This document shows positions 1 through 64,000 of a DNA stretch of 64,000 nucleotides, in pieces. A program made the translations under genes and the position numbers. The stretch lies in contig JAJDVI010000017.1 in NCBI GenBank assembly GCA_022826195.1, forward strand, positions 3,673 to 67,672, given 5' to 3'. This DNA comes from Acidobacteriota bacterium. GTDB lineage: Bacteria > Acidobacteriota > Vicinamibacteria > Marinacidobacterales > Marinacidobacteraceae. How positions within the stretch are numbered: position 1 is the first letter of the stretch; the number at the start of each line of letters is the position of its first letter. The notes below the pieces were generated by a model that ran no database searches, was not told the origin of the DNA, and worked only from the letters and a program-made list of their open reading frames with translations.

Positions 1-664
1 CCAGTCCCATCGCCGAACACTCCAGATGCCAGCCGGGACGGCCCGGCCCGAACGGCGCCTCCCAGACCGGCTCGCCGGGTCTCGGGCCTTTCCAGAGAAC
101 GAAGTCCTGGGCGTCCTCCTTGTCGTACTCGTCCGAGTCCACCCGCGCGCCGGCCAGCCGGTCGGACGCCGCCGCCCCCGAGAGCTGTCCGTAGCCGGGA
201 AAGTCCGTGACCCGGAAGTAGATGGAACCGCCGGCTTCGTAGGCGATCCCGTTCGCGAGCAGACGCTCGACGAGCCGGATCATCGCCTCGACGTACTCCG
301 GATCGGTGGCTCTCGGGTAGTGCTCGGCGCGCTCGATCCCGAGGGCGTCGGCATCGTCGAAGAACTCCTCGATGTAGCGGGTCGTGTAGTCGCGGAGCGG
401 CTGCCCGGCCTCGTTGGCGCCCCGGATGGTCTTGTCGTCCACGTCCGTGAAGTTCATGGCCTGCAGGACGCGGTAACCCTTGAACCCGAGGTAGCGCCGC
501 AGGATGTCCTGGGCCACGAAGGTCCGGAAGTTCCCGATGTGGCCCCGGGCGTACACGGTGAGTCCGCAGGTGTACATGCGCACTTCGTCGGCGCGCTTCG
601 GCTGGAACGGCTCGACCCGGCCCCCGAGCGTGTTGCGGAGCCGGAAGGTGCTCTTGTCGGGCAT
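1..664 (-). CDS. cysS: Cysteinyl-tRNA synthetase, N-terminal part (gene continues beyond the window start)
   Basis: Minus-strand translation from ATG at ~664 reads MPDKSTFRLRNTLGGRVEPFQP...MYTCGLTVYARGHIGNFRTF. This is a class-I aaRS HIGH-type motif matching the CysRS N-terminus (cf. E. coli [20 protein letters not shown]). The ORF runs off the window edge, so it is absent from the ORF track. The plus-strand ORF 26..1981 is its antisense shadow. Confidence 0.75.
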   Translation of the reverse strand, partial: MPDKSTFRLRNTLGGRVEPFQPKRADEVRMYTCGLTVYARGHIGNFRTFVAQDILRRYLGFKGYRVLQAMNFTDVDDKTIRGANEAGQPLRDYTTRYIEEFFDDADALGIERAEHYPRATDPEYVEAMIRLVERLLANGIAYEAGGSIYFRVTDFPGYGQLSGAAASDRLAGARVDSDEYDKEDAQDFVLWKGPRPGEPVWEAPFGPGRPGWHLECSAMGL

Positions 665-673
665 CGAAACGTA

Positions 674-2497
674 CTAGACGACGATCTGCCGGCCGCGGCG
701 CTTGAGGACGACGAGCGTGAGGTCGTCGCGCAGCGGACTGGGCCCGGAGAAGGCCCGGGCCCGCGAAAGCAGGTCGCCGCAGATGTCGCGGGCGCTCATC
801 GAGCGGGCGGCGATCAGGGCGTCCACGATGCGGGCGTCGTCGAAGAGGCTGCCCGCCGGATCTTCGGCCTCGCTCAGGCCGTCGGTGTAGAGCGCCACCA
901 GGTCGCCGGGACCGAGTTCGCAGGTGCCCACCTCGGTCTCGATCTCCGGGAAGAGACCCAGCACCGTGGAACCCCGGTCCAGGCGCTCGACCGAGCCGTC
1001 GCCCCGGACCAGCACCGGATGCACGTGCCCGGCGTTCAGGTAGTCGAGCCGGCCGCTCGCGGGTTCGAGCCGGGCCAGGATGGCGGTCATGTAGCGGCTG
1101 TCCTCGGTGTTCTGGTGGAGGTGGTGATTCAGGTCCTGCGCGGCGCTGGCGATCCCGGGCCGGCCGTGCCGGAAGAAACTGCGCAGGGACGCCTGGACCG
1201 AAGCCATGATGAGCGCCGGCCCGGCTCCCTTGCCGGAGACGTCGGCGATCGTGACGAAGACCGCCTCGTCCAGGGTGAGGTAATCGTAGTAGTCCCCCCC
1301 GACGGAGAGACAGGGAATGTTGATCCCCCAGAGGTCCCACCCGGGATACTCCGGAGCCTCCGACGGCAGAAAGCGGGCCTGGATCCGGCGCGCCACCTCG
1401 AGTTCCTTCTCCTTCTGGATGGAGGCGCGGGTGAGGCGCAGGCTTTCGACCGCGGCCGAGGCCTGTCCGGTGAGCGAGGTCAGAAAGGCCCGGTCCGCCG
1501 ACGACAGCTCCCGGCCGAACCCGGCGGTACCGAGGAAGAGCGTTCCCTGGACCGCACCGGAAGCAAAGGGCACGACCCAGCCGATCTCCAGCCTCGCGAG
1601 GTCGCAGGAGGTGGCCCAGTGCGAGAGATCGGCCGCCGGACGAATGTTGTGGTCGCCCGCCATGATCTCGGCGGCGCGCACGAAGATCGCCCCATCGTCT
1701 TCCGGGCGCTTCGGTCCCTTGGCGGCGACCACCCTTCCCCCGGCCACCACGGCGGCCCGGCTCGCCAGCACGTGCCCCATGGCCCCGTGGAGCAACAGGT
1801 CCCAGACCGCCGCTTCGTCGCGGGCCCGGTGCAGGCCGGCGGTGAGGTCCATGAGCGAGCGGAGCTGGTAGACGTGGAGCGACAGCCGCCGGTTCGCCAC
1901 CCGCAACTCCTCGTCGCGCCGGCACTTCTCGAGCGCCGCCGCCGCGGAAACCGAGAGCGCCTCCAGAAAGTCGGTCCGTGACCCGGCGAGGTCCGGATGC
2001 GGTTCCCCCAGCAGGAGCACGCCGCGGAGTCCGTCCCGGGTGCGCAGGAGGGTCGCCGACGACGCTTCGGAATCGCGCATGAGCTGGCGAAATGGCTCCG
2101 CCGCCGCGTCTTCTTGCGGATGTTCGCCACCGGACCGCAGGACGAGCGCGCCGGGTAGCCGTTCGGGCGCTTCCAGTTGAAGCTCCTCCCAGCCGGGATT
2201 CCCGGCCCCCCGCCGGCTGGCCGGGTGCAGGACCCCCTCCTCGTCGGGGAGCAGCAAGCCCGCCCAGCGGGCGCCGGACTCGCCAAGCGCCACCAGGACG
2301 ATGAGGGACGCCACCTCCGCCGCATTCAGCCGCTCGAACGCCGCCGCGCTGAAGTCGGTCAGGGCCAGGAGTTCGGACACCCGCCGTTCCAGCCCGGGGT
2401 TCATGCCTCCGATGTGCTCCGCGAGCAACTGCTGGTAACGCGTGCCGGGAGAGGCCGGCGGCTCCGGCACGGGCGTGCGCACCGTGCGCGTGGTCAT
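674..2497 (-). CDS. GAF domain–PP2C (SpoIIE/RsbU-type) serine phosphatase
   Basis: 607 aa. The C-terminal half carries PP2C/SpoIIE motifs (VTIADVSGKGAGPALIMASVQ...YTDGLSEA). The N-terminal half is GAF-like. ATG start at 2495-2497. The stop sits 7 nt from the cysS start. Confidence 0.8.
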   Translation of the reverse strand: MTTRTVRTPVPEPPASPGTRYQQLLAEHIGGMNPGLERRVSELLALTDFSAAAFERLNAAEVASLIVLVALGESGARWAGLLLPDEEGVLHPASRRGAGNPGWEELQLEAPERLPGALVLRSGGEHPQEDAAAEPFRQLMRDSEASSATLLRTRDGLRGVLLLGEPHPDLAGSRTDFLEALSVSAAAALEKCRRDEELRVANRRLSLHVYQLRSLMDLTAGLHRARDEAAVWDLLLHGAMGHVLASRAAVVAGGRVVAAKGPKRPEDDGAIFVRAAEIMAGDHNIRPAADLSHWATSCDLARLEIGWVVPFASGAVQGTLFLGTAGFGRELSSADRAFLTSLTGQASAAVESLRLTRASIQKEKELEVARRIQARFLPSEAPEYPGWDLWGINIPCLSVGGDYYDYLTLDEAVFVTIADVSGKGAGPALIMASVQASLRSFFRHGRPGIASAAQDLNHHLHQNTEDSRYMTAILARLEPASGRLDYLNAGHVHPVLVRGDGSVERLDRGSTVLGLFPEIETEVGTCELGPGDLVALYTDGLSEAEDPAGSLFDDARIVDALIAARSMSARDICGDLLSRARAFSGPSPLRDDLTLVVLKRRGRQIVV

Positions 2498-2584
2498 GTC
2501 AGGCCGGCGCTCCGAGGCGGCCCCGCGGCGCGGCGCTCCTGCTCCTCGCCCGGCGGATTTCGCTCCGATCCTGCGCGCACGGGA

Positions 2585-3043
2585 TCAGGACTCCGGCTCG
2601 CGGCCCGGCGAGCCGGAACCCGCGCGGTTGCGCTCGAGCACCCAGCAGCCGACACCCGCCGCCGATTCCTCATGGACGACGTGATCCATGAGCCGGCGCA
2701 TGAGATGCACCCCCAGGCCGCCCCGCCGCCGCTCGCGCGCGAGGCGACCGAGGTCCACCCCGGCCGGAAGGCTCGTGGGCGCGGCGCCGCGGTGCTCCAG
2801 TTCGATCCGTAGCGCCTCGGGCCCGGGCAGGAAACGCAGCCGGACGGCGTGACCCCGCTCGCCCCGATAGGCGTGTTCGACCACGTTCGTCATCGCCTCT
2901 CCCACCGCCACCGCGATCTCGTCCGCGGCGGCGGGATCGAAGCCCTCGGCGATCGCCGCTCTCCGGGTCGCCTCGTGGACGAGGCTCAGGCACTCGCAGG
3001 TCGCCGGCACGTCAAGCTCGAACGGCGCCCGGTCCGTCGCCAA
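2585..3043 (-). CDS. Anti-sigma regulatory factor (RsbW/SpoIIAB-type serine kinase, HATPase_c)
   Basis: HATPase motif EAMTNVVEHAY plus GGLGVHLMRRL. The likely start is a TTG (LATDRAPFELD...) 4 nt after the antagonist stop. It is preceded by GGAGGGGG, a strong RBS. The ORF-track N-terminal extension overlaps the upstream gene. Confidence 0.7.
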   Translation of the reverse strand: MATDRAPFELDVPATCECLSLVHEATRRAAIAEGFDPAAADEIAVAVGEAMTNVVEHAYRGERGHAVRLRFLPGPEALRIELEHRGAAPTSLPAGVDLGRLARERRRGGLGVHLMRRLMDHVVHEESAAGVGCWVLERNRAGSGSPGREPES

Positions 3044-3047
3044 TGGC

Positions 3048-3398
3048 TCAACCCCCTCCAAAGCTGAGGACCGCTTCCTCCTCGGTCTCGAAGGTGCGGC
3101 ACAGCCGGTCGAAACCCAGGACGCGGAAGATATGGGCGACGGTCCCGGTAAGCGCCGCAACCCGGATGTCCCCGCCGCCCGCGCGGGCCTCTTCGATCAG
3201 TCCCATGATCGCGCCGAAGCCGGCGCTCGCCACGTAGGAGAGGTGGGCGCCGCTGATCACGATCCGCACGTCGCCGGCCTCGACGAGCGCGTTCAGCACT
3301 CCCTCGAACTCGGCCACGGTGTGCGCGTTGATGAACCCCTTCGGTTCCACGACGACCACTTCGGCGGCGCGGCGGGTAGCGACTTGAAGATCAGGCAT
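3048..3398 (-). CDS. Anti-sigma factor antagonist (STAS domain, RsbV/SpoIIAA-like)
   Basis: MPDLQVATRRAAEVVVVEPKGFINAHTVAEFEGVLNALVEAGDVRIVISGAHLSYVASAGFGAIMGL is a typical STAS fold with the phosphorylatable-Ser region. ATG at 3396-3398 overlaps the ribF stop by 8 nt. Confidence 0.75.
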   Translation of the reverse strand: MPDLQVATRRAAEVVVVEPKGFINAHTVAEFEGVLNALVEAGDVRIVISGAHLSYVASAGFGAIMGLIEEARAGGGDIRVAALTGTVAHIFRVLGFDRLCRTFETEEEAVLSFGGG

Positions 3399-4401
3399 GG
3401 GTGAGCGTCTCGGGTTTGGCGGCCTCGGCAGAGCGGGACCAGACCTCGGGCGCCGGGAACGCGACCAGGTCGCGGGCCTTCGCCACGTCGCGGCCAAGCT
3501 GCTCCCTGAGGGACTGCGGGCCGGGAAAGGCCCGAACCTCCCGCAGGCGGGAGAGGAAGCGCACCCGGAGGCGCGACACCTCACCGGAGAAACCCGTCAG
3601 GTGCACCTCCAGGGAAGGCGAATCGTCGAAAGTGGGCCGCGGTCCGTAGTGAAGCACGGCCCGGAAAAGCCCTTCTCCCGGGGAGGTCAGGACCGCATCC
3701 ACCGCATAGACCCCATGCGGAACCAGCACGTCCCCGGCGGGCGCCAGGTTGGCGGTGGGAAACCCGAGCCCCCGGCCCCGGCCCCGTCCCGGGACCACCT
3801 CGCCATCGATCTCGTAGAAGGCGCCGAGGAGCGCGGCGCCCTCTTCGATGTTCCCCTCGGCCAGTGCCCGCCGGATCCGGGTGGAAGAGACGATCGCCCC
3901 CTTCCACGACACGGACGGCGCCTCGATGACCCCGAACCCGAGACGGTCACCGAGGGCGCGGAGGGTCTCGAGGTCGCCCGCGCGGCCGCGGCCGAACCGG
4001 AAATTCGCACCCTGCACCACGGTAACGGCCCCGAGCCGCTCCACGAGCAGCCGGGACGCGAAGTCGGCGGGAGAGGTCCGGGCCATCGCGTCGCCGAACT
4101 CGAGCACGACGAGGCGCTCCACGCCGGCGGCGGCGAGCCGCTCCGCCTTGAGCGCGAAGCTGGTGATGCTCTTCGGAGCGCGGCCGGGGCGAAGCAGGCG
4201 GGCGGGGTGGGGATCGAAGGTCACGGCGACGCACTCGGCGCCGCGCTCCCGCGCCTCCTCCCCGGCGAGCTGCAACCCCATCCGGTGGCCCCGGTGGACT
4301 CCGTCAAAGTTGCCGACCGCGACGACGGCCGGCCGGGGCGGCCCGCCGGGACCCGCCCCGCCCGCCGCGGGGGGCAGCTCGCGGAGGCGCTCGATCTTCA
4401 T
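3391..4401 (-). CDS. ribF: Bifunctional riboflavin kinase / FMN adenylyltransferase
   Basis: 336 aa. N-terminal FAD-synthetase motifs (VVAVGNFDGVHRGH) and a C-terminal riboflavin-kinase domain (GRGRGRGLGFPTANL...EVHLTGFSGE). Confidence 0.85.
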   Translation of the reverse strand: MKIERLRELPPAAGGAGPGGPPRPAVVAVGNFDGVHRGHRMGLQLAGEEARERGAECVAVTFDPHPARLLRPGRAPKSITSFALKAERLAAAGVERLVVLEFGDAMARTSPADFASRLLVERLGAVTVVQGANFRFGRGRAGDLETLRALGDRLGFGVIEAPSVSWKGAIVSSTRIRRALAEGNIEEGAALLGAFYEIDGEVVPGRGRGRGLGFPTANLAPAGDVLVPHGVYAVDAVLTSPGEGLFRAVLHYGPRPTFDDSPSLEVHLTGFSGEVSRLRVRFLSRLREVRAFPGPQSLREQLGRDVAKARDLVAFPAPEVWSRSAEAAKPETLTHA

Positions 4402-4865
4402 CCGTCGGGCCCGTGAGAGCGCTCCATGTACGCCATCCGCAGTTGGTAGAGCGCCTGGGAGACCAGCCGGGCGTCGCCCGGAGCGAGCCGGCCCCGGGTC
4501 TTCTCCTCGACGACCTCCAGAAGGCCGATCACCGCCTGGAGTCCCTGGAGCGCTTCGGCCCGCTGCGCACCGCTGGCCGATCCCGGCTTCTCCGCACCCT
4601 CGGCGGTCTGCTCGAGCAGCATCGCGGCCTGCGAAAAGAGCAGGGAAACGAGCTGTTTGAAGCGGGGGTCCTCCTCGGGCGCCGGTCCCGGGGCCGGAGC
4701 GGATTCGGCGGGGACTGCGGCTGCGGGTTTCGTTTCCGTTCGGACCGGGGGGACGTCGGGGGACGGCTCGCTCCGGGGTGGGGCGTCCGGGCGGCGGGAA
4801 CCGTCGGACGCGAAGGCGCGCCGGTCCCTGACGACAATGCGCGGGGCTTGCTCCTCTTCACTCAT
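4398..4865 (-). CDS. DUF1844-family protein
   Basis: Start at MSEEEQAPRIVVRDRRAFASDG. Conserved blocks FKQLVSLLFSQAAMLLEQ, GLQAVIGLLEVVEEKTRGRL and LYQLRMAYM match my recollection of the DUF1844 family. The stop overlaps the ribF start by 4 nt. Confidence 0.55.
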   Translation of the reverse strand: MSEEEQAPRIVVRDRRAFASDGSRRPDAPPRSEPSPDVPPVRTETKPAAAVPAESAPAPGPAPEEDPRFKQLVSLLFSQAAMLLEQTAEGAEKPGSASGAQRAEALQGLQAVIGLLEVVEEKTRGRLAPGDARLVSQALYQLRMAYMERSHGPDG

Positions 4866-5001
4866 CCGTTGTCCGGGCCGCGCCGGGTGGCGGCCCGCTT
4901 CCCGGAATCCTATTGTCCCGCCACCCGCTCCGCGAGCCGCCGGCGCCTTGAAACGGGACCGGACCGCGGGGACAATGCCGGCCGAACATTCCATCCGGCC
5001 C

Positions 5002-5709
5002 ATGAAGAATCCCGAAGAGACCCGCGCCGCCCTCGAACGCGCGGCGGCCGGCGGCGCCGAGGTCGCCGGTCTGGTGGAGATCATGGCGAAGCTGCGGTCC
5101 GAGAACGGCTGCCCCTGGGACCGGGAGCAGACCTGGGACTCACTCCGGCGCTACGTGATCGAGGAGGCGTACGAACTGGTGGACGCGGTCGACCGGAAGG
5201 ACCCGGCCGCGGTGCTCGAGGAGTGCGGGGACCTGCTGCTGGAAGTGGTGTTCATGGCGCAGATCGCCGAGGAGGAGGGCCGGTTCGGGATGGCGGAGGT
5301 CGCCCGCGGCATCACCCGCAAGCTGATCCGCCGGCACCCCCACGTGTTCGGGGACCAGGAGCGGGCCTCGGACGCCGGCGAGGCGTTCGCCAGTTGGGAG
5401 GCGATCAAGGCCGCGGAGAAGGCGGAGCGCCCGGCGTCCGGGGACCGGCTGCCGCAGGGTCTGCCGGCGTTGCTGGTCGCGATGAAGGCCATCGAGCGGA
5501 GGGGTGCGGCCGAGGACGGGGAGGAGGCGGAGCGGGACGGCATCCTCCCCGCCGTCGAGCGGATGCAGGCGGCACGGCGGGGCGAAGACGCGGAGCAGCT
5601 CGAGACGGCGCTTGGCGACCTGCTGCTGGCGGTCGCGCGGGAGGCCCGGCGGGACGGACTGGATCCGGAGTCGGCGCTCCGCAACGCGGTCCGGCGGCTC
5701 GGCGGGTGA
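5002..5709 (+). CDS. mazG: MazG-family nucleoside triphosphate pyrophosphohydrolase
   Basis: The EEAYELVDAV and LEECGDLLLEVVFMAQIAEEEGRF motifs and tandem MazG EE-x(2)-E repeats are present. The start is ATG 5002 (MKNPEETRAAL) or 4975. The ORF-track N-terminal extension is low-complexity. Confidence 0.75.
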   Translation: MKNPEETRAALERAAAGGAEVAGLVEIMAKLRSENGCPWDREQTWDSLRRYVIEEAYELVDAVDRKDPAAVLEECGDLLLEVVFMAQIAEEEGRFGMAEVARGITRKLIRRHPHVFGDQERASDAGEAFASWEAIKAAEKAERPASGDRLPQGLPALLVAMKAIERRGAAEDGEEAERDGILPAVERMQAARRGEDAEQLETALGDLLLAVAREARRDGLDPESALRNAVRRLGG

Positions 5710-5719
5710 GTCTCGCGGC

Positions 5720-8128
5720 CTACGGCCGCGGTGCCGGTCTGAAGAGCGGCGTTCCCGGGTTCCGGAATGTGCTGACGGACATCCGGCCGTCCGGTCCGAT
5801 GGCCACCGTCACCGCGCCGGTCTCGTCGGTGCGGTACACCGCGGCGCCGCTCCGCCGCAGCCGCTCCAGGACCCCATCGTCGGGAAGGCCCCGTCTGGGA
5901 TCGGCGCGCACCGGGACCAGCGCCACGTCGGGCGCTACCGCGGCCAGGAACTCCGGGGTGGTCGAGAACCGGCTGCCGTGGTGGCCGACCTTGAGCACGT
6001 CGGAGCGCAGCGCGCCTCCATACCGGCGGAGCAGCACCCGCTCGGTCGCCTCCCCGGCGTCGCCGGTCAGCAGCAGCCGTCTCCCGGCGTAGTCCACCGC
6101 CAGCACGAGCGAGCGCTCGTTGGGACGTTCTTCCCGGCCGGTCCCGTGGTCGCCGGCGAGCAGCACCGAGAAGCGGGCGCCGCCCAGTTCGAACCGCTCG
6201 CCGGCGCGGAGACGGCGGAGGGGGATTCCCCGCCGGACACGCTCGCGGTGCATCACCCGGACTGCGCGCCGGGAATCCTCGGCGGTCCCGCCGCCCTCCC
6301 GGACCTCGTCCACGCGGAAGTCGCGGAACGCCGCCGGGAACCCCCCGACGTGGTCCAGATCGCCGTGCGTGGGAACGGCGGCACGCAGCCGCCGGTAGCC
6401 CGCGTGCGCCAGGAACGGAGTGACGACGGCCTCGCCGGCGCTCCAGCCGCCGAAGGCAGGACCCGCGTCGAGGAGCACCGCCCCGCCCGCCGGAAGCGAA
6501 AGGACCAGGGCGTCACCCATCCCCACGTCGAGGGCCGTGAGCCGGAGCGTCCCATCCGCCGGCTCCGCGAGGGGCAGCGTGAACAGCGCCAGCAGCGCCA
6601 GGGGGATGGCCGGACCGATCCTGCGTCTGCCCCGAAGCTTCAGCAGGGTGATCGCGAGCCCCAGCCAGGCGGCCAGCCACCAGAGCCCCGGCCGGGCCAC
6701 GGGGAAGGCGCCGAACGGGAGTCCGGCGCCCCACTCGCTGAGCCGGATGAGCGTCTGGGTGGAGGCCGTCAGCAACCAGCCCGCCGCCTCCCCGGGAAAC
6801 CCGGTCCCGGCGAGCGCCAGCCAGGCGAACCCGAGGCCGAGCACCGGCCCCGCCAGGAGACCCGCCGGAACCGCGACCAGCAGGCCCCCGAACACCACCC
6901 GGCCGAAGTGCCAGGCGACGATGGGGAAGGTCGCGAGCTGGGACGCCAGCGTCACCCCGAGCGGGGCCAGGATCCAGGTCCGCCAGCGCGGCGAAGGGTC
7001 CCAGACGGCATCGGCGGGATCCTCCGGGCGGAAGGCGGCGATGATCGCGAGGGTGGCGGCGAAACTGAGTTGGAACCCCACGTCGACGGCGTTCCACGGG
7101 GAATAGGCGAGCAGCGCCAGCGCCGCGTAGAGCGGAAGCAGGAAGAGCAGGACGCTGAGCGCGGTGCGCCGCGGCAGGCCCGCCAGGACGAGAGTCCCGT
7201 AGATCAGCAGGCTCAACAGCCCGACGTGGAGCCCGCTCACCGCCATCAGGTGGAGCGTGCCGGCGTCGCGGAAAGCCCGCTCCGTCGCCGGCCCCGTCCG
7301 CGTGCGGTCGCCGATGAGCATGGCGGTGACGACCCCGAGCACGTCCTCCGGGAAACCGCCGCCCGAGAGGCGGTCCCGGATCCGGGATCGGACCCGGTGC
7401 ACGAGTTGCCAGGGGACGGGACCCGGCGCGGTCTCCCGGACCAGCAGGGCGCTCTTGGTGGAGCCGAAGAGGGCGACGGGACCCCGAATCTCCCGGGCGC
7501 CGGGGTTTCCCGGCGGGCGCGGTTCGGAAACCCGGGACCAGACCGCAACCCGCGCCCCCCGGGCAAGGCTCCGGAGGCGGTCCCGGCGATCGCCGTCCAC
7601 GCGGATCGAGACCTCGCCGTCGACCTCCCGCTCTTCGCGGCTCGCGCCCAGCCGGTCCACCCGCAGCGCGAGCGAGGTGCGCCGGCCGGAGTCCTCGGGC
7701 TCCGCCCGGAGCACTCCCTCGAGGCGGACGGGACGGCTCAGGCGCTCGACTCCCAGGCCTCGGATCGCCTGCGACAGCGAGGACTCCGAACCGGGCACGG
7801 GGCGGGAAAGGACGCCCGCGATGAAGGCCGCGAGCAGGAGCAACCCGGTCCTCGCGCCCGGACCCGGGCCGAACCGTCCGCGCAACCGGCGCCCCGCGGC
7901 GAGGCTCGGGAGGAGAGCCGCGGCCCCGAGGAGCGCGAGCACCGGCGGCGGGGGGCCCGATTCCGGGAGCGAACCGGGCATCGATGCCGAAGCGGCAATG
8001 CCTCCCCAGAAGGCGGCGGCCAGCAGGAGGAGCGGCGCGGGCGCCGTTCCGCCGGAGGCGGTCTCCGGCGCCGGACGGGGCCGCGGCCCGCTCCGGGCGC
8101 CGGAAGGGAGGGGGCCGGTGACCACCAC
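5720..8128 (-). CDS. comEC: DNA internalization competence protein ComEC/Rec2 (competence domain plus metallo-β-lactamase domain)
   Basis: 802 aa polytopic membrane protein. The competence-domain motif is MAVSGLHVGLL. The C-terminal MBL motif is LTALDVGMGDALVLSLP...THGDLDHVGG. Confidence 0.8.
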   Translation of the reverse strand: MVVTGPLPSGARSGPRPRPAPETASGGTAPAPLLLLAAAFWGGIAASASMPGSLPESGPPPPVLALLGAAALLPSLAAGRRLRGRFGPGPGARTGLLLLAAFIAGVLSRPVPGSESSLSQAIRGLGVERLSRPVRLEGVLRAEPEDSGRRTSLALRVDRLGASREEREVDGEVSIRVDGDRRDRLRSLARGARVAVWSRVSEPRPPGNPGAREIRGPVALFGSTKSALLVRETAPGPVPWQLVHRVRSRIRDRLSGGGFPEDVLGVVTAMLIGDRTRTGPATERAFRDAGTLHLMAVSGLHVGLLSLLIYGTLVLAGLPRRTALSVLLFLLPLYAALALLAYSPWNAVDVGFQLSFAATLAIIAAFRPEDPADAVWDPSPRWRTWILAPLGVTLASQLATFPIVAWHFGRVVFGGLLVAVPAGLLAGPVLGLGFAWLALAGTGFPGEAAGWLLTASTQTLIRLSEWGAGLPFGAFPVARPGLWWLAAWLGLAITLLKLRGRRRIGPAIPLALLALFTLPLAEPADGTLRLTALDVGMGDALVLSLPAGGAVLLDAGPAFGGWSAGEAVVTPFLAHAGYRRLRAAVPTHGDLDHVGGFPAAFRDFRVDEVREGGGTAEDSRRAVRVMHRERVRRGIPLRRLRAGERFELGGARFSVLLAGDHGTGREERPNERSLVLAVDYAGRRLLLTGDAGEATERVLLRRYGGALRSDVLKVGHHGSRFSTTPEFLAAVAPDVALVPVRADPRRGLPDDGVLERLRRSGAAVYRTDETGAVTVAIGPDGRMSVSTFRNPGTPLFRPAPRP

Positions 8129-8140
8129 CGGTGGCCCCGC

Positions 8141-8815
8141 TCAGTCGGAGAGTGGCCCCAGCCCGAAGAACTCGCCCACCCGGCGCCGGACCGCCCGGTC
8201 GAACGTCGCTCGCCAGGTGGATTCCGGCATGCGCGTCCGGTACGGTGCGAGTTTGTTGCGCACCTCGGTCTCGATCTCCTCGCGGGCGGCGTCGGGAAGG
8301 GCCGCCTGAAGCCGAATCACAAGGTCGTTCTCGATCGCCTGGACCGTTTCCCCGGCGCTCGCCGAGGCGTTTTCTGGCTTGCCGAGCCTTTCGATCTGCG
8401 CGGCCGCAGCGTGGGCCGCGGCAACCAGGTCACCCGCCGTCTCCGGGTTCGCGAGACGCGCCCGGTCGGGCGACCAGTTCCTCAGCTGCCCCGGGAGCCG
8501 TTCGAGGCCGGTCTCGGCGTCCGGCCCCGTCTCGCGCGGGGCGCCGGCGCCCGCCTGCCGGAGCCGCTTCGCGTCGAACGAGGCCTCGACCGCCCGGGAA
8601 CACTCGCCGAGCGGCATCCGGGGAGAGACGCGGACCTTTTCCGAGAACGTCGCGCGGATGCCGGAAAGGACGACGTCCAGCGGTATCCCGCGCGCCTCCC
8701 ACCGGCAGACCTGGTCCCAGTCGGCCGGACTGAGCACCAGACCGCCCCCGCGGAGATCGAGGAACGCGCGTTCCACCGCCCGGTAGTAGTCGTCGGGGGC
8801 CGGCGCCCGGCTCAT
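8141..8815 (-). CDS. Hypothetical protein
   Basis: 224 aa with no motifs I can assign. Coding-like GC3. The start overlaps the birA stop by 4 nt (ATGA). Confidence 0.4.
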   Translation of the reverse strand: MSRAPAPDDYYRAVERAFLDLRGGGLVLSPADWDQVCRWEARGIPLDVVLSGIRATFSEKVRVSPRMPLGECSRAVEASFDAKRLRQAGAGAPRETGPDAETGLERLPGQLRNWSPDRARLANPETAGDLVAAAHAAAAQIERLGKPENASASAGETVQAIENDLVIRLQAALPDAAREEIETEVRNKLAPYRTRMPESTWRATFDRAVRRRVGEFFGLGPLSD

Positions 8816-9669
8816 CCGGGAACCACCCCGTCCGGGCGCCCCGAACCCGGGTCGGCGTGGAGGATCCGGACCGCGTCACTCTCGGTCACCACCCGGGTCC
8901 CGCCGCCGTCGACCCGGACCCGCAGGCCTCCTCCGGCGTCCAGTCCGTCGGTCATCCCGCGCACCGGCGCGGAGGCGCGCAGCCGCACCTCGGCGCGGCA
9001 GCCGCGTGCGGTGGGGCTGATCGCTTCCCAGCGGGCCCGCAGCGACGCGGGGTCCTTCCGGAGCAGAGCGAGGGCCGCGTCCAGGGACATCACCAGCGCC
9101 CGGGCAAGTCCGGCCCGGTCCACGCCTTCCGGGAGCCAGCCCGGCAGCCGCGGGATGGGCGCGGGCAGCGACCCCGAGGTGTCCGCCGAAGCGGCCGCCG
9201 GCAGCGAGACCGGCGTCAGGTTGACCCCGAACCCCACCACCGCCAGCCGGGGAGACTCTCTGCGGAATCCGACCTCGGCCAGCACGCCGGCAACCTTCCT
9301 GCCGTTCCAGTCGAGGTCATTGGGCCACCGAAGTTCCGCCGGAATCCCGGCGGCCCGCCGCACTGCCTGCGCCACGGCGACTCCGGCCGCAAGCGGCAAC
9401 AGGGTCAGCGGGTCCGCCGCCGGCGCGCCGGGCCCCGCCGGAGGCTCGACGAGGACGCTCAGGTAGAGCCCGCCCGGCGGCGAGACCCAGGTCCGGCCGA
9501 AGCGCCCCTTCCCCTCCGTCTGCGTTTCGGCGATCAGCACGCTTCCCGCCAGGCGCGCCGCCCCCGCGTCGAGCGCGATCGCCTTCGCGACTTCGTTCGT
9601 GGACGCGACACGGCCCCAGACGCCAATGAACGGCGCCGGCCGCGCGCGGGTCGCGTCGAGGACGGCCAT
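8812..9669 (-). CDS. birA: Biotin–[acetyl-CoA-carboxylase] ligase
   Basis: Starts at MAVLDATRARP (ATG 9667-9669). Carries the BPL catalytic motif GRFGRTWVSPPGGLYLS...WPNDL. The ORF-track N-terminal 206 aa are antisense/overlap artefact. Confidence 0.75.
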   Translation of the reverse strand: MAVLDATRARPAPFIGVWGRVASTNEVAKAIALDAGAARLAGSVLIAETQTEGKGRFGRTWVSPPGGLYLSVLVEPPAGPGAPAADPLTLLPLAAGVAVAQAVRRAAGIPAELRWPNDLDWNGRKVAGVLAEVGFRRESPRLAVVGFGVNLTPVSLPAAASADTSGSLPAPIPRLPGWLPEGVDRAGLARALVMSLDAALALLRKDPASLRARWEAISPTARGCRAEVRLRASAPVRGMTDGLDAGGGLRVRVDGGGTRVVTESDAVRILHADPGSGRPDGVVPG

Positions 9670-9764
9670 CCGCAACGACTCCGTCCCTCCGGAACGGGAA
9701 GGCGCGGCGGCGCCCGGCTTCACGGCGGCTGCCGCGGGCTCGAGGCCTCCGGTCGGCAAGGCGT

Positions 9765-10223
9765 CTACTGGACGGCGCGCCGGCGGCGGCGCTCGGCGAG
9801 CCGCGACCCCAGGATCCGGGCGGCCTCGGAGGTCGGGGTGTCCGGCCCGAACACCTGGGCGACGCCCATCTCGCGGAGATCTCCGACGTCCCGATCGGGG
9901 ATCAGGCCGCCGACGAAGACCGGAACATCCGCGAGCCCCCGCTCGGAGAGCCCTTCCAGGATCCGGCGGACCAGCGGACGGTGGGCGCCGGAAAGAATGG
10001 AGACGCCGACCGCCTCCACGTCTTCCTGCAGCGCCGCCTCGACAATTTCTTCCGGAGTTCTCCTGAGCCCCGTATAGATCACCTCGAAACCCGCGTCGCG
10101 GAGCGCCTTCGCCACCACCAGCGCCCCCCGGTCGTGCCCGTCGAGCCCCGGTTTCGCGACCAGGATGCGGTACGGCGGACTCGCCGCCGTTCCGCTCCGG
10201 GCGCCCTCGGCAGTCCCGCTCAC
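9765..10223 (-). CDS. Standalone cobalamin-binding domain protein (methylmalonyl-CoA mutase C-terminal-domain-like)
   Basis: 152 aa: RILVAKPGLDGHDRGALVVAKALRDAGFEVIYTGLRRTPEEIV...GVSILSGAH. This is the DxHxxG B12-binding Rossmann motif. The start overlaps the icmF stop by 4 nt. Confidence 0.7.
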   Translation of the reverse strand: MSGTAEGARSGTAASPPYRILVAKPGLDGHDRGALVVAKALRDAGFEVIYTGLRRTPEEIVEAALQEDVEAVGVSILSGAHRPLVRRILEGLSERGLADVPVFVGGLIPDRDVGDLREMGVAQVFGPDTPTSEAARILGSRLAERRRRRAVQ

Positions 10224-13200
10224 ATCGCCCGGCGGTAGCGGCCGCCGACCTCGTAGAGCGCCCCGGTGATCTGCCCGAGACTCGCAACCTTCACCGTCTC
10301 CATCAGCTCGGCGAAGACATTGCCGCCCGAACGGGCCACCTCCTGCAGCCTCCGAAGCGCCTCCGGGGCCTCCTTCGCGTGGCGCCGCCGGAACGCCTCC
10401 ACGCGCAGGACCTGCGCCTCTTTTTCGTCGTCGGTGGCGCGCGCGAGCGGCACCGCTTCCGGCGCCCCGTCCTCGGGTTCCGCGAGGAAGGTGTTCACCC
10501 CGATGATCGGGATTTCGCCGGAGTCCTTCCGGGTCTCGTAGAGGAGCGACTCTTCCTGGATCCGGTTGCGCTGGTACTGGCGCTCCATGGCGGCCAGCAC
10601 GCCGCCGCGGGCGCTCAGGCGATCGAATTCGGCGAGCACCGCTTCCTCGACGAGATCGGTCAGCCGGGACACGATGAACGAACCCGAGAGCGGGTTCTCG
10701 TTCCAGGCCATGCCGAACTCGGAGCGGATGATCTTCTGGATGGCCACCGCCCGCCGCACCGATTCCGGCGTGGGGGTGGTGATGGCCTCGTCGTAGGCGT
10801 TCGTGTGGAGCGAGTTGCAGTTGTCGTTGGTCGCGATGAGCGCCTGGAGCGTCGTGCGGATGTCGTTGAACTGCACTTCCTGGGCATGGAGCGAACGGCC
10901 GGAGGTCTGGATGTGGACCTTGAACTTCTGGCTCCGCTCCCCGGCGCCGTAGCGGAGCTTCATGGCGCGCGCCCAGATGCGCCGGGCCACCCGCGCCATG
11001 ACCGCGTACTCGGGATCGAGGCCGTTGCTGAAGAAGAAGGAGAGATTCGGGGCGAAGGCGTCCACCGGAAGGCCCCGGGCCAGGTAGTACTCGACGTAGG
11101 TGAAGCCGTTCGCGAGGGTGAAGGCGAGTTGGGTGATGGGGTTCGCCCCGGCTTCGGCGATGTGGTAGCCGGAAATGGAGACGGAGTAGAAGTTCCGGAC
11201 CCCCCGCTCGATGAAGTGCTCCTGGACGTCCCCCATCAGCCGGAGCGCGAAGCCGGTGGAGAAGATGCAGGTGTTCTGGGCCTGGTCCTCCTTGAGGATG
11301 TCCGCCTGCACCGTCCCGCGCACCGCCGAGAGCGTCCGGGCCTTCAGTTCCTCGTGCTCGGCGGCCGAGGGCGGTCGCCCGTGCTCATCCTCAAAGATCC
11401 TCTCCTCCTGGCGCACCGCGGCGTTCAGGAACATCGCGAGGATCACCGGCGCGGGGCCGTTGATCGTCATCGAGACGCTGGTCGCCGGGTCGGTAAGCCG
11501 GAACCCCTCGAACATGTCGCACATGTCGTCGAGCGTCGCGATGGATACCCCGCCCTCCCCGATCTTGCCGAAGATGTCCGGCCGCCGGGCCGGATCGTCT
11601 CCGTAGAGGGTCACGCTGTCGAAGGCCACCGAAAGCCGGGTGGCCTCCTCGGATTCCGCGAGCAGGTGGAACCTCCGGTTGGTGCGGGCGGGGCCGCCCT
11701 CTCCCGCGAACTGCCGCCGCGGGCTCTCCTCCTCCCGCCGGAACGGAAAGACCCCCGCGGTGAACGGGTAGTGCCCGGGCAGGTTCTCGTCGAGCAGGAA
11801 CCGGAGCGTCTCGCGGCCGCTTCCGAAACGCGGCAGCGCGACGCGCGGAAGCCGGGTGCCGGACAGCGTTTCCCGATGGGTCCCGTACTCGCGCACCCGG
11901 TCCCGGACCCGAGCCCGGTATCGCGGCGCCTCGTACCGGGCCGCCAGCTCGGGCCAGCCCGCGAGCAGTTCCCGGCTCCCGGGGTCGAGTGCATCGCGGG
12001 CCTCGGCGAGCCGCGCCTCGACGGCCTCGGCGGCCGCCTCGGCGCCTCCGGCGGCGCGCAGGTCCGCGGCTGCCGCCTCGAGGTGCTCGACCCTTCCGGC
12101 CCGCTCGGCCTCGGCGGCAACCCGGGCCTTCTCGCTCCGGAGCGTGTCGGCGATCTCGGCCAGGTAGCCGGCGCGCGCCGGGGGAATGAGGCGTACTCCG
12201 GCGAGCTGGTCATCGGGACGCTCGCCGGGCGGCGCCGGGAGCGCGGTCTCCCTCCCGGCCAGCCCGTCCCGGACCACGGCGTAGAGCCGGTCGAGCCCCG
12301 GGTCCGCGAACCGGCTCGCCACCGTCGGGAGGACCGGCGCCGGGGCGTGGCGCGGCAGCGAACGCGCCCGCTGGAAGGCCCGGCGCACCGCGAAGAGCGC
12401 GTCCTCGGCGCCCGGGTGGTCGGCCTTGTTGAGCGCCACGGCGTCCGCCAGGTCCAGCATGTCGATCTTTTCGAGCTGGCTCTCGGCGCCGTAGTCGGAC
12501 GTCATCACGTAGAGCGAGAAGTCGCTGATGTCCACGATCCGCGAGTCGCCCTGCCCGATGCCGCCCGTCTCCACCACGAGGAGCTGGCAGCCGGCGGCCC
12601 GCAGGACGAGGAGCGCGTCATCCACCACCGTCGCGAGCTCGGTGCCCGAGCGGCGGGTGGCCACGCTGCGGACGAAGACGTCCGTACCCGCGATCGCGTT
12701 CAGCCGGATGCGGTCCCCGAGCAGCGCGCCCCCGGTGCGCCGCTTCGAGGGGTCCACGGCGAGCACGCCGATCCGGCCCACCGGCCCGGAACCCAGGTCC
12801 GGCTTCCCGGCGCGGAACCTGAGGAGCAGCTCGTCGAGCACCGAACTCTTGCCGGCGCCGCCCGTGCCGGTAATCCCCAGCACGGGTGCGGGCGACCCGA
12901 CGAGTTCGGAGAGCGCCGCCCGGTCGGCGGCCTCCAGCCCTTCGTTCTCGGCAAAGCTGATCAGCCGCGCCGCCGCGCCGGTGCGCCGCAGCGGGTCGCC
13001 GCCGGCGAGATCCGCGAGCAACTCGTCGAAGGGCGTCTGGGACCGGGCCCCGCGCGCCTCGGCGGCGTCGCGCAGCATGTCGTCCACCACCCCTTCGATG
13101 CCGGTCACCCGGTCGTCCCCCGGGGAGTAGATCCGCGCCACCCCGTACGCCTCGAGGTCGGCAGCCTCGTGAGGCCGGATCACGCCCCCACCGCCTCCGA

Positions 13201-13534
13201 ATATCCGGATCTCGCCGCGCCCGGCCTCCCGGAGGAGGTCCACCAGGTAGCGGAAGAACTCGTTGTGCCCCCCCTGGTAGGAGGAGACGGCGATGGCGTC
13301 CGCGTCCTCCTCGAGGGCGGCGGCGGCGATCTCGCCGGCGCCGCGGTTGTGGCCGAGGTGAATGACCTCGGCGCCCCCCCGCTGCAGGAGGCGGCGGAAG
13401 ACGTGGATCGAGGCGTCGTGACCATCGAAGAGCGCGGTCCCCGTGACGAAGCGGAGCGGAAGCTCCGCCAGCGGATCGAACAGGGCCCGCGAGGGCTCGG
13501 ATCCGGCCGGGGAAAGACTGACGCGTGGGCTCAA
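10220..13534 (-). CDS. icmF: Fused isobutyryl-CoA mutase (B12-binding domain + MeaB-like G-protein + mutase barrel)
   Basis: 1104 aa. The N-terminal B12 domain has FDGHDASIH. The central P-loop GTPase has GITGTGGAGKSS...NKADH. The large C-terminal domain is acyl-CoA mutase substrate-binding. Size and domain order match IcmF. Confidence 0.8.
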   Translation of the reverse strand: MSPRVSLSPAGSEPSRALFDPLAELPLRFVTGTALFDGHDASIHVFRRLLQRGGAEVIHLGHNRGAGEIAAAALEEDADAIAVSSYQGGHNEFFRYLVDLLREAGRGEIRIFGGGGGVIRPHEAADLEAYGVARIYSPGDDRVTGIEGVVDDMLRDAAEARGARSQTPFDELLADLAGGDPLRRTGAAARLISFAENEGLEAADRAALSELVGSPAPVLGITGTGGAGKSSVLDELLLRFRAGKPDLGSGPVGRIGVLAVDPSKRRTGGALLGDRIRLNAIAGTDVFVRSVATRRSGTELATVVDDALLVLRAAGCQLLVVETGGIGQGDSRIVDISDFSLYVMTSDYGAESQLEKIDMLDLADAVALNKADHPGAEDALFAVRRAFQRARSLPRHAPAPVLPTVASRFADPGLDRLYAVVRDGLAGRETALPAPPGERPDDQLAGVRLIPPARAGYLAEIADTLRSEKARVAAEAERAGRVEHLEAAAADLRAAGGAEAAAEAVEARLAEARDALDPGSRELLAGWPELAARYEAPRYRARVRDRVREYGTHRETLSGTRLPRVALPRFGSGRETLRFLLDENLPGHYPFTAGVFPFRREEESPRRQFAGEGGPARTNRRFHLLAESEEATRLSVAFDSVTLYGDDPARRPDIFGKIGEGGVSIATLDDMCDMFEGFRLTDPATSVSMTINGPAPVILAMFLNAAVRQEERIFEDEHGRPPSAAEHEELKARTLSAVRGTVQADILKEDQAQNTCIFSTGFALRLMGDVQEHFIERGVRNFYSVSISGYHIAEAGANPITQLAFTLANGFTYVEYYLARGLPVDAFAPNLSFFFSNGLDPEYAVMARVARRIWARAMKLRYGAGERSQKFKVHIQTSGRSLHAQEVQFNDIRTTLQALIATNDNCNSLHTNAYDEAITTPTPESVRRAVAIQKIIRSEFGMAWNENPLSGSFIVSRLTDLVEEAVLAEFDRLSARGGVLAAMERQYQRNRIQEESLLYETRKDSGEIPIIGVNTFLAEPEDGAPEAVPLARATDDEKEAQVLRVEAFRRRHAKEAPEALRRLQEVARSGGNVFAELMETVKVASLGQITGALYEVGGRYRRAM

Positions 13535-13708
13535 CGGGACGGCCTGTTCGGGACGGAAGACACCTCTTCGGAAACCGTAGCACTCCTCGAGGGGACGCGG
13601 GAGTCGCGGATCGGGACCGCCGGCCGCCGCCCGTCAGGGCCAACCGGACGTTCCGGCCTGGGGCCGGCGTTCCCGGGAAGCTGGCGCCGAATTCCGCGAC
13701 GCCGGTTC

Positions 13709-14029
13709 CTAGGACGCCCCCAGCGCCTCTTCGCCCGGCTTCCGGTTGAGGCGGTCGCGCAGCGCCTTCCCGGCCCGGAAGAACGGCACCCGTTTGGGGG
13801 GCACCATGATCTGTTCACCGGTTCGCGGGTTCCGCGTGAGGCGCGCCTTCCGGCTCCGCAGACGGAAACTGCCGAATCCGCGAATCTCCACCTCGTCTCC
13901 GGAACGGAGCGCGCCGGCGATCGCGTCGAAAACCGTCTCCACGATGAGATCGGCCTCGCGGCGCGTAATCCCCGTGGACTCCGATACCTCGGCGGCCAGG
14001 CGGGCGCGGGTGATCGCTGTGTCGCTCAC
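13709..14029 (-). CDS. ihfB: HU/IHF-family DNA-binding protein (IHF beta-like)
   Basis: 106 aa with EVEIRGFGSFRLRSRKARLTRNPRTGEQIMVPPKRVPFFRAGKALRD. It lies immediately downstream of rpsA (conserved rpsA-ihfB synteny). The start overlaps the rpsA stop by 4 nt. Confidence 0.65.
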   Translation of the reverse strand: MSDTAITRARLAAEVSESTGITRREADLIVETVFDAIAGALRSGDEVEIRGFGSFRLRSRKARLTRNPRTGEQIMVPPKRVPFFRAGKALRDRLNRKPGEEALGAS

Positions 14030-15894
14030 CGCTTCCAGACGTCTCCGATCTTGACGGACACCTCACCCGCCTCGTCGGGCCGGGAATAGCCCTCCTCGGC
14101 GGCCTTGAGCGAGAGTCCCACCTTGCGATCGTCACGGCTGAGCCGCACGATCCGCAGTTTGAGCGGCTGCCCCAGGTGCAGCCGGTCCTCCGCCTTGGCG
14201 GGCGGAGGCTCGTCAATGTCGTTCAGGCGCAGCAGGCCCTCGATTCCCTCCTCGATCTGAACGAACGCGCCGAAGTCCGCGAAACGGATCACGGTGCCAT
14301 CCACCAGATCGCCTTCCTGATGCCGGGTGAAGAAACCCTCCCACGCGTCATCCGAGAGCTGCTTGAGTCCGAGCGAGAGCCGGCGGTTCTCCGGATCGAT
14401 GCTGAGCACCACGGTCTCCACCGAGTCGCCGACCCGCAGGACTTCGGAGGGGTGGTTGATCCGCTTGTTCCAGCTCAGATCGGAGATGTGGATCAGCCCG
14501 TCGATCGAGTTGTCCACTTCGATGAACGCGCCGAAATCGGTGAACTTCCGCACCGTTCCGGTGAGCCTCGAGCCGATCGGGTACTGCTCCGCGAGCCGCG
14601 GCCACGGGTTCGGTTCCACCTGCTTCAGACCGAGGCTGATCCGGCGGGCCTTGAAGTCCACGCGAAGCACCATCGCTTCCACGAAATCGCCCTTGGAGAG
14701 CAGCTTCGAGGGGTGCTTGGTGCGGCTGCTCCAGCTCATCTCGCTGACGTGGATCAGGCCCTCGACCCCGGGCTCCATCTCGATGAAGGCGCCGTAGTCG
14801 GTGATGCTGACCACCTTTCCGCGGACCCGGGTTCCCACCGAGTAACGCTCGTGAGCCGTGGTCCACGGATCCACGTTGAGCTGCTTGTAGCCGAGCGAGA
14901 CCCGCTCCGCCTCGGCGTCGAAGCGGAGGATGACGACCTCGATCTGGTCGCCCACCTTCATGAGCTCCGAGGGATGCTCCAGCCGGCGGAAGGACATTTC
15001 CCGGATGTGGAGCAGGCCGCAGATCCCGCCGATGTCCACGAAGGCGCCGTATTCGGTGAGGTCGCGGACCTCGCCCCGGAACACGCGCCCGACCTCGAGC
15101 GCCGCGAGGGTCTTGGTCTTCTCTTCCTCAAGGACCACCCGGCGCGACAGCACGATGTTGCCCCGCCGCTTGTTCAGCTTGATGACCCGCAGCTCGAGCT
15201 CGCGGCCCTTGTAGCTGCCGAGGTTCCTTACGGGACGGAGATCCACCTGGGAGCCCGGCAGGAAACCGCGCACCCCGATCTCCCCGATGTCCACCTCGAG
15301 TCCGCCGCGGATCCGGTCCACCACCCGGCCGCGGACCGGCGTCTGCTTCTCGAACGCGTCCTCGATCTGGTTCCAGACCTTCATCTTCTCGGCTTTGCGA
15401 TGTGAAAGCACGAGGTGGCCGCGGCGGTTGTCCGCACGCTGGACGAGGACGTCGATTTCGTCCCCTTCCCGCACCCGGACGTTCCCGTCCACGTCCCTGA
15501 ACTCGTCGAGCGGGATGATGCCCTCGGACTTGTAACCGACATCCACGATCACGTCGGAGTCCGTCATGTGGAGGACGGTCCCGGTGACGATGTCCCCCTC
15601 CACGAGGTGGGTCTCGTACTGATCAAGGAAGGCCTCGAACTCGGCGGCTTCCTCCTCGGAAACCTGCGACGGCGCGCCGTCGCGGGGCGCCGCGGCTCCG
15701 TTCCCCGCGGAACTTGCCGCCTCGAGGGGGGCTTCGCTGGCGCCGTCTCCCTCGCCGGCGGCCGCTTCGGCCGCCTCGGCCGGAGCTTCGGTCGTTTCCC
15801 CGGCGATCACCGCGGTCGCCTGCTCCGCGGCTACCTCACTTGCGACCGCGACTGCGGCCGTTCCCTCGTCCGTTTCGGGCATACCCTCTCTCAT
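14026..15894 (-). CDS. rpsA: 30S ribosomal protein S1
   Basis: 622 aa with repeated S1 RNA-binding domains (GTV..., VKGTV..., GFL.., HISE..). It has an acidic/Ala-rich N-terminal extension. Confidence 0.85.
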   Translation of the reverse strand: MREGMPETDEGTAAVAVASEVAAEQATAVIAGETTEAPAEAAEAAAGEGDGASEAPLEAASSAGNGAAAPRDGAPSQVSEEEAAEFEAFLDQYETHLVEGDIVTGTVLHMTDSDVIVDVGYKSEGIIPLDEFRDVDGNVRVREGDEIDVLVQRADNRRGHLVLSHRKAEKMKVWNQIEDAFEKQTPVRGRVVDRIRGGLEVDIGEIGVRGFLPGSQVDLRPVRNLGSYKGRELELRVIKLNKRRGNIVLSRRVVLEEEKTKTLAALEVGRVFRGEVRDLTEYGAFVDIGGICGLLHIREMSFRRLEHPSELMKVGDQIEVVILRFDAEAERVSLGYKQLNVDPWTTAHERYSVGTRVRGKVVSITDYGAFIEMEPGVEGLIHVSEMSWSSRTKHPSKLLSKGDFVEAMVLRVDFKARRISLGLKQVEPNPWPRLAEQYPIGSRLTGTVRKFTDFGAFIEVDNSIDGLIHISDLSWNKRINHPSEVLRVGDSVETVVLSIDPENRRLSLGLKQLSDDAWEGFFTRHQEGDLVDGTVIRFADFGAFVQIEEGIEGLLRLNDIDEPPPAKAEDRLHLGQPLKLRIVRLSRDDRKVGLSLKAAEEGYSRPDEAGEVSVKIGDVWKR

Positions 15895-16038
15895 TAGGCA
15901 GAAAAGACTCCTGGTTGAGCGGGGGACTCCGGAGGCACGGGAAAACCACCCGCTCCGAAGACCCCTCTTCCCCGCTCGACACTCTCCATGAACCCTCAGG
16001 CCCGGCGGTGGTTGCCGTAGTGACGCGGGGAGCCGCCC

Positions 16039-16068
16039 ATACTAGGCGCGCGCACGACCGATTGTCAA
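16039..16068 (-). promoter_or_regulatory. Candidate σ70-type promoter for rpsA (-35 TTGACA, -10 TAGTAT, ~18-nt spacer)
   Basis: Read on the minus strand of the 400-bp rpsA/korA divergent intergenic region. Positions approximate. Confidence 0.25.
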
Positions 16069-16113
16069 CGGAGCGTGCGGCGCCGGCCGGCGGCCCGCAC
16101 CCCGGGTTCTTCG

Positions 16114-16146
16114 TCTGGAGGGCAGCGCCCCCCGGGTGATACAATT
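16114..16146 (+). promoter_or_regulatory. Candidate promoter for korAB (-35 TCTGGA, extended -10 TGaTACAAT)
   Basis: Extended -10 at ~16138-16146 in the rpsA/korA intergenic region. It is followed by a tandem direct repeat GGAAGAACCGGA-cacc-GGAAGAACCGGA (16181-16208) in the leader. Confidence 0.25.
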
Positions 16147-16293
16147 TTTCGGCTTACTTCGCGTCGCCCGCTCGCTTTTGGGAAGAACCGGACACCGGAA
16201 GAACCGGAACTGTTGGTCCGGGCGCGTCCGGTAAGAACTCACTCAAGGTTCAACAGCATCAAGCTCAACCGACCAAAGGTCCCGCACTCGCAC

Positions 16294-18081
16294 ATGTCAC
16301 AAGGTTTCGACTTTTCCATCGCCATCGGGGGTGCCGCCGGGCAGGGAATTGCCACGCCCGGCAACATCCTTGCCCGGATGTTCGTCCGCCGGGGACTCCA
16401 TCTCAACGCCTACAACGCCTATCAGTCCATCATTCGGGGCGGACACATCCTGCTGACGATGCGGGTTCGCGAGCAGGAAGCCCTTTCGCATGGCGACCAC
16501 ATCAACCTGCTCCTCTGCCTGAACCAGGACACCATGACGCGCCACCTGCGTCATCTGGGCCCCGGCGCCTACGCGGTCTACAACGCCGACAACATCACCC
16601 CCGGGGAACACCAGGACGGCGTCCACCTCTGCGGCATGCCGGTGACCGAACTCACTGGCGACGCCAAGAACAAGCTGGCGCAGAACACCGCCGCGCTGGG
16701 GGTCATCGCCCACGTGCTGGGGCTCGACTTCGAGGTCCTGGAGTCGGCGCTCACGCTCCAGTTCCAGCGAAAGGGCGAGGCGGTGGTCTCTTCCAACGTC
16801 GCCGTCGCCCGCGCCGGCTACGAATACTCGAGCGCCAACTTCACGCCGCTCGCGAATCACCTCCCCCAAAACCCCGACCCGCTCGCCGTCTGGACCGGGA
16901 ACGATGCCCTGGCGATGGGCGGGGCGGCCGCGGGCGTCAAGTTCTACTGCGCCTATCCCATGAGCCCCTCGACGGGAGTGCTCCACTGGATGGCCAAGAA
17001 CGCCCGCGAACTCGGCATCATGGTGCGCCAGGTCGAGGACGAGATCGGGGTCGCCAACATGGCGGTGGGCGCGGCCCACACGGGCGCCCGCACCATGTGC
17101 GCCACCTCGGGCGGCGGCTTCGCGCTCATGACCGAGGCCATCGGATCGGCGGCGATGATGGAGATCCCTGTGGTCTTCATCAACGTGATGCGCGCCGGGC
17201 CCTCGACCGGAGTACCCACCAAGACCGAGCAGGGTGACCTGTGGCAGGCGCTCGGCGCCAGCCAGGGCGATTTCGAACGCATCGTGGTTGCCCCGCAGGA
17301 CGCCCATGACGCTTTCAGCACCATCGGCGAAGTGTTCAACCTGGTCGACCGCTACCAGTGTCCGGCCATCGTTCTCTCGGACCTGCTCATCTCCGAGGGC
17401 ACCTTCAGCGTGCCCCCCGACGACATCGACATGTTCCCGCCCATCGAGCGCGGCAAGCTGATCCGCGAATCGAACGGCGATGCGGGACCCTACAACCGGT
17501 ATCTCGATACCGCCGACGGCATCTCTCCCCGCGCCGTGCCGGGGGTTCCCGGCCACGTCCACGTGGTCGCCACCGACGAGCACGACGAGGAGGGCATCCT
17601 CATCTCCGACGAGTTCACGAACCCGATCAAGCGCCGCCAGATGGTCGAAAAGCGCGCCCGCAAGCTGGACGACTACTTCACGCGCGTGGCCGCTCCCGAG
17701 GTGGAAGGGGACGAGGACGCGGAGGTCACGCTGGTGGGCTGGGGTTCCACGGCCGGCGTGATCGAGGAAGCGATGGAGCAGCTCCGGGCGGACGGCGTGA
17801 AGGTCAACCGGATCGCGGTCAAGTGGATCCTGCCGTTCCACGCCGAAGCCGTCACCGAGGCGCTTTCCGGGGCGCGGAAGACCCTCATCATCGAAAACAA
17901 CCACTCGGGACAGTTCCACCGCTACCTGCGGAGCGAGACCGGCATCACCGCCGACGGTCACATCCGCAAGTACGACGGCGAGCCGTTCATGCCGCACCAC
18001 ATCGCGGACGGCGTACGGGCCCACCTCGCGGGCAGCGTCTCCGGCGGCGTGTTCGTGCCGGACCAGGAAATCCTCGTATAG
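16294..18081 (+). CDS. korA: 2-oxoglutarate/2-oxoacid:ferredoxin oxidoreductase, alpha subunit (KorA-type)
   Basis: Starts MSQGFDFSIAIGGAAGQGIATPGNILAR (ATG 16294). Pyruvate-flavodoxin/ferredoxin oxidoreductase core motifs are present (CAYPMSPST, TSGGGFALM). The ORF-track N-terminal 73 aa are low-complexity. Confidence 0.8.
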   Translation: MSQGFDFSIAIGGAAGQGIATPGNILARMFVRRGLHLNAYNAYQSIIRGGHILLTMRVREQEALSHGDHINLLLCLNQDTMTRHLRHLGPGAYAVYNADNITPGEHQDGVHLCGMPVTELTGDAKNKLAQNTAALGVIAHVLGLDFEVLESALTLQFQRKGEAVVSSNVAVARAGYEYSSANFTPLANHLPQNPDPLAVWTGNDALAMGGAAAGVKFYCAYPMSPSTGVLHWMAKNARELGIMVRQVEDEIGVANMAVGAAHTGARTMCATSGGGFALMTEAIGSAAMMEIPVVFINVMRAGPSTGVPTKTEQGDLWQALGASQGDFERIVVAPQDAHDAFSTIGEVFNLVDRYQCPAIVLSDLLISEGTFSVPPDDIDMFPPIERGKLIRESNGDAGPYNRYLDTADGISPRAVPGVPGHVHVVATDEHDEEGILISDEFTNPIKRRQMVEKRARKLDDYFTRVAAPEVEGDEDAEVTLVGWGSTAGVIEEAMEQLRADGVKVNRIAVKWILPFHAEAVTEALSGARKTLIIENNHSGQFHRYLRSETGITADGHIRKYDGEPFMPHHIADGVRAHLAGSVSGGVFVPDQEILV

Positions 18082-18118
18082 CGCCCGCCGCCGCGAAGAC
18101 CACACACAGGAGACCAAA

Positions 18119-19015
18119 GTGACTATCGAGCTCAGGGAAAAGCCGCTGACCGCAAAAGATTTCAAGGGGAAGGTCGATCCCGATTGGTGTCCGGGCTGCG
18201 GCGACTTCGCCCTGCTGCGGGCCACCCAGATGTCGGTGGCCGAGCTGGGTCTGTCCCCGCACCAGATCGTGTGCGTGAGCGGCATCGGCTGTTCTTCGAA
18301 CTTTCCCGGATACTTCAACTCCTACGGCATGCACACCCTGCACGGGCGGGCGCTGGCGGTGGCGACCGGGGTGAAGATGGCCAACCAGACGCTCACCGTG
18401 CTCGTCACCGGCGGCGACGGCGACGGCTACGGCATCGGCGGAAACCACTTCACGCACACCGCGCGCCGCAACGTGGATCTCACCTACCTGGTGATGAACA
18501 ACCAGATCTACGGGCTCACCACCGGACAGGTCTCCCCGAGCAGCAGCCTGGGCATGAAGACCAAGAGCACCCCGTTCGGGAACATCGAGCGGCCGGTGAA
18601 CCCGATCACTTCGGCCATCATGAACGGCGCCACCTACGTGGGGCGCGGCTTCTCGGGCAACATCAAGCAGTTGGTCCGGCTCATCAAGGGCGCCATCGAG
18701 CACCCGGGTTTCGCGGTGATCGACGTCTTCAGTCCGTGCGTCACCTTCAACCGCGACAACACCTACGACTTTTTCCGGCAGCGGGTCGCCCCGCTGGAGG
18801 ACGAGGGGCACGACCCCTCCGACTGGAAGTCCGCGTGCGAACGGGCCATGGAGTGGGACGAGCGGATCTACACCGGGCTCTTCTACCAGGACCAGGCCGT
18901 CCAGTCGCTGCACGCGCGCGAGCCGATCCTGGACGGCGGGGCGCCCCCGGTGTCCCACGTTCCCGAGGCGATCACCCAGGAACAGCGCGACCGCATCGTC
19001 CGCCGGATGATGTAG
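18119..19015 (+). CDS. korB: 2-oxoglutarate/2-oxoacid:ferredoxin oxidoreductase, beta subunit (TPP-binding)
   Basis: 298 aa with WCPGCGDFALL and the TPP-binding GDGDGYGIGGNHF motif. Confidence 0.8.
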   Translation: MTIELREKPLTAKDFKGKVDPDWCPGCGDFALLRATQMSVAELGLSPHQIVCVSGIGCSSNFPGYFNSYGMHTLHGRALAVATGVKMANQTLTVLVTGGDGDGYGIGGNHFTHTARRNVDLTYLVMNNQIYGLTTGQVSPSSSLGMKTKSTPFGNIERPVNPITSAIMNGATYVGRGFSGNIKQLVRLIKGAIEHPGFAVIDVFSPCVTFNRDNTYDFFRQRVAPLEDEGHDPSDWKSACERAMEWDERIYTGLFYQDQAVQSLHAREPILDGGAPPVSHVPEAITQEQRDRIVRRMM

Positions 19016-19066
19016 GCGTCAGCGGCCTGTTCCGGCGCCGGCCCCCTGAGACGGGAGCGCGATCGG

Positions 19067-20002
19067 ATGCGAGCCGTTCGCAAGGGCGGGGCTCCCGCAC
19101 CGGCCGGCTTCGGCCGGGCCGAAGCAGCGCTCGGGATCGTCGTCCTCGCCTGGGCCTCCAGCCTCAGCATCGTCAAGTACGGCGTCGGGCTGGGTGATCC
19201 CTACGCCTTCAACCTGGCGCGGCTCATCCCGGCCTCCCTCGTCCTCCTCCTCGCGGTGAGCAGGACGCCGGCGCTCAGGAAGTTCGAGTGGCGGGACGGC
19301 GGCCGGGTGTTCCTGCTGGGCGTGGCCGGCCACGTGGTCTTCCAGGTCGGGTTCATCCACGGAACGGACGCCTCCTCCGCCACCAGCTCGGCGCTCATCC
19401 TCGGCCTCACTCCGGTCGCGATCGCCGTGCTGGCCTGGGTGACGCGCGTCGAGCCGTTCTGCCAGCACACCGCGCTCGGCCTGGTGCTCACCATGGCCGG
19501 GATCGCCTTCGTTTCCGGGGCGGAGCCGAACCTGGGCGCCCACCTCGGCAACCTCATGCTCCTTGGCGCCATGATCGGCTGGGCCGTCTACACGGTTCGG
19601 GGAGCGGCGCTCGTCCGCAAGTACGGCGCCCTCCGGGTGACCGCCTGGAGTTCGGCGGTCGCCTCGGTCCTGCTCCTTCTTCCGAGTCCGTTCCTGCTGA
19701 CCCTGGCGGACTTCCGGCAGGCGCCGGCGGAGTGGTGGTACGCGGCGCTCGTCTCCGGCCTCGCCGCCATCGGCCTCGGGAACATGCTGTGGGTATACGC
19801 GACCGGCCGGGTAGGTCCGACGCTCACCGGCATCTATTCCAACGTCCTCCCCATCCCTTCGGTGCTGATCTCCTGGCTCTGGCTGGGAGAGACGCTCCAG
19901 GCGCCCAAGCTCATCGGGGCGGTCCTGATCATCGCGGGCATCGCCCTCGCCCGCATCCACCACACGTGGGGAAGTAAAATTACTGACCGGGTAACCGCCT
20001 GA
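19067..20002 (+). CDS. DMT-superfamily (EamA-like) transporter
   Basis: 311 aa with ~10 predicted TM helices and two EamA-like halves. Confidence 0.6.
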   Translation: MRAVRKGGAPAPAGFGRAEAALGIVVLAWASSLSIVKYGVGLGDPYAFNLARLIPASLVLLLAVSRTPALRKFEWRDGGRVFLLGVAGHVVFQVGFIHGTDASSATSSALILGLTPVAIAVLAWVTRVEPFCQHTALGLVLTMAGIAFVSGAEPNLGAHLGNLMLLGAMIGWAVYTVRGAALVRKYGALRVTAWSSAVASVLLLLPSPFLLTLADFRQAPAEWWYAALVSGLAAIGLGNMLWVYATGRVGPTLTGIYSNVLPIPSVLISWLWLGETLQAPKLIGAVLIIAGIALARIHHTWGSKITDRVTA

Positions 20003-20068
20003 CCGGCCGCTGACGAGCAGCCCCCCACAACCATTTCGACGGACACCAGGTCCGTTCAGGAGACTGGA

Positions 20069-20947
20069 ATGAGCACGGAATTCCGACTGAAGACGGGTCT
20101 CGCCGACATGCTGAAGGGCGGCGCGATCATGGACGTCACCAATGCCGAGCAGGCGCGGATCGCCGAAGACGCCGGCGCGGTGAGCGTGATGGCCCTGGAG
20201 CGGGTGCCGGCCGACATCCGGCGGGACGGCGGCGTGGCCCGCATGTCGTCTCCGGAGAAGATCCGGGAGATCATCGAGTCGGTGAGCATCCCGGTCATGG
20301 CCAAGGTGCGGATCGGCCACTTCGTGGAGGCGCAGATCCTTCAGCAGATGGGCGTGGACTTCGTTGACGAGAGCGAAGTGCTGACCCCGGCGGACGAGGA
20401 GAACCACATCGACAAGCACTCGTTCGAAGTGCCGTTCGTGTGCGGTTGCCGCAACCTCGGCGAGGCCCTGCGCCGGATCGGCGAGGGCGCGGCCCTCATC
20501 CGCACCAAGGGCGAGGCGGGCTCCGGGAACATCGTGGAGGCCGTGCGGCACCTGCGCCAGATCGGCAACGAACTCCGCCGCCTCACGATCCTGACCGACG
20601 ACGAGCTCATGTCCGCCGCCAAGGAACTCCGCGCTCCCTACGAGATCGTGCGGATGGTGGCGCGCGACGGACGCCTCCCGGTGCCGAACTTCGCGGCGGG
20701 AGGGGTGGCGACACCGGCCGACGCCGCGCTCTGCATGCAGCTTGGGGCGGAGTCCGTGTTCGTGGGGTCCGGGATCTTCAAGTCGACGGATCCGGAGCAG
20801 CGGGCCAAGGCCATCGTGAAGGCGGTGACCCACTACCGCGACCCGGCCATGCTGGTCGAGGTCTCGATGGGTCTCGGCGAGCCGATGCGCGGCCTCGACA
20901 TCGCTACCATGCCGGAGGAAGAGTTGCTGCAGACACGCGGCAACTAG
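20069..20947 (+). CDS. pdxS: Pyridoxal 5'-phosphate synthase, synthase subunit
   Basis: [37 protein letters not shown]...[14 protein letters not shown] is near-canonical PdxS/Pdx1. Confidence 0.9.
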
Positions 20948-21036
20948 GTACTGACCCTTCCCGGGTTCGGTGGATCCCGGGCCCGGCGGCACGCTCAGGC
21001 AGCGTGCGTCAGGGTGGTCTGTCTTGAGCGACCGAG

Positions 21037-21684
21037 GTGACCATGGGAGCGATTCCCGAAGCGACGACCGTTGATCCCCGGCCGGGGTCCGCCCCGTCGC
21101 CTGCCCCGCCGCGCATCGGCGTGCTGGCGCTCCAGGGGAGCTTTGCGCTCCACGCCGCCGCCCTCCGCCGGCTCGGCATCGAAGCGGTGGAAGTCCGCCG
21201 GGCGGCGGCTCTCGCGGGACTCGACGGGCTGATCATTCCGGGCGGGGAAAGCTCGACCATGCTCAAGTTCCTCCTCGAGGAGGATCTCTTCGATCCGCTG
21301 CTCGCGTTCCACCGGGCAGGAGGAGCGCTGTACGGGACCTGCGCCGGGGCCATCCTGCTGGCCCGCACCGTCGAGAACCCCGCGCAGGAGTCGCTCGGGG
21401 TGCTCGACATCGAGATTCAGCGCAATGGGTACGGCCGGCAGCTCGAGAGCCACGTGGGCGCCTGTTCCTGCTCCGAGCTGGGTGAGCCGGACCTGCCCCT
21501 GGTCATGATCCGTGGCCCGGTGATCAGCGAGACCGGTCCGCGCGTGGAGGTGCTCGCCGAATGGCGCGGACAGCCGGCCTTCGTGCGCGAAGGGAGGGTG
21601 CTCGCCACCACTTTCCACCCGGAACTGACGGACGACACGCGCATCCACGCGTACTTCGTGGAGATCGCGGCCGAGGCCCGCTGA
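21037..21684 (+). CDS. pdxT: Pyridoxal 5'-phosphate synthase, glutaminase subunit
   Basis: RIGVLALQGSF...LIIPGGESSTM...GTCAG..FHPE are class-I glutamine amidotransferase motifs of PdxT. Confidence 0.85.
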   Translation: MTMGAIPEATTVDPRPGSAPSPAPPRIGVLALQGSFALHAAALRRLGIEAVEVRRAAALAGLDGLIIPGGESSTMLKFLLEEDLFDPLLAFHRAGGALYGTCAGAILLARTVENPAQESLGVLDIEIQRNGYGRQLESHVGACSCSELGEPDLPLVMIRGPVISETGPRVEVLAEWRGQPAFVREGRVLATTFHPELTDDTRIHAYFVEIAAEAR

Positions 21685-21818
21685 ACCACGCGAGGGAAAA
21701 CGAGCGGAACCAATTCCGCCTGAGAGCGTTCTCTAGGTTGGGAAGCCTTTCCGGGCTTCGGGCCTCCGGTGGACGAGGGAACGGTGAAGGAGGGGGGCCC
21801 GGGCTCGCCCGCGTCTCC

Positions 21819-23234
21819 ATGCCCCTCGCCGCGCCCGCCCTCGTCCCGAAAACACCGTCCGCCGAACGCGACCGATTCGCCGTCGTGGTCGGCGCGGGCG
21901 AGCCGGCCCGCCAGGCGGCCCGGGTCCTGACCGACGCATCGTGGCGCGTCGAGCGGCTGTCCACTGTCCGGGAGGAGGCAGCGGAGCAACTCCTCCGGGA
22001 CGCCTCGGCGGTGATCGTGGACGCGACCGCCGCCCCGGAACCGGTGCAGACGACGATCGAGCATCTGCAAGCGGTCTGTCCCGAGGCGGCAACGATCCTG
22101 CTCCCCACCGCCGAGACACCCAGGCCGCACTCCCCCGGGCTCGGCTCCGGACGCCCGCGGATCGTGCCCGTTCCGATCCAGCGGGAGTCACTGCTCACTT
22201 CACTCGAGGCGGAGATCGGATATCGCGGACTTCTGCGTGAGAACCGCATTCTGCGGCACCAGCTCCGCGCGGCGACCCGCCTCGAGGACTGGGTCGGATG
22301 CTCGGACGAGGCCGCCGGGGTCCGCAGCGCGATCGTCACGACCGCCTTCTCCGATGGCCCGGTTCTGGTGGTGGGGGAGCCGGGAAGCGGCCGGCGCCTG
22401 GCCGCCGAGCTCATCCACCGGCTGGGACGGCAGTCGTCGCTTCCGTTCCTCGCGCTCCAGGCCGCGAGTCTGGCAACGGAACTGGGCCCCATCCTCGCCA
22501 GACTGCGGCGTGGCGGGCGGGAGTTCGCGGCCGACGCACCCGGCTCCCAGCCGGGGAGTCTCTATCTGAGCGGCGCGGAGCACCTGCGCCCGGGAGACCA
22601 GGCGGCGCTCGAGGACGCCGTTCGGCGGCCGCCCCCGTTCCGGCTCATCGTTTCCGCCACCCCCGACCTCCGCGCGAGGGTGCGGGCCGGCACCTTCTCG
22701 AGCGCGCTCTTCAACCGGCTGGAGGCTTCCAGCATCCGTATCCCGCCCCTGCGGGAGCGCCGGGAAGACATCCCCGCCCTCCTTCTGCATTTCCTGCAGC
22801 TGGCGTCGGAGACCTCGGGCGAAGCGCCGTTCGGGATCTCCGGAAAGGCCGTCGATGAGTGCGGCGGCTACGACTGGCCGGGCAACACGGCGGAACTCCG
22901 CATGTGGGTGGAGCGCGCGGTGGCCACCGCCCGGGTCTCGCGGTTTTCCGGCCCCGTCTTGCCGGAGACGCTCTGCGCCCCGCCCGACGGCGGCCCCACG
23001 ACCAGCCAGGGCGCCGGTTCCCGACCCCTGAAGGAAGTGATCGCGGGCATCGAGAAGAGGCTGATCGAGCGGGCGCTCAAACGGACCGGCGGGAACCAGA
23101 AGCGGGCAGCCCGTTTTCTCCAGATGAACCCCACGACGCTCCACGAAAAGATGAAGCGGCACGGACTCCTGCGCCGCGCCGGCGGAGATCCCGGATCCCG
23201 GAGATCCGGCGGCCGCGAGGCCGGAACCGGCTAG
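21819..23234 (+). CDS. Fis-type HTH regulator with a degenerate σ54-interaction (NtrC-like AAA+) domain
   Basis: Starts MPLAAPALVPK (ATG 21819, RBS GAAGGAGGGGGG upstream). The ORF-track N-terminus overlaps pdxT. The central domain has a Walker-A-like GEPGSGRR and ...DIPALLLHFLQ...YDWPGN. The C-terminal Fis-type HTH is KRAARFLQMNPTTLHEKMKRHGL. No GAFTGA motif is visible. Confidence 0.6.
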   Translation: MPLAAPALVPKTPSAERDRFAVVVGAGEPARQAARVLTDASWRVERLSTVREEAAEQLLRDASAVIVDATAAPEPVQTTIEHLQAVCPEAATILLPTAETPRPHSPGLGSGRPRIVPVPIQRESLLTSLEAEIGYRGLLRENRILRHQLRAATRLEDWVGCSDEAAGVRSAIVTTAFSDGPVLVVGEPGSGRRLAAELIHRLGRQSSLPFLALQAASLATELGPILARLRRGGREFAADAPGSQPGSLYLSGAEHLRPGDQAALEDAVRRPPPFRLIVSATPDLRARVRAGTFSSALFNRLEASSIRIPPLRERREDIPALLLHFLQLASETSGEAPFGISGKAVDECGGYDWPGNTAELRMWVERAVATARVSRFSGPVLPETLCAPPDGGPTTSQGAGSRPLKEVIAGIEKRLIERALKRTGGNQKRAARFLQMNPTTLHEKMKRHGLLRRAGGDPGSRRSGGREAGTG

Positions 23235-23245
23235 TCGCGGCTCGC

Positions 23246-23297
23246 CGGAAACAAGAAAAGCGCCCCTGGACCCTGCAGCGGCAGGATCCGGGGCGCT
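23246..23297 (-). terminator. Rho-independent terminator downstream of pal
   Basis: GC-rich stem AGCGCCCC...GGGGCGCT at 23259-23297. On the minus-strand transcript it is followed by UUUUCUUGUUU (plus 23248-23258). It lies between the convergent regulator and pal genes. Confidence 0.5.
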
Positions 23298-23313
23298 CTG
23301 CGAAGCGAGGGTG

Positions 23314-23880
23314 TTACTTCGCGGTGATCTTGAAGTGGGCGCGGCGGTTCCGCTGCCAGCAGTCCTCGTCGCTCTCGGTGCACTGCGGGCGTTCCTTCCC
23401 GTAGCTGATCATCTCGAGCCGGCTGTCCGGAACCCCGAGCGAAACGAGGTAGTCGTAGGCGGCGCGAGCCCGGCGCTCACCGAGCGCCTGGTTGTACTCC
23501 ACGGTGCCGCGCTCGTCGCAGTGTCCTTCGATCTGGATCGTCGCGGAGACGTAGGGCCGCTGCAGCCAGGCTGAGTTGGCCTGGAGCGCGCTCCGGGAGG
23601 CATCCGTCAACTCGGACTCGTCATACGCGAAGTAGACGTCCGCGAGGTTCTGCTGCAACTCCATCATGTCCGTGTCCAGATAGATGTCCCGCTCCGTCGG
23701 CGGCGGCGGTGGCGGCGGCGGTGGCGGTGGCGGCGGCGGTGGCGGTGGAGGAGGCGGTGGAGGCGGCTCCTCGGGCGGCGGCGGCGGCGGTGGCGGCGGC
23801 TTGGAGCACGCCGCAACAGCGAACCCGAGAGCAACCGTCGCGAGAGACAGCAACAGCAGGGTGGCGATGGCTTTTCTCAC
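23314..23880 (-). CDS. pal: Peptidoglycan-associated lipoprotein (OmpA-family) with polyproline linker
   Basis: Lipoprotein signal MRKAIATLLLLSLATVALGFAVAAC. Then a P9-EE-P31 linker. Then an OmpA-like domain (NQALGERRARAAYDYLVSLGV...). The linker is encoded by (ggcggcggtggcggc)n on the plus strand. Confidence 0.8.
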   Translation of the reverse strand: MRKAIATLLLLSLATVALGFAVAACSKPPPPPPPPPEEPPPPPPPPPPPPPPPPPPPPPPPTERDIYLDTDMMELQQNLADVYFAYDESELTDASRSALQANSAWLQRPYVSATIQIEGHCDERGTVEYNQALGERRARAAYDYLVSLGVPDSRLEMISYGKERPQCTESDEDCWQRNRRAHFKITAK

Positions 23881-24009
23881 AAGGAAACCTCCGGGGGCAG
23901 CGAATGAAGAGCCAGTCAGAGGCTATCGGATCGCTCTCACCGAAGTCAACGACAGACCGGAGGGTTCCGGCGCGTTTGCCGCGTCTTCCGGATGCCGGGA
24001 AAACCCGGC

Positions 24010-24768
24010 TCAGCCCGCGGTTTCCTCGAGGATCCGAAGCGTCGCCGAGCGGGGATCCGGGTGCCTCGTGATGGCCCGGCCGACGACGAGGTAGTTCGCT
24101 CCCCGACGCGCCGCTTCCGCGGGGGTGGCGACCCGCTTCTGATCGTGCGTGTCCGCCGCCCAGTGGGGCCGGACCCCCGGAACGAGCAGCACGAAGTCAT
24201 CACCGAAAGCGTCTCGAAGCGCCCCGGCTTCGGCGGCGGAGGCGACCACGCCGCCCAACCCGCCGGCCCGGGCGAGCCGCGCGAGGTTCAGGACCTGGTC
24301 CCGGATGGACACCCCGGGAAACACGTCGGCGGCGCTCGCCGGGTCGAGATGGGTCAGGACCGTGACCCCGAGGAGGAGCGGCGGCGCCGGAGCGGACGAG
24401 GCGGCCCGGGCCGCCGCCTCCAGCATCGGCCGTCCTCCGGAGGCGTGGACGTCCAGAATGCTCGCCCCCAGGGTCGCCGAGGCCCGTACCGCACCAGCCA
24501 CGGTGGCCGGGATGTCATGGAACTTCAGGTCCAGGAAGACGCGCCCCACCGAGGAAAACTCGGAAACGGCGCGCGGGCCCGCCGCGGTGAAGAGCTCCTT
24601 GCCCACCTTGTAGAAGGACGCCGCGCCCGCCAGGACATCCCGCAGGCGGAGCGCCTCGTCGAGCGAGCCGGTATCCACGGCGACCACCAGCTCACCGGCC
24701 CCGGGTTCCGCCACCCAGCCGGGGAGCGGTGGAGGCGCGGGGCCGGAGCCGGCCGGGGACGTCGTCAC
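24010..24768 (-). CDS. pyrF: Orotidine-5'-phosphate decarboxylase
   Basis: LVVAVDTGSLDEAL...FYKVGKELF...FLDLKFHDIPATV are PyrF motifs. The probable GTG start overlaps the pyrD stop (GTGA). The ORF-track N-terminal ~360 aa are antisense to pyrD. Confidence 0.75.
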   Translation of the reverse strand: MTTSPAGSGPAPPPLPGWVAEPGAGELVVAVDTGSLDEALRLRDVLAGAASFYKVGKELFTAAGPRAVSEFSSVGRVFLDLKFHDIPATVAGAVRASATLGASILDVHASGGRPMLEAAARAASSAPAPPLLLGVTVLTHLDPASAADVFPGVSIRDQVLNLARLARAGGLGGVVASAAEAGALRDAFGDDFVLLVPGVRPHWAADTHDQKRVATPAEAARRGANYLVVGRAITRHPDPRSATLRILEETAG

Positions 24769-25709
24769 CCGGCAGTTCCCGGCCGCATCGCCCCGGTCAG
24801 GTCGCGCAGTGCGGCGACCTCGTGCCGGCGGCAGTAGGCGGCCAGCCCGTCGTAGGTACGCCGCCAGACCCCGGGGTCCACGAAGTTCATGGTGCCGATC
24901 TGCACCGCGGCGGCCCCCACCAGCAGGAACTCGAGGGCGTCCCCGGCGTTCGCGATCCCACCCATGCCGATGACCGGAAGCCGGCCTCCCCGCGCGACCT
25001 CCCACACCATCCGCACCGCGATGGGACGGACCGCCGGACCCGACAGCCCCCCGACGACGTTCGCGAGGCGGGGACGCCGCGTCTCGACGTCCACCGCCAT
25101 GGCGGGGATGGTGTTGATGAGGGACACCGCATCGGCGCCTGCCTCCGCGACCCGCCGCGCCACGGCGGCCATGTCGCTCGCGCTGGGGCTGAGCTTCGGG
25201 ATCACCGGAAGCCGCGTGCCCCGGCGCACCACCTCGGTGGCCCGCGCGGCCATGTCGGGGTCGCAGCCGAACTCGATCCCGCCCTCCGCGACGTTCGGGC
25301 AGGAGATGTTCACCTCGATGGCGGACACCCCTTCCGCCTGGTCGAGGATTCTCGACAGCTCCCCGTACTCCTCCAGCGAGCTCCCGCAGATGTTCGCGAT
25401 GACGATCTTCCCGAGCGCCCGGACGGCCGGGAGCTTGTCGGCGAGGAAGCGCCGGATTCCGACCTCCTGAAGGCCGATGGCGTTCAGCATGCCGGACGGG
25501 GTCTCCCAGATTCGCGGCGGCGGACACCCCTCCCGGGGCTCGAGGTAGAGGCCCTTGACCGAGATCGCTCCGATGCAGTCGTAGTCCGCCACCTCCCGGT
25601 ACTCGTCGCCGTAGCCGAAGGTGCCGCTGGCGGCGATCAGGGGGGTGGGCAGCCGCAGCCCGGCGACCTCCACTCCCATGTCCACCGTCGCGGCGCCTGG
25701 CTCGGACAT
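24765..25709 (-). CDS. pyrD: Dihydroorotate dehydrogenase (class 1B) catalytic subunit
   Basis: Starts MSEPGAATVDMGVEVAGLRLPTPLIAASGTFGYG. Motifs NISCPN and GGLSG are present. The start ATG overlaps the pyrK stop (ATGA). Confidence 0.85.
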   Translation of the reverse strand: MSEPGAATVDMGVEVAGLRLPTPLIAASGTFGYGDEYREVADYDCIGAISVKGLYLEPREGCPPPRIWETPSGMLNAIGLQEVGIRRFLADKLPAVRALGKIVIANICGSSLEEYGELSRILDQAEGVSAIEVNISCPNVAEGGIEFGCDPDMAARATEVVRRGTRLPVIPKLSPSASDMAAVARRVAEAGADAVSLINTIPAMAVDVETRRPRLANVVGGLSGPAVRPIAVRMVWEVARGGRLPVIGMGGIANAGDALEFLLVGAAAVQIGTMNFVDPGVWRRTYDGLAAYCRRHEVAALRDLTGAMRPGTAG

Positions 25710-26566
25710 CAGAGCGGATGGGGGTCCCGGTCCCAGGCGATCGTTTCGGCCTCGAAGACCGGCCCCTCGGTACAACTCCGCAGGTATTCCTCCGGACCAC
25801 CCGACGGGGGCCGCGCCCAGACGACGCAGCCGAGGCAGCAGCCCATGCCACAGCCCATCCGGCGCTCGATCGAGACCTGGTGGGGAACGCCGGCGGCGGT
25901 CGCGAGCTCCGCCACTTTCAGCAGCATTCCCGTCGGCCCGCACGAGTAGAGAGCCGGCTGGCCCGCGTCCGCCAGCGCGGCGTCGAGCAGCGCGGTAACG
26001 AACCCGTGGTGGCCGGCGCTCCCGTCCTCGGTGGCCACCCGGACATCCATCCCGAAGCGCTCGAACGCGTCCCGGAGGTAGAGGTCGGGACGGCGCCTCC
26101 CGCCGAGCAGGACGATGCCCCGGCGCCCGGTCTCCGCCAGCCGGCGGCAGAAGAGCACGAAGGGCGCGATCCCCACTCCGCCGGCAACGATCACCGGCGT
26201 CCGGTCCGGAGGCGGCAGCTCGAACGTGGTCCCCAGCGGGCCCAGGCTGGACACCTCCGCTCCCACGGGCAGGCTCATGATGGCCCGGGTTCCCACTCCG
26301 ACCTCCTTGACCAGCAGGGTGAACGCACCGTCGTCCAGCAGGTCGCAGTAGGAGTACGGCCGCCGCAGCAGCCCGCCTCCGCCGACCCGGACCATGGCGA
26401 ACTGGCCCGGCAGAACCCGAAGGGGCGCCTCGCTCTCGAAGCGGAGCAACTGGGCGTCCGGCGAGAGCTGGTCCCGGGCCACGAGCGTCGCGGCCAGGTC
26501 CGCCCGGGGCAACAGGTCCGCCCGGGAGGGAGCGGGCCGGCCCGCGGCTTCGGTACTAGACGTCAC
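25709..26566 (-). CDS. pyrK: Dihydroorotate dehydrogenase electron-transfer subunit
   Basis: FAD/NAD-binding ferredoxin-reductase fold (RPYSY, GGVGIAPF). The C-terminal 2Fe-2S Cys cluster is CGMGCCLGC. The 5' end overlaps the gspE-like stop, so the true start may be a downstream CTG/TTG. Confidence 0.75.
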   Translation of the reverse strand: MTSSTEAAGRPAPSRADLLPRADLAATLVARDQLSPDAQLLRFESEAPLRVLPGQFAMVRVGGGGLLRRPYSYCDLLDDGAFTLLVKEVGVGTRAIMSLPVGAEVSSLGPLGTTFELPPPDRTPVIVAGGVGIAPFVLFCRRLAETGRRGIVLLGGRRRPDLYLRDAFERFGMDVRVATEDGSAGHHGFVTALLDAALADAGQPALYSCGPTGMLLKVAELATAAGVPHQVSIERRMGCGMGCCLGCVVWARPPSGGPEEYLRSCTEGPVFEAETIAWDRDPHPL

Positions 26567-28163
26567 GGGCGGTCACCCGATCGACCTCGGAGAGGGTGGT
26601 CACCCCGCGCGCCACGAGTTCGAGCGCGTTCCGGCGCAGCGGGACCATCCCCTCGGACTCCGCCTGCGCGCGGATCGCGCCCACCCCCCCGCGCGCCAGA
26701 ATGAGTTCCCGAACGGACGCGCTGAGCGGCAGGACCTCGGCCACCACGGTCCGTCCCCGGTACCCCGCTCCGTCGCACTTCCGGCAGCCGCGCGGACGGA
26801 AGACACGGTCCGCGGGAGAGGGAAGCGCCGCCAGGACCCTCTGTTCCGCCGCACCGGGCGGGCCCGGCTCGCGGCACTCGCGGCAGAGCACCCGGACCAG
26901 GCGCTGGGCGACGATGCAGTTCAGGGCGGAGACGAAGTTGTGGGGGTCGGCCCCCATGTGCAGGAAGCGTCCGACCACGTCGAGCGCGTGGTTGGCGTGC
27001 ACCGTGGTGAGGACGAGATGGCCGGTCAGGGCCGCCTGCACCGCGATGGAAGCGGTCTCCGGATCCCGGACCTCGCCCACCATGATGGTGTCCGGGTCGT
27101 GCCGCAGGATGGAGCGCAGACCGCGGGCGAACGTCAGGCCCTTCTTCTCGTTCACCGGAACCTGGGTGACCCCCGCGATCTCGTATTCGACGGGATCCTC
27201 GACGGTCACGATCTTCTCCTCCGGAGTCGCGATCTCGGACAGGGCCGCGTAGAGCGTCGTCGTCTTGCCGCTTCCGGTCGGACCGGTGGCGAGCAGCATC
27301 CCGAAGGGCCGGCGCGCGTGTTCGCGGAGCAGCCTCAGCTCCCGGCCCGAGAAACCGAGCGCCTCGAGGGAAAGCGCCTCGAAGCGGGTGCCGAGGCTGC
27401 GTTTGTCGAGCACCCGGATCACCACGTCCTCGCCGTGCACGCTCGGCATCACGGAAACCCGGAAATCCACGGTCCGCGGGGTGCGCTCGCCCCCTCCGGG
27501 AAGCACCGCCCGGAACCGTCCGTCCTGCGGGACGCGCCGCTCCGCGACGTCGAGCTCCGCCATCACCTTGAGCCGCGCCACAATGGTCTGGTGGTGGGCG
27601 CGGTCCACCGGCTCCATCGCCGGGTAGAGAACGCCGTCCACCCGGTACTTCAGGACGACTTCCCCGGACTTGGTCTCGATGTGGATGTCGGTGGCCCGCC
27701 GCTCGATGGCATTCAGGAGCAGCGAGTCCACGAGCCGGACAACGGGGCTCCCGGCCGGCGCGTCTTCGAGCGCGTCGAGCGAGATGACGGGCGGGCCGGA
27801 GTCTCCGTCGCCGCGCCCGAGCCGCTCGATTCGCAGATCCTCGGAGGCGCGGTCCAGCAGGAAACTGGAGTCGGTGTTCCGCTCGATGATCGCGTCGATC
27901 TCCGCCGGATCGCCCACCTGGACGACCAAGGGGCGGCGGAGCAGCAACTCCAGCCGGTCCACCTCGGACTCGACGACCGGGGGCGCCACGACGATGGAGA
28001 GACGCTCGCCGTCTTCCGCCAGCGGAACGAAACGGTGGCGCCGCACCAACTCCATGGGGACGCTGCGCCAGAGCGCGGGATCGTCCCGATACCCCGACAG
28101 GTCAGCCGCCGGGTAGAGTGAGGGCGAGGCTCCGGACGCTCGCTCGTTCCGGCCGGTACTCAT
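26556..28163 (-). CDS. GspE/PilB-family secretion ATPase (type II secretion / type IV pilus assembly ATPase)
   Basis: 535 aa. N-terminal GSPII_E_N-like region (ELVRRHRFVPL). Walker A is GPTGSGKTTT. The tetracysteine motif is CRECR...CRKC. No other T2SS/T4P genes lie nearby. Confidence 0.8.
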   Translation of the reverse strand: MSTGRNERASGASPSLYPAADLSGYRDDPALWRSVPMELVRRHRFVPLAEDGERLSIVVAPPVVESEVDRLELLLRRPLVVQVGDPAEIDAIIERNTDSSFLLDRASEDLRIERLGRGDGDSGPPVISLDALEDAPAGSPVVRLVDSLLLNAIERRATDIHIETKSGEVVLKYRVDGVLYPAMEPVDRAHHQTIVARLKVMAELDVAERRVPQDGRFRAVLPGGGERTPRTVDFRVSVMPSVHGEDVVIRVLDKRSLGTRFEALSLEALGFSGRELRLLREHARRPFGMLLATGPTGSGKTTTLYAALSEIATPEEKIVTVEDPVEYEIAGVTQVPVNEKKGLTFARGLRSILRHDPDTIMVGEVRDPETASIAVQAALTGHLVLTTVHANHALDVVGRFLHMGADPHNFVSALNCIVAQRLVRVLCRECREPGPPGAAEQRVLAALPSPADRVFRPRGCRKCDGAGYRGRTVVAEVLPLSASVRELILARGGVGAIRAQAESEGMVPLRRNALELVARGVTTLSEVDRVTARDV

Positions 28164-28307
28164 TCGATCCCTCGCATTGGCAGTCCGCCCTCAGGGCAGG
28201 CGACGAAGGCATACCGGGTCGGGATGAGCCGGCGCAACCGGAACCCCTGGAGATCTCCGCGCGGAGATCCCGGGTCCACTACGGGTGCGGACCCTCGCGA
28301 GGGAAGC

Positions 28308-28583
28308 CTAGTCGCAGCAGTCGGACTGGAAAGGACGAGAGACCTTGCAGCGGACCACGTTGCGGGCCGGGATCTCGATGGCCTCTCCCGTACGGACGTT
28401 GCGGCCCATCCTCGCTTCCCGGTGGGCAATGGAGAACTTGGCGATGCCCGGAAGCACGAAATCGTTGCCGGTCCGTAGCTCCTCAATCGCCAGGTCACGC
28501 AGTCCGTCAAGCACCATACCGGCCTCGCGACGACTGATCTCGGCATGATCGGACAGGGCCGTTACGAGTTCCACCTTGGTCAT
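28308..28583 (-). CDS. HU-family DNA-binding protein
   Basis: Starts MTKVELVTALSDHAEISRREAGMVLDGL. Carries the HU arm RNVRTGEAIEIPARNVVRCK. Unusual C-terminus ...SDCCD. The ORF-track N-terminal extension (92 aa) has no support. Confidence 0.75.
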   Translation of the reverse strand: MTKVELVTALSDHAEISRREAGMVLDGLRDLAIEELRTGNDFVLPGIAKFSIAHREARMGRNVRTGEAIEIPARNVVRCKVSRPFQSDCCD

Positions 28584-28740
28584 TGTTGATCTGGTCCTTT
28601 CTTTGCCCAAGCGGGGTTGGTGCGCTCCACCGCCCGATGGTGAGCGGCCAGGAGCGCGCGACGCGCCGCAGAGTATCACAGGCGCGCGTGCGGATCGCCC
28701 AGGAAAATACGCTTCTGTCGCGCCCTTTTTCGGCCCTGTC

Positions 28741-31700
28741 TCAGAAGCCGAGAAGCTGGTCGAGCGTCGCGAGGCGCCCGTTCGCGAGCACCGCGCGCAC
28801 CCGCCGCAGGTTCGTGATGTCGTCCAGTGGGTTGCCGTCGAGCAGCACCAGATCGGCAAGGGCGCCCGGCGCGACGATGCCGAGTTCCCCGGCCAGCCCC
28901 AACGCTTCCGCGGCCGTCACGGTGGCGGCCCGGAGCGCTCCGGCGGGCCCGAGGCCGGCCTCCGACAACTGCTCGATCTCGACGATGAACCCGAGTCCGT
29001 AGGGAACGATGGGCGTGTCCGTCCCGGCGACGATGCGGCCGCCGGCGTCGGCGATGGAGGTGACCGTTTCCCACATGGGACGCATCAGGGAAAGGCCGCG
29101 CTCGATCTGCGCCTCGCGGTCGTCCGCGGACTCCCGCGCCACGGTGAGCGAAGAGGCCAACCACGCGGGAAACGCCCGGATCCGGCGGTCGGAGGAGACC
29201 AGATCGGGTTCGCGGACCAGCGCCAGGTCCCAGCCGCCGTAGATGAGCATGGTGGGGGTGAAGAACACTCCCGACTCGGCGATCAGCGTGCGGACATCCC
29301 CGTAGGAGCGGCCGAGGTCGGTCATCTTCGGCGAAAAGCCGCGGCGCGAGGTGCCCTTGACGTGTTCGAGGCCGTTCACCCCGTAGCGGACCGCCGGATA
29401 CAGCTCGTGGGAGGTCACGAAGGCGCCGAAACGCTGGGCGCTGCGGATGGCGTCCCGCTGCGCCTCGTCGTCGAGCCGGACGTAGGTCTTGACGACGTCG
29501 AAATCGAGCTCCCGCGCGAGCCGCAGCAGCACGTCGCGTTCCTGCGGGCTCCCGAGCGCCGCGGCGCCGGGGTAGTAGATGCGGGTCCCGTCAAGCGTGC
29601 CGCCCGTCAGAAAGATCCGCGGACCCACGCGAAGACCGGCCAGCACGGACTCCCGTTCCGCGAGCGTCCGGTAGGTCGGCCCTGCGGGGATCCGGACCGA
29701 CGTCACCCCGTAGGCAAGATGCGCGCGCCCGAAGCGGTTCCCGAAGGCGGGCGCCATCGGATGGGTGTGCATCTCGATCAGCCCCGGGATCAGCGTGGCC
29801 CCCTCGCCGTTCACGACCCGCAGTTCCTCGGGGAGCGGGTCGCCGGCCGGGATCACCGAGACGATCCGGCCGGCCTCGATCAGGACGTCCTGACCGGGGA
29901 CGACCTCGCCCTGCTCCACGTCCAGGACCCCGACGTCGTGAATCAGCAGCGTGCCCGAGGGCGGCGCGAGCGGGAACTCGTGACGCAGCCGGATGGTCTC
30001 GGAGCCGCTGCCATCGGCCCGGATACGCACGACCTCCGTGCCCGAAACAGCCACGATCGCGGCCCCGTCCGGCGTCCAGGAGGGGAAGTCCACCGGCCCC
30101 TCGAAAACGATCTCGGGAGGCCCCGCGGGCGCGCCGGCCGCGTCGAGCGGCATCACGGCCAGGCCCCCGCCCACGGCGAAGGCGAGCCGGTTCCCGCCGG
30201 GGGAGAACACCGGTCCGTCGGAGTCGCGCGTGCCGAAGCTGGCCGCGGGCTCATCGAGGAACCGGGCCTCGCCGCTGCTCGCGGCAACGAGCGCGATCCG
30301 GTTCCGCCCCTCCCGGTAGCGGGAGGAATAGGGGACCAGGCTGGCGAGGGCAATGGTCTCGCCGTCGGCCGACCAGCTGGGCATGCCCGCGCCGCGCCGC
30401 GCGGTATAGATCGCCCGTTCCTCCTCCTCAGCGACCGGACCCGTGTCCAGGTCGCGGCTCGTCACGCGGAGGTTCCCCCGTTCGTCGAGCCAGGCGATCC
30501 GGGTTCCGTCGCGGGTTACCGCCGGACTCACCTCGGCTCCGAGCCGGGCCGTGAGCTGGGTGAGCCCCGCGCCGGGTCCCGAACCGAGCCGTTTCTCCCA
30601 GATGTCCATCGTCCCGCCGCGATCGCTCGCGAAGAGCACGCTCGCTCCGTCGGGCAACCACACCGGGTCGGTGTCGAGCCAGGTGTCGCGGGTCAGCGGC
30701 AGCGGAGCCTCCGAACCGTCGAGCGGGGCGGTCCAGATGTCCCCGAGGGCGGCATAGAGGAGCCGGGTCCCGTCCGGACTGACGCTCGGCCGGATGATGC
30801 CCCGGACCGGAAGCGCCTCGTCCGACTCGGTGCGGATCCTGCCGCGCCGCTCCGGAGGACGGCGGACGCCCAGCTCGGCGGACATCGGCACGGGTTGGGC
30901 GACCGCGGCGGCGCTCGCTCCCGCCTCGGCGCCCTCCGCGGGAATCCCCACGCCGAGCCGGCGGATTCCGCCGTCCCCGGTGTAGAGCAGGGTCTCGTCA
31001 TCCAGCCACTGGGGCCGGAAGGGGAACAGGTCCTCGCCCGCCCCGGCGAGGACCCGCGGCGCGGCGCGCTCCTCTTCTCCGGCCGGGTCGGATCCCTCGG
31101 TCGCCGCCGCGAGGGGCGCGAGCACCCACTCGCTCGCGGTGCCGATGTCGAAGCGGCTTCCCATCAGGGTGAGGCCTTCGTACTGGAGGCGCCGGAACAC
31201 CACCTGCGATCCGTCCGGACTCACCGCCGGAGCGGCGACGTTCCCTTCGCTTCCGGGCACGGCGGCGGAGGCGGCGCCGGCCTCCAGCGAGAGCCGCTGC
31301 ACCGCGCCGTCCGCCTCCCCCTCGGGAGTCGCCACGAAGACGACGGCCTCACCGTCCGGGGTCCAGGCCGGTTGGGACTCGTTGCCGAGGCTGCTCGTCG
31401 CCGGCGTCACCTCTCCGGTCGCCACGTCCAGAATCCAGATGTCGTAGCTCCCCCCACGGTCCGAGGAGAAGGCGATCCGGGTCCCGTCGGGAGACCAGGC
31501 CGGCTCGCGGTCGTCGAACCCGGTACTGGTGAGCTGCTCGGGCTCCCCCCCGAGGGCCAGTTGCCAGATGTCCCAGGTGCCAGCCCGGTACGACTGGTAC
31601 GCCACCCGGCCGCCCTCGGGATGAAAGTCGGGCAGCCGGTCGTCGCCGAGTCCGTCGGTGAGCGCCTCGGCGGAGCCGCCGGTCGCCGGCAGCATCCACA

Positions 31701-31863
31701 GGGTCCCCTGCAGGTCCATCACCAGTTGCTCGCCGTCCGGAGACGCCGCAACGGCGAAGTTCGTCCCCTCCGTCACCCGGACCATCCGCTCGGCGGTTTC
31801 CTGAGCCCCGGCGGCAAGGGCACCGGCGCCGATCAGCAGGGCGGCGAGTGAGAGGCCCCTCAT
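28741..31863 (-). CDS. Secreted TolB-like β-propeller fused to amidohydrolase-family domain
   Basis: 1040 aa. Signal peptide MRGLSLAALLIGAGALAAGAQ. Repeated PD40-type propeller blades (PAWSPDG, SDRGG..DIW). The C-terminal metal-dependent amidohydrolase has a HxH-like IEMHTHP motif and downstream His/Asp residues. Confidence 0.7.
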   Translation of the reverse strand: MRGLSLAALLIGAGALAAGAQETAERMVRVTEGTNFAVAASPDGEQLVMDLQGTLWMLPATGGSAEALTDGLGDDRLPDFHPEGGRVAYQSYRAGTWDIWQLALGGEPEQLTSTGFDDREPAWSPDGTRIAFSSDRGGSYDIWILDVATGEVTPATSSLGNESQPAWTPDGEAVVFVATPEGEADGAVQRLSLEAGAASAAVPGSEGNVAAPAVSPDGSQVVFRRLQYEGLTLMGSRFDIGTASEWVLAPLAAATEGSDPAGEEERAAPRVLAGAGEDLFPFRPQWLDDETLLYTGDGGIRRLGVGIPAEGAEAGASAAAVAQPVPMSAELGVRRPPERRGRIRTESDEALPVRGIIRPSVSPDGTRLLYAALGDIWTAPLDGSEAPLPLTRDTWLDTDPVWLPDGASVLFASDRGGTMDIWEKRLGSGPGAGLTQLTARLGAEVSPAVTRDGTRIAWLDERGNLRVTSRDLDTGPVAEEEERAIYTARRGAGMPSWSADGETIALASLVPYSSRYREGRNRIALVAASSGEARFLDEPAASFGTRDSDGPVFSPGGNRLAFAVGGGLAVMPLDAAGAPAGPPEIVFEGPVDFPSWTPDGAAIVAVSGTEVVRIRADGSGSETIRLRHEFPLAPPSGTLLIHDVGVLDVEQGEVVPGQDVLIEAGRIVSVIPAGDPLPEELRVVNGEGATLIPGLIEMHTHPMAPAFGNRFGRAHLAYGVTSVRIPAGPTYRTLAERESVLAGLRVGPRIFLTGGTLDGTRIYYPGAAALGSPQERDVLLRLARELDFDVVKTYVRLDDEAQRDAIRSAQRFGAFVTSHELYPAVRYGVNGLEHVKGTSRRGFSPKMTDLGRSYGDVRTLIAESGVFFTPTMLIYGGWDLALVREPDLVSSDRRIRAFPAWLASSLTVARESADDREAQIERGLSLMRPMWETVTSIADAGGRIVAGTDTPIVPYGLGFIVEIEQLSEAGLGPAGALRAATVTAAEALGLAGELGIVAPGALADLVLLDGNPLDDITNLRRVRAVLANGRLATLDQLLGF

Positions 31864-31927
31864 CGGTGGCGATCCTAGCAGCGTGCCGGCGCCGTCCCTC
31901 CGCCCGAACCCGTGCCGCCGGGAGCCT

Positions 31928-33139
31928 TCAACCAGGCGAGGTCCGCTGCAGCACTCCCTCCCTGACCAGTCGCCGAGCGAGAGTCAGCTTGCCGTCGGCA
32001 TCGAGGCAGTCGGGGAGATCCCGAACGGCGAACTCTCGGTCGGCCGTCACCGCGAAATGAAGCGCCGGCCACCCGCCGGCCGGGAGCCGGAGTTCCCGGC
32101 CGGCGAATCGCAGAAGGCAGACCTCGCCCTCGATCGCAGCGTCGGTCCGCAACCCCACTCGCCGCCGCAGTCGCGAACCGAGACTCAGCGGCTCCGGGTC
32201 CAACCGCTGGCTGAAGAGGTCGGTGAAGAGCGGTACGTCGCTCGCCAGAACCTCGTCCGTGAAGCGGCGCCACACGATCTCCGGGTCGAACCGCGACCGT
32301 ACCGAATCCAGCTTCTCCCCGAAGCGACGGTCTCGCTCCTCCGCGGAGAATCCCTCCCGAGCGAAGTCGCGAGGGAGATTCCGGCGCAGCGACTCGTCTT
32401 CAAGCGCCGCCGCGGAAACGCTCTCGACGAGGAACTCGGCCCAGGTGAACGCGGTGAGCCCGAGCGTGACGTGCAGCGACGGCTCGCCCGTCGAGCGGGC
32501 GGCGTGCATCAGACCGCGCGGAAGATAGACGGCGCTGCCCGGGCCGAGTTCGAACTCGTCGCCGCGTTCGCCGGGCGATGTGCCGCGCCGGAAGCGCTGG
32601 CCGCGGAGCGGCAGTTTCACCCTGGTGTCGAAGATGGACCAGCGCTTCGTACCGCTGATCTGCAGGACGAACACGTCGTGGGTGTCCCAGTGCGGGTTGA
32701 AGCCCTGCCCGTCCGGGGGCGTGAGATACACGTTCGTCTGGACCCGGGACGAGAAAGCGCGCCCCAGTCCGGCGCACAACCGGGCGAGCGTGGGGACGCG
32801 CCTTTGAAGCTGGTTGAAGATGACGGTCGCGCCGCCGTCGAAGAGCCTCGCGACCTCCAGCGGCTGGACCCTGCCGTTCTGCGTGTACTCGCGGCTGGCG
32901 ACATCGCCGTCACTCCGCACCAATTGAATGTCCCCCTGGCCGGCGGAGTGGGTCCCGAGCACGAGGTCGAGGTCCCCGAACGAGACGAGTTCTTCGTAGT
33001 AGGGCGACGGCTCGCGCCGGATGTGACAGAGCCGCCGCTCGTAGTAGTCGCGCTCGAACTCCGCGCTCGACAAGGGATCGATCAACCAGGCGTACCAATC
33101 CCGGCCGCCTGCGGTCCGTCGCGGGGAGTGGTCCGTCAT
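31928..33139 (-). CDS. JmjC/cupin-4 family Fe(II)/2-oxoglutarate-dependent oxygenase (YcfD/RoxA-like hydroxylase)
   Basis: 403 aa. It shows an HxD...H facial-triad arrangement (HWDTHDVFVLQISGTKRW ... LMHAARSTG) typical of bacterial JmjC-only hydroxylases. Family assignment from motif recollection. Confidence 0.55.
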   Translation of the reverse strand: MTDHSPRRTAGGRDWYAWLIDPLSSAEFERDYYERRLCHIRREPSPYYEELVSFGDLDLVLGTHSAGQGDIQLVRSDGDVASREYTQNGRVQPLEVARLFDGGATVIFNQLQRRVPTLARLCAGLGRAFSSRVQTNVYLTPPDGQGFNPHWDTHDVFVLQISGTKRWSIFDTRVKLPLRGQRFRRGTSPGERGDEFELGPGSAVYLPRGLMHAARSTGEPSLHVTLGLTAFTWAEFLVESVSAAALEDESLRRNLPRDFAREGFSAEERDRRFGEKLDSVRSRFDPEIVWRRFTDEVLASDVPLFTDLFSQRLDPEPLSLGSRLRRRVGLRTDAAIEGEVCLLRFAGRELRLPAGGWPALHFAVTADREFAVRDLPDCLDADGKLTLARRLVREGVLQRTSPG

Positions 33140-33250
33140 CAGGTGAGCGCCGCGCGGCGCGTGGAGGCCTCCCCTGCCGGGTTGACGAGTCTGGCAGGCA
33201 TGACTACGATGATGACACTCGATTTCATCTTACTCCCTGGGAGAGCCGCC

Positions 33251-33523
33251 ATGCGTAACCCGGAAACCCGGGAATCCGCCCCGCACGTCCTGGAACCGCC
33301 GTTGCCGCTCACCGACGCCGACATCACCTCGGCCCCGGTCGATCGCCGTTCCTATCTGCGCCGGGCGGTCGGGAGCGGCCCGCCGGTGGCGGGCTCCGCT
33401 TCGACCGATTCCGACGGCAGCGACGCCGCTCCGGCCGATTCCGACGGCGGTGACGCCATTCCGGCGGACTCCGACGGACCCGACTCCGATTCCGACGGTA
33501 CCGACCCGAGCGGCTACCGGTAG
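33251..33523 (+). CDS. Small acidic repeat protein (tandem DSDGxDAxPA repeats)
   Basis: 90-aa ORF with RBS GGGAGA upstream. It contains three or four ~30-36-bp tandem DNA repeats (gattccgacggc...) encoding STDSDGSDAAPADSDGGDAIPADSDGPDSDSDGTD. It is divergent from the JmjC gene. The frame lies inside a longer antisense ORF, so coding status is uncertain. An alternative ATG is at 33200. Confidence 0.3.
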   Translation: MRNPETRESAPHVLEPPLPLTDADITSAPVDRRSYLRRAVGSGPPVAGSASTDSDGSDAAPADSDGGDAIPADSDGPDSDSDGTDPSGYR

Positions 33524-33615
33524 CGGCGCCTCCGGAGGGTCGCCCGCTCCTCCGAAACGAGCCCCCCGTCCGCGGGCGAGCTGGCGCCGGCCTCCGCGCA
33601 TCGGAGGCTGGCTCG

Positions 33616-34863
33616 ATGCCTGAAGGCCGCATGAGCTCGCCGGGTATCGTTGCCGGCGGCATGATGTTCTTCCGCTGTCTCCTCCCCGGGACCAACGGTT
33701 GCCGTGCGGTCCTGCTCCTGCTCGCGGTCGGGTTCGCCGGTTGTGCGGCCACCCCGGATCCCGAGCCTCCTCCAACCATGGCGGAGGCGGCTGCCGCGGC
33801 CGCCGGCGAGATTCGCCGCGTCATCGAGGAGGACGGGCGCGGCGGCGCGGCGTTCGGCATCGTGGTGGCCGGGGAAACGGTCGTGGCCGAGGGATTCGGG
33901 TTCGCCGATACCGAGGGGCGGACGCCCGCCCGGCCCGACCACCTGTACCGGATCGGCTCCATCACCAAGCCGGTCACCGCGATGGCCATGCTGCGGCTCG
34001 TCCACCTGGAAAAGGCCCGGTTCGGCGACCCGGTGACCGCACTCGTCCCGGAGCTCGCGGAGGTCGAAAACCCCTACTCCTGGACGCCCGGCCCCAGCAT
34101 CTTCCAGCTCGCGACCATGACCGCCGGGCTGGCGAGGGAGCCCCGGAACCTGCCCCGCTACCTGGTGGGCGCTCCCGAGGACTGGCTCGACACCGCGCTC
34201 GGGGCGCTCGACGAGGTCTCGTTCGAATACGAACCCGGTACCCGCTACCAGTACTCCAACATCGGCTACGCGATGCTCGGCGCCGCCGTGGAGCGGGCCG
34301 CCGGCGAGCCCTTCATGGACCACGTCAGGGACAACCTCCTGGCTCCGCTCGGGATGGACTCGAGCACCTTCTTCCCCATCCCGCAGCTCGAAGCGCGGAT
34401 CGCCGAGGGGGTCACCGTGAGGGACGACGGCAGCCTCGACGCGGAGACGCCCGCGCGCGAACACGCGGGGCGCGGCTACAAGGTGCCGAACGGCGCGATG
34501 TATTCGACGGTCGAGGACCTGGGCGTGTTCCTGCGGTTCCTGACCGGGACGGAGGGAGAGCCGTTCGACGGGGTGATCCCCCGGGGTGTCCGGCAGGAGA
34601 ACCTCACGAAGGCGTTCGCCACCGGGGACCTGGCAAGCGGCTACGGGTTCGGGTTCATGGCCCGGCGCCTCGAAGATGCCGACGGCGCTTCGTTCACCGC
34701 CTACGGCCACGGGGGAAGCGTGGCCGGGTACCGGGCGGCGGCCTGGATCGAACCGGAGACCGAGGCCGCGGTGATCCTGCTCCGGAACGTGGGAGGCGAC
34801 GGGCTGAACCTGTCGGAGCTGTCGCTCGCGGCGCTCGCGGAGGTGGTGGCGGCGCTCCGCTGA
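33616..34863 (+). CDS. Serine hydrolase, β-lactamase-family (class C-related) lipoprotein
   Basis: SxxK active-site motif in YRIGSITKPVTAMAM. Lipoprotein-type signal (LLLLAVGFAGC). The true start may be the internal MMFF at ~33661. Confidence 0.7.
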   Translation: MPEGRMSSPGIVAGGMMFFRCLLPGTNGCRAVLLLLAVGFAGCAATPDPEPPPTMAEAAAAAAGEIRRVIEEDGRGGAAFGIVVAGETVVAEGFGFADTEGRTPARPDHLYRIGSITKPVTAMAMLRLVHLEKARFGDPVTALVPELAEVENPYSWTPGPSIFQLATMTAGLAREPRNLPRYLVGAPEDWLDTALGALDEVSFEYEPGTRYQYSNIGYAMLGAAVERAAGEPFMDHVRDNLLAPLGMDSSTFFPIPQLEARIAEGVTVRDDGSLDAETPAREHAGRGYKVPNGAMYSTVEDLGVFLRFLTGTEGEPFDGVIPRGVRQENLTKAFATGDLASGYGFGFMARRLEDADGASFTAYGHGGSVAGYRAAAWIEPETEAAVILLRNVGGDGLNLSELSLAALAEVVAALR

Positions 34864-34887
34864 GTACCGCGTCCGGGCTTCGCGGCC

Positions 34888-36111
34888 GTGCCCCGCCTCC
34901 CCCGAATCTCGCTGGCCTGGTGGATCCTCATCGGGATGGCCGGGGGCGTCGCCCTCGGCCTCGCGGCGCCGGACTGGGCCGGGCGCATCGAGTTCCTGAG
35001 CACCCTGTTCCTCCGGCTCATCCGCTCGATCATCGCGCCGGTGCTGGTGGGAGTGCTCATCCGGGCGATCGCGGGCGCCGGTTCGATGGGCGCGCTGGGG
35101 CGGCTGGGCTGGAAGTCCGTCGTCTGTTTCGAGATCGCCACCACCCTCGCCCTGCTGCTCGGCTGGTTCAGCGTGGCGGCGACCCGGCCCGGCGACGGAC
35201 TGTCCCTCGGCGGGGCGTCCGGGGTGGAGCTTCCGGAGCCGGCCGGGTTCGTGGAAGCGCTCCAAAACGCCGTCCCGACGAGCATCGTGGACGCCCTCGC
35301 GCGGGGCGACGTGCTGCAGATCGTGGTGTTCTGCTTTGTCTTCGGGATCGCGTGCCTCTCGGTGGGCAAGCGGGCCCGGCCGGTGGTGGACTTCGCGGAC
35401 GCGCTCGCGGAAGTCGCGTTCCGCTACACCGACTACGTGATGTACCTGGCGCCCCTGGCGGTGTTCGCAGCGGCAGCGAATGCGATCGCGGGGGGCGGGT
35501 CCGCCGGGCTCGAGGGCCTCGCCGAGTTCACGGCCGTCGCCTGGCTGGCGCAGGGGTTCTTCCTCCTGGTCGTGCTGGCGGGAGGCCTGCTCGCGTTCGG
35601 CATTCCGCTGCGGCGGTTCGCGCACCACATGCGCGAGCCGTTCCTGGTGGGCTTCGCAACGACCTCGAGCGCCGCCGCCCTGCCCCAGACGCTCGAGAAC
35701 CTGCAGCGGTTCGGGGTGCCGCGGCGGATCCTCGGAGTAGTGACTCCGCTCAGCCTGAGCCTCAACATGAACGGCAGCACGATCCACCTGGGGATGGCGA
35801 CCCTGTTCATCGCACAGGCCGCCGGGGTCGACCTCTCGTGGGAGCAGGCAGCGGTCATCCTGCTGACGCTGAAGGTGACGAGCAAGGGGGTGGCCGGGAT
35901 CCCGCGCGCCAACTTCGTGATCCTCGCCGCGGTGTTCGAGGGGCACGGCCTGCCGATGGAGGGGCTCGGCATCCTGCTCGGGATCGACGCGCTGATCGAT
36001 CCCATCCGCACGAGCACGAACGTCGCGAGCCACTGCGCCGCCCCGGCGGTGGTGGCGCGCTGGGAAGACCCCGGGTTCGCAAGGTCCAAGCGATCGGACG
36101 CGGCCGGCTGA
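34888..36111 (+). CDS. Dicarboxylate/amino acid:cation symporter (DAACS, GltP/DctA family)
   Basis: 407 aa polytopic protein. Conserved DAACS segments are present (RLIRSIIAPVLVGVL ... TSSAAALPQT ... GIPRANFVIL). Confidence 0.75.
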   Translation: MPRLPRISLAWWILIGMAGGVALGLAAPDWAGRIEFLSTLFLRLIRSIIAPVLVGVLIRAIAGAGSMGALGRLGWKSVVCFEIATTLALLLGWFSVAATRPGDGLSLGGASGVELPEPAGFVEALQNAVPTSIVDALARGDVLQIVVFCFVFGIACLSVGKRARPVVDFADALAEVAFRYTDYVMYLAPLAVFAAAANAIAGGGSAGLEGLAEFTAVAWLAQGFFLLVVLAGGLLAFGIPLRRFAHHMREPFLVGFATTSSAAALPQTLENLQRFGVPRRILGVVTPLSLSLNMNGSTIHLGMATLFIAQAAGVDLSWEQAAVILLTLKVTSKGVAGIPRANFVILAAVFEGHGLPMEGLGILLGIDALIDPIRTSTNVASHCAAPAVVARWEDPGFARSKRSDAAG

Positions 36112-36133
36112 CCCGTCCGCCCTCCCCGGGCGG

Positions 36134-37027
36134 TTACCGGGCGAGGAGGCGCCGGGCCTGGCGGAGGTGCAACTCTTCCAGCAGTTCGCCGTCGAGCTCG
36201 GCGACCGCGACCTCTCGGGCGGCGGCGTCTTCCATGACCCGGACCACGCGTTCCGCCCAGGCGCGCTCTTCCGCGGTCGGGGCGAAGGCCTCGTGGATGA
36301 CCGGTACCTGGGCCGGGTGAACGGCGGACTTGCCGTCGAAACCCAGCGCGGCGGCGGCGCGGGCGCTCCGGCGCAGCCCTTCCAGGTCGCGGAAGGCGAA
36401 CCACGGCGCGTCCCAGGCGCGGATTCCGGCGGCGCGCGACGCGAGCAGGATCCGCTGGCGAACGAAATCCAGATCGGATTCGTCGTCACCGGGCCGTGAA
36501 CCCACGCTGAGCCGATAGTCGGCGGAGCCGAATACCAGCCCTTCGACTCCCGGCAACCGGGCGAGATCGAAGACGTTGGCAGCGCCGGGCGCCGTCTCGA
36601 CCATCAGCCAGAGGGGCGTCGCCCGGCCAAGGACGTCTCGGGCTACGCGGACCGTCTCACCGGACTCGGCCTTGGGCAGGAGGACCGCGTCGAATCCAGC
36701 GGTTGCCGCGGCTTCCAGATCGGCCTGTCCGCCGGGGTCTTCCGGAGGGTTGGTCCTGAGCGCGACGGCCGCACCGGCGCGGGCCATGGTGGCCCGGGAC
36801 TCGTGAAGGCGTTCGCGGGCAGCGTCCTTGTGCGACCGATGGACGCCGTCCTCGAGGTCGAGCACCAGCACGTCGGCGCCCCGGGTCGCGGCCTTCGCGA
36901 CCATCCGCTCGCTGGACGCGGGGACGTAGAGGAGGGAGCGGCGCGGGTGGGACACCTGGCCGAGTATCCCATCCGGCCCTTCGATCCACGGGAACCGGTG
37001 CGTCGTGGCGTTCGTTGGGATAGGCAT
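36134..37027 (-). CDS. HpcH/HpaI aldolase / citrate-lyase β-subunit-like (CitE-family) lyase
   Basis: Motifs SLLYVPAS, DVLVLDLEDGV and GFDGKSAVHPAQV are typical of CitE/malyl-CoA-lyase-like enzymes. Start taken as ATG 37025-37027 (MPIPTNAT). Confidence 0.65.
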   Translation of the reverse strand: MPIPTNATTHRFPWIEGPDGILGQVSHPRRSLLYVPASSERMVAKAATRGADVLVLDLEDGVHRSHKDAARERLHESRATMARAGAAVALRTNPPEDPGGQADLEAAATAGFDAVLLPKAESGETVRVARDVLGRATPLWLMVETAPGAANVFDLARLPGVEGLVFGSADYRLSVGSRPGDDESDLDFVRQRILLASRAAGIRAWDAPWFAFRDLEGLRRSARAAAALGFDGKSAVHPAQVPVIHEAFAPTAEERAWAERVVRVMEDAAAREVAVAELDGELLEELHLRQARRLLAR

Positions 37028-37574
37028 GACGAAAGTTCTGCGCATCGCAACCCTGGCAACCGTCGCCCTCGCCCTGGTGGCCTTCCCCGCGCTTGGACAG
37101 GAAACGCCCTGGCTTCACGTCCAGGTCGAAGGCGACGACGACAACACCAAGGTCGAGGTGAACCTGCCGCTCGCCGCGGTGGAAGCCCTCGGCGACTCGC
37201 TTGGCGAGAAGATCCTCGACGAGATGGAGAAAGAGTGGGAACACGGGACCGACGTGGACGTGGACTCGGAGGACGCCCGCGCCTTCTGGCGTTCGCTCCG
37301 GGAGAACCCGGGGGCCTGGGTGACCATCGACGAGGAAGACGGCGGCAACCTCCGCGCGCGGATGGACGGCAACCTGGTCCGGATCGAGGGCAGCGGTGAC
37401 GACGGCGCCCTCGACATCCGGTTCCCGGTCGCCTTCGGGGACGCGCTCTTCGGCGAAGAAGGCGACGAGTTCGACCTCGGCGCGGCCATCGGCGCGCTCG
37501 CGGACCACGACGACGTCCTGGTCTCGGTGGGCGGGGAAGACGGCCGGGTCCGGGTCTGGATCGGGCCCCGCTAG
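37026..37574 (+). CDS. Secreted acidic hypothetical protein
   Basis: Signal peptide MTKVLRIATLATVALALVAFPALGQ. The protein is highly acidic. ATG 37026 overlaps the divergent citE-like start (shared CATG). Confidence 0.5.
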   Translation: MTKVLRIATLATVALALVAFPALGQETPWLHVQVEGDDDNTKVEVNLPLAAVEALGDSLGEKILDEMEKEWEHGTDVDVDSEDARAFWRSLRENPGAWVTIDEEDGGNLRARMDGNLVRIEGSGDDGALDIRFPVAFGDALFGEEGDEFDLGAAIGALADHDDVLVSVGGEDGRVRVWIGPR

Positions 37575-37580
37575 GCCGTC

Positions 37581-38144
37581 ATGCTCCGTCTGCTCGGACT
37601 CCTGTTCGCCGCGGCGCTGATCTCGGCGCTGCTGTTCGGCGCCTGCGTAGCGGCCTGCGGCGTCGCCATGGTGTCGGTGGTCGCCGACGGCGCACCGCAC
37701 ATCGTGGCGCCGGTCCCCTTGATGCTGCCCCTGGCCGCGCTCCATCTCGTCCCGGACCACCTGGTGCACGACGAGATGCATGAGGAAATGGATGCGCTGG
37801 GCGGAGCCGCGGTCCTGGCGCTCGGGCCGTTCGCGAGAGCCCTCGAGGCGGCGGGCGACGCCGAACTCGTCCGGGTCACCGACGGAGAGGATCAGGTCCT
37901 CATCGCGACCGAGGACGGCGATCTCGTCATCCGGGTTCGGGAGGGCGGCGATGCGGGAAATCGCGTCTTCCTGCGAACGCCGCTCGAGGTGCTCGAGGAC
38001 ATCGGGGACGCCTGCGAGGCGTCGGGCGACTCCGAAGTCCGCTGCCATCCCCTGGGGATGGCCCGGTCGCTTCTGACGGCCGCCCGCGGCACGGAGATCG
38101 AGGTCCGGGACGGCGACACCCGGGTGGACATCACGGTCTGGTAG
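37581..38144 (+). CDS. Hypothetical membrane-anchored/secreted protein (distant paralog of the preceding gene)
   Basis: Hydrophobic N-terminus MLRLLGLLFAAALISALLFGACVAACGVA. The acidic C-terminal half has a V-R-V/I-E-G-D pattern shared with the upstream protein. Confidence 0.45.
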   Translation: MLRLLGLLFAAALISALLFGACVAACGVAMVSVVADGAPHIVAPVPLMLPLAALHLVPDHLVHDEMHEEMDALGGAAVLALGPFARALEAAGDAELVRVTDGEDQVLIATEDGDLVIRVREGGDAGNRVFLRTPLEVLEDIGDACEASGDSEVRCHPLGMARSLLTAARGTEIEVRDGDTRVDITVW

Positions 38145-38226
38145 CGGTCTGGGAACGAGCGGCCGGTGCCATGCCGTATCTCACGGCGTGGCCTGTGAGA
38201 CAGTGAAACTGTGATCCCGTTATACT

Positions 38227-38535
38227 GTGATGATGAAGAACATCACGGTATCCGTCGACGAGGAGACCTATCGGGCGGCGCGCATCGCCGCAGCGGAACG
38301 GGGCACCTCAGTCTCCGCTCTGGTGCGCGGCGCACTTGAGGAGATCGCCTCGAACCACGCAGGGGAGAGCCCGAACGAGGAGTTGCTGCGCACCCTGGAC
38401 GAGATCCGCGAGTCCATGATCGCCCGGGGCTCGAAGTTCTCGGCGGCCGACAACCTCCCGCGTGAAGAACTCTACGATCGGGAGGCCCGCCGCCGGGAAG
38501 ACGAAGCACAACTGAAGCGCCATGCGGTTCGTTGA
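38227..38535 (+). CDS. vapB: Type II antitoxin, ribbon-helix-helix (VapB/CopG-like)
   Basis: 102 aa, KNITVSVDEETYRAARIAAAERGTSVSALVRGALEEI. Overlaps the downstream PIN gene by 14 nt. The upstream region carries CTGTGA direct repeats and an imperfect palindrome (putative operator). Confidence 0.65.
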   Translation: MMMKNITVSVDEETYRAARIAAAERGTSVSALVRGALEEIASNHAGESPNEELLRTLDEIRESMIARGSKFSAADNLPREELYDREARRREDEAQLKRHAVR

Positions 38536-38929
38536 TACCAACGTACTGATCTACGCAGCCTGCCCGCCTCCGAACGACGTGGCCAAAGCCGAGCGGGCCG
38601 CGGAACTGTTGAGGACCGCGGACATCGCGCTCTCGGCCCAGGTACTCCAGGAGTTCTACGTTCAGGCGACGCGCGCCACTCGCCCCGGCGCCCTGACCCA
38701 CGACGACGCCCGGCGGATGGTCAGGAGTCTCCAACGCTTTCCAGTACAGCCAGTGACCGCGCAAGTCGTGAACGACGCGTTGGCGCTTCGGGAGCGATTC
38801 CAGATCAACTACTGGGACGCCGCAATTCTGGCAGCAGCACGTGTCGCTGGCTGCGACACCGTGTACACGGAAGACCTCAACGACGGACAGGACTACGACG
38901 GTGTGCGCGTGGTGAATCCCTTCGCCTAG
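38522..38929 (+). CDS. vapC: PIN-domain ribonuclease toxin
   Basis: MRFVDTNVLIYAA...QINYWDAAILAAARVAGCDTVYTEDLN shows canonical PIN acidic residues (D5, E~43, D~98, D~118). Confidence 0.75.
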   Translation: MRFVDTNVLIYAACPPPNDVAKAERAAELLRTADIALSAQVLQEFYVQATRATRPGALTHDDARRMVRSLQRFPVQPVTAQVVNDALALRERFQINYWDAAILAAARVAGCDTVYTEDLNDGQDYDGVRVVNPFA

Positions 38930-41241
38930 AACCGGAAGAGGCGGGTGAACTTGACGATGAACGACTGGGTGTTCAGTTCGGGGTATCCCGGGACCAGGGT
39001 GTCCCGGAGCGAGTTGTAGACCACGTAGAAGTCGCTGCCCGGCTCGTACTCCCAGCGGAAGCGGACGTTCGTGGAGAGGCTGCCGGCGGCGCTGTTGTAC
39101 TGGAGGAACGCCGCCAGGAAGCTGCGCGGCGAGACGGTGTAGTTGATGCGGGTGGCCAGCAGGTTGGTGTCGTAGTCGCCCTCGGGCAGCGCGATCCAGT
39201 TCGCGGAGACCATCGGCTCGACGGTCAGACGGGTCATGAGTTCGATCCGGCCGCGCCAGGCGAGTTCCCGGCGGGTGCCGGAGAAGAACCCGCCCTGCTG
39301 GTAGGCGAAGTTGCCCGAGACCGGGCGCTGGGGACCGGCCTGGTAGCTGAGCCGCACGTAGTCGAAGTCGTAGCTGCCGGGCGCCACCCCGAGTTCGTCG
39401 CTCAGCGAGAACGATTCGCTCAGCACCTCGCGGTTCCGGGCGGCGTTCACGTTGACGCTGTCCCCGTTCTCGAACTCCATGTCGTAGCGGAAGCCGAAGA
39501 TCCGGGTCTCGAGTTCGCCCTCGTTGTCGGTGGTGTAGTCCACGCTGCCGGTCCAGCCGACCTTGCGGAGCCAGGAGATCGAATGGGGCCGCGGGCTGAA
39601 ACGGGCCTCCGCGTAGTTCCGCTGGAAGTCCCGCCGGCGGAGGAACCCGATCCCCGGGTCGAACTCGTCCCCGACCACCAGCCGTTCCGCCTGTACGCCG
39701 TAGCGGTCGCCGTTGTAGTCGAGCTGACCCAGATAGCTGAGCCCGGTCGCGTCCTCGAGTTCGTTCTGGGTCCAGGCGGCGTAGCTCCGGATGTCCAGGT
39801 TCTCGAAGAAGCCGAAGCGGGCGTCCATCCCGTAGGCGAAGTTCCGGCCGAGGCCGCTCGCGGTGTGGGAACGGTAGGTCCCCATGACGCCCACGGTGCT
39901 GCGGTTCAGGACGTCGCGCTTCAGCCGGAAGACGGAGAAGTCCGTCTCCGGGGCGCCGGCGTCCGCGCTCTGGCCGCTGCGGATGGCGAGGGCGCCCACG
40001 TTGTAGTCGCCCAGCTTTCCGGTGACCCGGGCACCGCCCGCGATCGGAACCGCCTGGCCGTCCTCGATGCCGATGCGGCGGCTGAAGAAGAGCACGGGGG
40101 TGCTGCTCGGTGGGCCGAAGCTGCGGGTGGATCCCGGCGGCGCGCCGCGGCCCCCCGAGGCGCCGAAGTCGAAGATCCCCTGCCCCTCGAGGAAGAACTC
40201 GCGCTTTTCGGGGAAGAACAGGCTGAAGCGGGTGAGGTTGATCTGCTGCGTGTCGGCCTCGACCTGGGCGAAGTCGGTGTTCCAGGTGAGGTCGGCGGTG
40301 AGTCCGCTGGTGATGCCCACCTTGGCGTCCACCCCGAAATCGCCTCCGTAGTCGCGGTCGAGCGACCCGCTCTCGATTCGGGCCCCGGCCGAGTCGCCGA
40401 TGAGGTACGGCTTCACCTCGACGGTCCGGGAACTCGCCGGCGCCTCGAGGCCCACCAGGGTGCCCGCCGAACTGACCTTGGTGATCGCCCGCGGCCCGAG
40501 CGCCGCCGGGACCTGGGTGAAGTACGACATCTCGTTCTTCCACCGGACCACCCGGCGGAAGTTGATGCCCCAGACCTGCGGGCCGCCCCGGTCGTAGCGG
40601 AGCGTCTTGAACGGGATCCGCATCTCCACGGTCCAGCCGTTCTCGAAGCGCGCCGCCTTCGAATCCCAGACCGCGGTCCAGTCCCGGTTCACCCCCCGCT
40701 CGTCCACGATCAGTCCGTCGAAGAAGCCGCCGATCGGGTTCAGGTAGAAGAAGAAGGCGTTCCGGCGGTCGTAGAAGGTGTCCAGGATGACCGCGAGGTT
40801 CGCGTTGTTGAAGATGCCGAAGTTGTCCCGCCGCATTTCGGTGGCGACGATCCGGTCCGGCTGGCTGTCCCAGCACCGCCCGGCGACGTAGACGGCGTCG
40901 TCGTCGTAGAAGACCCAGACCTCGGTCTCCTCGGTGGCCGGCTCGCCTTCGAGCGGGAGCGCCTGGATGAAGCCGCCCACCCCCGGAACGCGGTCGTAGA
41001 TCCCGTCGTCGAGCCGTCCGTCGAGTTCGATGGGCTCGTCGATGCGGGTGGCGCGCATGGTGGCCCCGCCGAGATCGTCGCGGCGGACCATCTCGGGGAG
41101 TTCGGGGGGTGCGGGGCCGCGCACGGTGAAGGCGGGTTCGGGCGCCGAGCCCTGGTTGTCCTGGGCCTCCGGGAGTGCCGCGGACTGCGCCCACAGCGAG
41201 GGCGGCGCCAGCAGCGCGGCAGCGAGAACGAAGCGAACCAA
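38926..41241 (-). CDS. Array copy A: secreted CBM9/DOMON-like + C-terminal β-barrel protein (DUF5916-like architecture)
   Basis: Likely TTG start giving the signal peptide (M)VRFVLAAALLAPPSLWAQS. Conserved blocks: DGRLDDGIYDRVPGVGGFIQ, DTFYDRRNAFFFYLNP, TWNTDFAQVEAD, FFPEKREFFLEGQG, RFRWEYEPGSD. The C-terminus is ...FIVKFTRLFRF (terminal-Phe OM β-barrel signature). The ORF-track start at 41442 adds 67 non-signal residues. Confidence 0.6.
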   Translation of the reverse strand: MVRFVLAAALLAPPSLWAQSAALPEAQDNQGSAPEPAFTVRGPAPPELPEMVRRDDLGGATMRATRIDEPIELDGRLDDGIYDRVPGVGGFIQALPLEGEPATEETEVWVFYDDDAVYVAGRCWDSQPDRIVATEMRRDNFGIFNNANLAVILDTFYDRRNAFFFYLNPIGGFFDGLIVDERGVNRDWTAVWDSKAARFENGWTVEMRIPFKTLRYDRGGPQVWGINFRRVVRWKNEMSYFTQVPAALGPRAITKVSSAGTLVGLEAPASSRTVEVKPYLIGDSAGARIESGSLDRDYGGDFGVDAKVGITSGLTADLTWNTDFAQVEADTQQINLTRFSLFFPEKREFFLEGQGIFDFGASGGRGAPPGSTRSFGPPSSTPVLFFSRRIGIEDGQAVPIAGGARVTGKLGDYNVGALAIRSGQSADAGAPETDFSVFRLKRDVLNRSTVGVMGTYRSHTASGLGRNFAYGMDARFGFFENLDIRSYAAWTQNELEDATGLSYLGQLDYNGDRYGVQAERLVVGDEFDPGIGFLRRRDFQRNYAEARFSPRPHSISWLRKVGWTGSVDYTTDNEGELETRIFGFRYDMEFENGDSVNVNAARNREVLSESFSLSDELGVAPGSYDFDYVRLSYQAGPQRPVSGNFAYQQGGFFSGTRRELAWRGRIELMTRLTVEPMVSANWIALPEGDYDTNLLATRINYTVSPRSFLAAFLQYNSAAGSLSTNVRFRWEYEPGSDFYVVYNSLRDTLVPGYPELNTQSFIVKFTRLFRF

Positions 41242-41455
41242 GGGGCGGGAGAAGGGTGCGAAACCCGGTAGGCGGAACTCTACGTCGGGACCCGCGAGCG
41301 GTCGGGGAGCCCTCGGACACAATCCGGGGGCGCCACCCCCGCTCTTGAGCCCCACGCCGAGGCGGGAGCCACCTTTCCGGATGTGGTTGGAGCGTGCGCG
41401 GCGCGGAGCGCCGCGGTGCCGGTCTGGAGACCGGCGTTCCAAGCCGGCGCGCTGT

Positions 41456-43783
41456 TCAGAAACGGAAGAGGCGGGTGAACTTGACGATGAAGGACTGGGT
41501 GTTGAGTTCGGGGTAGCCGGGGGCGAGGGTGTCGCGGAGCGAGTTGTAGACCACGTAGAGGTCGCTGCCCGGTTCGTATTCCCAGCGGAAGCGGACGTTC
41601 GTGGAGAGGCTGTTCGCGGCGGTGTTGTACTGGAGGAACGCCGCGAAGAAGCTGCGCGGCGAGAGCGTGTAGTTGATCCGGGAGGCGATCAGGTTGGTGT
41701 CGTACTCGCCGGTCGGGAGGTCGATCCAGTTCAGCGAGACGGTGGGCTCGAGCGAGAAGCGCGTCGTCACCTCGACCCGGCCGCGCCACGCCGCCTCGCG
41801 GCGGGTCCCGGAGAAGAAGCCTCCCTGCTGGAAGGCGAAGTTGCCCGAGACGGGACGCTGCGGCCCCGCCTGGTAGGCGACCCGGACATGGTCGAAGTCG
41901 TAGGGACCCACCCCCACGCCGATCCCCGCGTCCTCGTCCAGAAAGAACTCCTCGCTCAGCACCTCCCGGTTGCGGGCGGTGTCCACGTTCAGCCGGTCCC
42001 CGTTCTCGAGTTCGACCTCCGTCTGCAGCTGGAGGATCCGGGTCTCCAGGACCGCCTCGTTGTCGGTGGTGTAGTCGATGCTGCCGGTCCAGCCGATCTG
42101 GCGCAGCCAGGAGATCGAATGCGGCCGGGGGCTGAAGCGCGCCTCGGCGTAGTTGCGCTGGAAGTCCCGCCGGCGCAGGAACCCGATGCCGGGATCGAAA
42201 CCGTCCCCGACCACGAGCCGTTCCGTCTTCAGCCCGTAGCGGTCGCCGTTGTACTCGAGCTGGCCGAGATAGCTCATCCCGGTCGCGTCCTCGAGCTCGT
42301 TCTGGGTCCAGGCCGCGTAGGACTGGATGGTGAGGTTCTCGAAGAAGCCGAAGCGGGCGTCCATCCCGTAGGCGAAGTTCCGTCCGAGGCCGCTGGCGGT
42401 GTGGGAGCGGTAGGTGCCCATGACGCCCACCGTGCTGCGGTTCAGGATGTCGCGCTTCAGCCGCAGGACCGAGAAGTCGGTCTCCGGCGCGCCGGCGGCG
42501 CTGTTGGCGCCGGTGCGGATCGCAAGCGCCCCGACGCCGAAGTCGCCGAGCTTGCCGGTCACCCGGCCGCCGCCGAGGATCGGCACCACCTGGCCGCCGG
42601 CGATCCCGATCTGGCGGCTGAAGAAGAGCACCGGAGTGCTGCTCGGCGGGCCGAAGCTGCGCGTGGACCCCGCGGGCGGGGCGCGGCTCGAAGTGCCGAA
42701 GCTGAAGGTCCCCTGCCCTTCGAGGAAGAACTCGCGCTTTTCGGGAAAGAACAGGCTGAAGCGGGTGAGATTGATCTGCTGGGCATCCGCCTCCACCTGG
42801 GCGAAGTCGGTGTTCCAGGTGAGATCGGCGATCAGGCCGCTGGTGATGCCGACCTTGGCGTCCACCCCGAAGTCGCCGCCGTAGTCCCGTTCCAGCCCGG
42901 CGGCGTCGGCGCGGATCCCCGCGGAGTCGCCGATCAGGTAGGGCTTGATCTCCACGGTCCGGGAACTCGCCGGCGCTTCGAGGCCCACCAGCGTCCCCGC
43001 CGAGCTGATCTTGGTGATGGCGCGGGGCCCGAGCGCCGTGGGGACCCGCGTGAGGTAGGACAGCTCGTTCTTCCAGCGCACGGTGCGGCGGAAGTTGATT
43101 CCCCACACCTGCGGGCCGCCGCTCGCGTAGCGGAGCGTCTTGAACGGGATCCGCATCTCCATGGTCCAGCCGTTCTCGAAGCGGGCCGCCCGCGAGTCCC
43201 AGACCCCGGTCCAGTCGCGGTTCGGGGGGTTCTCGTCCGCGATGAGGCCGTCGAAGAACCCGCCCAGCGGGTTCATGTAGAAGAAGAAGGCGTTCCTTCG
43301 GTCGTAGAAGGTGTCGAGGACGACCGCGAGGTTCTCGTTGTTGAAGATGCCGAAGTTGTCCCGCCGCATCTCGGTCGCCACCATGCGGTGGGGCTGGCTG
43401 TCCCAGTTCCGGCCGGCGATGTACACCGCCTCGTCGTCATAGAAGACCCAGACCTCGGTCGGCTCGGTGGCCGGTTCGCCCTCCAGCGGGAGCGCCTGGA
43501 TGAAGCCGCCGACCCCGGGCACCCGGTCGTAGATGGCGTCGTCGAGGCGGCCGTCGAAATCGAGCGGTTCGGTGAGGCGGGTGGCCCGCATGGTCGCTCC
43601 CCCGGCCTCGTCGCGCCGGACCATCTCGGGAAGCTCGGGAGGCGCGGGACCGCGTACGGCGGAGGCCGGGGCCGAGCCTTGACCGTCCTGATGCTCGGCG
43701 AGCTCGGCGGGCTGCGCCCCCAGCGGGGCCGGGCCGATCAGGGTGGCCGCGGCCAGGAGCAAACGGAACGCGGAGCGGGACAA
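41456..43783 (-). CDS. Array copy B: same family (very close paralog of A)
   Basis: 775 aa. ATG start with signal MSRSAFRLLLAAATLIGPAPLGAQP. Visibly ~85% identical to A over the N-domain. C-terminus FIVKFTRLFRF. Confidence 0.65.
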   Translation of the reverse strand: MSRSAFRLLLAAATLIGPAPLGAQPAELAEHQDGQGSAPASAVRGPAPPELPEMVRRDEAGGATMRATRLTEPLDFDGRLDDAIYDRVPGVGGFIQALPLEGEPATEPTEVWVFYDDEAVYIAGRNWDSQPHRMVATEMRRDNFGIFNNENLAVVLDTFYDRRNAFFFYMNPLGGFFDGLIADENPPNRDWTGVWDSRAARFENGWTMEMRIPFKTLRYASGGPQVWGINFRRTVRWKNELSYLTRVPTALGPRAITKISSAGTLVGLEAPASSRTVEIKPYLIGDSAGIRADAAGLERDYGGDFGVDAKVGITSGLIADLTWNTDFAQVEADAQQINLTRFSLFFPEKREFFLEGQGTFSFGTSSRAPPAGSTRSFGPPSSTPVLFFSRQIGIAGGQVVPILGGGRVTGKLGDFGVGALAIRTGANSAAGAPETDFSVLRLKRDILNRSTVGVMGTYRSHTASGLGRNFAYGMDARFGFFENLTIQSYAAWTQNELEDATGMSYLGQLEYNGDRYGLKTERLVVGDGFDPGIGFLRRRDFQRNYAEARFSPRPHSISWLRQIGWTGSIDYTTDNEAVLETRILQLQTEVELENGDRLNVDTARNREVLSEEFFLDEDAGIGVGVGPYDFDHVRVAYQAGPQRPVSGNFAFQQGGFFSGTRREAAWRGRVEVTTRFSLEPTVSLNWIDLPTGEYDTNLIASRINYTLSPRSFFAAFLQYNTAANSLSTNVRFRWEYEPGSDLYVVYNSLRDTLAPGYPELNTQSFIVKFTRLFRF

Positions 43784-43806
43784 GGCGGAAACTCTATGGC
43801 GGAACG

Positions 43807-46002
43807 TCAGAAACGGAAGAGGCGCGTGAACTTGACGATGAACGACTGGGTATCGAGTTCGGGATACCCCGGGATGAGGGTGTCCCGGAGCGAGTTGTAG
43901 ACGAGATAGAAGTCGCTGCCCGGCTGGTACTCCCAGCGGAACCGGACGTTCGTGGAAAGGCTGTTCGCGGCGCTGTTGTACTGGAGGAACGCGGCGAGAA
44001 AGCTCCGGGGAGAGAGGTTGTAGTTGAGCCGCGCGGCGACCAGCCGGGTGTCGTAAACCCCGCCCGGGAGGGTGATCCAGTTGAGGGAGACGGTCGGTTC
44101 CACGATGAAGTGGGGAATGACTTCGAGCCGGCCGCGCCAGGCGAGTTCGCGCCTCGTTCCCGAGAAGAACCCGCCCTGCTGGTAGGCGAAGTTTCCCGAG
44201 ACCGGCCGCTGGGGCCCGGCCCGGTAGCTGAGGCGGGCGGTGTCGAAGTCATGGGGGCCGACGGCCACCGCCAGTTCGTCCGCCAGCCGGAACTCCTCGT
44301 GGAGCACCTCGCGGTTCCGCGCCAACTGGAACTGGAAGCTGTCTCCGTTCTCCAGCTCGGCGTCGGACCGGAGAGCCAGGATCCGGGTTTCGAGATTCCC
44401 CTCGGTGTCGGTTGTGTAGTCGAGGCTGCCGGTGCCGCCGATCTTCCGCAGCCAGGCGATCGAGCGCGGCCGGGGGCTGAAGCGCGCCTCCGCGTAGTTG
44501 CGCTCGAAGTCCCGGCGCCGCAGGAAGCCGATCCCGGGATCGAAGCCCTCGCCGACCACCAGCCGCTCGAGCTGGAGCCCGTAGCGGTCGGCCTGGTAGT
44601 CGAACTGGCCGCGGTAACTCATGCCGGTCCGCTCTTCGTGCTCGTTCTTCGTCCAGGCCGCGTAGCTCCGGATGTCGAGGTTCTCGTAGAACCCGAAGCG
44701 CGCGTCCATCCCGTAGGCGGCGTTGCTCCCCAGACCGGCTCCCGTGTCGGAGCGGTAGGTGCCCATCATCCCGACCGTGCTGCGGCCGAGGATGTCCCGC
44801 TTCAGCCGGATCACCGAGAAGTCGGTTTCCCGGGCGCCCGCAGCGGCGCTCTCGCCGGACCGCATGGCGAGCGCGCCGACGCCGAAGTCACCGAGCTTCC
44901 CCGTCACCCGGGCGCCGCCGTGGATGGGCACCAACTGGTTCCCGGCGATCCCGATGCGGCGGCTGAAGAAGAGGAGCGGGACGCTGCTCGGCGCTCCGAA
45001 CCTGCGGGCCGAGGCGCGCGGCGTCCGCTCCGAGGTCCCGAAGGCGAAGAGTCCCTGTCCTTCCAGGAAGAACTCCCGCTTTTCGGGAAAGAAGAGGCTG
45101 AACCGGGTCAGGTTGATCTGCTGGGCGTCCGCCTCGACCTGCGCGAAGTCGGTGTTCCAGGTCAGGTCGGCGGTGAGCCCGCTGGTGATCCCGACCTTGG
45201 CGTCGACCCCGAAGTCGGAACCGAACTCCCGCTCGAATTGGATGTCCCCGGTCCGCGTCCCGGCGGCATCGCCGGTGAGGTACGGCTTCACCTCGACGGT
45301 CCGGGAGCTGGGCGGCGCCTCGAGGCCGACCAGGGTGGCGTAGGAACTCACCTTGGTGATCGACCAGATGCCGAGGGCGGCCGGGAGTTGGGTCAGGTAG
45401 GAGATCTCGTTCTTCCAGCGGACGACGCGGCGGAAGTTGATGCCCCAGACCTGCGGGCCTCCGCCGGGATAGCGGAGGGTCTTGAACGGAAACCGCAGTT
45501 CGGTCGTCCAGCCGTCCTCGAACCAGGCGGTCCGGGAGTCCCACACCGCGGTCCAGTCCCGGTTGAAGTTGCGTTCGTCGGTGATGAGGCCGTCGAAGAA
45601 CCCGCCGAGGGGGTTCAGGTAGAAGATGAAGGCGTTCCGGCGGTCGTAGAAGGTGTCGAAGGTGACGGCGAGGTGCTGGTTGAGCCAGATGCTCCCGTGG
45701 TCGCGCCGGAGTTCGTTGGCCACGATCCGGTGGGGCTGGGTGTCCCAGCAGCGTCCGGCGATGTAGATCGCCTCGTCGTCGAAAAAGACCCAGACCTCGG
45801 TCTTTTCGGTGGCCGGCGCTCCTTCGAGCGGCTCGGTCTGGATGAAATCACTGATGCCGGGAACCTGGTCGTAGATCGCCTCGTCGAGGCGTCCGTCGAA
45901 GTCGAGCGGCTCTTCGAGGCGAACGGCCCGGATGGTGGCGCCACCGAGGTTGTCGCGCCGGATCATGGCCGGGGGTTCGGGGGGCGCGGGGCCGTGGATC
46001 AC
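43807..46002 (-). CDS. Array copy C: same family (more divergent member of the A–C subclade)
   Basis: The ORF-track start is a GTG (VIHGPAPPE...). The in-frame upstream sequence LSRVPGLLGALAAGLVSAPPLAGGQ looks like the real signal peptide. The true start may therefore be a non-ATG codon near 46104, overlapping the stop of copy D. C-terminus FIVKFTRLFRF. Confidence 0.55.
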   Translation of the reverse strand: MIHGPAPPEPPAMIRRDNLGGATIRAVRLEEPLDFDGRLDEAIYDQVPGISDFIQTEPLEGAPATEKTEVWVFFDDEAIYIAGRCWDTQPHRIVANELRRDHGSIWLNQHLAVTFDTFYDRRNAFIFYLNPLGGFFDGLITDERNFNRDWTAVWDSRTAWFEDGWTTELRFPFKTLRYPGGGPQVWGINFRRVVRWKNEISYLTQLPAALGIWSITKVSSYATLVGLEAPPSSRTVEVKPYLTGDAAGTRTGDIQFEREFGSDFGVDAKVGITSGLTADLTWNTDFAQVEADAQQINLTRFSLFFPEKREFFLEGQGLFAFGTSERTPRASARRFGAPSSVPLLFFSRRIGIAGNQLVPIHGGARVTGKLGDFGVGALAMRSGESAAAGARETDFSVIRLKRDILGRSTVGMMGTYRSDTGAGLGSNAAYGMDARFGFYENLDIRSYAAWTKNEHEERTGMSYRGQFDYQADRYGLQLERLVVGEGFDPGIGFLRRRDFERNYAEARFSPRPRSIAWLRKIGGTGSLDYTTDTEGNLETRILALRSDAELENGDSFQFQLARNREVLHEEFRLADELAVAVGPHDFDTARLSYRAGPQRPVSGNFAYQQGGFFSGTRRELAWRGRLEVIPHFIVEPTVSLNWITLPGGVYDTRLVAARLNYNLSPRSFLAAFLQYNSAANSLSTNVRFRWEYQPGSDFYLVYNSLRDTLIPGYPELDTQSFIVKFTRLFRF

Positions 46003-46100
46003 GCGAGCGGGCGCCGGCTGCTCCTCCGGCTGGCCGCCGGCCAGCGGCGGCGCCGAGACCAGTCCGGCGGCGAGGGCGCCAAGCAGCCCGGGAACGCGAC

Positions 46101-48518
46101 TCAGAATCGGAAGAGACGCGTGAACTTGACGACCAGCGCCCGGTCGGTCAGCCCGCTGAGCCCGTCATCCCCGTCCCGGTTCGTGCTGAAGACGACGAAC
46201 AGATCGCTTCCCGGCGAGTACTCCCAGCGGAAACGCACGTTGGCGGACATCAGCTGCGCCGCCGAGTTGTACTGGACCAGCGCCCCGACGAAGCTGCGGG
46301 GCGAGACGGTATAGGTGGCGCGCAGGCGGCTGACCTGCGCCTGCACTTCGCCGCCGGGTACGTCGATCCAGTTGAGACTGATGTTCGGCTCCATGGAGAA
46401 ACGCCGGTTCACCTCGGCGCGTCCCCAGTAGCTCACCTCGCGCCGGGTGCCCCCGAAGAAGTCGCCGAACTCGTAGCGGACGTAACCCGACACGGCACGG
46501 TGGGTGCCGAGCCAGAAGCGGAGTCCGCTGCGCGCGAACCGGTAGCTGCCGGCCGGCACCCCGACCTCGCTCGAGAGGTCGAAGCCGTCGAGGAGGTGCT
46601 CCTCGGTGACGGTGTGGGTCACTACCAGGCGGTCGCTGCTCTCGAAGATGGCCCGCCCTTCGAAGTTGTACTCGCGCGTCTCCATTTCGCCGTCGGGCCG
46701 GTCGTACTGGTTCGCGTCCAGCTTGAACTCGAACTGGCGGATGCGGTCGATGCCGCGGGGACGCGGGGCGAACGTAAGGGAGCCCCCGTTCTTGGTGAAG
46801 TCTCGCCGGCGGACGAATCCCATCCCCGGGTTGAAGTCCTCGCCGAGGTAGAGCCGCTCGGCCGACACGTCGATCAGGTCGGTGTCGTAGCGGAACTGGC
46901 CCATGTAGCTCGCCGCCTGGTGTCCGGTCTCCACGCCGGCCTCGCTCGTCGCCATGTAGAAGGTGTTCACGCGGATGTTGTCCGTGGGAGCGAAGTTGCC
47001 GTCCACGCCGTAGAGGGAGTTGGACCCCGAGCCGTCGGCGCTGATGTTGCGATGGGTCGCGATGACGCCGATGTTGGAGCGCGCGAAGAGGTCGCGCTTC
47101 ACCCGGAAGGCGCTGAAGTTGGTGCTTTCCACATCGAGGCCCGCCACCGTCCCGGTCTGGATGTTCATGAGCCCCATCGTGTAGGCGCCGGACCGGCCGT
47201 GGAGGCGGGCGCCCCCGAGAATCGGGACCGCGCTGCCGCCGGAGATCCCGATGGACCGGCTGAAGAACGGGATGGGCGCGTCGGACGGGCCCTGGCCGCC
47301 GAAGGCGCGGGTCTGCCGGCCGCCGAAGTCGAAGACCCCCTGTCCCTCGAGGAAGAACTCGCGCTTTTCCGGATAGAACAGGCTGAAGCGGCTGAGGTTG
47401 ACCTGGGTCTCGTCGTCCTCCACCTGCGCGAAGTCGGTGTTCCAGGTCACGTCGGCGGTGAGCCCTTCGGTGACGCCGAACTTGAAGTCGGCGCCGACGT
47501 CGCCCGACCACTCGTCGTTGATGTCGCGCAGGGGCGCATTCGCCTGGGAGCCGATGGCGTAGGGCTTGAGCTCCATCCGCCGGGACCCGGGAGGCGCCTC
47601 CAAACCGACGAGGGTCGCCGCGTTGGAAAGACGGATCAGCGCCTCCCGGTTGTAGGCCTGTGGGGTCGCGGTGAAGAACACCTTCTCGTTCTTGTGCTTG
47701 ATGTTCCGCTGGAAGTTGATTCCCCAGAGCTGGGGCCCGCCGGCCGCGTAGCGGAGGGAACGGAAGGGAATCCGTACCTCCATCGTCCATCCATCGTCCA
47801 CGATCCGCGTCTTCACCCACCAGACGGTGTTCCAGTCGCTGTTGGTGTTCCGCTCGTCGGTCACCTGGGCGTCGTAGAGGGCGCCGAGGGCGTTGGTGTG
47901 GAACAGGAAGCCGTTCCGCCGGTCGTAGAAGGTGTCGAGGACGATCTGGAAGCTGTCGTTCCAGCCGATGCTCATGTGGTCCCGCCGCATCTCGCGCGCC
48001 ATCAACTGCTCGGGGTGTTCCTCTTCCATCTCCGCGGCGATGTAGAGGTTTTCCGCATCGTAGAGCACCCAGACGCGGGTGTCCTCGGAAGCGGGAGCGC
48101 CCTCGTTCGGCTCCTGCTGCAGGAAGCCGTCTGCCGCCGGGATCTGGTCGTAGACCGGGTCGTCGAGCACGCCGTCCACGGTGAGGGGCTCCGCGAGGCG
48201 GAACGCCCGTAGCGTCACCCGGCCGTCGGCGTCCCGGCTGACGGCCTCGCCGGCGTTGGGGGCCGGCGGACCCAGGATGCGGCTCGCCATCGACGAGCTG
48301 ACACTCTGCTGATCGGCGGCGAGCCGGCCGCCGCCGCGTAGCGGGATCGCCAGTTCGTCCGAATCGTCCTGAAGCTGGCGGTCCGAGGGTGGAGGGATGG
48401 GTCCGTCGGGGCCCGGCGGTGTCCCCGCAACACCCAGCGAAACGCCGGTCAAGAGGATGGAAAACGCAAGGGCGGCAACGCCCGAAGAACTCTGGAAAGT
48501 CAGAAAAGGGCGGTACAC
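46101..48518 (-). CDS. Array copy D: same family, second subclade (D–G)
   Basis: 805 aa. GTG start (VYRPFLTFQSSSGVAALAFSILLTGVSLGVAG). The subclade N-terminal motif is RQLQDDSDELAIP...GRLAADQQ. Shared core blocks: DTFYDRRNGFLFHTNA, TWNTDFAQVEDDETQVNLSRFSLFYPEKREFFLEGQG. C-terminus LVVKFTRLFRF. Confidence 0.65.
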   Translation of the reverse strand: MYRPFLTFQSSSGVAALAFSILLTGVSLGVAGTPPGPDGPIPPPSDRQLQDDSDELAIPLRGGGRLAADQQSVSSSMASRILGPPAPNAGEAVSRDADGRVTLRAFRLAEPLTVDGVLDDPVYDQIPAADGFLQQEPNEGAPASEDTRVWVLYDAENLYIAAEMEEEHPEQLMAREMRRDHMSIGWNDSFQIVLDTFYDRRNGFLFHTNALGALYDAQVTDERNTNSDWNTVWWVKTRIVDDGWTMEVRIPFRSLRYAAGGPQLWGINFQRNIKHKNEKVFFTATPQAYNREALIRLSNAATLVGLEAPPGSRRMELKPYAIGSQANAPLRDINDEWSGDVGADFKFGVTEGLTADVTWNTDFAQVEDDETQVNLSRFSLFYPEKREFFLEGQGVFDFGGRQTRAFGGQGPSDAPIPFFSRSIGISGGSAVPILGGARLHGRSGAYTMGLMNIQTGTVAGLDVESTNFSAFRVKRDLFARSNIGVIATHRNISADGSGSNSLYGVDGNFAPTDNIRVNTFYMATSEAGVETGHQAASYMGQFRYDTDLIDVSAERLYLGEDFNPGMGFVRRRDFTKNGGSLTFAPRPRGIDRIRQFEFKLDANQYDRPDGEMETREYNFEGRAIFESSDRLVVTHTVTEEHLLDGFDLSSEVGVPAGSYRFARSGLRFWLGTHRAVSGYVRYEFGDFFGGTRREVSYWGRAEVNRRFSMEPNISLNWIDVPGGEVQAQVSRLRATYTVSPRSFVGALVQYNSAAQLMSANVRFRWEYSPGSDLFVVFSTNRDGDDGLSGLTDRALVVKFTRLFRF

Positions 48519-48619
48519 GGCGACCGGCTCTCGGCGCGAGAAATCTCGAAAACCAATGCGAATTCTAGCGGAACGGCGCGATGCGCCGCCCTGCCGTTTG
48601 GGGCGGGGACGCGGTCCCG

Positions 48620-51019
48620 TCAGAACCGGAACAGACGGGTGAATTTGACGACCAGCGCGCGGTCGCTGAGCCCGGAGAGGCCGTCGTCGCCGTCGCGGTT
48701 CGTGCTGAACACCACGAACAGGTCGCTGCCCGGCGAGTACTCCCAGCGGTAGCGGATGTTCGCCGAGAAGAGCTGCGCCGCGGAGTTGTACTGGACGAGC
48801 GCCCCCAGGAAGCTGCGCGGCGACACGGTGTAGGTCGCGCGCAGCCGGCTGACCTGCGCCCGCACGCTGCCCTCGGGCACCTCGATCCAGTTGAGACTGA
48901 CGTTCGGCTCCAGGGAGAAGCGGGTGTTGAACTCCGCCCGTCCCCGGTAGCTCACCTGGCGCCGGGTGCCGCCGAAGAAGTCTCCGAACTCGTAGCGCAG
49001 GAACCCGGAGAACGGGCGGTGCGATCCCATCCGGACGCGGACGCCGGTGCGGGAGAAGCGGTAGTCGCCCGCGGGAACGTCGACCTCGCTGGAGAGGCTG
49101 AACCCTTCCAGGAGGTGCTCCTCGGTCACCGTGTGATCCACGAAGAGACGGTCGCTGCTCTCGAAGATGGTCTGGATCTGGAACATGTACTCGCGCGTCT
49201 CGGTCTCGCCGTCGGGACGGTCGTAGTTGTCCGCCTGCACCTGGAACTCGACCTGCCGGATCGACTCGATGCCGCGGGGACGCGGCGCGAACGTGACGCT
49301 TCCCCCGTCCTTCGTGAAGTCCCGGCGGCGGACGAAGCCCATTCCCGGATTGAAGTCCTCGCCGAGATACAGGCGCTCGGCGGAGATGTCGAGCAGATCG
49401 GTGTCGTAGCGGAACTGGCCCAGGTAGCTCGCCGCCTGGTGCCCGGTCTCGACGCCCGGCTCGCTCGTCGCCATGTAGAAGGTGTTGATGCGGATGTGGT
49501 CGGTCGGGTTGAAGTTCCCGTCCACCCCGTAGAGGGAGTTCGATCCGCTACCGTCGGCGGTCACGTTCCGGTGGGTCGCGATCACCCCGACGTTCGACCG
49601 CGAGAAGATGTCGCGCTTCATCCGGAAGGCGCTGAAGTTGGTGCTCTCGGCGTCCACTCCCTGCGCTTCGCCGGTCTGGATGTTCAAGAGCCCCATCTGG
49701 TAGGCGCCGGCCCGGCCGTGGAGGCGCGCGCCTCCCAGGATGGGTACCGCGCTCCCTCCCGAGATCCCGATCGAGCGGCTGAAGAACGGGATGGGGATGT
49801 CGCTTCCACCCCCGCCGCCGAACCCCCGGGCCTGCCGGCCGCCGAAGCCGAAGACCCCCTGCCCTTCGAGGAAGAACTCCCGCTTTTCCGGGTAGAACAG
49901 GCTGAAACGGCTCAGGTTGACCTGCGTCTCGTCGTCCTCCACCTGCGCGAAGTCGGTGTTCCAGGTGACGTCGGCGGTGAGCCCGTCGGTGACGCCGAAC
50001 TTGAAGTCGGCGCCGACGTCGCCGGACCACTCGTTCAGCCGGTCGTTCAGCGGGACGTGCGTCTGGGAGCCGATGGCGTACGGCTTCAGCTCCATCCGCC
50101 GCGAACCGGCGGGCGCCTCGAGACCCACGAGGGTCGCCGCGTTCGAGAGCCGTTCCAGTCCGTTCCGGCTGTACGCCTGGGGCGTCGGGGTCAGGAACGC
50201 CTGCTCGTTCCGGTGCTTGATGCGGCGCCGGAAGTTGATTCCCCAGAGCTGGGGCCCCCCGGCCGCGTAACGGAGCGAGCGGAAGGGAATCCGGATCTCC
50301 AGGGTGTAGCCGTCTTCGACGAGCCGGCTCTTCACCCACCAGACGGTGTTCCAGTCGCTGTTCGTGTTCCGCTCGTCGGTCACCTGGGCGTCGAAGAGCG
50401 CGCCCAGGGCGTTCGTGTGGAACAGGAAGCCGTTCCGCCGGTCGTAGAACGTGTCGATGATCACCGAGAAGCTGTCGCCCCAGTCGATGTTCCGCTGGTC
50501 GCGGCGCATCTCGTTGGCCATCAGCAGTTCCGGGTGGTCTTCTTCCAGCTCGGCGGCGATGTAGAGGCTGTCGGCGTCGTAGAGCACCCACACGCGGGTG
50601 GACTCCGAAACCGGGGCGCCCTCGTCGGGCTCCTGCTGCACGAATCCTTCCGCCGCCGGCACCTGGTCGTACACCGGGTCGTCGAGCACTCCGTCCACGG
50701 TGATCGGCTCGGAGAGGCGGAAGGCGCGGAGGGTGACCCGGCCGTCGGCGCCGCGGCTGACCGCCTCCCCTGCCGTCGGGGCCGGCGGACCGAGGATGGG
50801 GCTCTCCATCGCCGAACTGAGGTCCTGCTGCCCGTCGGCGAGCCGGCCGGCGCCGCGGCCCGGGATTCCCAGGTCGTCCTGACTGTCCTGAAGCCGGCGG
50901 TCCGCAGGCGGCCGAACGGGTCCATCGGGTGCGGCGAACGACGGGCCGGCGGCCAGCATCAGCAGGCTGGCGGCAGCAACGCCCGTCAAGAAAGAGGCAG
51001 TTTGCAAGCGGCGGGGCAC
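48620..51019 (-). CDS. Array copy E: same family (D–G subclade)
   Basis: 799 aa. GTG start. Signal MPRRLQTASFLTGVAAASLLMLAAGPSFA. ~90% identical to F over long stretches. C-terminus LVVKFTRLFRF. Confidence 0.65.
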   Translation of the reverse strand: MPRRLQTASFLTGVAAASLLMLAAGPSFAAPDGPVRPPADRRLQDSQDDLGIPGRGAGRLADGQQDLSSAMESPILGPPAPTAGEAVSRGADGRVTLRAFRLSEPITVDGVLDDPVYDQVPAAEGFVQQEPDEGAPVSESTRVWVLYDADSLYIAAELEEDHPELLMANEMRRDQRNIDWGDSFSVIIDTFYDRRNGFLFHTNALGALFDAQVTDERNTNSDWNTVWWVKSRLVEDGYTLEIRIPFRSLRYAAGGPQLWGINFRRRIKHRNEQAFLTPTPQAYSRNGLERLSNAATLVGLEAPAGSRRMELKPYAIGSQTHVPLNDRLNEWSGDVGADFKFGVTDGLTADVTWNTDFAQVEDDETQVNLSRFSLFYPEKREFFLEGQGVFGFGGRQARGFGGGGGSDIPIPFFSRSIGISGGSAVPILGGARLHGRAGAYQMGLLNIQTGEAQGVDAESTNFSAFRMKRDIFSRSNVGVIATHRNVTADGSGSNSLYGVDGNFNPTDHIRINTFYMATSEPGVETGHQAASYLGQFRYDTDLLDISAERLYLGEDFNPGMGFVRRRDFTKDGGSVTFAPRPRGIESIRQVEFQVQADNYDRPDGETETREYMFQIQTIFESSDRLFVDHTVTEEHLLEGFSLSSEVDVPAGDYRFSRTGVRVRMGSHRPFSGFLRYEFGDFFGGTRRQVSYRGRAEFNTRFSLEPNVSLNWIEVPEGSVRAQVSRLRATYTVSPRSFLGALVQYNSAAQLFSANIRYRWEYSPGSDLFVVFSTNRDGDDGLSGLSDRALVVKFTRLFRF

Positions 51020-51058
51020 GGGGAGTTTCGTCCGAACCGGGGGTAAAAACCGGCGCGG

Positions 51059-51088
51059 ACTATAGCCGCCCGGCCGCCGGGTTGCGAA
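51059..51088 (-). promoter_or_regulatory. Candidate promoter in the F/E spacer (-35 TTCGCA, 18-nt spacer, -10 TATAGT) driving copy E
   Basis: Read on the minus strand of the 120-bp spacer. A comparable TAGAAT hexamer sits ~45 nt upstream of copy D (plus 48562-48567). Confidence 0.2.
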
Positions 51089-51139
51089 CGCGTCTCGGGG
51101 GGCCCGGCAGAGCGGTGCCCGAGGGGATCCGGAACCCCG

Positions 51140-53533
51140 TCAGAACCGGAAGAGACGGGTGAATTTCACGACGACCGCGCGGTCGCTGAGCCCGGAGAGC
51201 CCGTCGTCCCCGTCGCGGTTCGTACTGAAGACCACGAACAGGTCGCTGCCGGGGGAGTACTCCCAGCGGTAGCGGACATTGGCCGAGATCAGTTGCGCCG
51301 CCGAGTTGTACTGGACGAGCGCGCCCACGAAACTGCGCGGCGAAACCGTGTAGCTGGCGCGGAGGCGGGTCACCTGCGCCTGGACGTCGCCCGCGGGCAC
51401 CGTGATCCAGTTCAGGCTGATGTTGGGCTCCAGCGAGAAGCGCTGGTTCAGCTCGACGCGTCCCCAGTACATGACCTCCTGCCGGGTGCCGCCGAAGAAG
51501 TCCCCGAACTCGTAGCGGAACATCCCCGAGAACCGGCGATGGGATCCCATCCGGATCCGCACCCCGCTGCGGGAGAACCGGTAGTCGCCGGCGGGAACCG
51601 CGACCTCGTCCGAGAGGTCGAAACCGGCGAGAAGACGCTCTTCGGTGATCGTGTGATCGAACATGAGGCGGTCGCTGCTCTCGAAGATGGCGCGCGCGTC
51701 GAACCGGTACTCGCGGGTTTCCATGGCGCCGTCCGGGCGGTCGTAGTTGTTCGCCTCCGCCTTGAACTCGAGCTGGCGGATCGCCTCGATCCCGCGGGGA
51801 CGCGGCGCCACCTGGAAGGAAGCGCCGTTCTTCGTGAAGTCCCGGCGGCGGACGAAGCCCATGCCCGGGTTGAAGTCCTCACCCAGGTAGAGCCGTTCCG
51901 CGGTGATGTCGATCAGGTCGGTGTCGTAGAGGAACTGGCCCATGTAGCTGGCGGCGGCGTGCCCCGTGTCCACGTCCGGCTCGCTGGTCGCCATGTAGAA
52001 GGTGTTGAAGCGGATGTAGTCCGTCGGGGCGAAGTTCCCGTCCACGCCGTAGAGGGAGTTGCCTCCGGAGCCGTCCGCGCTGACGTTCCGGTGGGTGGCG
52101 ATGACCCCGATGTTCGACCTCGAGAAGAGGTCGCGCTTCACGCGGAAGGCGCTGAAGTTGGTGCTCTCCACGTCGAGTCCGCCGACCTCGCCGGTCTGGA
52201 TGTTCATGAGGCCCATCTGGTAGGAGCCGGCGCGGCCGTGCATGCGGGCGCCGCCGAGAATCGGCACCGCGCTGCCCCCCGAGATCCCGATGGAACGGCT
52301 GAAGAACGGGATGGGAATGTCGGTCGGGCCGCCGAAGAAGCGGGTCTCCCGGCCGCCGAAGTCGAAGACCCCCTGTCCTTCGAGGAAGAACTCGCGCTTT
52401 TCCGGGTAGAAGAGGCTGAAACGGCTCAGGTTGACCTGGGTCTCGTCGTCTTCCACCTGCGCGAAGTCGGTGTTCCAGGTGACGTCGGCGGTGAGGCCGT
52501 CGGTAACGCCGAACTTGAAGTCGGCGCCGAGGTCGCCGGACCAGTCGTTGTGGATGTCGTTCAGGGGAACGTGGCTCTGGGAGCCGATCGCGTAGGGCTT
52601 GAACTCCATCCGCCGCGATCCGGCGGGCGCCTCGAGACCGACGAGCGTCGCCGCGTTGGAGAGCCGCAGCAGGGCGAACCGGTCGAACGCCTGGGGCGTC
52701 GGGGTGAAGAACACCTGTTCGTTGTTGTGCTTGATGCGGCGGCGGAAGTTGATCCCCCAGACCTGGGCTCCCCCCGCCGCGTAGCGGAGCGAGCGGAAGG
52801 GGATCCGGATCTCCACGGTGTAACGGTGGTCGAGACGCTGGGTGTTGACCCACCAGACCGTGTTCCAGTCGCTGTTGGTGTTCCGCTCGTCGGTCACCTG
52901 CGCGTCGAAGAGCGCGCCCTGCGCGTTCGTGTGGAACAGGAAGCCGTTTCGCCGGTCGTAGAAGGTGTCGAGGATGACCGAGAAGCTGTCGCCCCAGTCG
53001 ATGTTCCGCTGGTCGCGCCGCATCTCGTTGGCCATCAGCAGCTCGGGATGCTCCTCTTCGAGGTCGGCGGCGACGTAGAGGCTGTCCGCGTCGTAGAAGA
53101 CCCAGACGCGGGTGGACTCCGACGGCGGGGCGCCCTCGTCGGGCTCCTGCTGCGTGAATCCCTCCGCCGCCGGGACCTGGTCGTATACCGGGTCGTCGAG
53201 CACGCCGTCCACGGTGAGGGGCTCGGAGAGACGGAAGGCGCGGAGCGTCACCCGGCCGTCCGCGCCGCGGCTGACCGCCTCGTCGGCGGCGGGAGCCGGC
53301 GGCCCGAGGATGCGGTCCGCCATCGCCGAGTCGAGCGCCTGCTGGTTCGCGGCGAGCCTGCCGGAGCCGCGGGAGGAGGCGAGGCCGAGATCGTCCTGAT
53401 CGTCCTGGCGCCGCTCCTCCGCCGGGGAACCCGGTCCGTCCTGCGCGGCCGCGCCGCCGGCGGCCAGCACGGAGCCGGCCAGCAGTACGCCGAGAGCGGC
53501 GGCGACGCCGCCCGGCAACGCTCGGAAAGACAT
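51140..53533 (-). CDS. Array copy F: same family (D–G subclade)
   Basis: 797 aa. ATG start. Signal MSFRALPGGVAAALGVLLAGSVLAAGGAAAQ. C-terminus VVVKFTRLFRF. Confidence 0.65.
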   Translation of the reverse strand: MSFRALPGGVAAALGVLLAGSVLAAGGAAAQDGPGSPAEERRQDDQDDLGLASSRGSGRLAANQQALDSAMADRILGPPAPAADEAVSRGADGRVTLRAFRLSEPLTVDGVLDDPVYDQVPAAEGFTQQEPDEGAPPSESTRVWVFYDADSLYVAADLEEEHPELLMANEMRRDQRNIDWGDSFSVILDTFYDRRNGFLFHTNAQGALFDAQVTDERNTNSDWNTVWWVNTQRLDHRYTVEIRIPFRSLRYAAGGAQVWGINFRRRIKHNNEQVFFTPTPQAFDRFALLRLSNAATLVGLEAPAGSRRMEFKPYAIGSQSHVPLNDIHNDWSGDLGADFKFGVTDGLTADVTWNTDFAQVEDDETQVNLSRFSLFYPEKREFFLEGQGVFDFGGRETRFFGGPTDIPIPFFSRSIGISGGSAVPILGGARMHGRAGSYQMGLMNIQTGEVGGLDVESTNFSAFRVKRDLFSRSNIGVIATHRNVSADGSGGNSLYGVDGNFAPTDYIRFNTFYMATSEPDVDTGHAAASYMGQFLYDTDLIDITAERLYLGEDFNPGMGFVRRRDFTKNGASFQVAPRPRGIEAIRQLEFKAEANNYDRPDGAMETREYRFDARAIFESSDRLMFDHTITEERLLAGFDLSDEVAVPAGDYRFSRSGVRIRMGSHRRFSGMFRYEFGDFFGGTRQEVMYWGRVELNQRFSLEPNISLNWITVPAGDVQAQVTRLRASYTVSPRSFVGALVQYNSAAQLISANVRYRWEYSPGSDLFVVFSTNRDGDDGLSGLSDRAVVVKFTRLFRF

Positions 53534-53649
53534 GGGACGCGTGGGGTCGGAATCGAGGAAACCGGGACCAGTTTACGGAAAGCGGCCCTTCGGTCCCAAC
53601 GCGTTCCGGCTGCCCCCGGGAACGGTGGGATTCGGGGCGGGAGGTTCCC

Positions 53650-56091
53650 TCAGAACCGCATCAGGCGGGTGAACTTGACGACCAGCGCCCGGTCGGTGAG
53701 CCCGGAGAGGCCGTCGTCGCCGTCCCGGTTCGAACTGAAGACCACGAACAGGTCGCTGCCGGGGGAGTACTCCCAGCGGTAGCGGATGTTGGCCGAAAAC
53801 AGTTGCGCTGCCGAGTTGTACTGGACGAGCGCCCCCAGGAAGCTGCGCGGCGAGACGGTGTAGGTGGCGCGGAGGCGGCTCACCTGCGCCCGCACGTCCC
53901 CCGCGGGCAGCGTGATCCAGTTCAGGCTGACGTTCGGCTCGAAGGAGAACCGCTGGTTGACCTCGGCGCGTCCCCAGTACCCGACTTCCCGCCGGGTGCC
54001 CCCGAAGAAATCCCCGAACTCGTAGTTGAGCATTCCCGAGACCTTGCGGTGGGAACCCATCCGGACCCGCACCCCCGCCCGGGCGAACCGGTAGCTCCCG
54101 GCGGGCACCGCGACCTCGTCCGAGAGGTCGAACCCCTCGAGGAGATGTTCCTCGGTCACGTTGTAGTCGAGCATGAGGCGATCGCTGCTCTCGAAGATGG
54201 CGTTGGCCTCGAACTGGTACTCCCGGGTCTCGAGCTCGCCGCCGGGACGCTCGTAGTTGTTCGCCCGCGCCTGGAACTCGAGCTGGCGCACCGCCTCGAT
54301 GCCGCGGGGGCGGGGCGAGAACTGGACGGACCCGCTGTTCTTGGTGAAGTTCCGCCGGCGGAGGAAGCCCATCCCGGGGGTGAAGTCCTCGCCCAGGTAG
54401 AGCCGCTCCCCGGTCACGTCGATCAGGTCGGTGTCGTAGCGGAACTGGCCCATGTAGCTGGCGGCTTCATGCCCGGTCTCGATCCCGGGCTCGCTGGTCG
54501 CCATGTAGAAGGCGGTGATCCGGAGATGCTGGGTGGGGTTGAAGTTCCCGTCCACCCCGTAGAGGGAGTTGGCTCCCGTCCCGTCGGCGTTGATGTTCCG
54601 GTGGGTCGCGATGACGCCGATGTTGGACCGCGAGAAGAGGTCCCGCTTGACCCGGAAGGCGCTGAAGTTCGTGCCCTCGTAGTCGAGCCCCGGCGCCGTG
54701 CCGGTCTGGATGTTCATGAGCCCCATCTGGTAGGCGCCGGCCCGGCCGTGGAGCCGGGCGCCGCCGAGGATCGGCACCGCGCTGCCCCCCGAGATCCCGA
54801 TGGAGCGGCTGAAGAACGGAATGGGAGCGTCGGCGGAGCCCCCGCCCCCCCAGGCCCGGGTCTGCCGGCCCCCGAAGTCGAACACCCCCTGCCCCTCGAG
54901 GAAGAACTCGCGCTTTTCCGGATAGAAGAGGCTGAAACGGCTCAGGTTGACCTGGGTCTCGTCGTCCTCCACCTGCGCGAAATCGGTGTTCCAGGTGACG
55001 TCGGCGGTGAGCCCTTCGGTGACGCCGAACTTGAAATCGGCGCCGACGTCGCCGGACCACTCGTTCAGGGTGTCCCGCAGGGGAGCGTGCGTCTGCGAAC
55101 CGATGGCGTAGGGCTTCAGTTCCATCCGCCGCGAACCGGCGGGCGCCTCGAGCCCGACGAGCGTCGCCGCGTTCGAGAGCCGGTTCAGCCCGTTCATGTT
55201 GTAGGCCTGGGGCGTCGGGGTGAGGAAGGCCCGCTCGTTCGTGTGCTTGATGAGGCGGCGGAAGTTGATCCCCCAGAGCTGCGGCCCGCCCGCCGCGTAG
55301 CGGAGCGACCGGAACGGGATTCGCATCTCCATGGTCCAGCCGTGTTCGAGGCGCTCGGTCCGCACCCACCAGACGGTGTTCCAGTCGGAGTTCGTGTTCC
55401 GCTCGTCGGAGACCTGGGCGTCGTAGAGCGCGCCCACCGCGTTCGTGTGGAAGAGGAAGCCGTTCCGGCGGTCGTAGAAGGTGTCGAGGATGACCGAGAA
55501 GCTGTCTCCCCAGCCGATGTTCCGGTGGTCGCGCCGCATCTCGCCCGCCCGGAGCAGCTCCGGGTGGTGTTCGTCGAGATCCGCCGCGATGTAGAGGTGT
55601 TCCGCGTCGTAGAGCACCCAGACGCGGGTGGACTCGGAGACCGGAGCGCCCTCGACGGGTTCCTGCTGCACGAAGCCCCCGGCGGCCGGGATCTGGTCAT
55701 AGACGGGGTCGTCGAGCACGCCGTCCACGGTGAGCGGTTCGGACAGCCGGAAGGCGCGGAGCGTCACCCCGCCGTCGGCGTCCCGGCTGACCGCTTCGTC
55801 CGCCGCCGGAGCGGGCGGTCCCAGGATGCGCTCGGCGATGGAAGAACTGAGGTCCTGCTGGCTCGCGGCGAGCCGGCCCGAGCCGCGGGAGGAGGAGAGG
55901 CCCAGATCGCCCTGGCCGCCCTGCGCCCCGGCTTCGGCGGCCGGCGCCGCCGGCTCGTCCTGCGCGGGGGCCGCTCCGGCGGCCAGGAGCGCGCCCACCA
56001 GGAGCACGGCCCCGCCGGCGCGCCTCCGCCCCTCCGGACGGATCAGGGAACGATCAGCCAATGCACCCAGCCTCCAGCAACTCCGAATCAC
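53650..56091 (-). CDS. Array copy G: same family (D–G subclade), first gene of the array
   Basis: 813 aa. GTG start. Long n-region then AVLLVGALLAAGAAPAQ. C-terminus LVVKFTRLMRF. Confidence 0.6.
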   Translation of the reverse strand: MIRSCWRLGALADRSLIRPEGRRRAGGAVLLVGALLAAGAAPAQDEPAAPAAEAGAQGGQGDLGLSSSRGSGRLAASQQDLSSSIAERILGPPAPAADEAVSRDADGGVTLRAFRLSEPLTVDGVLDDPVYDQIPAAGGFVQQEPVEGAPVSESTRVWVLYDAEHLYIAADLDEHHPELLRAGEMRRDHRNIGWGDSFSVILDTFYDRRNGFLFHTNAVGALYDAQVSDERNTNSDWNTVWWVRTERLEHGWTMEMRIPFRSLRYAAGGPQLWGINFRRLIKHTNERAFLTPTPQAYNMNGLNRLSNAATLVGLEAPAGSRRMELKPYAIGSQTHAPLRDTLNEWSGDVGADFKFGVTEGLTADVTWNTDFAQVEDDETQVNLSRFSLFYPEKREFFLEGQGVFDFGGRQTRAWGGGGSADAPIPFFSRSIGISGGSAVPILGGARLHGRAGAYQMGLMNIQTGTAPGLDYEGTNFSAFRVKRDLFSRSNIGVIATHRNINADGTGANSLYGVDGNFNPTQHLRITAFYMATSEPGIETGHEAASYMGQFRYDTDLIDVTGERLYLGEDFTPGMGFLRRRNFTKNSGSVQFSPRPRGIEAVRQLEFQARANNYERPGGELETREYQFEANAIFESSDRLMLDYNVTEEHLLEGFDLSDEVAVPAGSYRFARAGVRVRMGSHRKVSGMLNYEFGDFFGGTRREVGYWGRAEVNQRFSFEPNVSLNWITLPAGDVRAQVSRLRATYTVSPRSFLGALVQYNSAAQLFSANIRYRWEYSPGSDLFVVFSSNRDGDDGLSGLTDRALVVKFTRLMRF

Positions 56092-56168
56092 GAAACAACG
56101 AGGAGTGTACCGGGAATGTTCCGTGCTGCGGGACCCCGGATCGCCCCGCCCGCGGTAGATTGGTCACC

Positions 56169-56769
56169 GATGCGGGCCGGTGGGGCGGTGACCGGAGCCT
56201 TGGTCCATTACGGGCGGGCCGAGCTGGTCACGGTCGCGGTGGAAGACGGCGCTCCCCGGCTCCTCGATCGGCGGCGCGTCGAGCTGATCGGCGAAGGGCT
56301 TCCGGGCGCGCCCTACCACCACGAGGCCCTGAAGTTGGACATCGGGGCGGCAACCGCCCTGGTGGATCGGGTGCGGCGGTCGGTGGCGGAACGCGCGGGC
56401 GCGGCGATCTCCACCATGTTGGCGGCGCATCGCGCCCGGGTGCTCATCCTGCCGGCGAGTCCGTACGACCGCCTGCCCGACTCGCTGGCGGAGGTGCTGA
56501 GCTCGCGTCCCCTGACCCGTGCCGCCGACGGCATGCTGTATCGCGAGTCTCTGGCTCAGGCCGCGTCCGCCCTCGGAATGGACGTCCGGAGGTACCCGCG
56601 CAACGCCGATCCGGCGCTGCTCGCGGCCGAAGCGATGGAAGTGGACCTCGCGGGGGTCCGCGCGCTGGTCGCCCGGTTCGGCCGGGAGGCGGGAACGCCG
56701 TGGCGGAAGGACCACAAGCGGGCGGCCGCGGCCGCCCTCAGCGTCCTCGGGCGCCAGATACGTCCGTAG
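56169..56769 (+). CDS. Hypothetical protein (its 3' end is partially duplicated at 60340-60492)
   Basis: 200-aa ORF with high GC3. It is divergent from array copy G. It lies in a frame that continues from a long antisense ORF, but this 600-nt part covers otherwise unassigned DNA. The C-terminal ...GREAGTPWRKDHKRAAAAALSVLGRQIRP is echoed by the remnant downstream. Confidence 0.45.
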
Positions 56770-56806
56770 CGCCGGGCGGCGCCGCGGCCCCGCGATCGGA
56801 GGCTCC

Positions 56807-57940
56807 TCACCAGGCCGCGCCGCGCGCGTAGCGGCGCCCGTTCAACTGCTTCCCGATGAACGTCGGCCGCACCAGGTGCCGGTACGCCACCAGCAGCAGG
56901 GCGATGGCGGTCACCACCACGAGAGCGAGCTTCACGATTCCCGGCAGGGGCGCGTCCCTGAGAAGAAGGGGCAGCAGCATGACCACCGGCACGTGGACGA
57001 TGTAGATCCAGTAGGAGGCGTCCGCCAGGTACCGCCAGCGGCGGCTCGGCCGGTCCAGGTAGCGGAGGAACAGCCCGAACAGGGCATAGGCCAGCAGCCC
57101 CATGGCCAGCGCGAGAAAGACGACCGTCCCCAGGTGGTGGACCACCGAAGTCCCGGTGCAGATGCGGTCCGGGCCGGCGTGGCAGCCGGTGTCGGCGAAG
57201 TGGCGGTACGCGAAGAAGCACGCGATTCCCGCGGCCAGGTGCGTCCAGGCGGGCTGCCTGAACCCCCCGAGCGTTTCGCGGCGGTGGAACAGCAGCCACC
57301 CGAACCCGAAGAACAGACCCCACAGCGCCAGCAGGCGCAGGGGCGGGAACGGGCCGGCGTAGTAGTCGATTTCCCACGACTGCATCCGGTACAGGATCGC
57401 CGCCGCGCCCAGGACCAGCGCCGCGATGCCTCCCCGGTGCACCAGGCGCGCGAAGAGATCCAGCGCCCGGACCCGCAGGCGCTCCGGGATGCGAACGGCA
57501 AGGAGCCACGCCCCGGCGGCGATCACGCAGAGGATCATCAGGTGATAGAGGAACCACAGGTGCATGAACAGGTAGCGGCTGCCCTGCGCCCACGTCTGTT
57601 CGGCCAGGCCGTAGCTGAACCCCTGCGGAACCGGGCTGAACCGGGAGAGGAAGGGCAGGATGAAGTACATCGTGACCCCCACGAGGGGCCAGGCCACCAG
57701 GAACGGCACGCCGATCCGGCTCCAGCGCTGGCGCAGGAACCCCCGGACGCCGTGCCGGTGAACCAGGTACGCCCCGAAGAACCCGGCGATCGCGAAGAAG
57801 ACCGGGAGCTGGAAGACGCGGATGAAGACGATCACCCAGCGAACGAGGACGTCGGCCGCGGCATCCTGGTACGGCCATCCCGCGAACACGGTGGGTTCGT
57901 AGCTCATCGCGGCGTGCCGAACCACCCCGAGCGTCATCAT
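56807..57940 (-). CDS. Acyltransferase family 3 (OpgC/OatA-like) membrane protein
   Basis: Starts MMTLGVVRHAA (ATG pair at 57935-57940). ~10 TM helices and conserved His/Arg positions of the acyl_transf_3 family. The ORF-track N-terminal 344 aa are an arginine-rich antisense artefact. Confidence 0.65.
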   Translation of the reverse strand: MMTLGVVRHAAMSYEPTVFAGWPYQDAAADVLVRWVIVFIRVFQLPVFFAIAGFFGAYLVHRHGVRGFLRQRWSRIGVPFLVAWPLVGVTMYFILPFLSRFSPVPQGFSYGLAEQTWAQGSRYLFMHLWFLYHLMILCVIAAGAWLLAVRIPERLRVRALDLFARLVHRGGIAALVLGAAAILYRMQSWEIDYYAGPFPPLRLLALWGLFFGFGWLLFHRRETLGGFRQPAWTHLAAGIACFFAYRHFADTGCHAGPDRICTGTSVVHHLGTVVFLALAMGLLAYALFGLFLRYLDRPSRRWRYLADASYWIYIVHVPVVMLLPLLLRDAPLPGIVKLALVVVTAIALLLVAYRHLVRPTFIGKQLNGRRYARGAAW

Positions 57941-57996
57941 GGCCGCGCGCAGCCGGTCCAGCGCGTGGTACCGGGGAACGGAGACCCGGCCGCCGG

Positions 57997-60012
57997 TCAA
58001 GAGGACGAGTTTCCGGCGCCGTTCGTTGCCGCGGCCGCGTGCGTTCGGCGGCCGAGGACCCGGATGTTGAAGCCGACGGGCCGCATGGTCGGGAACGACC
58101 GCACCCGGAGCGCATGGTCGGGACGGAGCGGTTCCAGAGCGAGTTCCCGCAGGATCGTCGCCATGGTGAGGCCGAGCTGGACCGGGACGAGACCGGCGCC
58201 GAGACACCGGTGGTTGCCAGTCCCGAAGGGGGCGTAGGCGCCGCGCTGCCGGTGTTCGGCGCGGACGTCGGTGTAGCGCTCGATGTCGAAGCGCTCCGGC
58301 TCGGGAAAGTACTCCTCGAGTGCGTGTCCCACCGACGTCCCGACCATGACCAGGGTCCCGGCAGGTATCCGGTATCCCGCGAACTCGAAGGAGTTGGCCG
58401 TCGTCCGCAGGACGGCCGGTGACACCGGATGGAGCCGCAGGGTCTCCATCGCCACGCGCCGCGAGACGTCCAGCCGCCGCAGCCCCTCGCCGGGCGTCAG
58501 GCCCTGCTCGAAGAGGGCGTCGGCTTCGGCGGTCATGCTTTCCATGAGCTCCGGGCGCTTCAGGACGTTTTCGAGCATGAACGCGCAGGTGCTCGCCGTG
58601 GTGTCCAGCCCGACCAGGTAGGGCGCCAGCACGGTCAGGTTCAGGTTGGTCTCGGGAAGGAGCTGGGGATCGGCCTCCCGCAGATCCAGCATGAGGTCGA
58701 TGAAGTCCGGGCCCGCCCGCCGGGGGCCGACCTTCCGCTTGTGCTCGAGGACCGCGCCGGCCAGCTCCTCGGCCCGCGCGCGGGCGCGCCGCATTCGCGG
58801 GAGTTTCATGACGCGCGGGAACACCGACGCACTGATGAGCAGCCCGCCCAGGAGCGTGCTCAGGTCGTTCGTGTAACCGCCGGGTGAGTAGCCCGCCATC
58901 ACGTAGCCCATCTGCTCGGCGATGACGTGCCGGATTCTCGGCAACACCTCGAACCGCTTCCCGACCGGCCACTTCGCGATCTCGTCGCGGGTGATCTCGA
59001 CGACCTCCACCCCCCGCTCCTCCACGACGCGGGCCGCGTATCCCCGGGCCTAGGCCCTCCGGGTGGTGACGTGGTCCACGCCGTCCATGGTCACGATGGA
59101 GCGGGACGCGTCCATCGCGTTATGGAAGTTCGCCATCGGCTCGAGCGACCGGAAGACCCTCTTCCCGTGCGAAGCCAGGAAGTTGGCCGCCTCCGGCCCC
59201 GCGAGGCACACGAACCGGCGTCCGGGAGCGCGGATCCGGAAGACCGGGCCCAGGTCGCGGTACTGGCGGACCAGGAATGCCGAGAGTCCCCGGCTCATGG
59301 CCAGGCCGTTGCCCAGGAGCGGCAGGCCCGGAGCGACCGGGATCTCTTTCTGGGGCCCCGGCGCCGCGGCCGCTGCCGCGGGCGCCTCGCGTCCCTCGAT
59401 CGCCTGGCTCATCGTCCGGCCGATCAGGTCGAGCTTCGTGAGCAGGTCGATGCGGTCCTGGACCTGCGCCCGCTCCTCCGCCGACAGGATGGTGCGGAAC
59501 ACCCCGCAGGCGCCCGCCAGCGCGATCATCGCGATGTCGCGCGGATCCGGGATGTCGTCGCTGAACAGCACCCGCATGATGCGCAGCCGCGCTTCCTCGA
59601 TCTGCTGCCCGTCCGCGGTCGGGTAACGCCGCGACCGGGACACCGAGGGGGCGAGCGACAGGAGCCCGTGCGCCTCGGATCGCAGGATGCCGCGCTCGAT
59701 CAGGCGACCCAGCGCGTCGCTGCGGATCCGGTCGCCCCGCCCCGCGGTCCGGTCGAGCCAGTAGCGCGTGTCGCGCCACTGGCTCTCGCCGGCGATCTCG
59801 GCCAGCGTCGGATCGAGAATGTCGTCGCCGAGCGGCGTGGGGTCCACGAGCATGAGCCGCTCGAGATCCGTTTCGATGCGCTTTTGGAGCGCGAGATCCA
59901 TCAGCACCGCTCCGGCGAGGGCCAGGTTGAGCGAGTCCGGCGGCAGGCTTCCCAGGTCCCCCTGTCCCTCGTCCAGGACGAGCAGCAGAATCTCCTCGGC
60001 GAACGTCAGCAT
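57997..60012 (-). pseudogene. GPP34/GOLPH3-like domain fused to cytochrome P450, interrupted by one in-frame TAG (59050-59052)
   Basis: The N-terminal ~255 aa from ATG 60012 (RBS GGAGGAGGGA) read MLTFAEEILLLVLDEGQGDLGS...ALAGAVLMDLAL...ARLRIMRVLFSD, which is GPP34-family-like. After an Ala/Pro linker comes a P450 N-terminus (PGLPLLGNG...). The same frame continues after a TAG into the P450 C-terminal half (ORF 57997..59025), which has the heme loop FGTGNHRCLGAG. The two ORF-track entries 59050..60108 and 57997..59025 are in the same frame. Confidence 0.55.
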
Positions 60013-60339
60013 TGGCCGCTCCCTCCTCCGGTCGAGGCGTGATCCACCGCCGGCGCCACGTACGGCAACTCGCGCGCCGCCAACATCACGGAGCCCGCGC
60101 GCGCCCACCCCCTGCGCGACCGGCGCCGGGGCAGCGCCGTCAACGTGCTAGTCGGCATTGGCGGCTGGCAGCGATTGTCCGCGGACAATGGCACTCTTGG
60201 GAACGGAAGGAGTCCGGAAAGCGCCGTTACGGCGATCTGTGACGGCATGGTGTCCCGTCTAACTTACAGAAAGGTGACAACAGGCAGAAGTTGTTGTCAA
60301 GCAACACCCGGAACCGGGCCGCCGGGCCTCTGCCGCCGA

Positions 60340-60492
60340 CGGCGTGCGCGAACCTCTGGCTCAGGCCGCGTCCGCACCCGGAGGCCGGACCGCTCACCGC
60401 CGGTCGGCCGGGAGGCGGGAACGCCCTGGCGCAAGGGCCGCGAGCTGGCGGCCGCGGCCCTGAGCGTCCTCGGGCGTCAGGTTCGCCGGTAG
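60340..60492 (+). repeat. Degenerate partial copy of the 3' end of gene 56169..56769
   Basis: TCTGGCTCAGGCCGCGTCCGC (21/21), CGGCCGGGAGGCGGGAACGCC(G/C)TGGCG and AGCGTCCTCGGGCG(C/T)CAG are shared with 56541-56769. A ~110-nt central part is replaced, and the frame is disrupted. Confidence 0.5.
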
Positions 60493-60505
60493 GGCCTGCG
60501 GAACC

Positions 60506-60757
60506 TCACGGCATCTCGTCTTCCGGTACGGGAGGCTGCCCGCCGTCGCGCCGGAGGAGTCGGCGCGCCAGGTCGATGTCGGCGCCGGCCGCCCGGCCGG
60601 TGAAGAACTCGGCGGTCTTCAACGCGGAGAGCTTCTCCGCCACCGCGGTCGTCACGAACTGGTTGATGCTCGTCCCGTCAGCCCGGCTGACCTCGGCAAC
60701 GGCCGCTTTGAGCGACGCCGGCAGGCGCAGGGGATAGGTACTGAGTTGCTTCTTCAT
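60506..60757 (-). CDS. Antitoxin, RHH/HicB-family-like DNA-binding protein
   Basis: Starts MKKQLSTYPLRLPASLKAAVAEVSRADGTSINQFVTTAVAEKLSAL, a ribbon-helix-helix. The ATG overlaps the stop of the upstream PIN gene (ATGA). Confidence 0.6.
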   Translation of the reverse strand: MKKQLSTYPLRLPASLKAAVAEVSRADGTSINQFVTTAVAEKLSALKTAEFFTGRAAGADIDLARRLLRRDGGQPPVPEDEMP

Positions 60758-61176
60758 GACGGGAGCCTCCTCAAGGCATCCTGTGGCGAGAGCAGGGCGA
60801 TGCTGAAGTCTTCGGGAACCTGACCGAAGTCGCGACGATTGAAAGTGACCAGCGCGTCGGCCCGGCCGTTGATTGCGGTCTCCAACACCATCTCGTCCGC
60901 GGGATCGCGCAGCTGGGGTCGCCACAGAAACCGGGTTTCCACCGGCTCCGCAACCGCGCACAGCGCGTTCACGATGGCTTCCACTTCGGTCCCACTCAGT
61001 CCCGACACAATCCGTTGTGCCGGGTCGCGGCAAACAGCCTCGTATTCCAACACGAGCGGTACGGACGCCAGCAACACGAACGCCCCGCTCAGGGCTCGGT
61101 CCAACAAGCTGGCCGATGCACCGTGTGGACTCCGCAGGGCGGCGACGATGACGTTGGTGTCCAGCACGTAGCGCAT
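60754..61176 (-). CDS. PIN-domain toxin (PIN_3-like)
   Basis: MRYVLDTNVIVAAL...VTFNRRDF. Acidic PIN residues are present. The toxin precedes the antitoxin (reverse order). Confidence 0.65.
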   Translation of the reverse strand: MRYVLDTNVIVAALRSPHGASASLLDRALSGAFVLLASVPLVLEYEAVCRDPAQRIVSGLSGTEVEAIVNALCAVAEPVETRFLWRPQLRDPADEMVLETAINGRADALVTFNRRDFGQVPEDFSIALLSPQDALRRLPS

Positions 61177-61391
61177 CACATATGATGTCATATTGTATCA
61201 GATATTAATCCAACTCCAGACATAGCTGGAATGTGCCGAGGAGCAGGGAGTTCCAAACCTTGCGGGCCATCAAGGAGAGCTTTCCGGTTCCGCGGCGCTC
61301 TCGCGCCGCGGGTGCCGGCTGAAGCCGGCGCTCCAAGCCGTTTCGCTGCCTTGTAGGGGGCGGCGTTCCCGAACCGTCCCCCGGGGGGGAA

Positions 61392-61424
61392 AGTGTGAAA
61401 GGGGGGGCTCGCCCCCCCTTTCAC
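61392..61424. repeat. Perfect GC-rich hairpin TGTGAAAGGGGGGG-ctcg-CCCCCCCTTTCACA
   Basis: 14-bp perfect inverted repeat with a 4-nt loop, read directly. It is not followed by a U-tract on either strand. Confidence 0.5.
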
Positions 61425-61515
61425 AAAAAGACAGCGCAAAATCGGAACTCGCCGAAGCGCGCCCAGCGCGCGAGGGAGTTTCGATTTCCGGCACGAAGTG
61501 CCGGGCGGTTCGGCA

Positions 61516-61576
61516 GGGGGCTGGCTTCCGCAACCGGCCTCGCAACTGTCCCGTTCGCGGAAGCCAGCCCCCTGTC
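61516..61576 (-). terminator. Long stem-loop immediately 3' of tRNA-Val (18-bp perfect inverted repeat CAGGGGGCTGGCTTCCGC ... GCGGAAGCCAGCCCCCTG, 25-nt loop)
   Basis: It begins ~8 nt after the tRNA CCA end on the transcribed strand. It is a likely tRNA 3' processing/termination structure. Confidence 0.35.
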
Positions 61577-61584
61577 GGACCGCA

Positions 61585-61659
61585 TGGTGCGCGGTGCGGG
61601 ATTCGAACCTGCGACCCCCTGCGTGTAAGGCAGGTGCTCTTCCGCTGAGCTAACCGCGC
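61585..61659 (-). tRNA. tRNA-Val (anticodon TAC)
   Basis: The minus-strand sequence GCGCGGTTAGCTCAGCGGAAGAGCACCTGCCTTACACGCAGGGGGTCGCAGGTTCGAATCCTGCACCGCGCACCA folds as a cloverleaf. It has a 7-bp acceptor stem, D-loop AGCTCAGCGG, anticodon loop CTTACAC, T-arm GGTTCGAATCC and an encoded CCA. Confidence 0.85.
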
Positions 61660-61726
61660 AATCTCGGCCGGGATTCTCGCAGCAACCCGGGACGCGGGCG
61701 GTCCCCATGCCTTGGGAATTGCGATA

Positions 61727-61741
61727 CATTGCAGTGCAATG
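61727..61741. promoter_or_regulatory. 15-bp perfect palindrome CATTGCAGTGCAATG in a low-GC island upstream of the RND operon (candidate repressor operator)
   Basis: It sits in the only AT-rich stretch (~61710-61770) of the tRNA/RND intergenic region. It extends imperfectly to ACATTGCA-G-TGCAATGc. Confidence 0.35.
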
Positions 61742-61873
61742 CATACTGACACTAGGTATGAAATGTCATGGGATCCGGCCCGCGGTCACCGATGAAGAGT
61801 CCGGCGTCCCACTGCGTAGTTCTCAGGCAGATTCACCGGAACTCCGGAGGATGCACATCCGTTAGGAGAGAGC

Positions 61874-62965
61874 ATGAAGCGAAAGTCCCTGCTCCTGTTG
61901 CTGGCCGCCGCGACCCTCGGCATCGCCGCGGCCGGCCTGTTCGTCGTCCCGAACCTGACCGGGGTCAGCGAAGCTCGCGAGATCACCGACGAGCCCGGAG
62001 AGGCGGCGCCGACCCCGGTGAGCGTCGCGGAAGCGCGGCTCGGCCCGGTGGCCCTCCACCTCACCACCACCTCCGCGGTGGAGGCCGAGCGCACCGCCCA
62101 GGTGCTCTCCGAGACCTCGGGCGTCCTGACCGAGATCGGCGTCCGCGAAGGCGATTCGGTGGCCGCGGGTGAGGTCCTCGCGCGGGTGGACGCCCGCGAG
62201 CGGCGGCTCGCCTTCGAGCAGGCGGAACTGCGGCTCTCGCGCGCCGAGTCGGAACTCTCGCGCCAGCAGCGGGCGTTCGAGCAGGACCTGGTGGCCGAGT
62301 ACGAATACGAAAAGGCGCGCTTCGACCGGGACCTGGCCGCCTCCGAACTGGAGACGGCCCGGCTGGAGCTGGAACGGACCGAGATCCGGGCGCCCTTCGC
62401 GGGCAAGGTGACGGAAGTGATGCTGGTCGAGGGCGGCCGGCTCGAGCCCGCCCAGCACCTGCTGACGCTCGCCGACTTCAACACCCTGGTCGCCCGGCTC
62501 TACGTGCCGGAACGGGACGTGGCGGGACTCGCGCCCGGCCAGCCCGCCGTGGTCCGTCCGGAATCCGACGCGACCGGAACCGGAATCACCGGGCGCATCC
62601 GGGAAGTCAGCCCGATCGTGGATCCGGGCACCGGCACCGTGAAGGTGACGGTGGCGCTGCCGGCGCCGGCGGGCACGGTCGTCCGGCCCGGTTCCTTCGC
62701 CCGGGTCGTCATCGAGACCGGCCGGCGCGAGAACGCCGTGCTGGCGCCCAAGCGGGCCATCGTCCAGGGCGAGACCGGCTCCCATGTCTTCGTGGTCGAG
62801 GGCGGCAAGGCCGTCCGCCGCGAGGTGACCGTGGGGGTGGAGATAGAGAGCCCCGAGGGCGCGCTGATCGAGCTCGCCGACGGGCTGGAGCCCGGGGCGC
62901 GGATCGTGGTCGCCGGCCACGGAGCGCTCAATCCGGGGGCCGCGGTCGAGATCCTGAACAACTGA
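61874..62965 (+). CDS. RND efflux periplasmic adaptor (membrane fusion protein, HlyD-like)
   Basis: Signal/anchor MKRKSLLLLLAAATLGIAAAGLF. Coiled-coil region (LRLSRAESELSRQQRAF...). β-barrel/lipoyl motifs IRAPFAGKVTEV and TGTVKVTVALP. Confidence 0.8.
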   Translation: MKRKSLLLLLAAATLGIAAAGLFVVPNLTGVSEAREITDEPGEAAPTPVSVAEARLGPVALHLTTTSAVEAERTAQVLSETSGVLTEIGVREGDSVAAGEVLARVDARERRLAFEQAELRLSRAESELSRQQRAFEQDLVAEYEYEKARFDRDLAASELETARLELERTEIRAPFAGKVTEVMLVEGGRLEPAQHLLTLADFNTLVARLYVPERDVAGLAPGQPAVVRPESDATGTGITGRIREVSPIVDPGTGTVKVTVALPAPAGTVVRPGSFARVVIETGRRENAVLAPKRAIVQGETGSHVFVVEGGKAVRREVTVGVEIESPEGALIELADGLEPGARIVVAGHGALNPGAAVEILNN

Positions 62966-62996
62966 TCGATCGGCTCCCCGTCCGGAGAAGCGCCCC

Positions 62997-64000
62997 GTGA
63001 AGTCCCTGATCGCCGGCTGCATCCGGCGGCCGGTGAGCGTCGGCATGTTCACCGTGGCCGCGTGCGTCTTCGGGTTCGTGGCCCTCGGCCGGCTGCCGGT
63101 CAACCTGCTCCCGGAGATCTCGTATCCCACCCTGACCGTCGAGACCCGGATGCCGGGCGCCGCTCCCATCGAGGTGGAGACGCTGGTGACCCGGCCCATC
63201 GAGGAGGCCGCCTCGGTCGTTCCGGGGCTGCGGCGGGTCACCTCCCGGTCCCGCGCCGGCACCTCCGAGGTGACGCTGGAGTTCGTCTGGGACACCAACA
63301 TGGACTTCGCCGGACTGGATGTCCGGGAGAAGCTCGACAGCGTCCAGCTCCCCGAGGACGCCGAACGGCCCCGGCTGCTCCGCTTCGATCCGGCCTCGGA
63401 CGCGATCTTCCGGATCGGCGTCTCCGGCGAACGCGGGCTCTCGACGATCCGGCAGTGGACCGAAGAGGACCTCAAGAAGGACCTCGACGCGGTGGACGGC
63501 GTCGCCGCGGTCCGCATCGAGGGCGGGCTGGTCCGGGAGATCCAGGTGGACGTGGACGAGGGCCGCCTCGCCGCCTACGGCATCACCGTCGCGGAGGTCC
63601 GGGACGCGCTCGCGGCCAACAACGTGAACCTCGCCGGCGGCAGCGTCTACGAGGACGAGGCCCGCTACCTGGTGCGCACCCTGAACGAGCTGGACACCCT
63701 CGACCGCATCCGCGCGGTGATCGTGAAGGACACGGAGGGGCGGCTGGTGCGGCTCCGCGACGTGGCCGAGGTCCGCTCCGGTTTCAAGGACCAGGAAGTG
63801 ATCCTGCGCCAGGGCGGCGCCGAGGGCGTCGAGGTCCGTATCTTCAAGGAGGGCGACGCGAACACCGTCCAGGTCGCCGAGGGCATTCGCGCCCGGCTGG
63901 AGGCGGTGGAGGACTCGGTTCCCGAGGGCCTCGCGCTGGCCACCCTCTTCGACCAGTCCCAGTTCATCGAGGGGGCCATCTCGGAGGTGGTGCGGAACGC
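62997..64000 (+). CDS. RND efflux permease (AcrB/HAE1-like), N-terminal part (continues beyond the window)
   Basis: GTG start then VKSLIAGCIRRPVSVGMFTVAACVFGFVALGRLPVNLLPEISYPTLTVETRMPGAAPIEVE, the canonical AcrB N-terminus and porter subdomain. Confidence 0.8.
   Translation, partial: MKSLIAGCIRRPVSVGMFTVAACVFGFVALGRLPVNLLPEISYPTLTVETRMPGAAPIEVETLVTRPIEEAASVVPGLRRVTSRSRAGTSEVTLEFVWDTNMDFAGLDVREKLDSVQLPEDAERPRLLRFDPASDAIFRIGVSGERGLSTIRQWTEEDLKKDLDAVDGVAAVRIEGGLVREIQVDVDEGRLAAYGITVAEVRDALAANNVNLAGGSVYEDEARYLVRTLNELDTLDRIRAVIVKDTEGRLVRLRDVAEVRSGFKDQEVILRQGGAEGVEVRIFKEGDANTVQVAEGIRARLEAVEDSVPEGLALATLFDQSQFIEGAISEVVRN

Follow-up and report, generated by a model that had tools for sequence, protein, structure and literature searches.

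Seven intact, anciently duplicated genes of one outer-membrane protein family, DUF5916, lie consecutively on the minus strand of the 64-kb stretch of DNA from a marine member of the Acidobacteriota (Vicinamibacteria) that was analysed (the window), and are referred to here as copies A to G (Table 1). The copies share a layout, shown with the help of predicted structures, of Sec-type signal peptide, disordered linker, CBM9-like β-sandwich and a barrel of about 24 strands with an aromatic β-signal. The seven ORFs (731-838 aa, no internal stops, GC3 of 0.91-0.94) lie exactly where the first-pass annotation had placed them, align end to end and repeat with a period of 2.28-2.53 kb; no further copy was found elsewhere in the window. 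The motifs quoted in that annotation (DTFYDRRN, TWNTDFAQVE(A/D)D, FSLF(F/Y)PEKREFFLEGQG and the C-terminal VKFTRL(F/M)RF) are all present, as is an extra RRLQD...GRLA..QQ segment in copies D to G, and the spacers of 101-120 bp described for the latter copies were confirmed (D/E, E/F and F/G spacers of 101, 120 and 116 nt). Copies D, E, F and G appear to have promoter-like spacers of their own, with elements that resemble promoters at the consensus level only, and the region upstream of G, where an ORF at 56164-56715 has no NCBIfam match, is presumed to be the regulatory region of the array. Within the array, scans for Rfam families and tRNAs gave no hits, and inverted-repeat scans of its flanks were unremarkable.

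Table 1. Features of the DUF5916 array, in coordinates of the window.
Feature	Position	Strand	Basis or remarks
Copy G, 813 aa, DUF5916 paralogue, first transcribed in the array	53650..56091	-	ORF; Pfam DUF5916 E 1.6e-18
Copy F, 797 aa, ATG start	51140..53533	-	ORF, Pfam; CBM9_1 25.0 bits vs 23.4-bit cut-off
Copy E, 799 aa, modelled copy	48620..51019	-	ORF, Pfam, AlphaFold2 models
Copy D, 805 aa	46101..48518	-	ORF, Pfam, N-terminus reading
Copy C	43807..46104	-	ORF from GTG 46002 (43807-46002), 731 aa; proposed CTG start 46102-46104
Copy B, 775 aa, TTG start	41456..43783	-	ORF, Pfam; 23 nt after the stop of C
Copy A	38926..41241	-	Longest ORF to 41442; likely start TTG 41241
Spacer upstream of D	48519..48619	-	-10-like TAGAAT then GGTTTT; alignment of four spacers
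Spacer upstream of E	51020..51139	-	Sigma-70-like TTCGCA-18-TATAGT
Spacer upstream of F	53534..53649	-	TAAACT then GGTTTC; spacer alignment
Region of ~715 bp upstream of G, no convincing gene	56092..56806	-	No ORF passing the GC3 filter
CBM9-like β-sandwich domain, copy E residues 81-290	50150..50779	-	
Predicted 24-stranded transmembrane β-barrel, copy E residues 309-794	48638..50095	-	
73-aa insert between barrel strands 3 and 4, copy E residues 354-426	49742..49960	-	Homologue alignments

Signal peptides with a positive n-region, a hydrophobic core and an A-x-A-like end were recognized by eye in copies A, B, D, E, F and G (...RRRAGGAVLLVGALLAAGAAPAQ in copy G), none with a lipobox cysteine; that of copy E is modelled as a helix. 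Revised start codons are proposed for two copies. The tight packing described for copies A to C stands for the 23-nt gap between C and B, but the 13-nt gap before A arose because the longest ORF was used: the N-terminus of A aligns with that of B, and a signal-peptide-like segment (MVRFVLAAALLAPPSLWAQ) starts near TTG 41241, so this codon is the most likely start, leaving 214 nt after the stop of B. Copy C lacks a signal peptide when read from GTG 46002, and the start first given for it is off: the 98 nt upstream of the GTG encode a signal peptide in frame (LLGALAAGLVSAPPLAGG) and contain no ATG, GTG or TTG. Because the in-frame signal peptide is conserved, as seen when L002 and L010 are translated (both keep the reading ILSRVPGLLGALAAGLVSAPPLAGGQ), the true start of C is proposed to be the non-canonical CTG at 46102-46104, which overlaps the TGA of D (CTGA, a 4-nt overlap). 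The DNA of the C/D junction is kept in L007 and L008 as well, and more distant orthologues of C have an ATG plus a signal peptide.

The architecture had been likened to that of DUF5916 proteins, and the Pfam search puts all seven copies in DUF5916 (PF19313) with scores of 48.1-67.3 bits (E 1e-12 to 1.6e-18), above the curated gathering threshold of 22.6 bits. The alignments cover only positions ~4-86 of the 572-position model and thus fall short of full-model coverage, which Pfam membership does not require; a more distant relative (P0284) aligns to positions 6-429. Since so little of the model aligns, this Vicinamibacteria clade is placed as a divergent branch of DUF5916. Matches to the DUF5916-type family at E ≤ 1e-3 amount to 31,758 clusters at 50% identity, and the family is present in Acidobacteriota, KSB1, Aminicenantes and other phyla. 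PF19313 usually occurs with PF06452 (CBM9_1) in proteins that NCBI names 'DUF5916 domain-containing protein' or 'carbohydrate binding family 9 domain-containing protein', with which the array copies share domain order and signature motif. No paper in the literature searched mentions the family (DUF5916, PF19313 or IPR045670), in line with the earlier statement that it has no experimentally established function.

The CBM9_1 model (cut-off 23.4 bits) scores above its cut-off in copies D, E and F and below it in A, B and G, and finds no match in C; the N-terminal CBM9-like domain is present in all seven by colinear alignment. Structure comparison confirmed the β-sandwich fold for copy E, upholding the CBM9-like fold suggested in the first-pass annotation. 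A haem-binding DOMON/EB_dh reading was rejected, there being no conserved axial haem ligands (Met/Lys or Met/His). In the PDB sequence search, only the N-domain profile reached 1i82, and profiles of 7 and 138 sequences found no relative of the barrel. The CBM9 domains of xylanases (Thermotoga maritima Xyn10A CBM9-2, 1i82; Caldicellulosiruptor kristjanssonii CBM9, 7nwn) are 16-18% identical to those of the array and sit on a glycoside hydrolase, whereas the CBM9-like domain of the array sits on a predicted membrane barrel. In CBM9, as described in the work on 1i82, a clamp of two tryptophans holds the reducing-end sugar. In the HMMER alignment to 1i82, the first clamp residue is at most one position away from a tryptophan in copies C to G (IDWGDSF, SIWLNQH) and from an asparagine or phenylalanine in A and B; the alignment ends short of the second clamp position. 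Because the clamp is not clearly kept, the ligand may not be a carbohydrate.

The claim of a C-terminal outer-membrane β-barrel was borne out by prediction: the last ~490 aa are predicted to form a closed barrel of ~24 strands, with an alternating hydrophobic/polar pattern and a terminal phenylalanine. Two AlphaFold2 models of copy E have the same topology (pLDDT of 80.3 and 85.1; pTM of 0.81 and 0.86). One face of the strands is hydrophobic and the other polar (31% charged), the polar face being the more conserved (0.86 versus 0.77 identity among D-G). The BAM β-signal ...VVKFTRL(F/M)RF, with its aromatic end, is found in all seven copies; near-invariance extends to R798 in both family alignments and to F799 in the one of 147 sequences. 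Given an even number of strands, and given that BAM substrates have their C-terminus in the periplasm, we infer that the CBM9-like domain joins the barrel at its periplasmic rim, and the TolB_N/FlgO-like domains that relatives carry N-terminal to the CBM9-like domain support this side. The whole-chain pTM is high although ~10% of the copy E chain is disordered, and this, together with a connector (residues 291-308) that is 97% identical among D-G, suggests that the CBM9-like domain is rigidly docked rather than hanging free; its putative role as plug or cap is read from pTM and topology. No solved structure matches over its full length the predicted combination of a 24-stranded barrel and a sugar-binding-type domain fixed to it.

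A CBM9-like domain on the periplasmic side of the barrel, as in the models, would also suit a protein that binds glycan strands of the cell's own peptidoglycan and staples the outer membrane to the wall, the barrel being a pore, in analogy to the SLH-domain porins OmpM and SlpA. Deinococcus SlpA barrels are among the Foldseek matches, the TolB_N/FlgO-like fusions of some relatives fit such a role, and the genes stand alone, as is usual for genes of structural outer-membrane proteins. Residues 95-249 of copy E also weakly match the sensor region of TIGR03785, the family of the histidine kinase PghK (E 6.6e-4, 18 bits versus a cut-off of 612). The periplasmic CBM9-like sensor of Shewanella PghK, which shares with the array proteins a CBM9-like domain in a Gram-negative periplasm, responds to peptidoglycan damage and is proposed by its authors to bind glycan fragments (bioRxiv 10.1101/2023.05.05.539549); this preprint was the only relevant item in the literature searched on CBM9 and the outer membrane. 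However, PghK is an inner-membrane signalling protein, whereas the array proteins are outer-membrane barrels, and peptidoglycan binding by PghK is itself unproven. Rigid docking, rather than a reach to the wall, is favoured by the high pTM and by a connector that is short and very conserved, and wall attachment presents no obvious need for seven diverged copies or for an invariant luminal motif, so that we consider it unlikely.

That motif (NTDFAQVE.D..QVNL.RFSLF.PEKREFFLEGQG...FFSR.IGI) belongs to the insert between strands 3 and 4. It is invariant in 138-147 homologues, down to 30% identity, and the insert, with a pN of 0.01 among D-G, is the only part of a copy that matches the Pfam DUF5916 model. 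It is also the least confident part of both structural models, with low confidence at residues 359-375, and probably lies on the outer side, opposite the CBM9-like domain, and folds into the lumen as a constriction. Its invariant acidic and basic residues (D350, D356, E361, D363, E378, K379, R380 and E385) might alternatively form the active site of an enzyme embedded in the outer membrane, comparable to OmpT, PagP or OMPLA, with the CBM9-like domain holding the substrate: such invariance across phyla is more than usual for a structural loop, and CBM9 modules normally accompany glycoside hydrolases. But a metal site or a latch for the plug would explain the motif just as well, searches of Pfam, NCBIfam and PDB matched no enzyme family, and barrel enzymes such as these are far smaller than a 24-strand barrel, which makes an enzyme very unlikely.

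By sequence comparison, the paralogues are old, having been duplicated before speciation, and each is under purifying selection. Alignment and orthologue grouping both support the two subclades recognized at first, A-C (76-82% amino-acid identity) and D-G (78-82%), which are 45-47% identical to each other. Copies E and F, which had been described as ~90% identical over long runs, share 81.5% of their amino acids and 83% of their nucleotides overall, reaching ~90% only over ~300 nt of DNA that encode the invariant motif; the blocks of 100+ nt reported to recur in D-G are explained by the same region and not by gene conversion. Divergence at synonymous sites is fairly uniform over the length of the genes (pS of 0.22-0.46, no window below 0.18), so there has been no recent gene conversion; with no tract near zero, recent amplification was likewise rejected. 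Within clades dN/dS is 0.23-0.28. The orthogroups of A, B, C and D recur in related genomes, copies E, F and G are each placed with orthologues from L007 or L010, each paralogue is kept at 83-98% in other species, and public homologues reach 94-95% identity in Acidobacteriota MAGs. Because orthologues of each copy are found in related genomes, in the same order in independent assemblies that include megabase-scale contigs, the array is not an assembly artefact; the '_c' names and high coverage of these contigs suggest that they are circular chromosomes. In 57 of 63 more distant loci the gene is single-copy within ±10 kb, and the tandem array of seven genes was seen only in this lineage.

A tandem array of paralogues invites comparison with variable surface proteins that serve host recognition or evasion of phage or host phagocytosis. 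The names of the closest genomes resemble those of host-associated MAG series, and their lineage may be host-associated; the separate promoter-like spacers of D-G fit such a role, and in relatives the array is a hotspot where restriction-modification and IS elements have inserted. However, the outer loops are predicted to be short, at 2-15 aa, and do not exceed the strands in variability (0.80 versus 0.82 identity), a dN/dS of ~0.25 is accompanied by no hypervariable segment, no signals of inversion or recombination were found, and the paralogues are well conserved between species, as given above. As topology also places the CBM9-like domain on the periplasmic side of the barrel, the surface binding repertoire proposed in the first-pass annotation is not supported, and a variable surface role seems highly improbable.

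The genes around homologues were compared at 19 non-redundant loci (74 proximal versus 67 distal ORFs). No family occurred in more than 2-3 ORFs of the test, the proximal ORFs share no family (at most 2 of 74), and hydrolases are no commoner close to the gene than distally; a link to peptidases and amidohydrolases, which eleven homologue contexts had suggested, was dropped after this test. No conserved partner genes at these loci point to a substrate. Directly upstream of the array is an acyltransferase-3/OpgC-like gene, and one relative has a β-helix/NosD domain at its N-terminus; both would accord with a protein that exports a glycan or glycolipid, or anchors it at the surface, resembling LptD, the synthase-dependent porins PgaA, AlgE and PelB, or the capsule lectin Wzi. 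But OZ252286 lacks the acyltransferase at this position, none of the 12 contexts read and of the 19 loci tested has a glycosyltransferase, synthase, Wza/Wzc or Lpt gene beside it, and exporters are usually single-copy, which leaves export or anchoring distinctly unlikely.

Three known systems resemble the predicted architecture in part. TonB-dependent transporters (Cir, BtuB, FecA, SusC, RagA) have 22 strands rather than the 24 predicted here and an N-domain of different fold; a TonB-dependent receptor was rejected, with no Pfam match to Plug (PF07715) or TonB_dep_Rec (PF00593) even at E up to 10, and inspection of the first 80 residues by eye revealed no motif like a TonB box. Usher barrels, of which PapC and FimD are among the structural matches, have 24 strands gated by a β-sandwich plug, but this plug is an internal insertion, whereas the sandwich of the array proteins is N-terminal; a fimbrial usher was rejected, as there is no Usher Pfam match and no chaperone or pilin genes are nearby. 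LptD (26 strands), the second-ranked Foldseek match, likewise has an N-terminal periplasmic β-sandwich/jellyroll followed by a very large barrel; it differs from the array proteins, which have no LptE partner and seven copies, and was rejected because the strand number differs, there is no LptD/OstA match in Pfam or NCBIfam and the overlay is poor (Foldseek TM ~0.3).

The reading we prefer, put forward tentatively as possible rather than probable, is that the products of the array are pores that each stand alone, work independently of TonB, are gated by a plug and differ in specificity. Solutes, most plausibly oligosaccharide-like, would cross a lumen lined with conserved charged residues, and the lectin-like domain would bind them, or gate the pore, at the periplasmic exit. 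Each copy would be a pore in its own right, its gene judged to stand alone from the neighbours of the 19 homologues, which share no family. The seven copies would form a repertoire that differs in specificity or in conditions of expression, with C and B tightly packed behind D, and A following after its longer spacer. Of the dosage- or diversity-driven role first suggested for the expansion, the evidence favours diversity: paralogues that predate speciation, with recurring orthogroups, the dN/dS of purifying selection and no gene-conversion tracts, speak for a repertoire rather than for dosage.

A broader proposal, which we offer as speculative and rather doubtful, is that DUF5916 is an unrecognised class of outer-membrane transporter, with a 24-strand barrel, a lectin-type CBM9-like periplasmic plug, a constriction formed by an invariant loop and no need of TonB, which a Marinacidobacterium-like, possibly host-associated, lineage expanded to at least seven specialised copies for the uptake of glycans or muropeptides derived from host or prey. 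The family is catalogued but unstudied, and the array provides a well-supported annotation plus a hypothesis and not a new mechanism. If its members are transporters or wall tethers, they would fill a gap in the understanding of the outer membranes of little-studied phyla, for which the seven natural variants lying side by side in this genome, with orthologues in several others, are a handy starting set.

Seven consecutive long ORFs of 731-838 amino acids (copies A to G, G being transcribed first) occupy positions 38926-56091 of the minus strand in a window of about 70% G+C. Their GC3 is 0.91-0.94 and their codon-position G+C pattern is that of real genes, they can be aligned with each other end to end, and a direct-repeat search returned seven in-register copies with a period of 2.28-2.53 kb; together these results uphold, far beyond chance, the seven-gene array of the first-pass annotation. 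An eighth copy was looked for elsewhere in the window and not found. Pairwise identity is 76-82% within A-C, 78-82% within D-G and 45-47% between these two clades. E and F, previously described as about 90% identical over long runs, share 81.5% of their amino acids and 83% of their DNA overall, and their DNA identity nears 90% only within the ~300 nt that code for the invariant motif of the family. Because pS is fairly even along the genes (0.22-0.46), the recurring DNA blocks are attributed to protein constraint, and recent gene conversion is ruled out as their source.

The 13-nt gap reported before A is a product of choosing the longest ORF: when A is aligned with B, its signal-peptide-like segment (MVRFVLAAALLAPPSLWAQ) starts near TTG 41241, leaving a spacer of 214 nt. 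The spacers of D-G measure 101, 120 and 116 nt, as originally described, and have in common a -10-like hexamer followed by GGTTT, a hint of separate promoters. Read from GTG 46002, C lacks a signal peptide; in the 98 nt before that codon, the same frame gives ILSRVPGLLGALAAGLVSAPPLAGGQPEEQ and contains no ATG, GTG or TTG. This reading is preserved in two loci from related genomes, L002 (where the changes are silent or conservative) and L010, the junction DNA is conserved in L007 and L008 as well, and farther orthologues of C have both an ATG and a signal peptide. The conserved signal peptide of C lacks a canonical start, and a CTG at 46102-46104 overlaps the stop codon of D (CTGA), an arrangement kept in several related genomes. 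Translation of C may start at this CTG or at the preceding ATT, and would then probably be coupled to termination of D.

The nearest genomes are MAGs assigned to Acidobacteriota and Vicinamibacteria, 'Candidatus Marinacidobacterium' chromosomes among them; several of the isolate names resemble those of sponge and coral MAG series. Their loci carry the same paralogues in the same order, which rules out an assembly artefact. A distance tree places A, B, C and D each in a cluster with orthologues drawn from many genomes; for E, F and G the orthologous partners come from L007 or L010. With this grouping and a dN/dS of 0.23-0.28 inside each clade, the duplications are older than speciation and each copy is maintained by selection. 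Copy content varies around a total near seven, since relatives have an additional B-like paralogue, ~84-86% identical to B and adjoining it, that is missing in the window. In one 3.67-Mb chromosome the copies also number seven but their mix differs; restriction-modification and HTH genes break up this array, and strain variants have IS elements. The insertions and flanks in L080 and L082, which differ between strain variants of one sample, comprise a large HTH protein, HsdM fragments, DUF1016, IS110 and ISL3 transposases and a type I/IIG restriction-modification system. At 63 more distant loci, the gene is single within 10 kb in 57 and present in two or three copies in six; tandem pairs occur in KSB1-type relatives.

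The wider locus is syntenic, as the same RND efflux pair (membrane-fusion protein and AcrB-type pump) flanks the array in the relative OZ252286. The acyltransferase-3/OpgC-like gene directly upstream of the array, whose longest ORF and the P450 ORF overlap in different frames, is absent at the equivalent position in OZ252286. The GPP34 ORF runs in-frame into the P450 ORF, interrupted solely by one TAG, and towards its end it already resembles the N-terminus of a P450 (PGLPLLGNGL...FRIRAPG). A GPP34-P450 fusion disrupted by a nonsense mutation is one possible reading, a sequencing error another.

Coordinates of the array, its flanks, the predicted parts of copy E and related loci
Feature	Location	Strand	Remark
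Copy A	38926-41442	-	longest ORF
Copy B	41456-43783	-	
Copy C	43807-46002	-	
C signal peptide region	46002-46104	-	CTG at 46102-46104
Copy D	46101-48518	-	
Copy E	48620-51019	-	799 aa
Copy F	51140-53533	-	
Copy G	53650-56091	-	
E, helical signal peptide and disordered acidic linker	to about residue 55-80		AlphaFold2
E, beta-sandwich	residues ~81-290		AlphaFold2
E, short, very conserved one-strand connector	strand 295-301		AlphaFold2
E, 24 strands	residues 309-794		AlphaFold2; end ...VKFTRLFRF
Additional B-like paralogue	L002 5199-7529; L003 5062-7392; L008 5119-7443; L005 7440-9761		
Array insertions/flanks in relatives	L080 15055-21088; L082 2637-3884, 17800-22412		
PD40 beta-propeller/amidohydrolase protein (1040 aa), JmjC-domain protein, beta-lactamase-family hydrolase, sodium:dicarboxylate symporter	28741-36111		downstream of array
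Two ORFs	37005-38144	+	no family match
Acyltransferase gene to copy G (~715 bp)	56092-56806		no ORF of coding-like composition; several G+C-rich imperfect inverted repeats
Acyltransferase-3/OpgC (MdoC)-like membrane protein	~56807-57990	-	NF003014, E 3.9e-42
Cytochrome P450 ORF	57997-59025	-	
GPP34 (Golgi phosphoprotein 3 family) ORF	59050-60108	-	in-frame TAG 59050-59052
Possible GPP34-P450 fusion	57997-60108	-	
tRNA-Val (TAC)	61585-61659	-	
tRNA-Val, then RND efflux pair	61585-64000		

The suspected likeness to DUF5916 was borne out, all seven copies exceeding the Pfam threshold (48-67 bits versus 22.6), with only the first ~86 of the 572 model positions aligning. The CBM9-like match holds for D, E and F; A, B and G score just below the CBM9_1 threshold. 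Copy E was modelled twice with AlphaFold2, on an alignment of 147 homologues and on one of 138 that extends to 30% identity; the models agree with each other (pLDDT 80.3 and 85.1; pTM 0.81 and 0.86), and both contain the C-terminal beta-barrel that had been predicted. BAM substrates have a C-terminal beta-signal whose end lies in the periplasm, and an even strand number puts both barrel ends on the same side; the CBM9-like domain would therefore join the barrel at its periplasmic rim. By strand parity, the outward-facing connections would be the longer ones of 9-15 aa, together with an insert of 73 aa that separates strands 3 and 4, and the periplasm-facing turns those of 2-9 aa. TolB_N/FlgO-like domains N-terminal to the sandwich in some relatives fit with a periplasmic sandwich. 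Extra N-terminal domains among the homologous proteins P0248, P0253 and P0294 are either TolB_N/FlgO-like or a right-handed beta-helix (NosD/pectate-lyase-like).

No stretch of the family is more conserved than the 73-aa insert, which contains NTDFAQVE.D..QVNL.RFSLF.PEKREFFLEGQG...FFSR.IGI; it is invariant in homologues of other phyla and has a pN of 0.01 among D-G. It is modelled with the lowest confidence in copy E, and probably folds into the barrel lumen. Because whole-chain pTM is 0.81-0.86 despite ~10% disordered chain, the sandwich seems to be docked as a cap or plug, its position on the barrel fixed. The preferred reading, put forward tentatively, is that each copy is a stand-alone gated pore working without TonB, in which the invariant insert would narrow the lumen and the lectin-like domain at the periplasmic exit would bind cargo or gate the pore, the seven together forming a repertoire. 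The chief competing model, a porin whose CBM9-like domain would also tether the outer membrane to peptidoglycan, finds a precedent in PghK and sits less well with a sandwich that seems rigidly docked. Glycan export or anchoring, a barrel enzyme and the variable surface-binding repertoire first suggested for the array are each less likely than gated pores or a tethering porin.

The evidence from the array does not demonstrate a new mechanism; the seven copies are further members of DUF5916, a family already catalogued and unstudied. With 31,758 clusters at 50% identity (E <= 1e-3), no experimental work on DUF5916 in the literature searched and an unusual predicted architecture, the family is a reasonable target for study.

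Follow-up and report, generated by a model that had tools for sequence, protein, structure and literature searches.

Fusions of a GOLPH3-like (GPP34) domain with a cytochrome P450 were described in January 2025 as the GPP34_L family by Ferreira et al. (Microbiome 13:4; PMC11706023), who reported 656 such proteins, found only in sponge symbionts. GPP34_L occurs in 92.6% of sponge Gemmatimonadota genomes, in 85.5% of sponge Acidobacteriota genomes and in 50–100% of symbiont genomes in many phyla and is expressed in situ; few genomic markers of sponge symbiosis are as consistent (PMC11706023). The only function proposed for it so far is that of a secreted PI4P effector. On the eukaryotic side, GOLPH3 and yeast Vps74 (PDB 3KN1, 9QPQ, 2ZIH), which share the Pfam family and fold of bacterial GPP34, are peripheral-membrane adaptors that hold enzymes at the membrane. 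A further natural P450 fusion is the sterol 14-alpha-demethylase of Methylococcus capsulatus (CYP51; PDB 6MCW, 7JJ1, 7SNM), in which the P450 is joined to a ferredoxin and carries a eukaryote-like, Pro-rich N-terminal hinge. A comparable operon is cyp128A1-stf3 of M. tuberculosis, in which a P450 and a sulfotransferase act on a membrane isoprenoid lipid: menaquinone is hydroxylated and then sulfated to sulfomenaquinone (S881), a product at the envelope that modulates host interaction (PMC6469627).

The window, by which we mean the whole 64-kb stretch of DNA analysed here, carries a GPP34_L gene on its minus strand (57997..60012; 671 codons plus stop, with one TAG inside). It has the published arrangement of PF05719 followed by PF00067, as in the ~665-aa proteins of the same host phyla, so that an architecture which the first-pass annotation did not recognise already has a name. 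Unlike the published GPP34_L proteins, the copy in the window is split by a nonsense codon. Our searches recovered over 120 protein clusters with an intact GPP34+P450 arrangement, along with 174 genomic relatives. Judging by MAG names and sample codes, the closest of these relatives come from Caribbean Ircinia sponges and belong to the MAG series of Kelly et al. 2022 (PMC9531527); SB0661 bins are I. ramosa symbionts (PMC11706023). The Ircinia names of these relatives strongly suggest that the contig also originates from a sponge symbiont. Most probably, the locus is the two-gene operon of a sponge-associated bacterium, in which GPP34_L is coupled to an Acyl_transf_3 gene and the fusion has newly acquired a nonsense mutation at codon 321.

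The fusion frame runs from an ATG at 60012-60010, preceded by a Shine-Dalgarno-like GGAGGAGGGAG at 60029-60019, to a TGA at 57999-57997. Translation bore out the single frame proposed in the first-pass annotation, with one in-frame stop at 59050-59052. GPP34 and P450 thus lie in one polypeptide, with one frame, one start and one linker, and in the nearest alleles all 671 aa are encoded without interruption. Joined across the stop, the protein shares 97% identity with P0001, a database protein intact at 671 aa, and 99% with the product of L026, the nearest DNA copy; the match to P0001 places the continuation of the frame beyond the TAG far beyond chance. The open frame after the stop comprises 350 codons, and the 342 aa given previously are obtained only when counting from the first GTG. 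Both domain assignments were upheld by the Pfam profile search.

The GPP34 (GOLPH3/Vps74-like) domain spans aa 1-208 (59389..60012, minus strand) according to Pfam, AF2 and Foldseek, making it shorter than the ~255 aa first assumed. PF05719 matches aa 5-206 with an E-value of 1.6e-39 and 136.5 bits against a cut-off of 29.1, covering profile positions 2-199 of 201. The domain was modelled by AF2 with a pLDDT of 92 and a pTM of 0.90, as opposed to a pTM of 0.67 for the full-length fusion. It is followed by an Ala/Pro-rich linker (aa 209-222; 59347..59388, minus strand), variable in the orthologue alignment and disordered by pLDDT (below 50 for residues 210-218 of the full-length model), and then by a Pro-rich hinge, IPVAPGLPLLGNG.

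Comparing the GPP34 model with solved structures returned eight significant Foldseek PDB matches, all of them GOLPH3 or Vps74 (E 3e-7 to 3e-5, TMq 0.63-0.76), with the next match at E 0.27. The N-terminus corresponds to helix 1 of the GOLPH3 fold and is not a signal peptide. Despite the common fold, sequence identity to GOLPH3/Vps74 is only ~20%. The PI4P (sulfate) pocket of GOLPH3 is formed by W81, R90, R171 and R174; the W81A/R90A substitution alone abolishes binding (PMC2806290). Profile alignment to 9qpq/3kn1 shows that one of these four residues is kept: W81 aligns with P24, R90 with A33 and R171 with D94, whereas R174 is retained as R97. Across the family, the R90 equivalent is Ala in at least 90% of members and the R171 equivalent is Asp or a variable residue. 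The phosphoinositide binding implied by the first-pass annotation is therefore unsupported, since Pro, Ala and Asp stand in for three of the pocket residues. In contrast to GOLPH3/Vps74, the bacterial family has an invariant basic motif of its own, VSRSRRYP, near the beta-hairpin. Moreover, whereas GOLPH3/Vps74 bind the tails of glycosyltransferases, bacterial GPP34 is covalently fused to its enzyme.

The remainder of the protein, aa 223-671 (58000..59346, minus strand), is an E-class cytochrome P450, most like bacterial CYP51 according to Pfam, PDB sequence search and Foldseek. PF00067 matches weakly before the stop (aa 226-319, E 9e-4) and strongly after it (E 5.4e-44). All P450 motifs are present (I-helix VGLDTTAS, ETLR, PERF and the haem loop FGTGNHRCLG), and GLDTT, ETLR, PERF and FGTGNHRCLG are invariant across orthologues. 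By translation and orthologue alignment, the haem-ligand loop with Cys603 (58198..58227, minus strand) lies intact 3' of the stop; F596, G597, G599, H601, C603 and L604 are invariant in the alignment. Methylococcus capsulatus CYP51 is the best match by both sequence (E 8e-37 in the PDB search) and structure (Foldseek, TMt 0.83). Assignment to CYP51 was nevertheless rejected: identity is 25%, against a criterion of at least 40%, and the I-helix reads VGLDTTAS where Methylococcus CYP51 has FAGHHTSS, a generic GLDTT motif in place of the CYP51 His-Thr-Ser (HTS) signature. CYP184A1, CYP102, CYP505 and CYP3A score almost equally against the domain. Unlike the CYP51-ferredoxin of Methylococcus, the fusion partner is not a redox domain, and no ferredoxin or reductase is encoded beside the cassette.

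The amber codon (59050..59052, minus strand; context RRA*ARGY) is codon 321, lies in P450 helix C and interrupts the reading frame through the haem domain. It derives by a C-to-T change from CAG: the residue is Gln in 12 of 12 aligned orthologues and the codon is CAG in all five close-relative DNA copies checked (L001, L026 and L090-L092). L026, the nearest of the five, is 98.3% identical to the fusion gene at the nucleotide level. On the window's own branch, the fusion gene has accumulated nine synonymous changes, no missense change, one nonsense change and no indels; the acyltransferase gene differs from L026 by four synonymous changes and one non-synonymous change. An intact allele is present in three further specimens or runs from the same study, as well as in six further contigs of its 90% cluster; the TAG was seen in one specimen. 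Intact orthologues with Gln/CAG at the site favour recent inactivation over an old pseudogene, in agreement with what had first been suggested. The search for orthologous intact fusions, set beforehand as a test, found them, and the outcome that orthologues are split as well came out negative. The best reading of the TAG is that of a real, very young null allele arising from a C-to-T nonsense mutation; on this reading it is not recoding, and an error is improbable.

An artefact of sequencing or assembly, with the organism's gene intact and CAG in place, would account for a single-base difference from every relative, for the lack of decay downstream of the TAG and for its occurrence in a metagenome-assembled contig. 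An undecayed frame is, however, expected equally for a very recent real mutation. Furthermore, a separate assembler (Logan) yields the same sequence from run SRR16351684 of BioProject PRJNA768976, its contig L089 being 100% identical over 2,694 bp, TAG included, and the truncated 320-aa product is recorded from both NCBI/ENA and Logan. The Logan contig probably stems from the MAG's own reads; it rules out an artefact of the assembler and leaves room for a systematic read error. A related study used Illumina reads and MEGAHIT (PMC9531527), and consensus substitution errors are rare there. With the TAG reproduced by Logan, the sequencing error that the first-pass annotation considered is now very unlikely.

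If the TAG were read through, be it with the help of a suppressor tRNA or because near-cognate tRNA-Gln restored the ancestral Gln, the gene would stay functional, possibly at a lower level. Such a reading fits a frame that is perfectly preserved 3' of the TAG, and near-cognate decoding of UAG is generally known to insert Gln more often than any other amino acid. Nevertheless, other genes in the window use TAG as a normal terminator: it ends ~12 of the 43 frame-plot genes, verified gene ends among them (the phosphatase/CysS junction at 674-676 and the end of an oxidoreductase beta-subunit at 19013-19015). A tRNA-Val is the only tRNA in the 64 kb, leaving no suppressor tRNA within the window, and no orthologue has TAG at the site, which argues against programmed read-through; basal read-through would give full-length protein as only a small fraction. 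Read-through was rightly ranked lowest from the outset, and we regard it as scarcely credible. Genome-wide amber reassignment was rejected, on the scope of the window, in view of TAG as an ordinary terminator and of orthologues without it. GC3-only detection of read-through pairs produced many antisense-frame false positives, and a GC1>GC2 frame-plot filter was used instead.

In relatives, the C that mutated occupies the inner position of a CCAGG motif, a context resembling the classic lacI amber hotspots. A Dcm-type hotspot was rejected as the cause. CCWGG shows no depletion in the window (observed/expected 0.94), no C5-methyltransferase motif was found in the 64 kb, and the share of inner CCWGG cytosines with a C-to-T change (4/115 for the window side, 0/104 for the L026 side) does not depart significantly from a background of ~2%. 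A JGI metagenome scan with CGGAGGGCCYAGGCCCGGGG for independent TAG alleles returned six chance matches in unrelated DNA, all with C.

The truncated product would comprise the GPP34 domain and a 98-residue P450 stub unable to bind haem, and a restart product would be a P450 without its N-terminal third. Expression of the coupled acyltransferase would probably be lowered by polarity. Alternatively, the stop could be adaptive, with a long GPP34_L reduced to a protein of the short GPP34_S type whose retained function rests on GPP34 alone. A few GPP34_S sequences branch from within the GPP34_L clade, a pattern which implies that the P450 domain was lost more than once (PMC11706023); the 320-aa product retains the whole GPP34 domain, and a separate clade of nine Gemmatimonadota loci has lost the 3' end of the P450. 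An Rfam scan of the junction in this 3'-truncated clade for a group II intron or similar element gave no match. On the other hand, the stop was seen once, in one specimen, with intact alleles in six further contigs of its 90% cluster, the 98-aa stub is likely unstable, and selection has left no trace in either direction, as follows from so recent an event. We consider an adaptive stop improbable. We infer that the cassette is a very young null allele, or else an L-to-S conversion in progress; we take it for neither an old pseudogene nor a case of recoding. Taken by itself, the nonsense allele is unremarkable, a recent loss of function within the symbiont population of a single sponge specimen. 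Its use is at most that of a natural knock-out, or of a case in which a long GPP34 gene becomes short.

Directly downstream of the fusion lies the gene for a 397-aa integral-membrane O-acyltransferase of the Acyl_transf_3 family (56807..58000, minus strand), whose start codon TTG shares bases with the P450 stop codon in the sequence TTGA. It matches PF01757 with an E-value of 1.1e-23 and 84.3 bits against a cut-off of 31, over positions 2-325 of 326. AT3-only O-acyltransferases such as OpgC/MdoC share its organisation, with PF01757, ~400 aa, multiple membrane passes and no SGNH domain; NolL and the macrolide O-acyltransferases AcyA/MdmB are also AT3-only. OpgC/MdoC (NF003014) is the best NCBIfam match (E 5.7e-43), but its 147.5 bits fall far below the equivalog cut-off of 338, and orthology to OpgC was thus rejected. 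OpgC succinylates periplasmic glucans, and the acceptor of the acyltransferase need not be a product of the P450. A promoter and terminator scan of the cassette gave nothing useful.

The pairing with an acyltransferase-3 gene, pointed out in the first-pass annotation, proved to be real and conserved. Among 82 fusion loci, 32 carry Acyl_transf_3 immediately 3' of the fusion (31 from the census, with L010, a partial copy cut by a contig end, as the 32nd), 19 have a sulfotransferase (Sulfotransfer_3) and 13 an EcKL/APH kinase with an MFS exporter. All three partner types are adjacent to the fusion and on the same strand, as confirmed by independent gene calls. Nine of the 18 loci without any of them belong to the 3'-truncated clade and one is a short contig. 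Partner type tracks the phylogeny of the fusion itself, across many phylum labels. The nearest solved relatives of the sulfotransferases are 2z6v and 2zq5, which we take to be mycobacterial Stf9 and Stf1; for the kinase, no solved structure came within E <= 0.01. The analysis of Ferreira et al. 2025 (PMC11706023) did not extend to the gene neighbourhoods of GPP34_L or to the PI4P-pocket residues, and the clade-specific partner pattern and the non-conserved pocket appear to be new leads that add to it.

In the model of Ferreira et al. 2025, sponge symbionts secrete GPP34 proteins into host cells as effectors, which there bind host PI4P on phagosomes and block maturation, the P450 being accessory. 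In line with this proposal, the family is limited to sponge symbionts and expressed in situ (PMC11706023), the GOLPH3 fold is conserved, and eukaryotic GOLPH3/Vps74 bind PI4P (PMC2806290). However, three of the four pocket residues are not conserved, a signal peptide is absent, and translation of the gene is coupled to that of an integral-membrane acyltransferase. In other operons the partners are PAPS- or ATP-dependent transferases and MFS exporters, that is, enzymes of the bacterial cytoplasm, and a P450 requires haem and a redox chain. An effector role thus seems unlikely. The partner pattern and the non-conserved PI4P pocket together favour a membrane-tethered 'hydroxylate, then conjugate' cassette over a secreted PI4P effector and redirect the hypothesis to an intracellular pathway of lipid or metabolite modification.

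For the intact relatives, one plausible scheme, which we put at somewhat below even chances, is that a membrane-tethered P450 hydroxylates a lipophilic substrate, the neighbouring enzyme conjugates the new hydroxyl and the product is exported. The conjugated group would be acyl here and sulfate or phosphate in sister clades. GPP34 would hold the place of the N-terminal membrane anchor of eukaryotic P450s, tethering the enzyme to the membrane or to a membrane-bound partner without a canonical PI4P pocket; substrate and tethering role are read here purely from gene order and domain position. The disordered linker, the fall in pTM from the single domain to the full length and the partner pattern fit this scheme; the lack of an adjacent redox partner, the 18 loci without any of the three partner types and the glucan acceptor of OpgC speak against it. 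A precedent is cyp128A1-stf3, although CYP128 is without a GPP34 domain and the cassette in the window has an acyltransferase instead of a sulfotransferase.

More tentatively, GPP34_L may be the oxygenase half of horizontally mobile, sponge-symbiont-specific cassettes that hydroxylate, then conjugate (and export). In these, a pocket-less GOLPH3-like domain would tether a lipid-type P450, and the hydroxyl would become an ester (AT3), a sulfate (Stf-like) or a phosphate (EcKL/APH with an MFS pump). If this is true, GPP34_L could be a bacterial source of typical sponge lipids and sterol-like compounds bearing acyl, sulfate or phosphate groups, or could modify them, and the allele in the window would represent one of these cassettes knocked out naturally.

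The cassette is bracketed by a direct repeat. Copy A (56520..56773, plus strand) is the 3' end of a convergent gene (~56116-56769, ~212 aa) that matches no Pfam family, and copy B (60330..60496, plus strand), upstream of the fusion, has the same 3' end in a degenerate form that has suffered an internal deletion. The two copies are 80-89% identical in blocks, have the same orientation and both end in TAG.

The minus-strand frame from the ATG at 60012 to the TGA at 57999-57997 contains exactly one internal stop, a TAG at 59052-59050 (codon 321), and is preceded by a strong Shine-Dalgarno-like GGAGGAGGGAG (60029-60019, minus strand). Pfam places GPP34 (PF05719) at residues 5-206 (E 1.6e-39) and a cytochrome P450 on both sides of the TAG, with E 9e-4 over the 95 residues before it and E 5.4e-44 after it. 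The P450 motifs are all intact, namely the I-helix GLDTT, ETLR, PERF and the Cys-ligand loop FGTGNHRCLG. The next gene, at 56807-58000 on the minus strand, encodes an Acyl_transf_3 membrane acyltransferase (AT3; Pfam E 1.1e-23). The first-pass annotation had read this region as a GPP34–P450 frame with one in-frame TAG beside an acyltransferase-3 gene, which the single-stop frame, the Pfam domains, the intact motifs and the AT3 neighbour bear out. Its size for the GPP34 domain is corrected to ~208 aa, and its count of the frame after the TAG to 350 codons.

The architecture, which that annotation did not recognise, has already been published as the abundant GPP34_L family, described by Ferreira et al. 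2025 as exactly this GPP34–P450 arrangement, with a P450 domain in 656 of 663 long GPP34 proteins (PMC11706023). The family is confined to genomes of sponge symbionts, being present for instance in 92.6% of those from sponge Gemmatimonadota, and is expressed in situ (PMC11706023). With the joined window protein as query, a search retrieved intact GPP34+P450 proteins of 655-700 aa in more than 120 clusters; the top match is 671 aa long and 97% identical. Scanning genomes, one for each species, gave 174 relatives. For the 80 fusion loci that we kept, the record titles name Gemmatimonadota, Acidobacteriota, Chloroflexota, Latescibacterota, Binatia, Nitrospirales, Rhodothermales, Spirochaetia, Alpha- and Gammaproteobacteria and Trueperaceae, and most of these loci belong to recognisable sponge-MAG series. 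Many bear the "jk18x...bins" names of MAGs from Caribbean Ircinia sponges (Illumina, MEGAHIT; Kelly et al. 2022, PMC9531527), and the closest contigs bear sample codes of the same study. Two paralogues per genome were seen in MAG jk18x27bins.12 (L034 and L071) and in one Dehalococcoidia MAG (L069 and L085), sometimes with different partner types, in agreement with the 1-6 copies per genome of Ferreira et al. (PMC11706023). Neither the fusion, a member of an abundant family already known, nor the TAG, a young nonsense mutation, is out of the ordinary; the remaining interest lies in the function of GPP34_L, its partner pairing by clade and the non-conservation of its PI4P pocket.

Codon 321 encodes Gln in every orthologue of a 13-sequence alignment. 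It is CAG in the related loci L001 and L026 (97.1% and 98.3% nucleotide identity, respectively) and in three more contigs, from other specimens or runs, that match L026 exactly. Polarising changes with L026 and L001 assigns 9 synonymous, 0 missense and 1 nonsense change and no indels to the window branch of the fusion gene, and between the downstream AT3 and its L026 counterpart there are 4 synonymous changes and 1 non-synonymous. As judged from these substitutions, purifying selection on the fusion gene was strong until the TAG arose, with no decay since. The exact 320-aa truncated product is recorded in NCBI/ENA (75,034-bp contig) and in Logan. From window position 58645 to 61338 (2,694 bp, the TAG among them), the contig that Logan assembled from run SRR16351684 shows no difference, so that an assembler artefact is ruled out and, the data being Illumina, a base-call artefact is unlikely. 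Within this cluster at 90% identity, the gene is intact on the other contigs. Read at the sequence level, the TAG allele represents a genuine and very recent loss of function, seen in one specimen so far.

Amber recoding is rejected on the evidence of the window, where TAG is a normal terminator: it ends a SpoIIE-type phosphatase just before CysS (674-676), the beta subunit of a 2-oxoacid:ferredoxin oxidoreductase (19013-19015) and about 12 of the 43 window genes recognised by codon-position GC. The only tRNA within the window is tRNA-Val. The mutation hit what in the relatives is the inner C of a CCAGG motif, a position that recalls 5-methylcytosine deamination hotspots. Such an origin is unproven; C changes in CCWGG show no significant excess, and the window holds neither CCWGG depletion nor a methyltransferase motif. 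CTAG is strongly under-represented across the window (30 observed vs 119 expected under a maximal-order Markov model), which makes the CCTAGG produced by the mutation atypical of this genome.

The stop falls in P450 helix C (residues 312-324 in the predicted model). Its product would consist of GPP34, linker and a P450 stub of 98 residues unable to hold haem, while a restart at GTG codons just 3' of the TAG would yield a P450 without its N-terminal third. The TTG start of AT3 overlaps the P450 stop as TTGA, by its sequence a classic translational-coupling arrangement. Since this overlap lies 1 kb downstream, premature termination should lower AT3 translation. Short GPP34 genes are nested within the long clade (Ferreira et al., PMC11706023), and the TAG allele may be a snapshot of this long-to-short transition.

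The GOLPH3 fold is plain in the predicted structure of the GPP34 domain (AF2; pLDDT 92, pTM 0.90), whose eight significant PDB matches are without exception GOLPH3 or Vps74. The PI4P pocket of GOLPH3 consists of W81, R90, R171 and R174 (PMC2806290), whose equivalents in the fusion family are Pro24, Ala33, Asp94 and Arg97; at least 90% of members share Ala33. A W81A/R90A double mutation alone abolishes PI4P binding by GOLPH3 (PMC2806290), and canonical PI4P recognition is thus unlikely in the fusion family. This non-conservation is, as far as we could find, new to the literature. The family has an invariant basic motif of its own, V124-S-R-S-R-R-Y-P131, beside the hairpin region. In the proposal of Ferreira et al., made without experiments, GPP34 would be an effector that is secreted, binds PI4P and stops phagosomes from maturing (PMC11706023). 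For the fusion we consider this improbable: the pocket is lost, there is no secretion signal (the N-terminus is helix 1 of the GOLPH3 fold, not a signal peptide), and the operon partners and the cofactor needs of a P450 fit poorly.

The linker (residues 209-222) is variable, Ala/Pro-rich and predicted to be disordered, and the pTM is 0.67 for the full-length protein vs 0.90 for the GPP34 domain alone; the predicted model is therefore one of two rigid domains on a flexible tether. GPP34 immediately precedes the Pro-rich hinge IPVAPGLPLLGNG, a position that in eukaryotic P450s is occupied by a transmembrane anchor. In sequence and in structure, the P450 matches CYP51 best, both bacterial and human (E 8e-37; 25% identity; TMt 0.83), with CYP184A1, CYP102, CYP505 and CYP3A within two orders of magnitude. 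It lacks the CYP51 I-helix signature, and its sequence characterises it as a lipid-type E-class P450 in a family of its own.

To survey partners, 82 loci were searched by tblastn with representative partner proteins and the adjacent same-strand gene was scored. Acyl_transf_3 accompanies 32 of the 82 (31 in the census plus L010, a locus counted here although its contig stops inside the acyltransferase gene), including every member of the clade of at least 64% identity for which downstream sequence exists. Sulfotransfer_3 (PF13469, E 6.6e-34) is found at 19 loci, often as two or three copies in tandem, and an EcKL/APH-type kinase (PF01636, E 5.6e-16; PF02958, E 3.7e-11) at 13, preceded or followed by an MFS exporter (E 1e-45), an arrangement confirmed by independent gene calls with precomputed Pfam hits. 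None of the three types was found at the remaining 18. Partner type tracks the fusion-protein phylogeny, every clade covering several phylum labels, and other flanking genes (an RND pump, a DUF5916 array) are kept only among nearest relatives. This pattern suggests that the conserved unit is a P450 plus a hydroxyl-acting transferase, moving horizontally among sponge symbionts. Two kinase-type loci (L093, L095) have several sulfatase genes (PF00884) within a few kb of the fusion, and transposase fragments directly flank the fusion gene in L093.

Pairing by clade with O-acyl-, sulfo- and phospho-transferases is apparently new as far as we found: the words "sulfotransferase" and "acyltransferase" are absent from the text of Ferreira et al. 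2025 (PMC11706023), and a literature search found no later papers on the subject. A direct precedent is the M. tuberculosis cyp128-stf3 operon, in which menaquinone is hydroxylated and then sulfated to give an envelope lipid affecting virulence (PMC6469627). We tentatively hypothesise that in the intact cassette GPP34 would localise the P450 to the bacterial membrane, on its cytoplasmic face, or to the partner enzyme, the P450 would hydroxylate a lipophilic molecule, and the adjacent enzyme would esterify, sulfate or phosphorylate the new hydroxyl, the product being exported or placed in the envelope. This three-step model is the best supported reading, at somewhat short of even confidence. 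Among solved structures, those closest to the sulfotransferase partners are 2z6v and 2zq5, the mycobacterial Stf9 and Stf1.

The AT3 and GPP34–P450 cassette is bracketed by plus-strand direct repeats. One forms the 3' end of a neighbouring convergent gene (~212 aa, no Pfam family) at 56520-56773; the second, degenerate copy at 60330-60496 is in the same orientation, has an internal deletion of ~80 nt and also ends in TAG. From their sequence, the pair looks like a recombination scar from cassette acquisition. A PIN-domain toxin gene (60754-61191) and its small upstream partner gene, together at 60506-61191 on the minus strand, stand between the cassette and tRNA-Val (61585-61659, minus strand); the same pair is found in L001 and in L089-L092, L089 being the Logan contig with the TAG. 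Immediately downstream of the cassette lie seven tandem DUF5916/CBM9-type paralogues of ~800 aa (38929-56091, minus strand), four of them mutually 81-83% identical and three ~45-47%. This array is conserved in the nearest relatives L001, L002 and L026 and not in other fusion loci. Identity to L026 is 96-100% over the cassette, PIN pair and tRNA region (56830-61900) and falls to ~80-86% in the adjacent array, from ~56830 down to 53650. This step in sequence identity suggests that the cassette region has recently recombined, or swept, between genomes that are otherwise further apart.

In a nine-genome Gemmatimonadota sister clade (L031, L034-L040, L043), fusion homology ends right after the haem loop HRCLGSG, at ~residue 607 (for example L039:11820-12331), and gives way to a shared unrelated sequence, SPVVRI.AGNRLTTYRAARSAFPAVGLD... 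The junction has no Rfam match, and no acyltransferase lies downstream; several contigs end 130-1000 nt from the junction. An IS110-like transposase lies near it in L039. In the sister clade, the fusion gene appears to have been truncated or rearranged at its 3' end at an earlier date and to have been inherited in that form.
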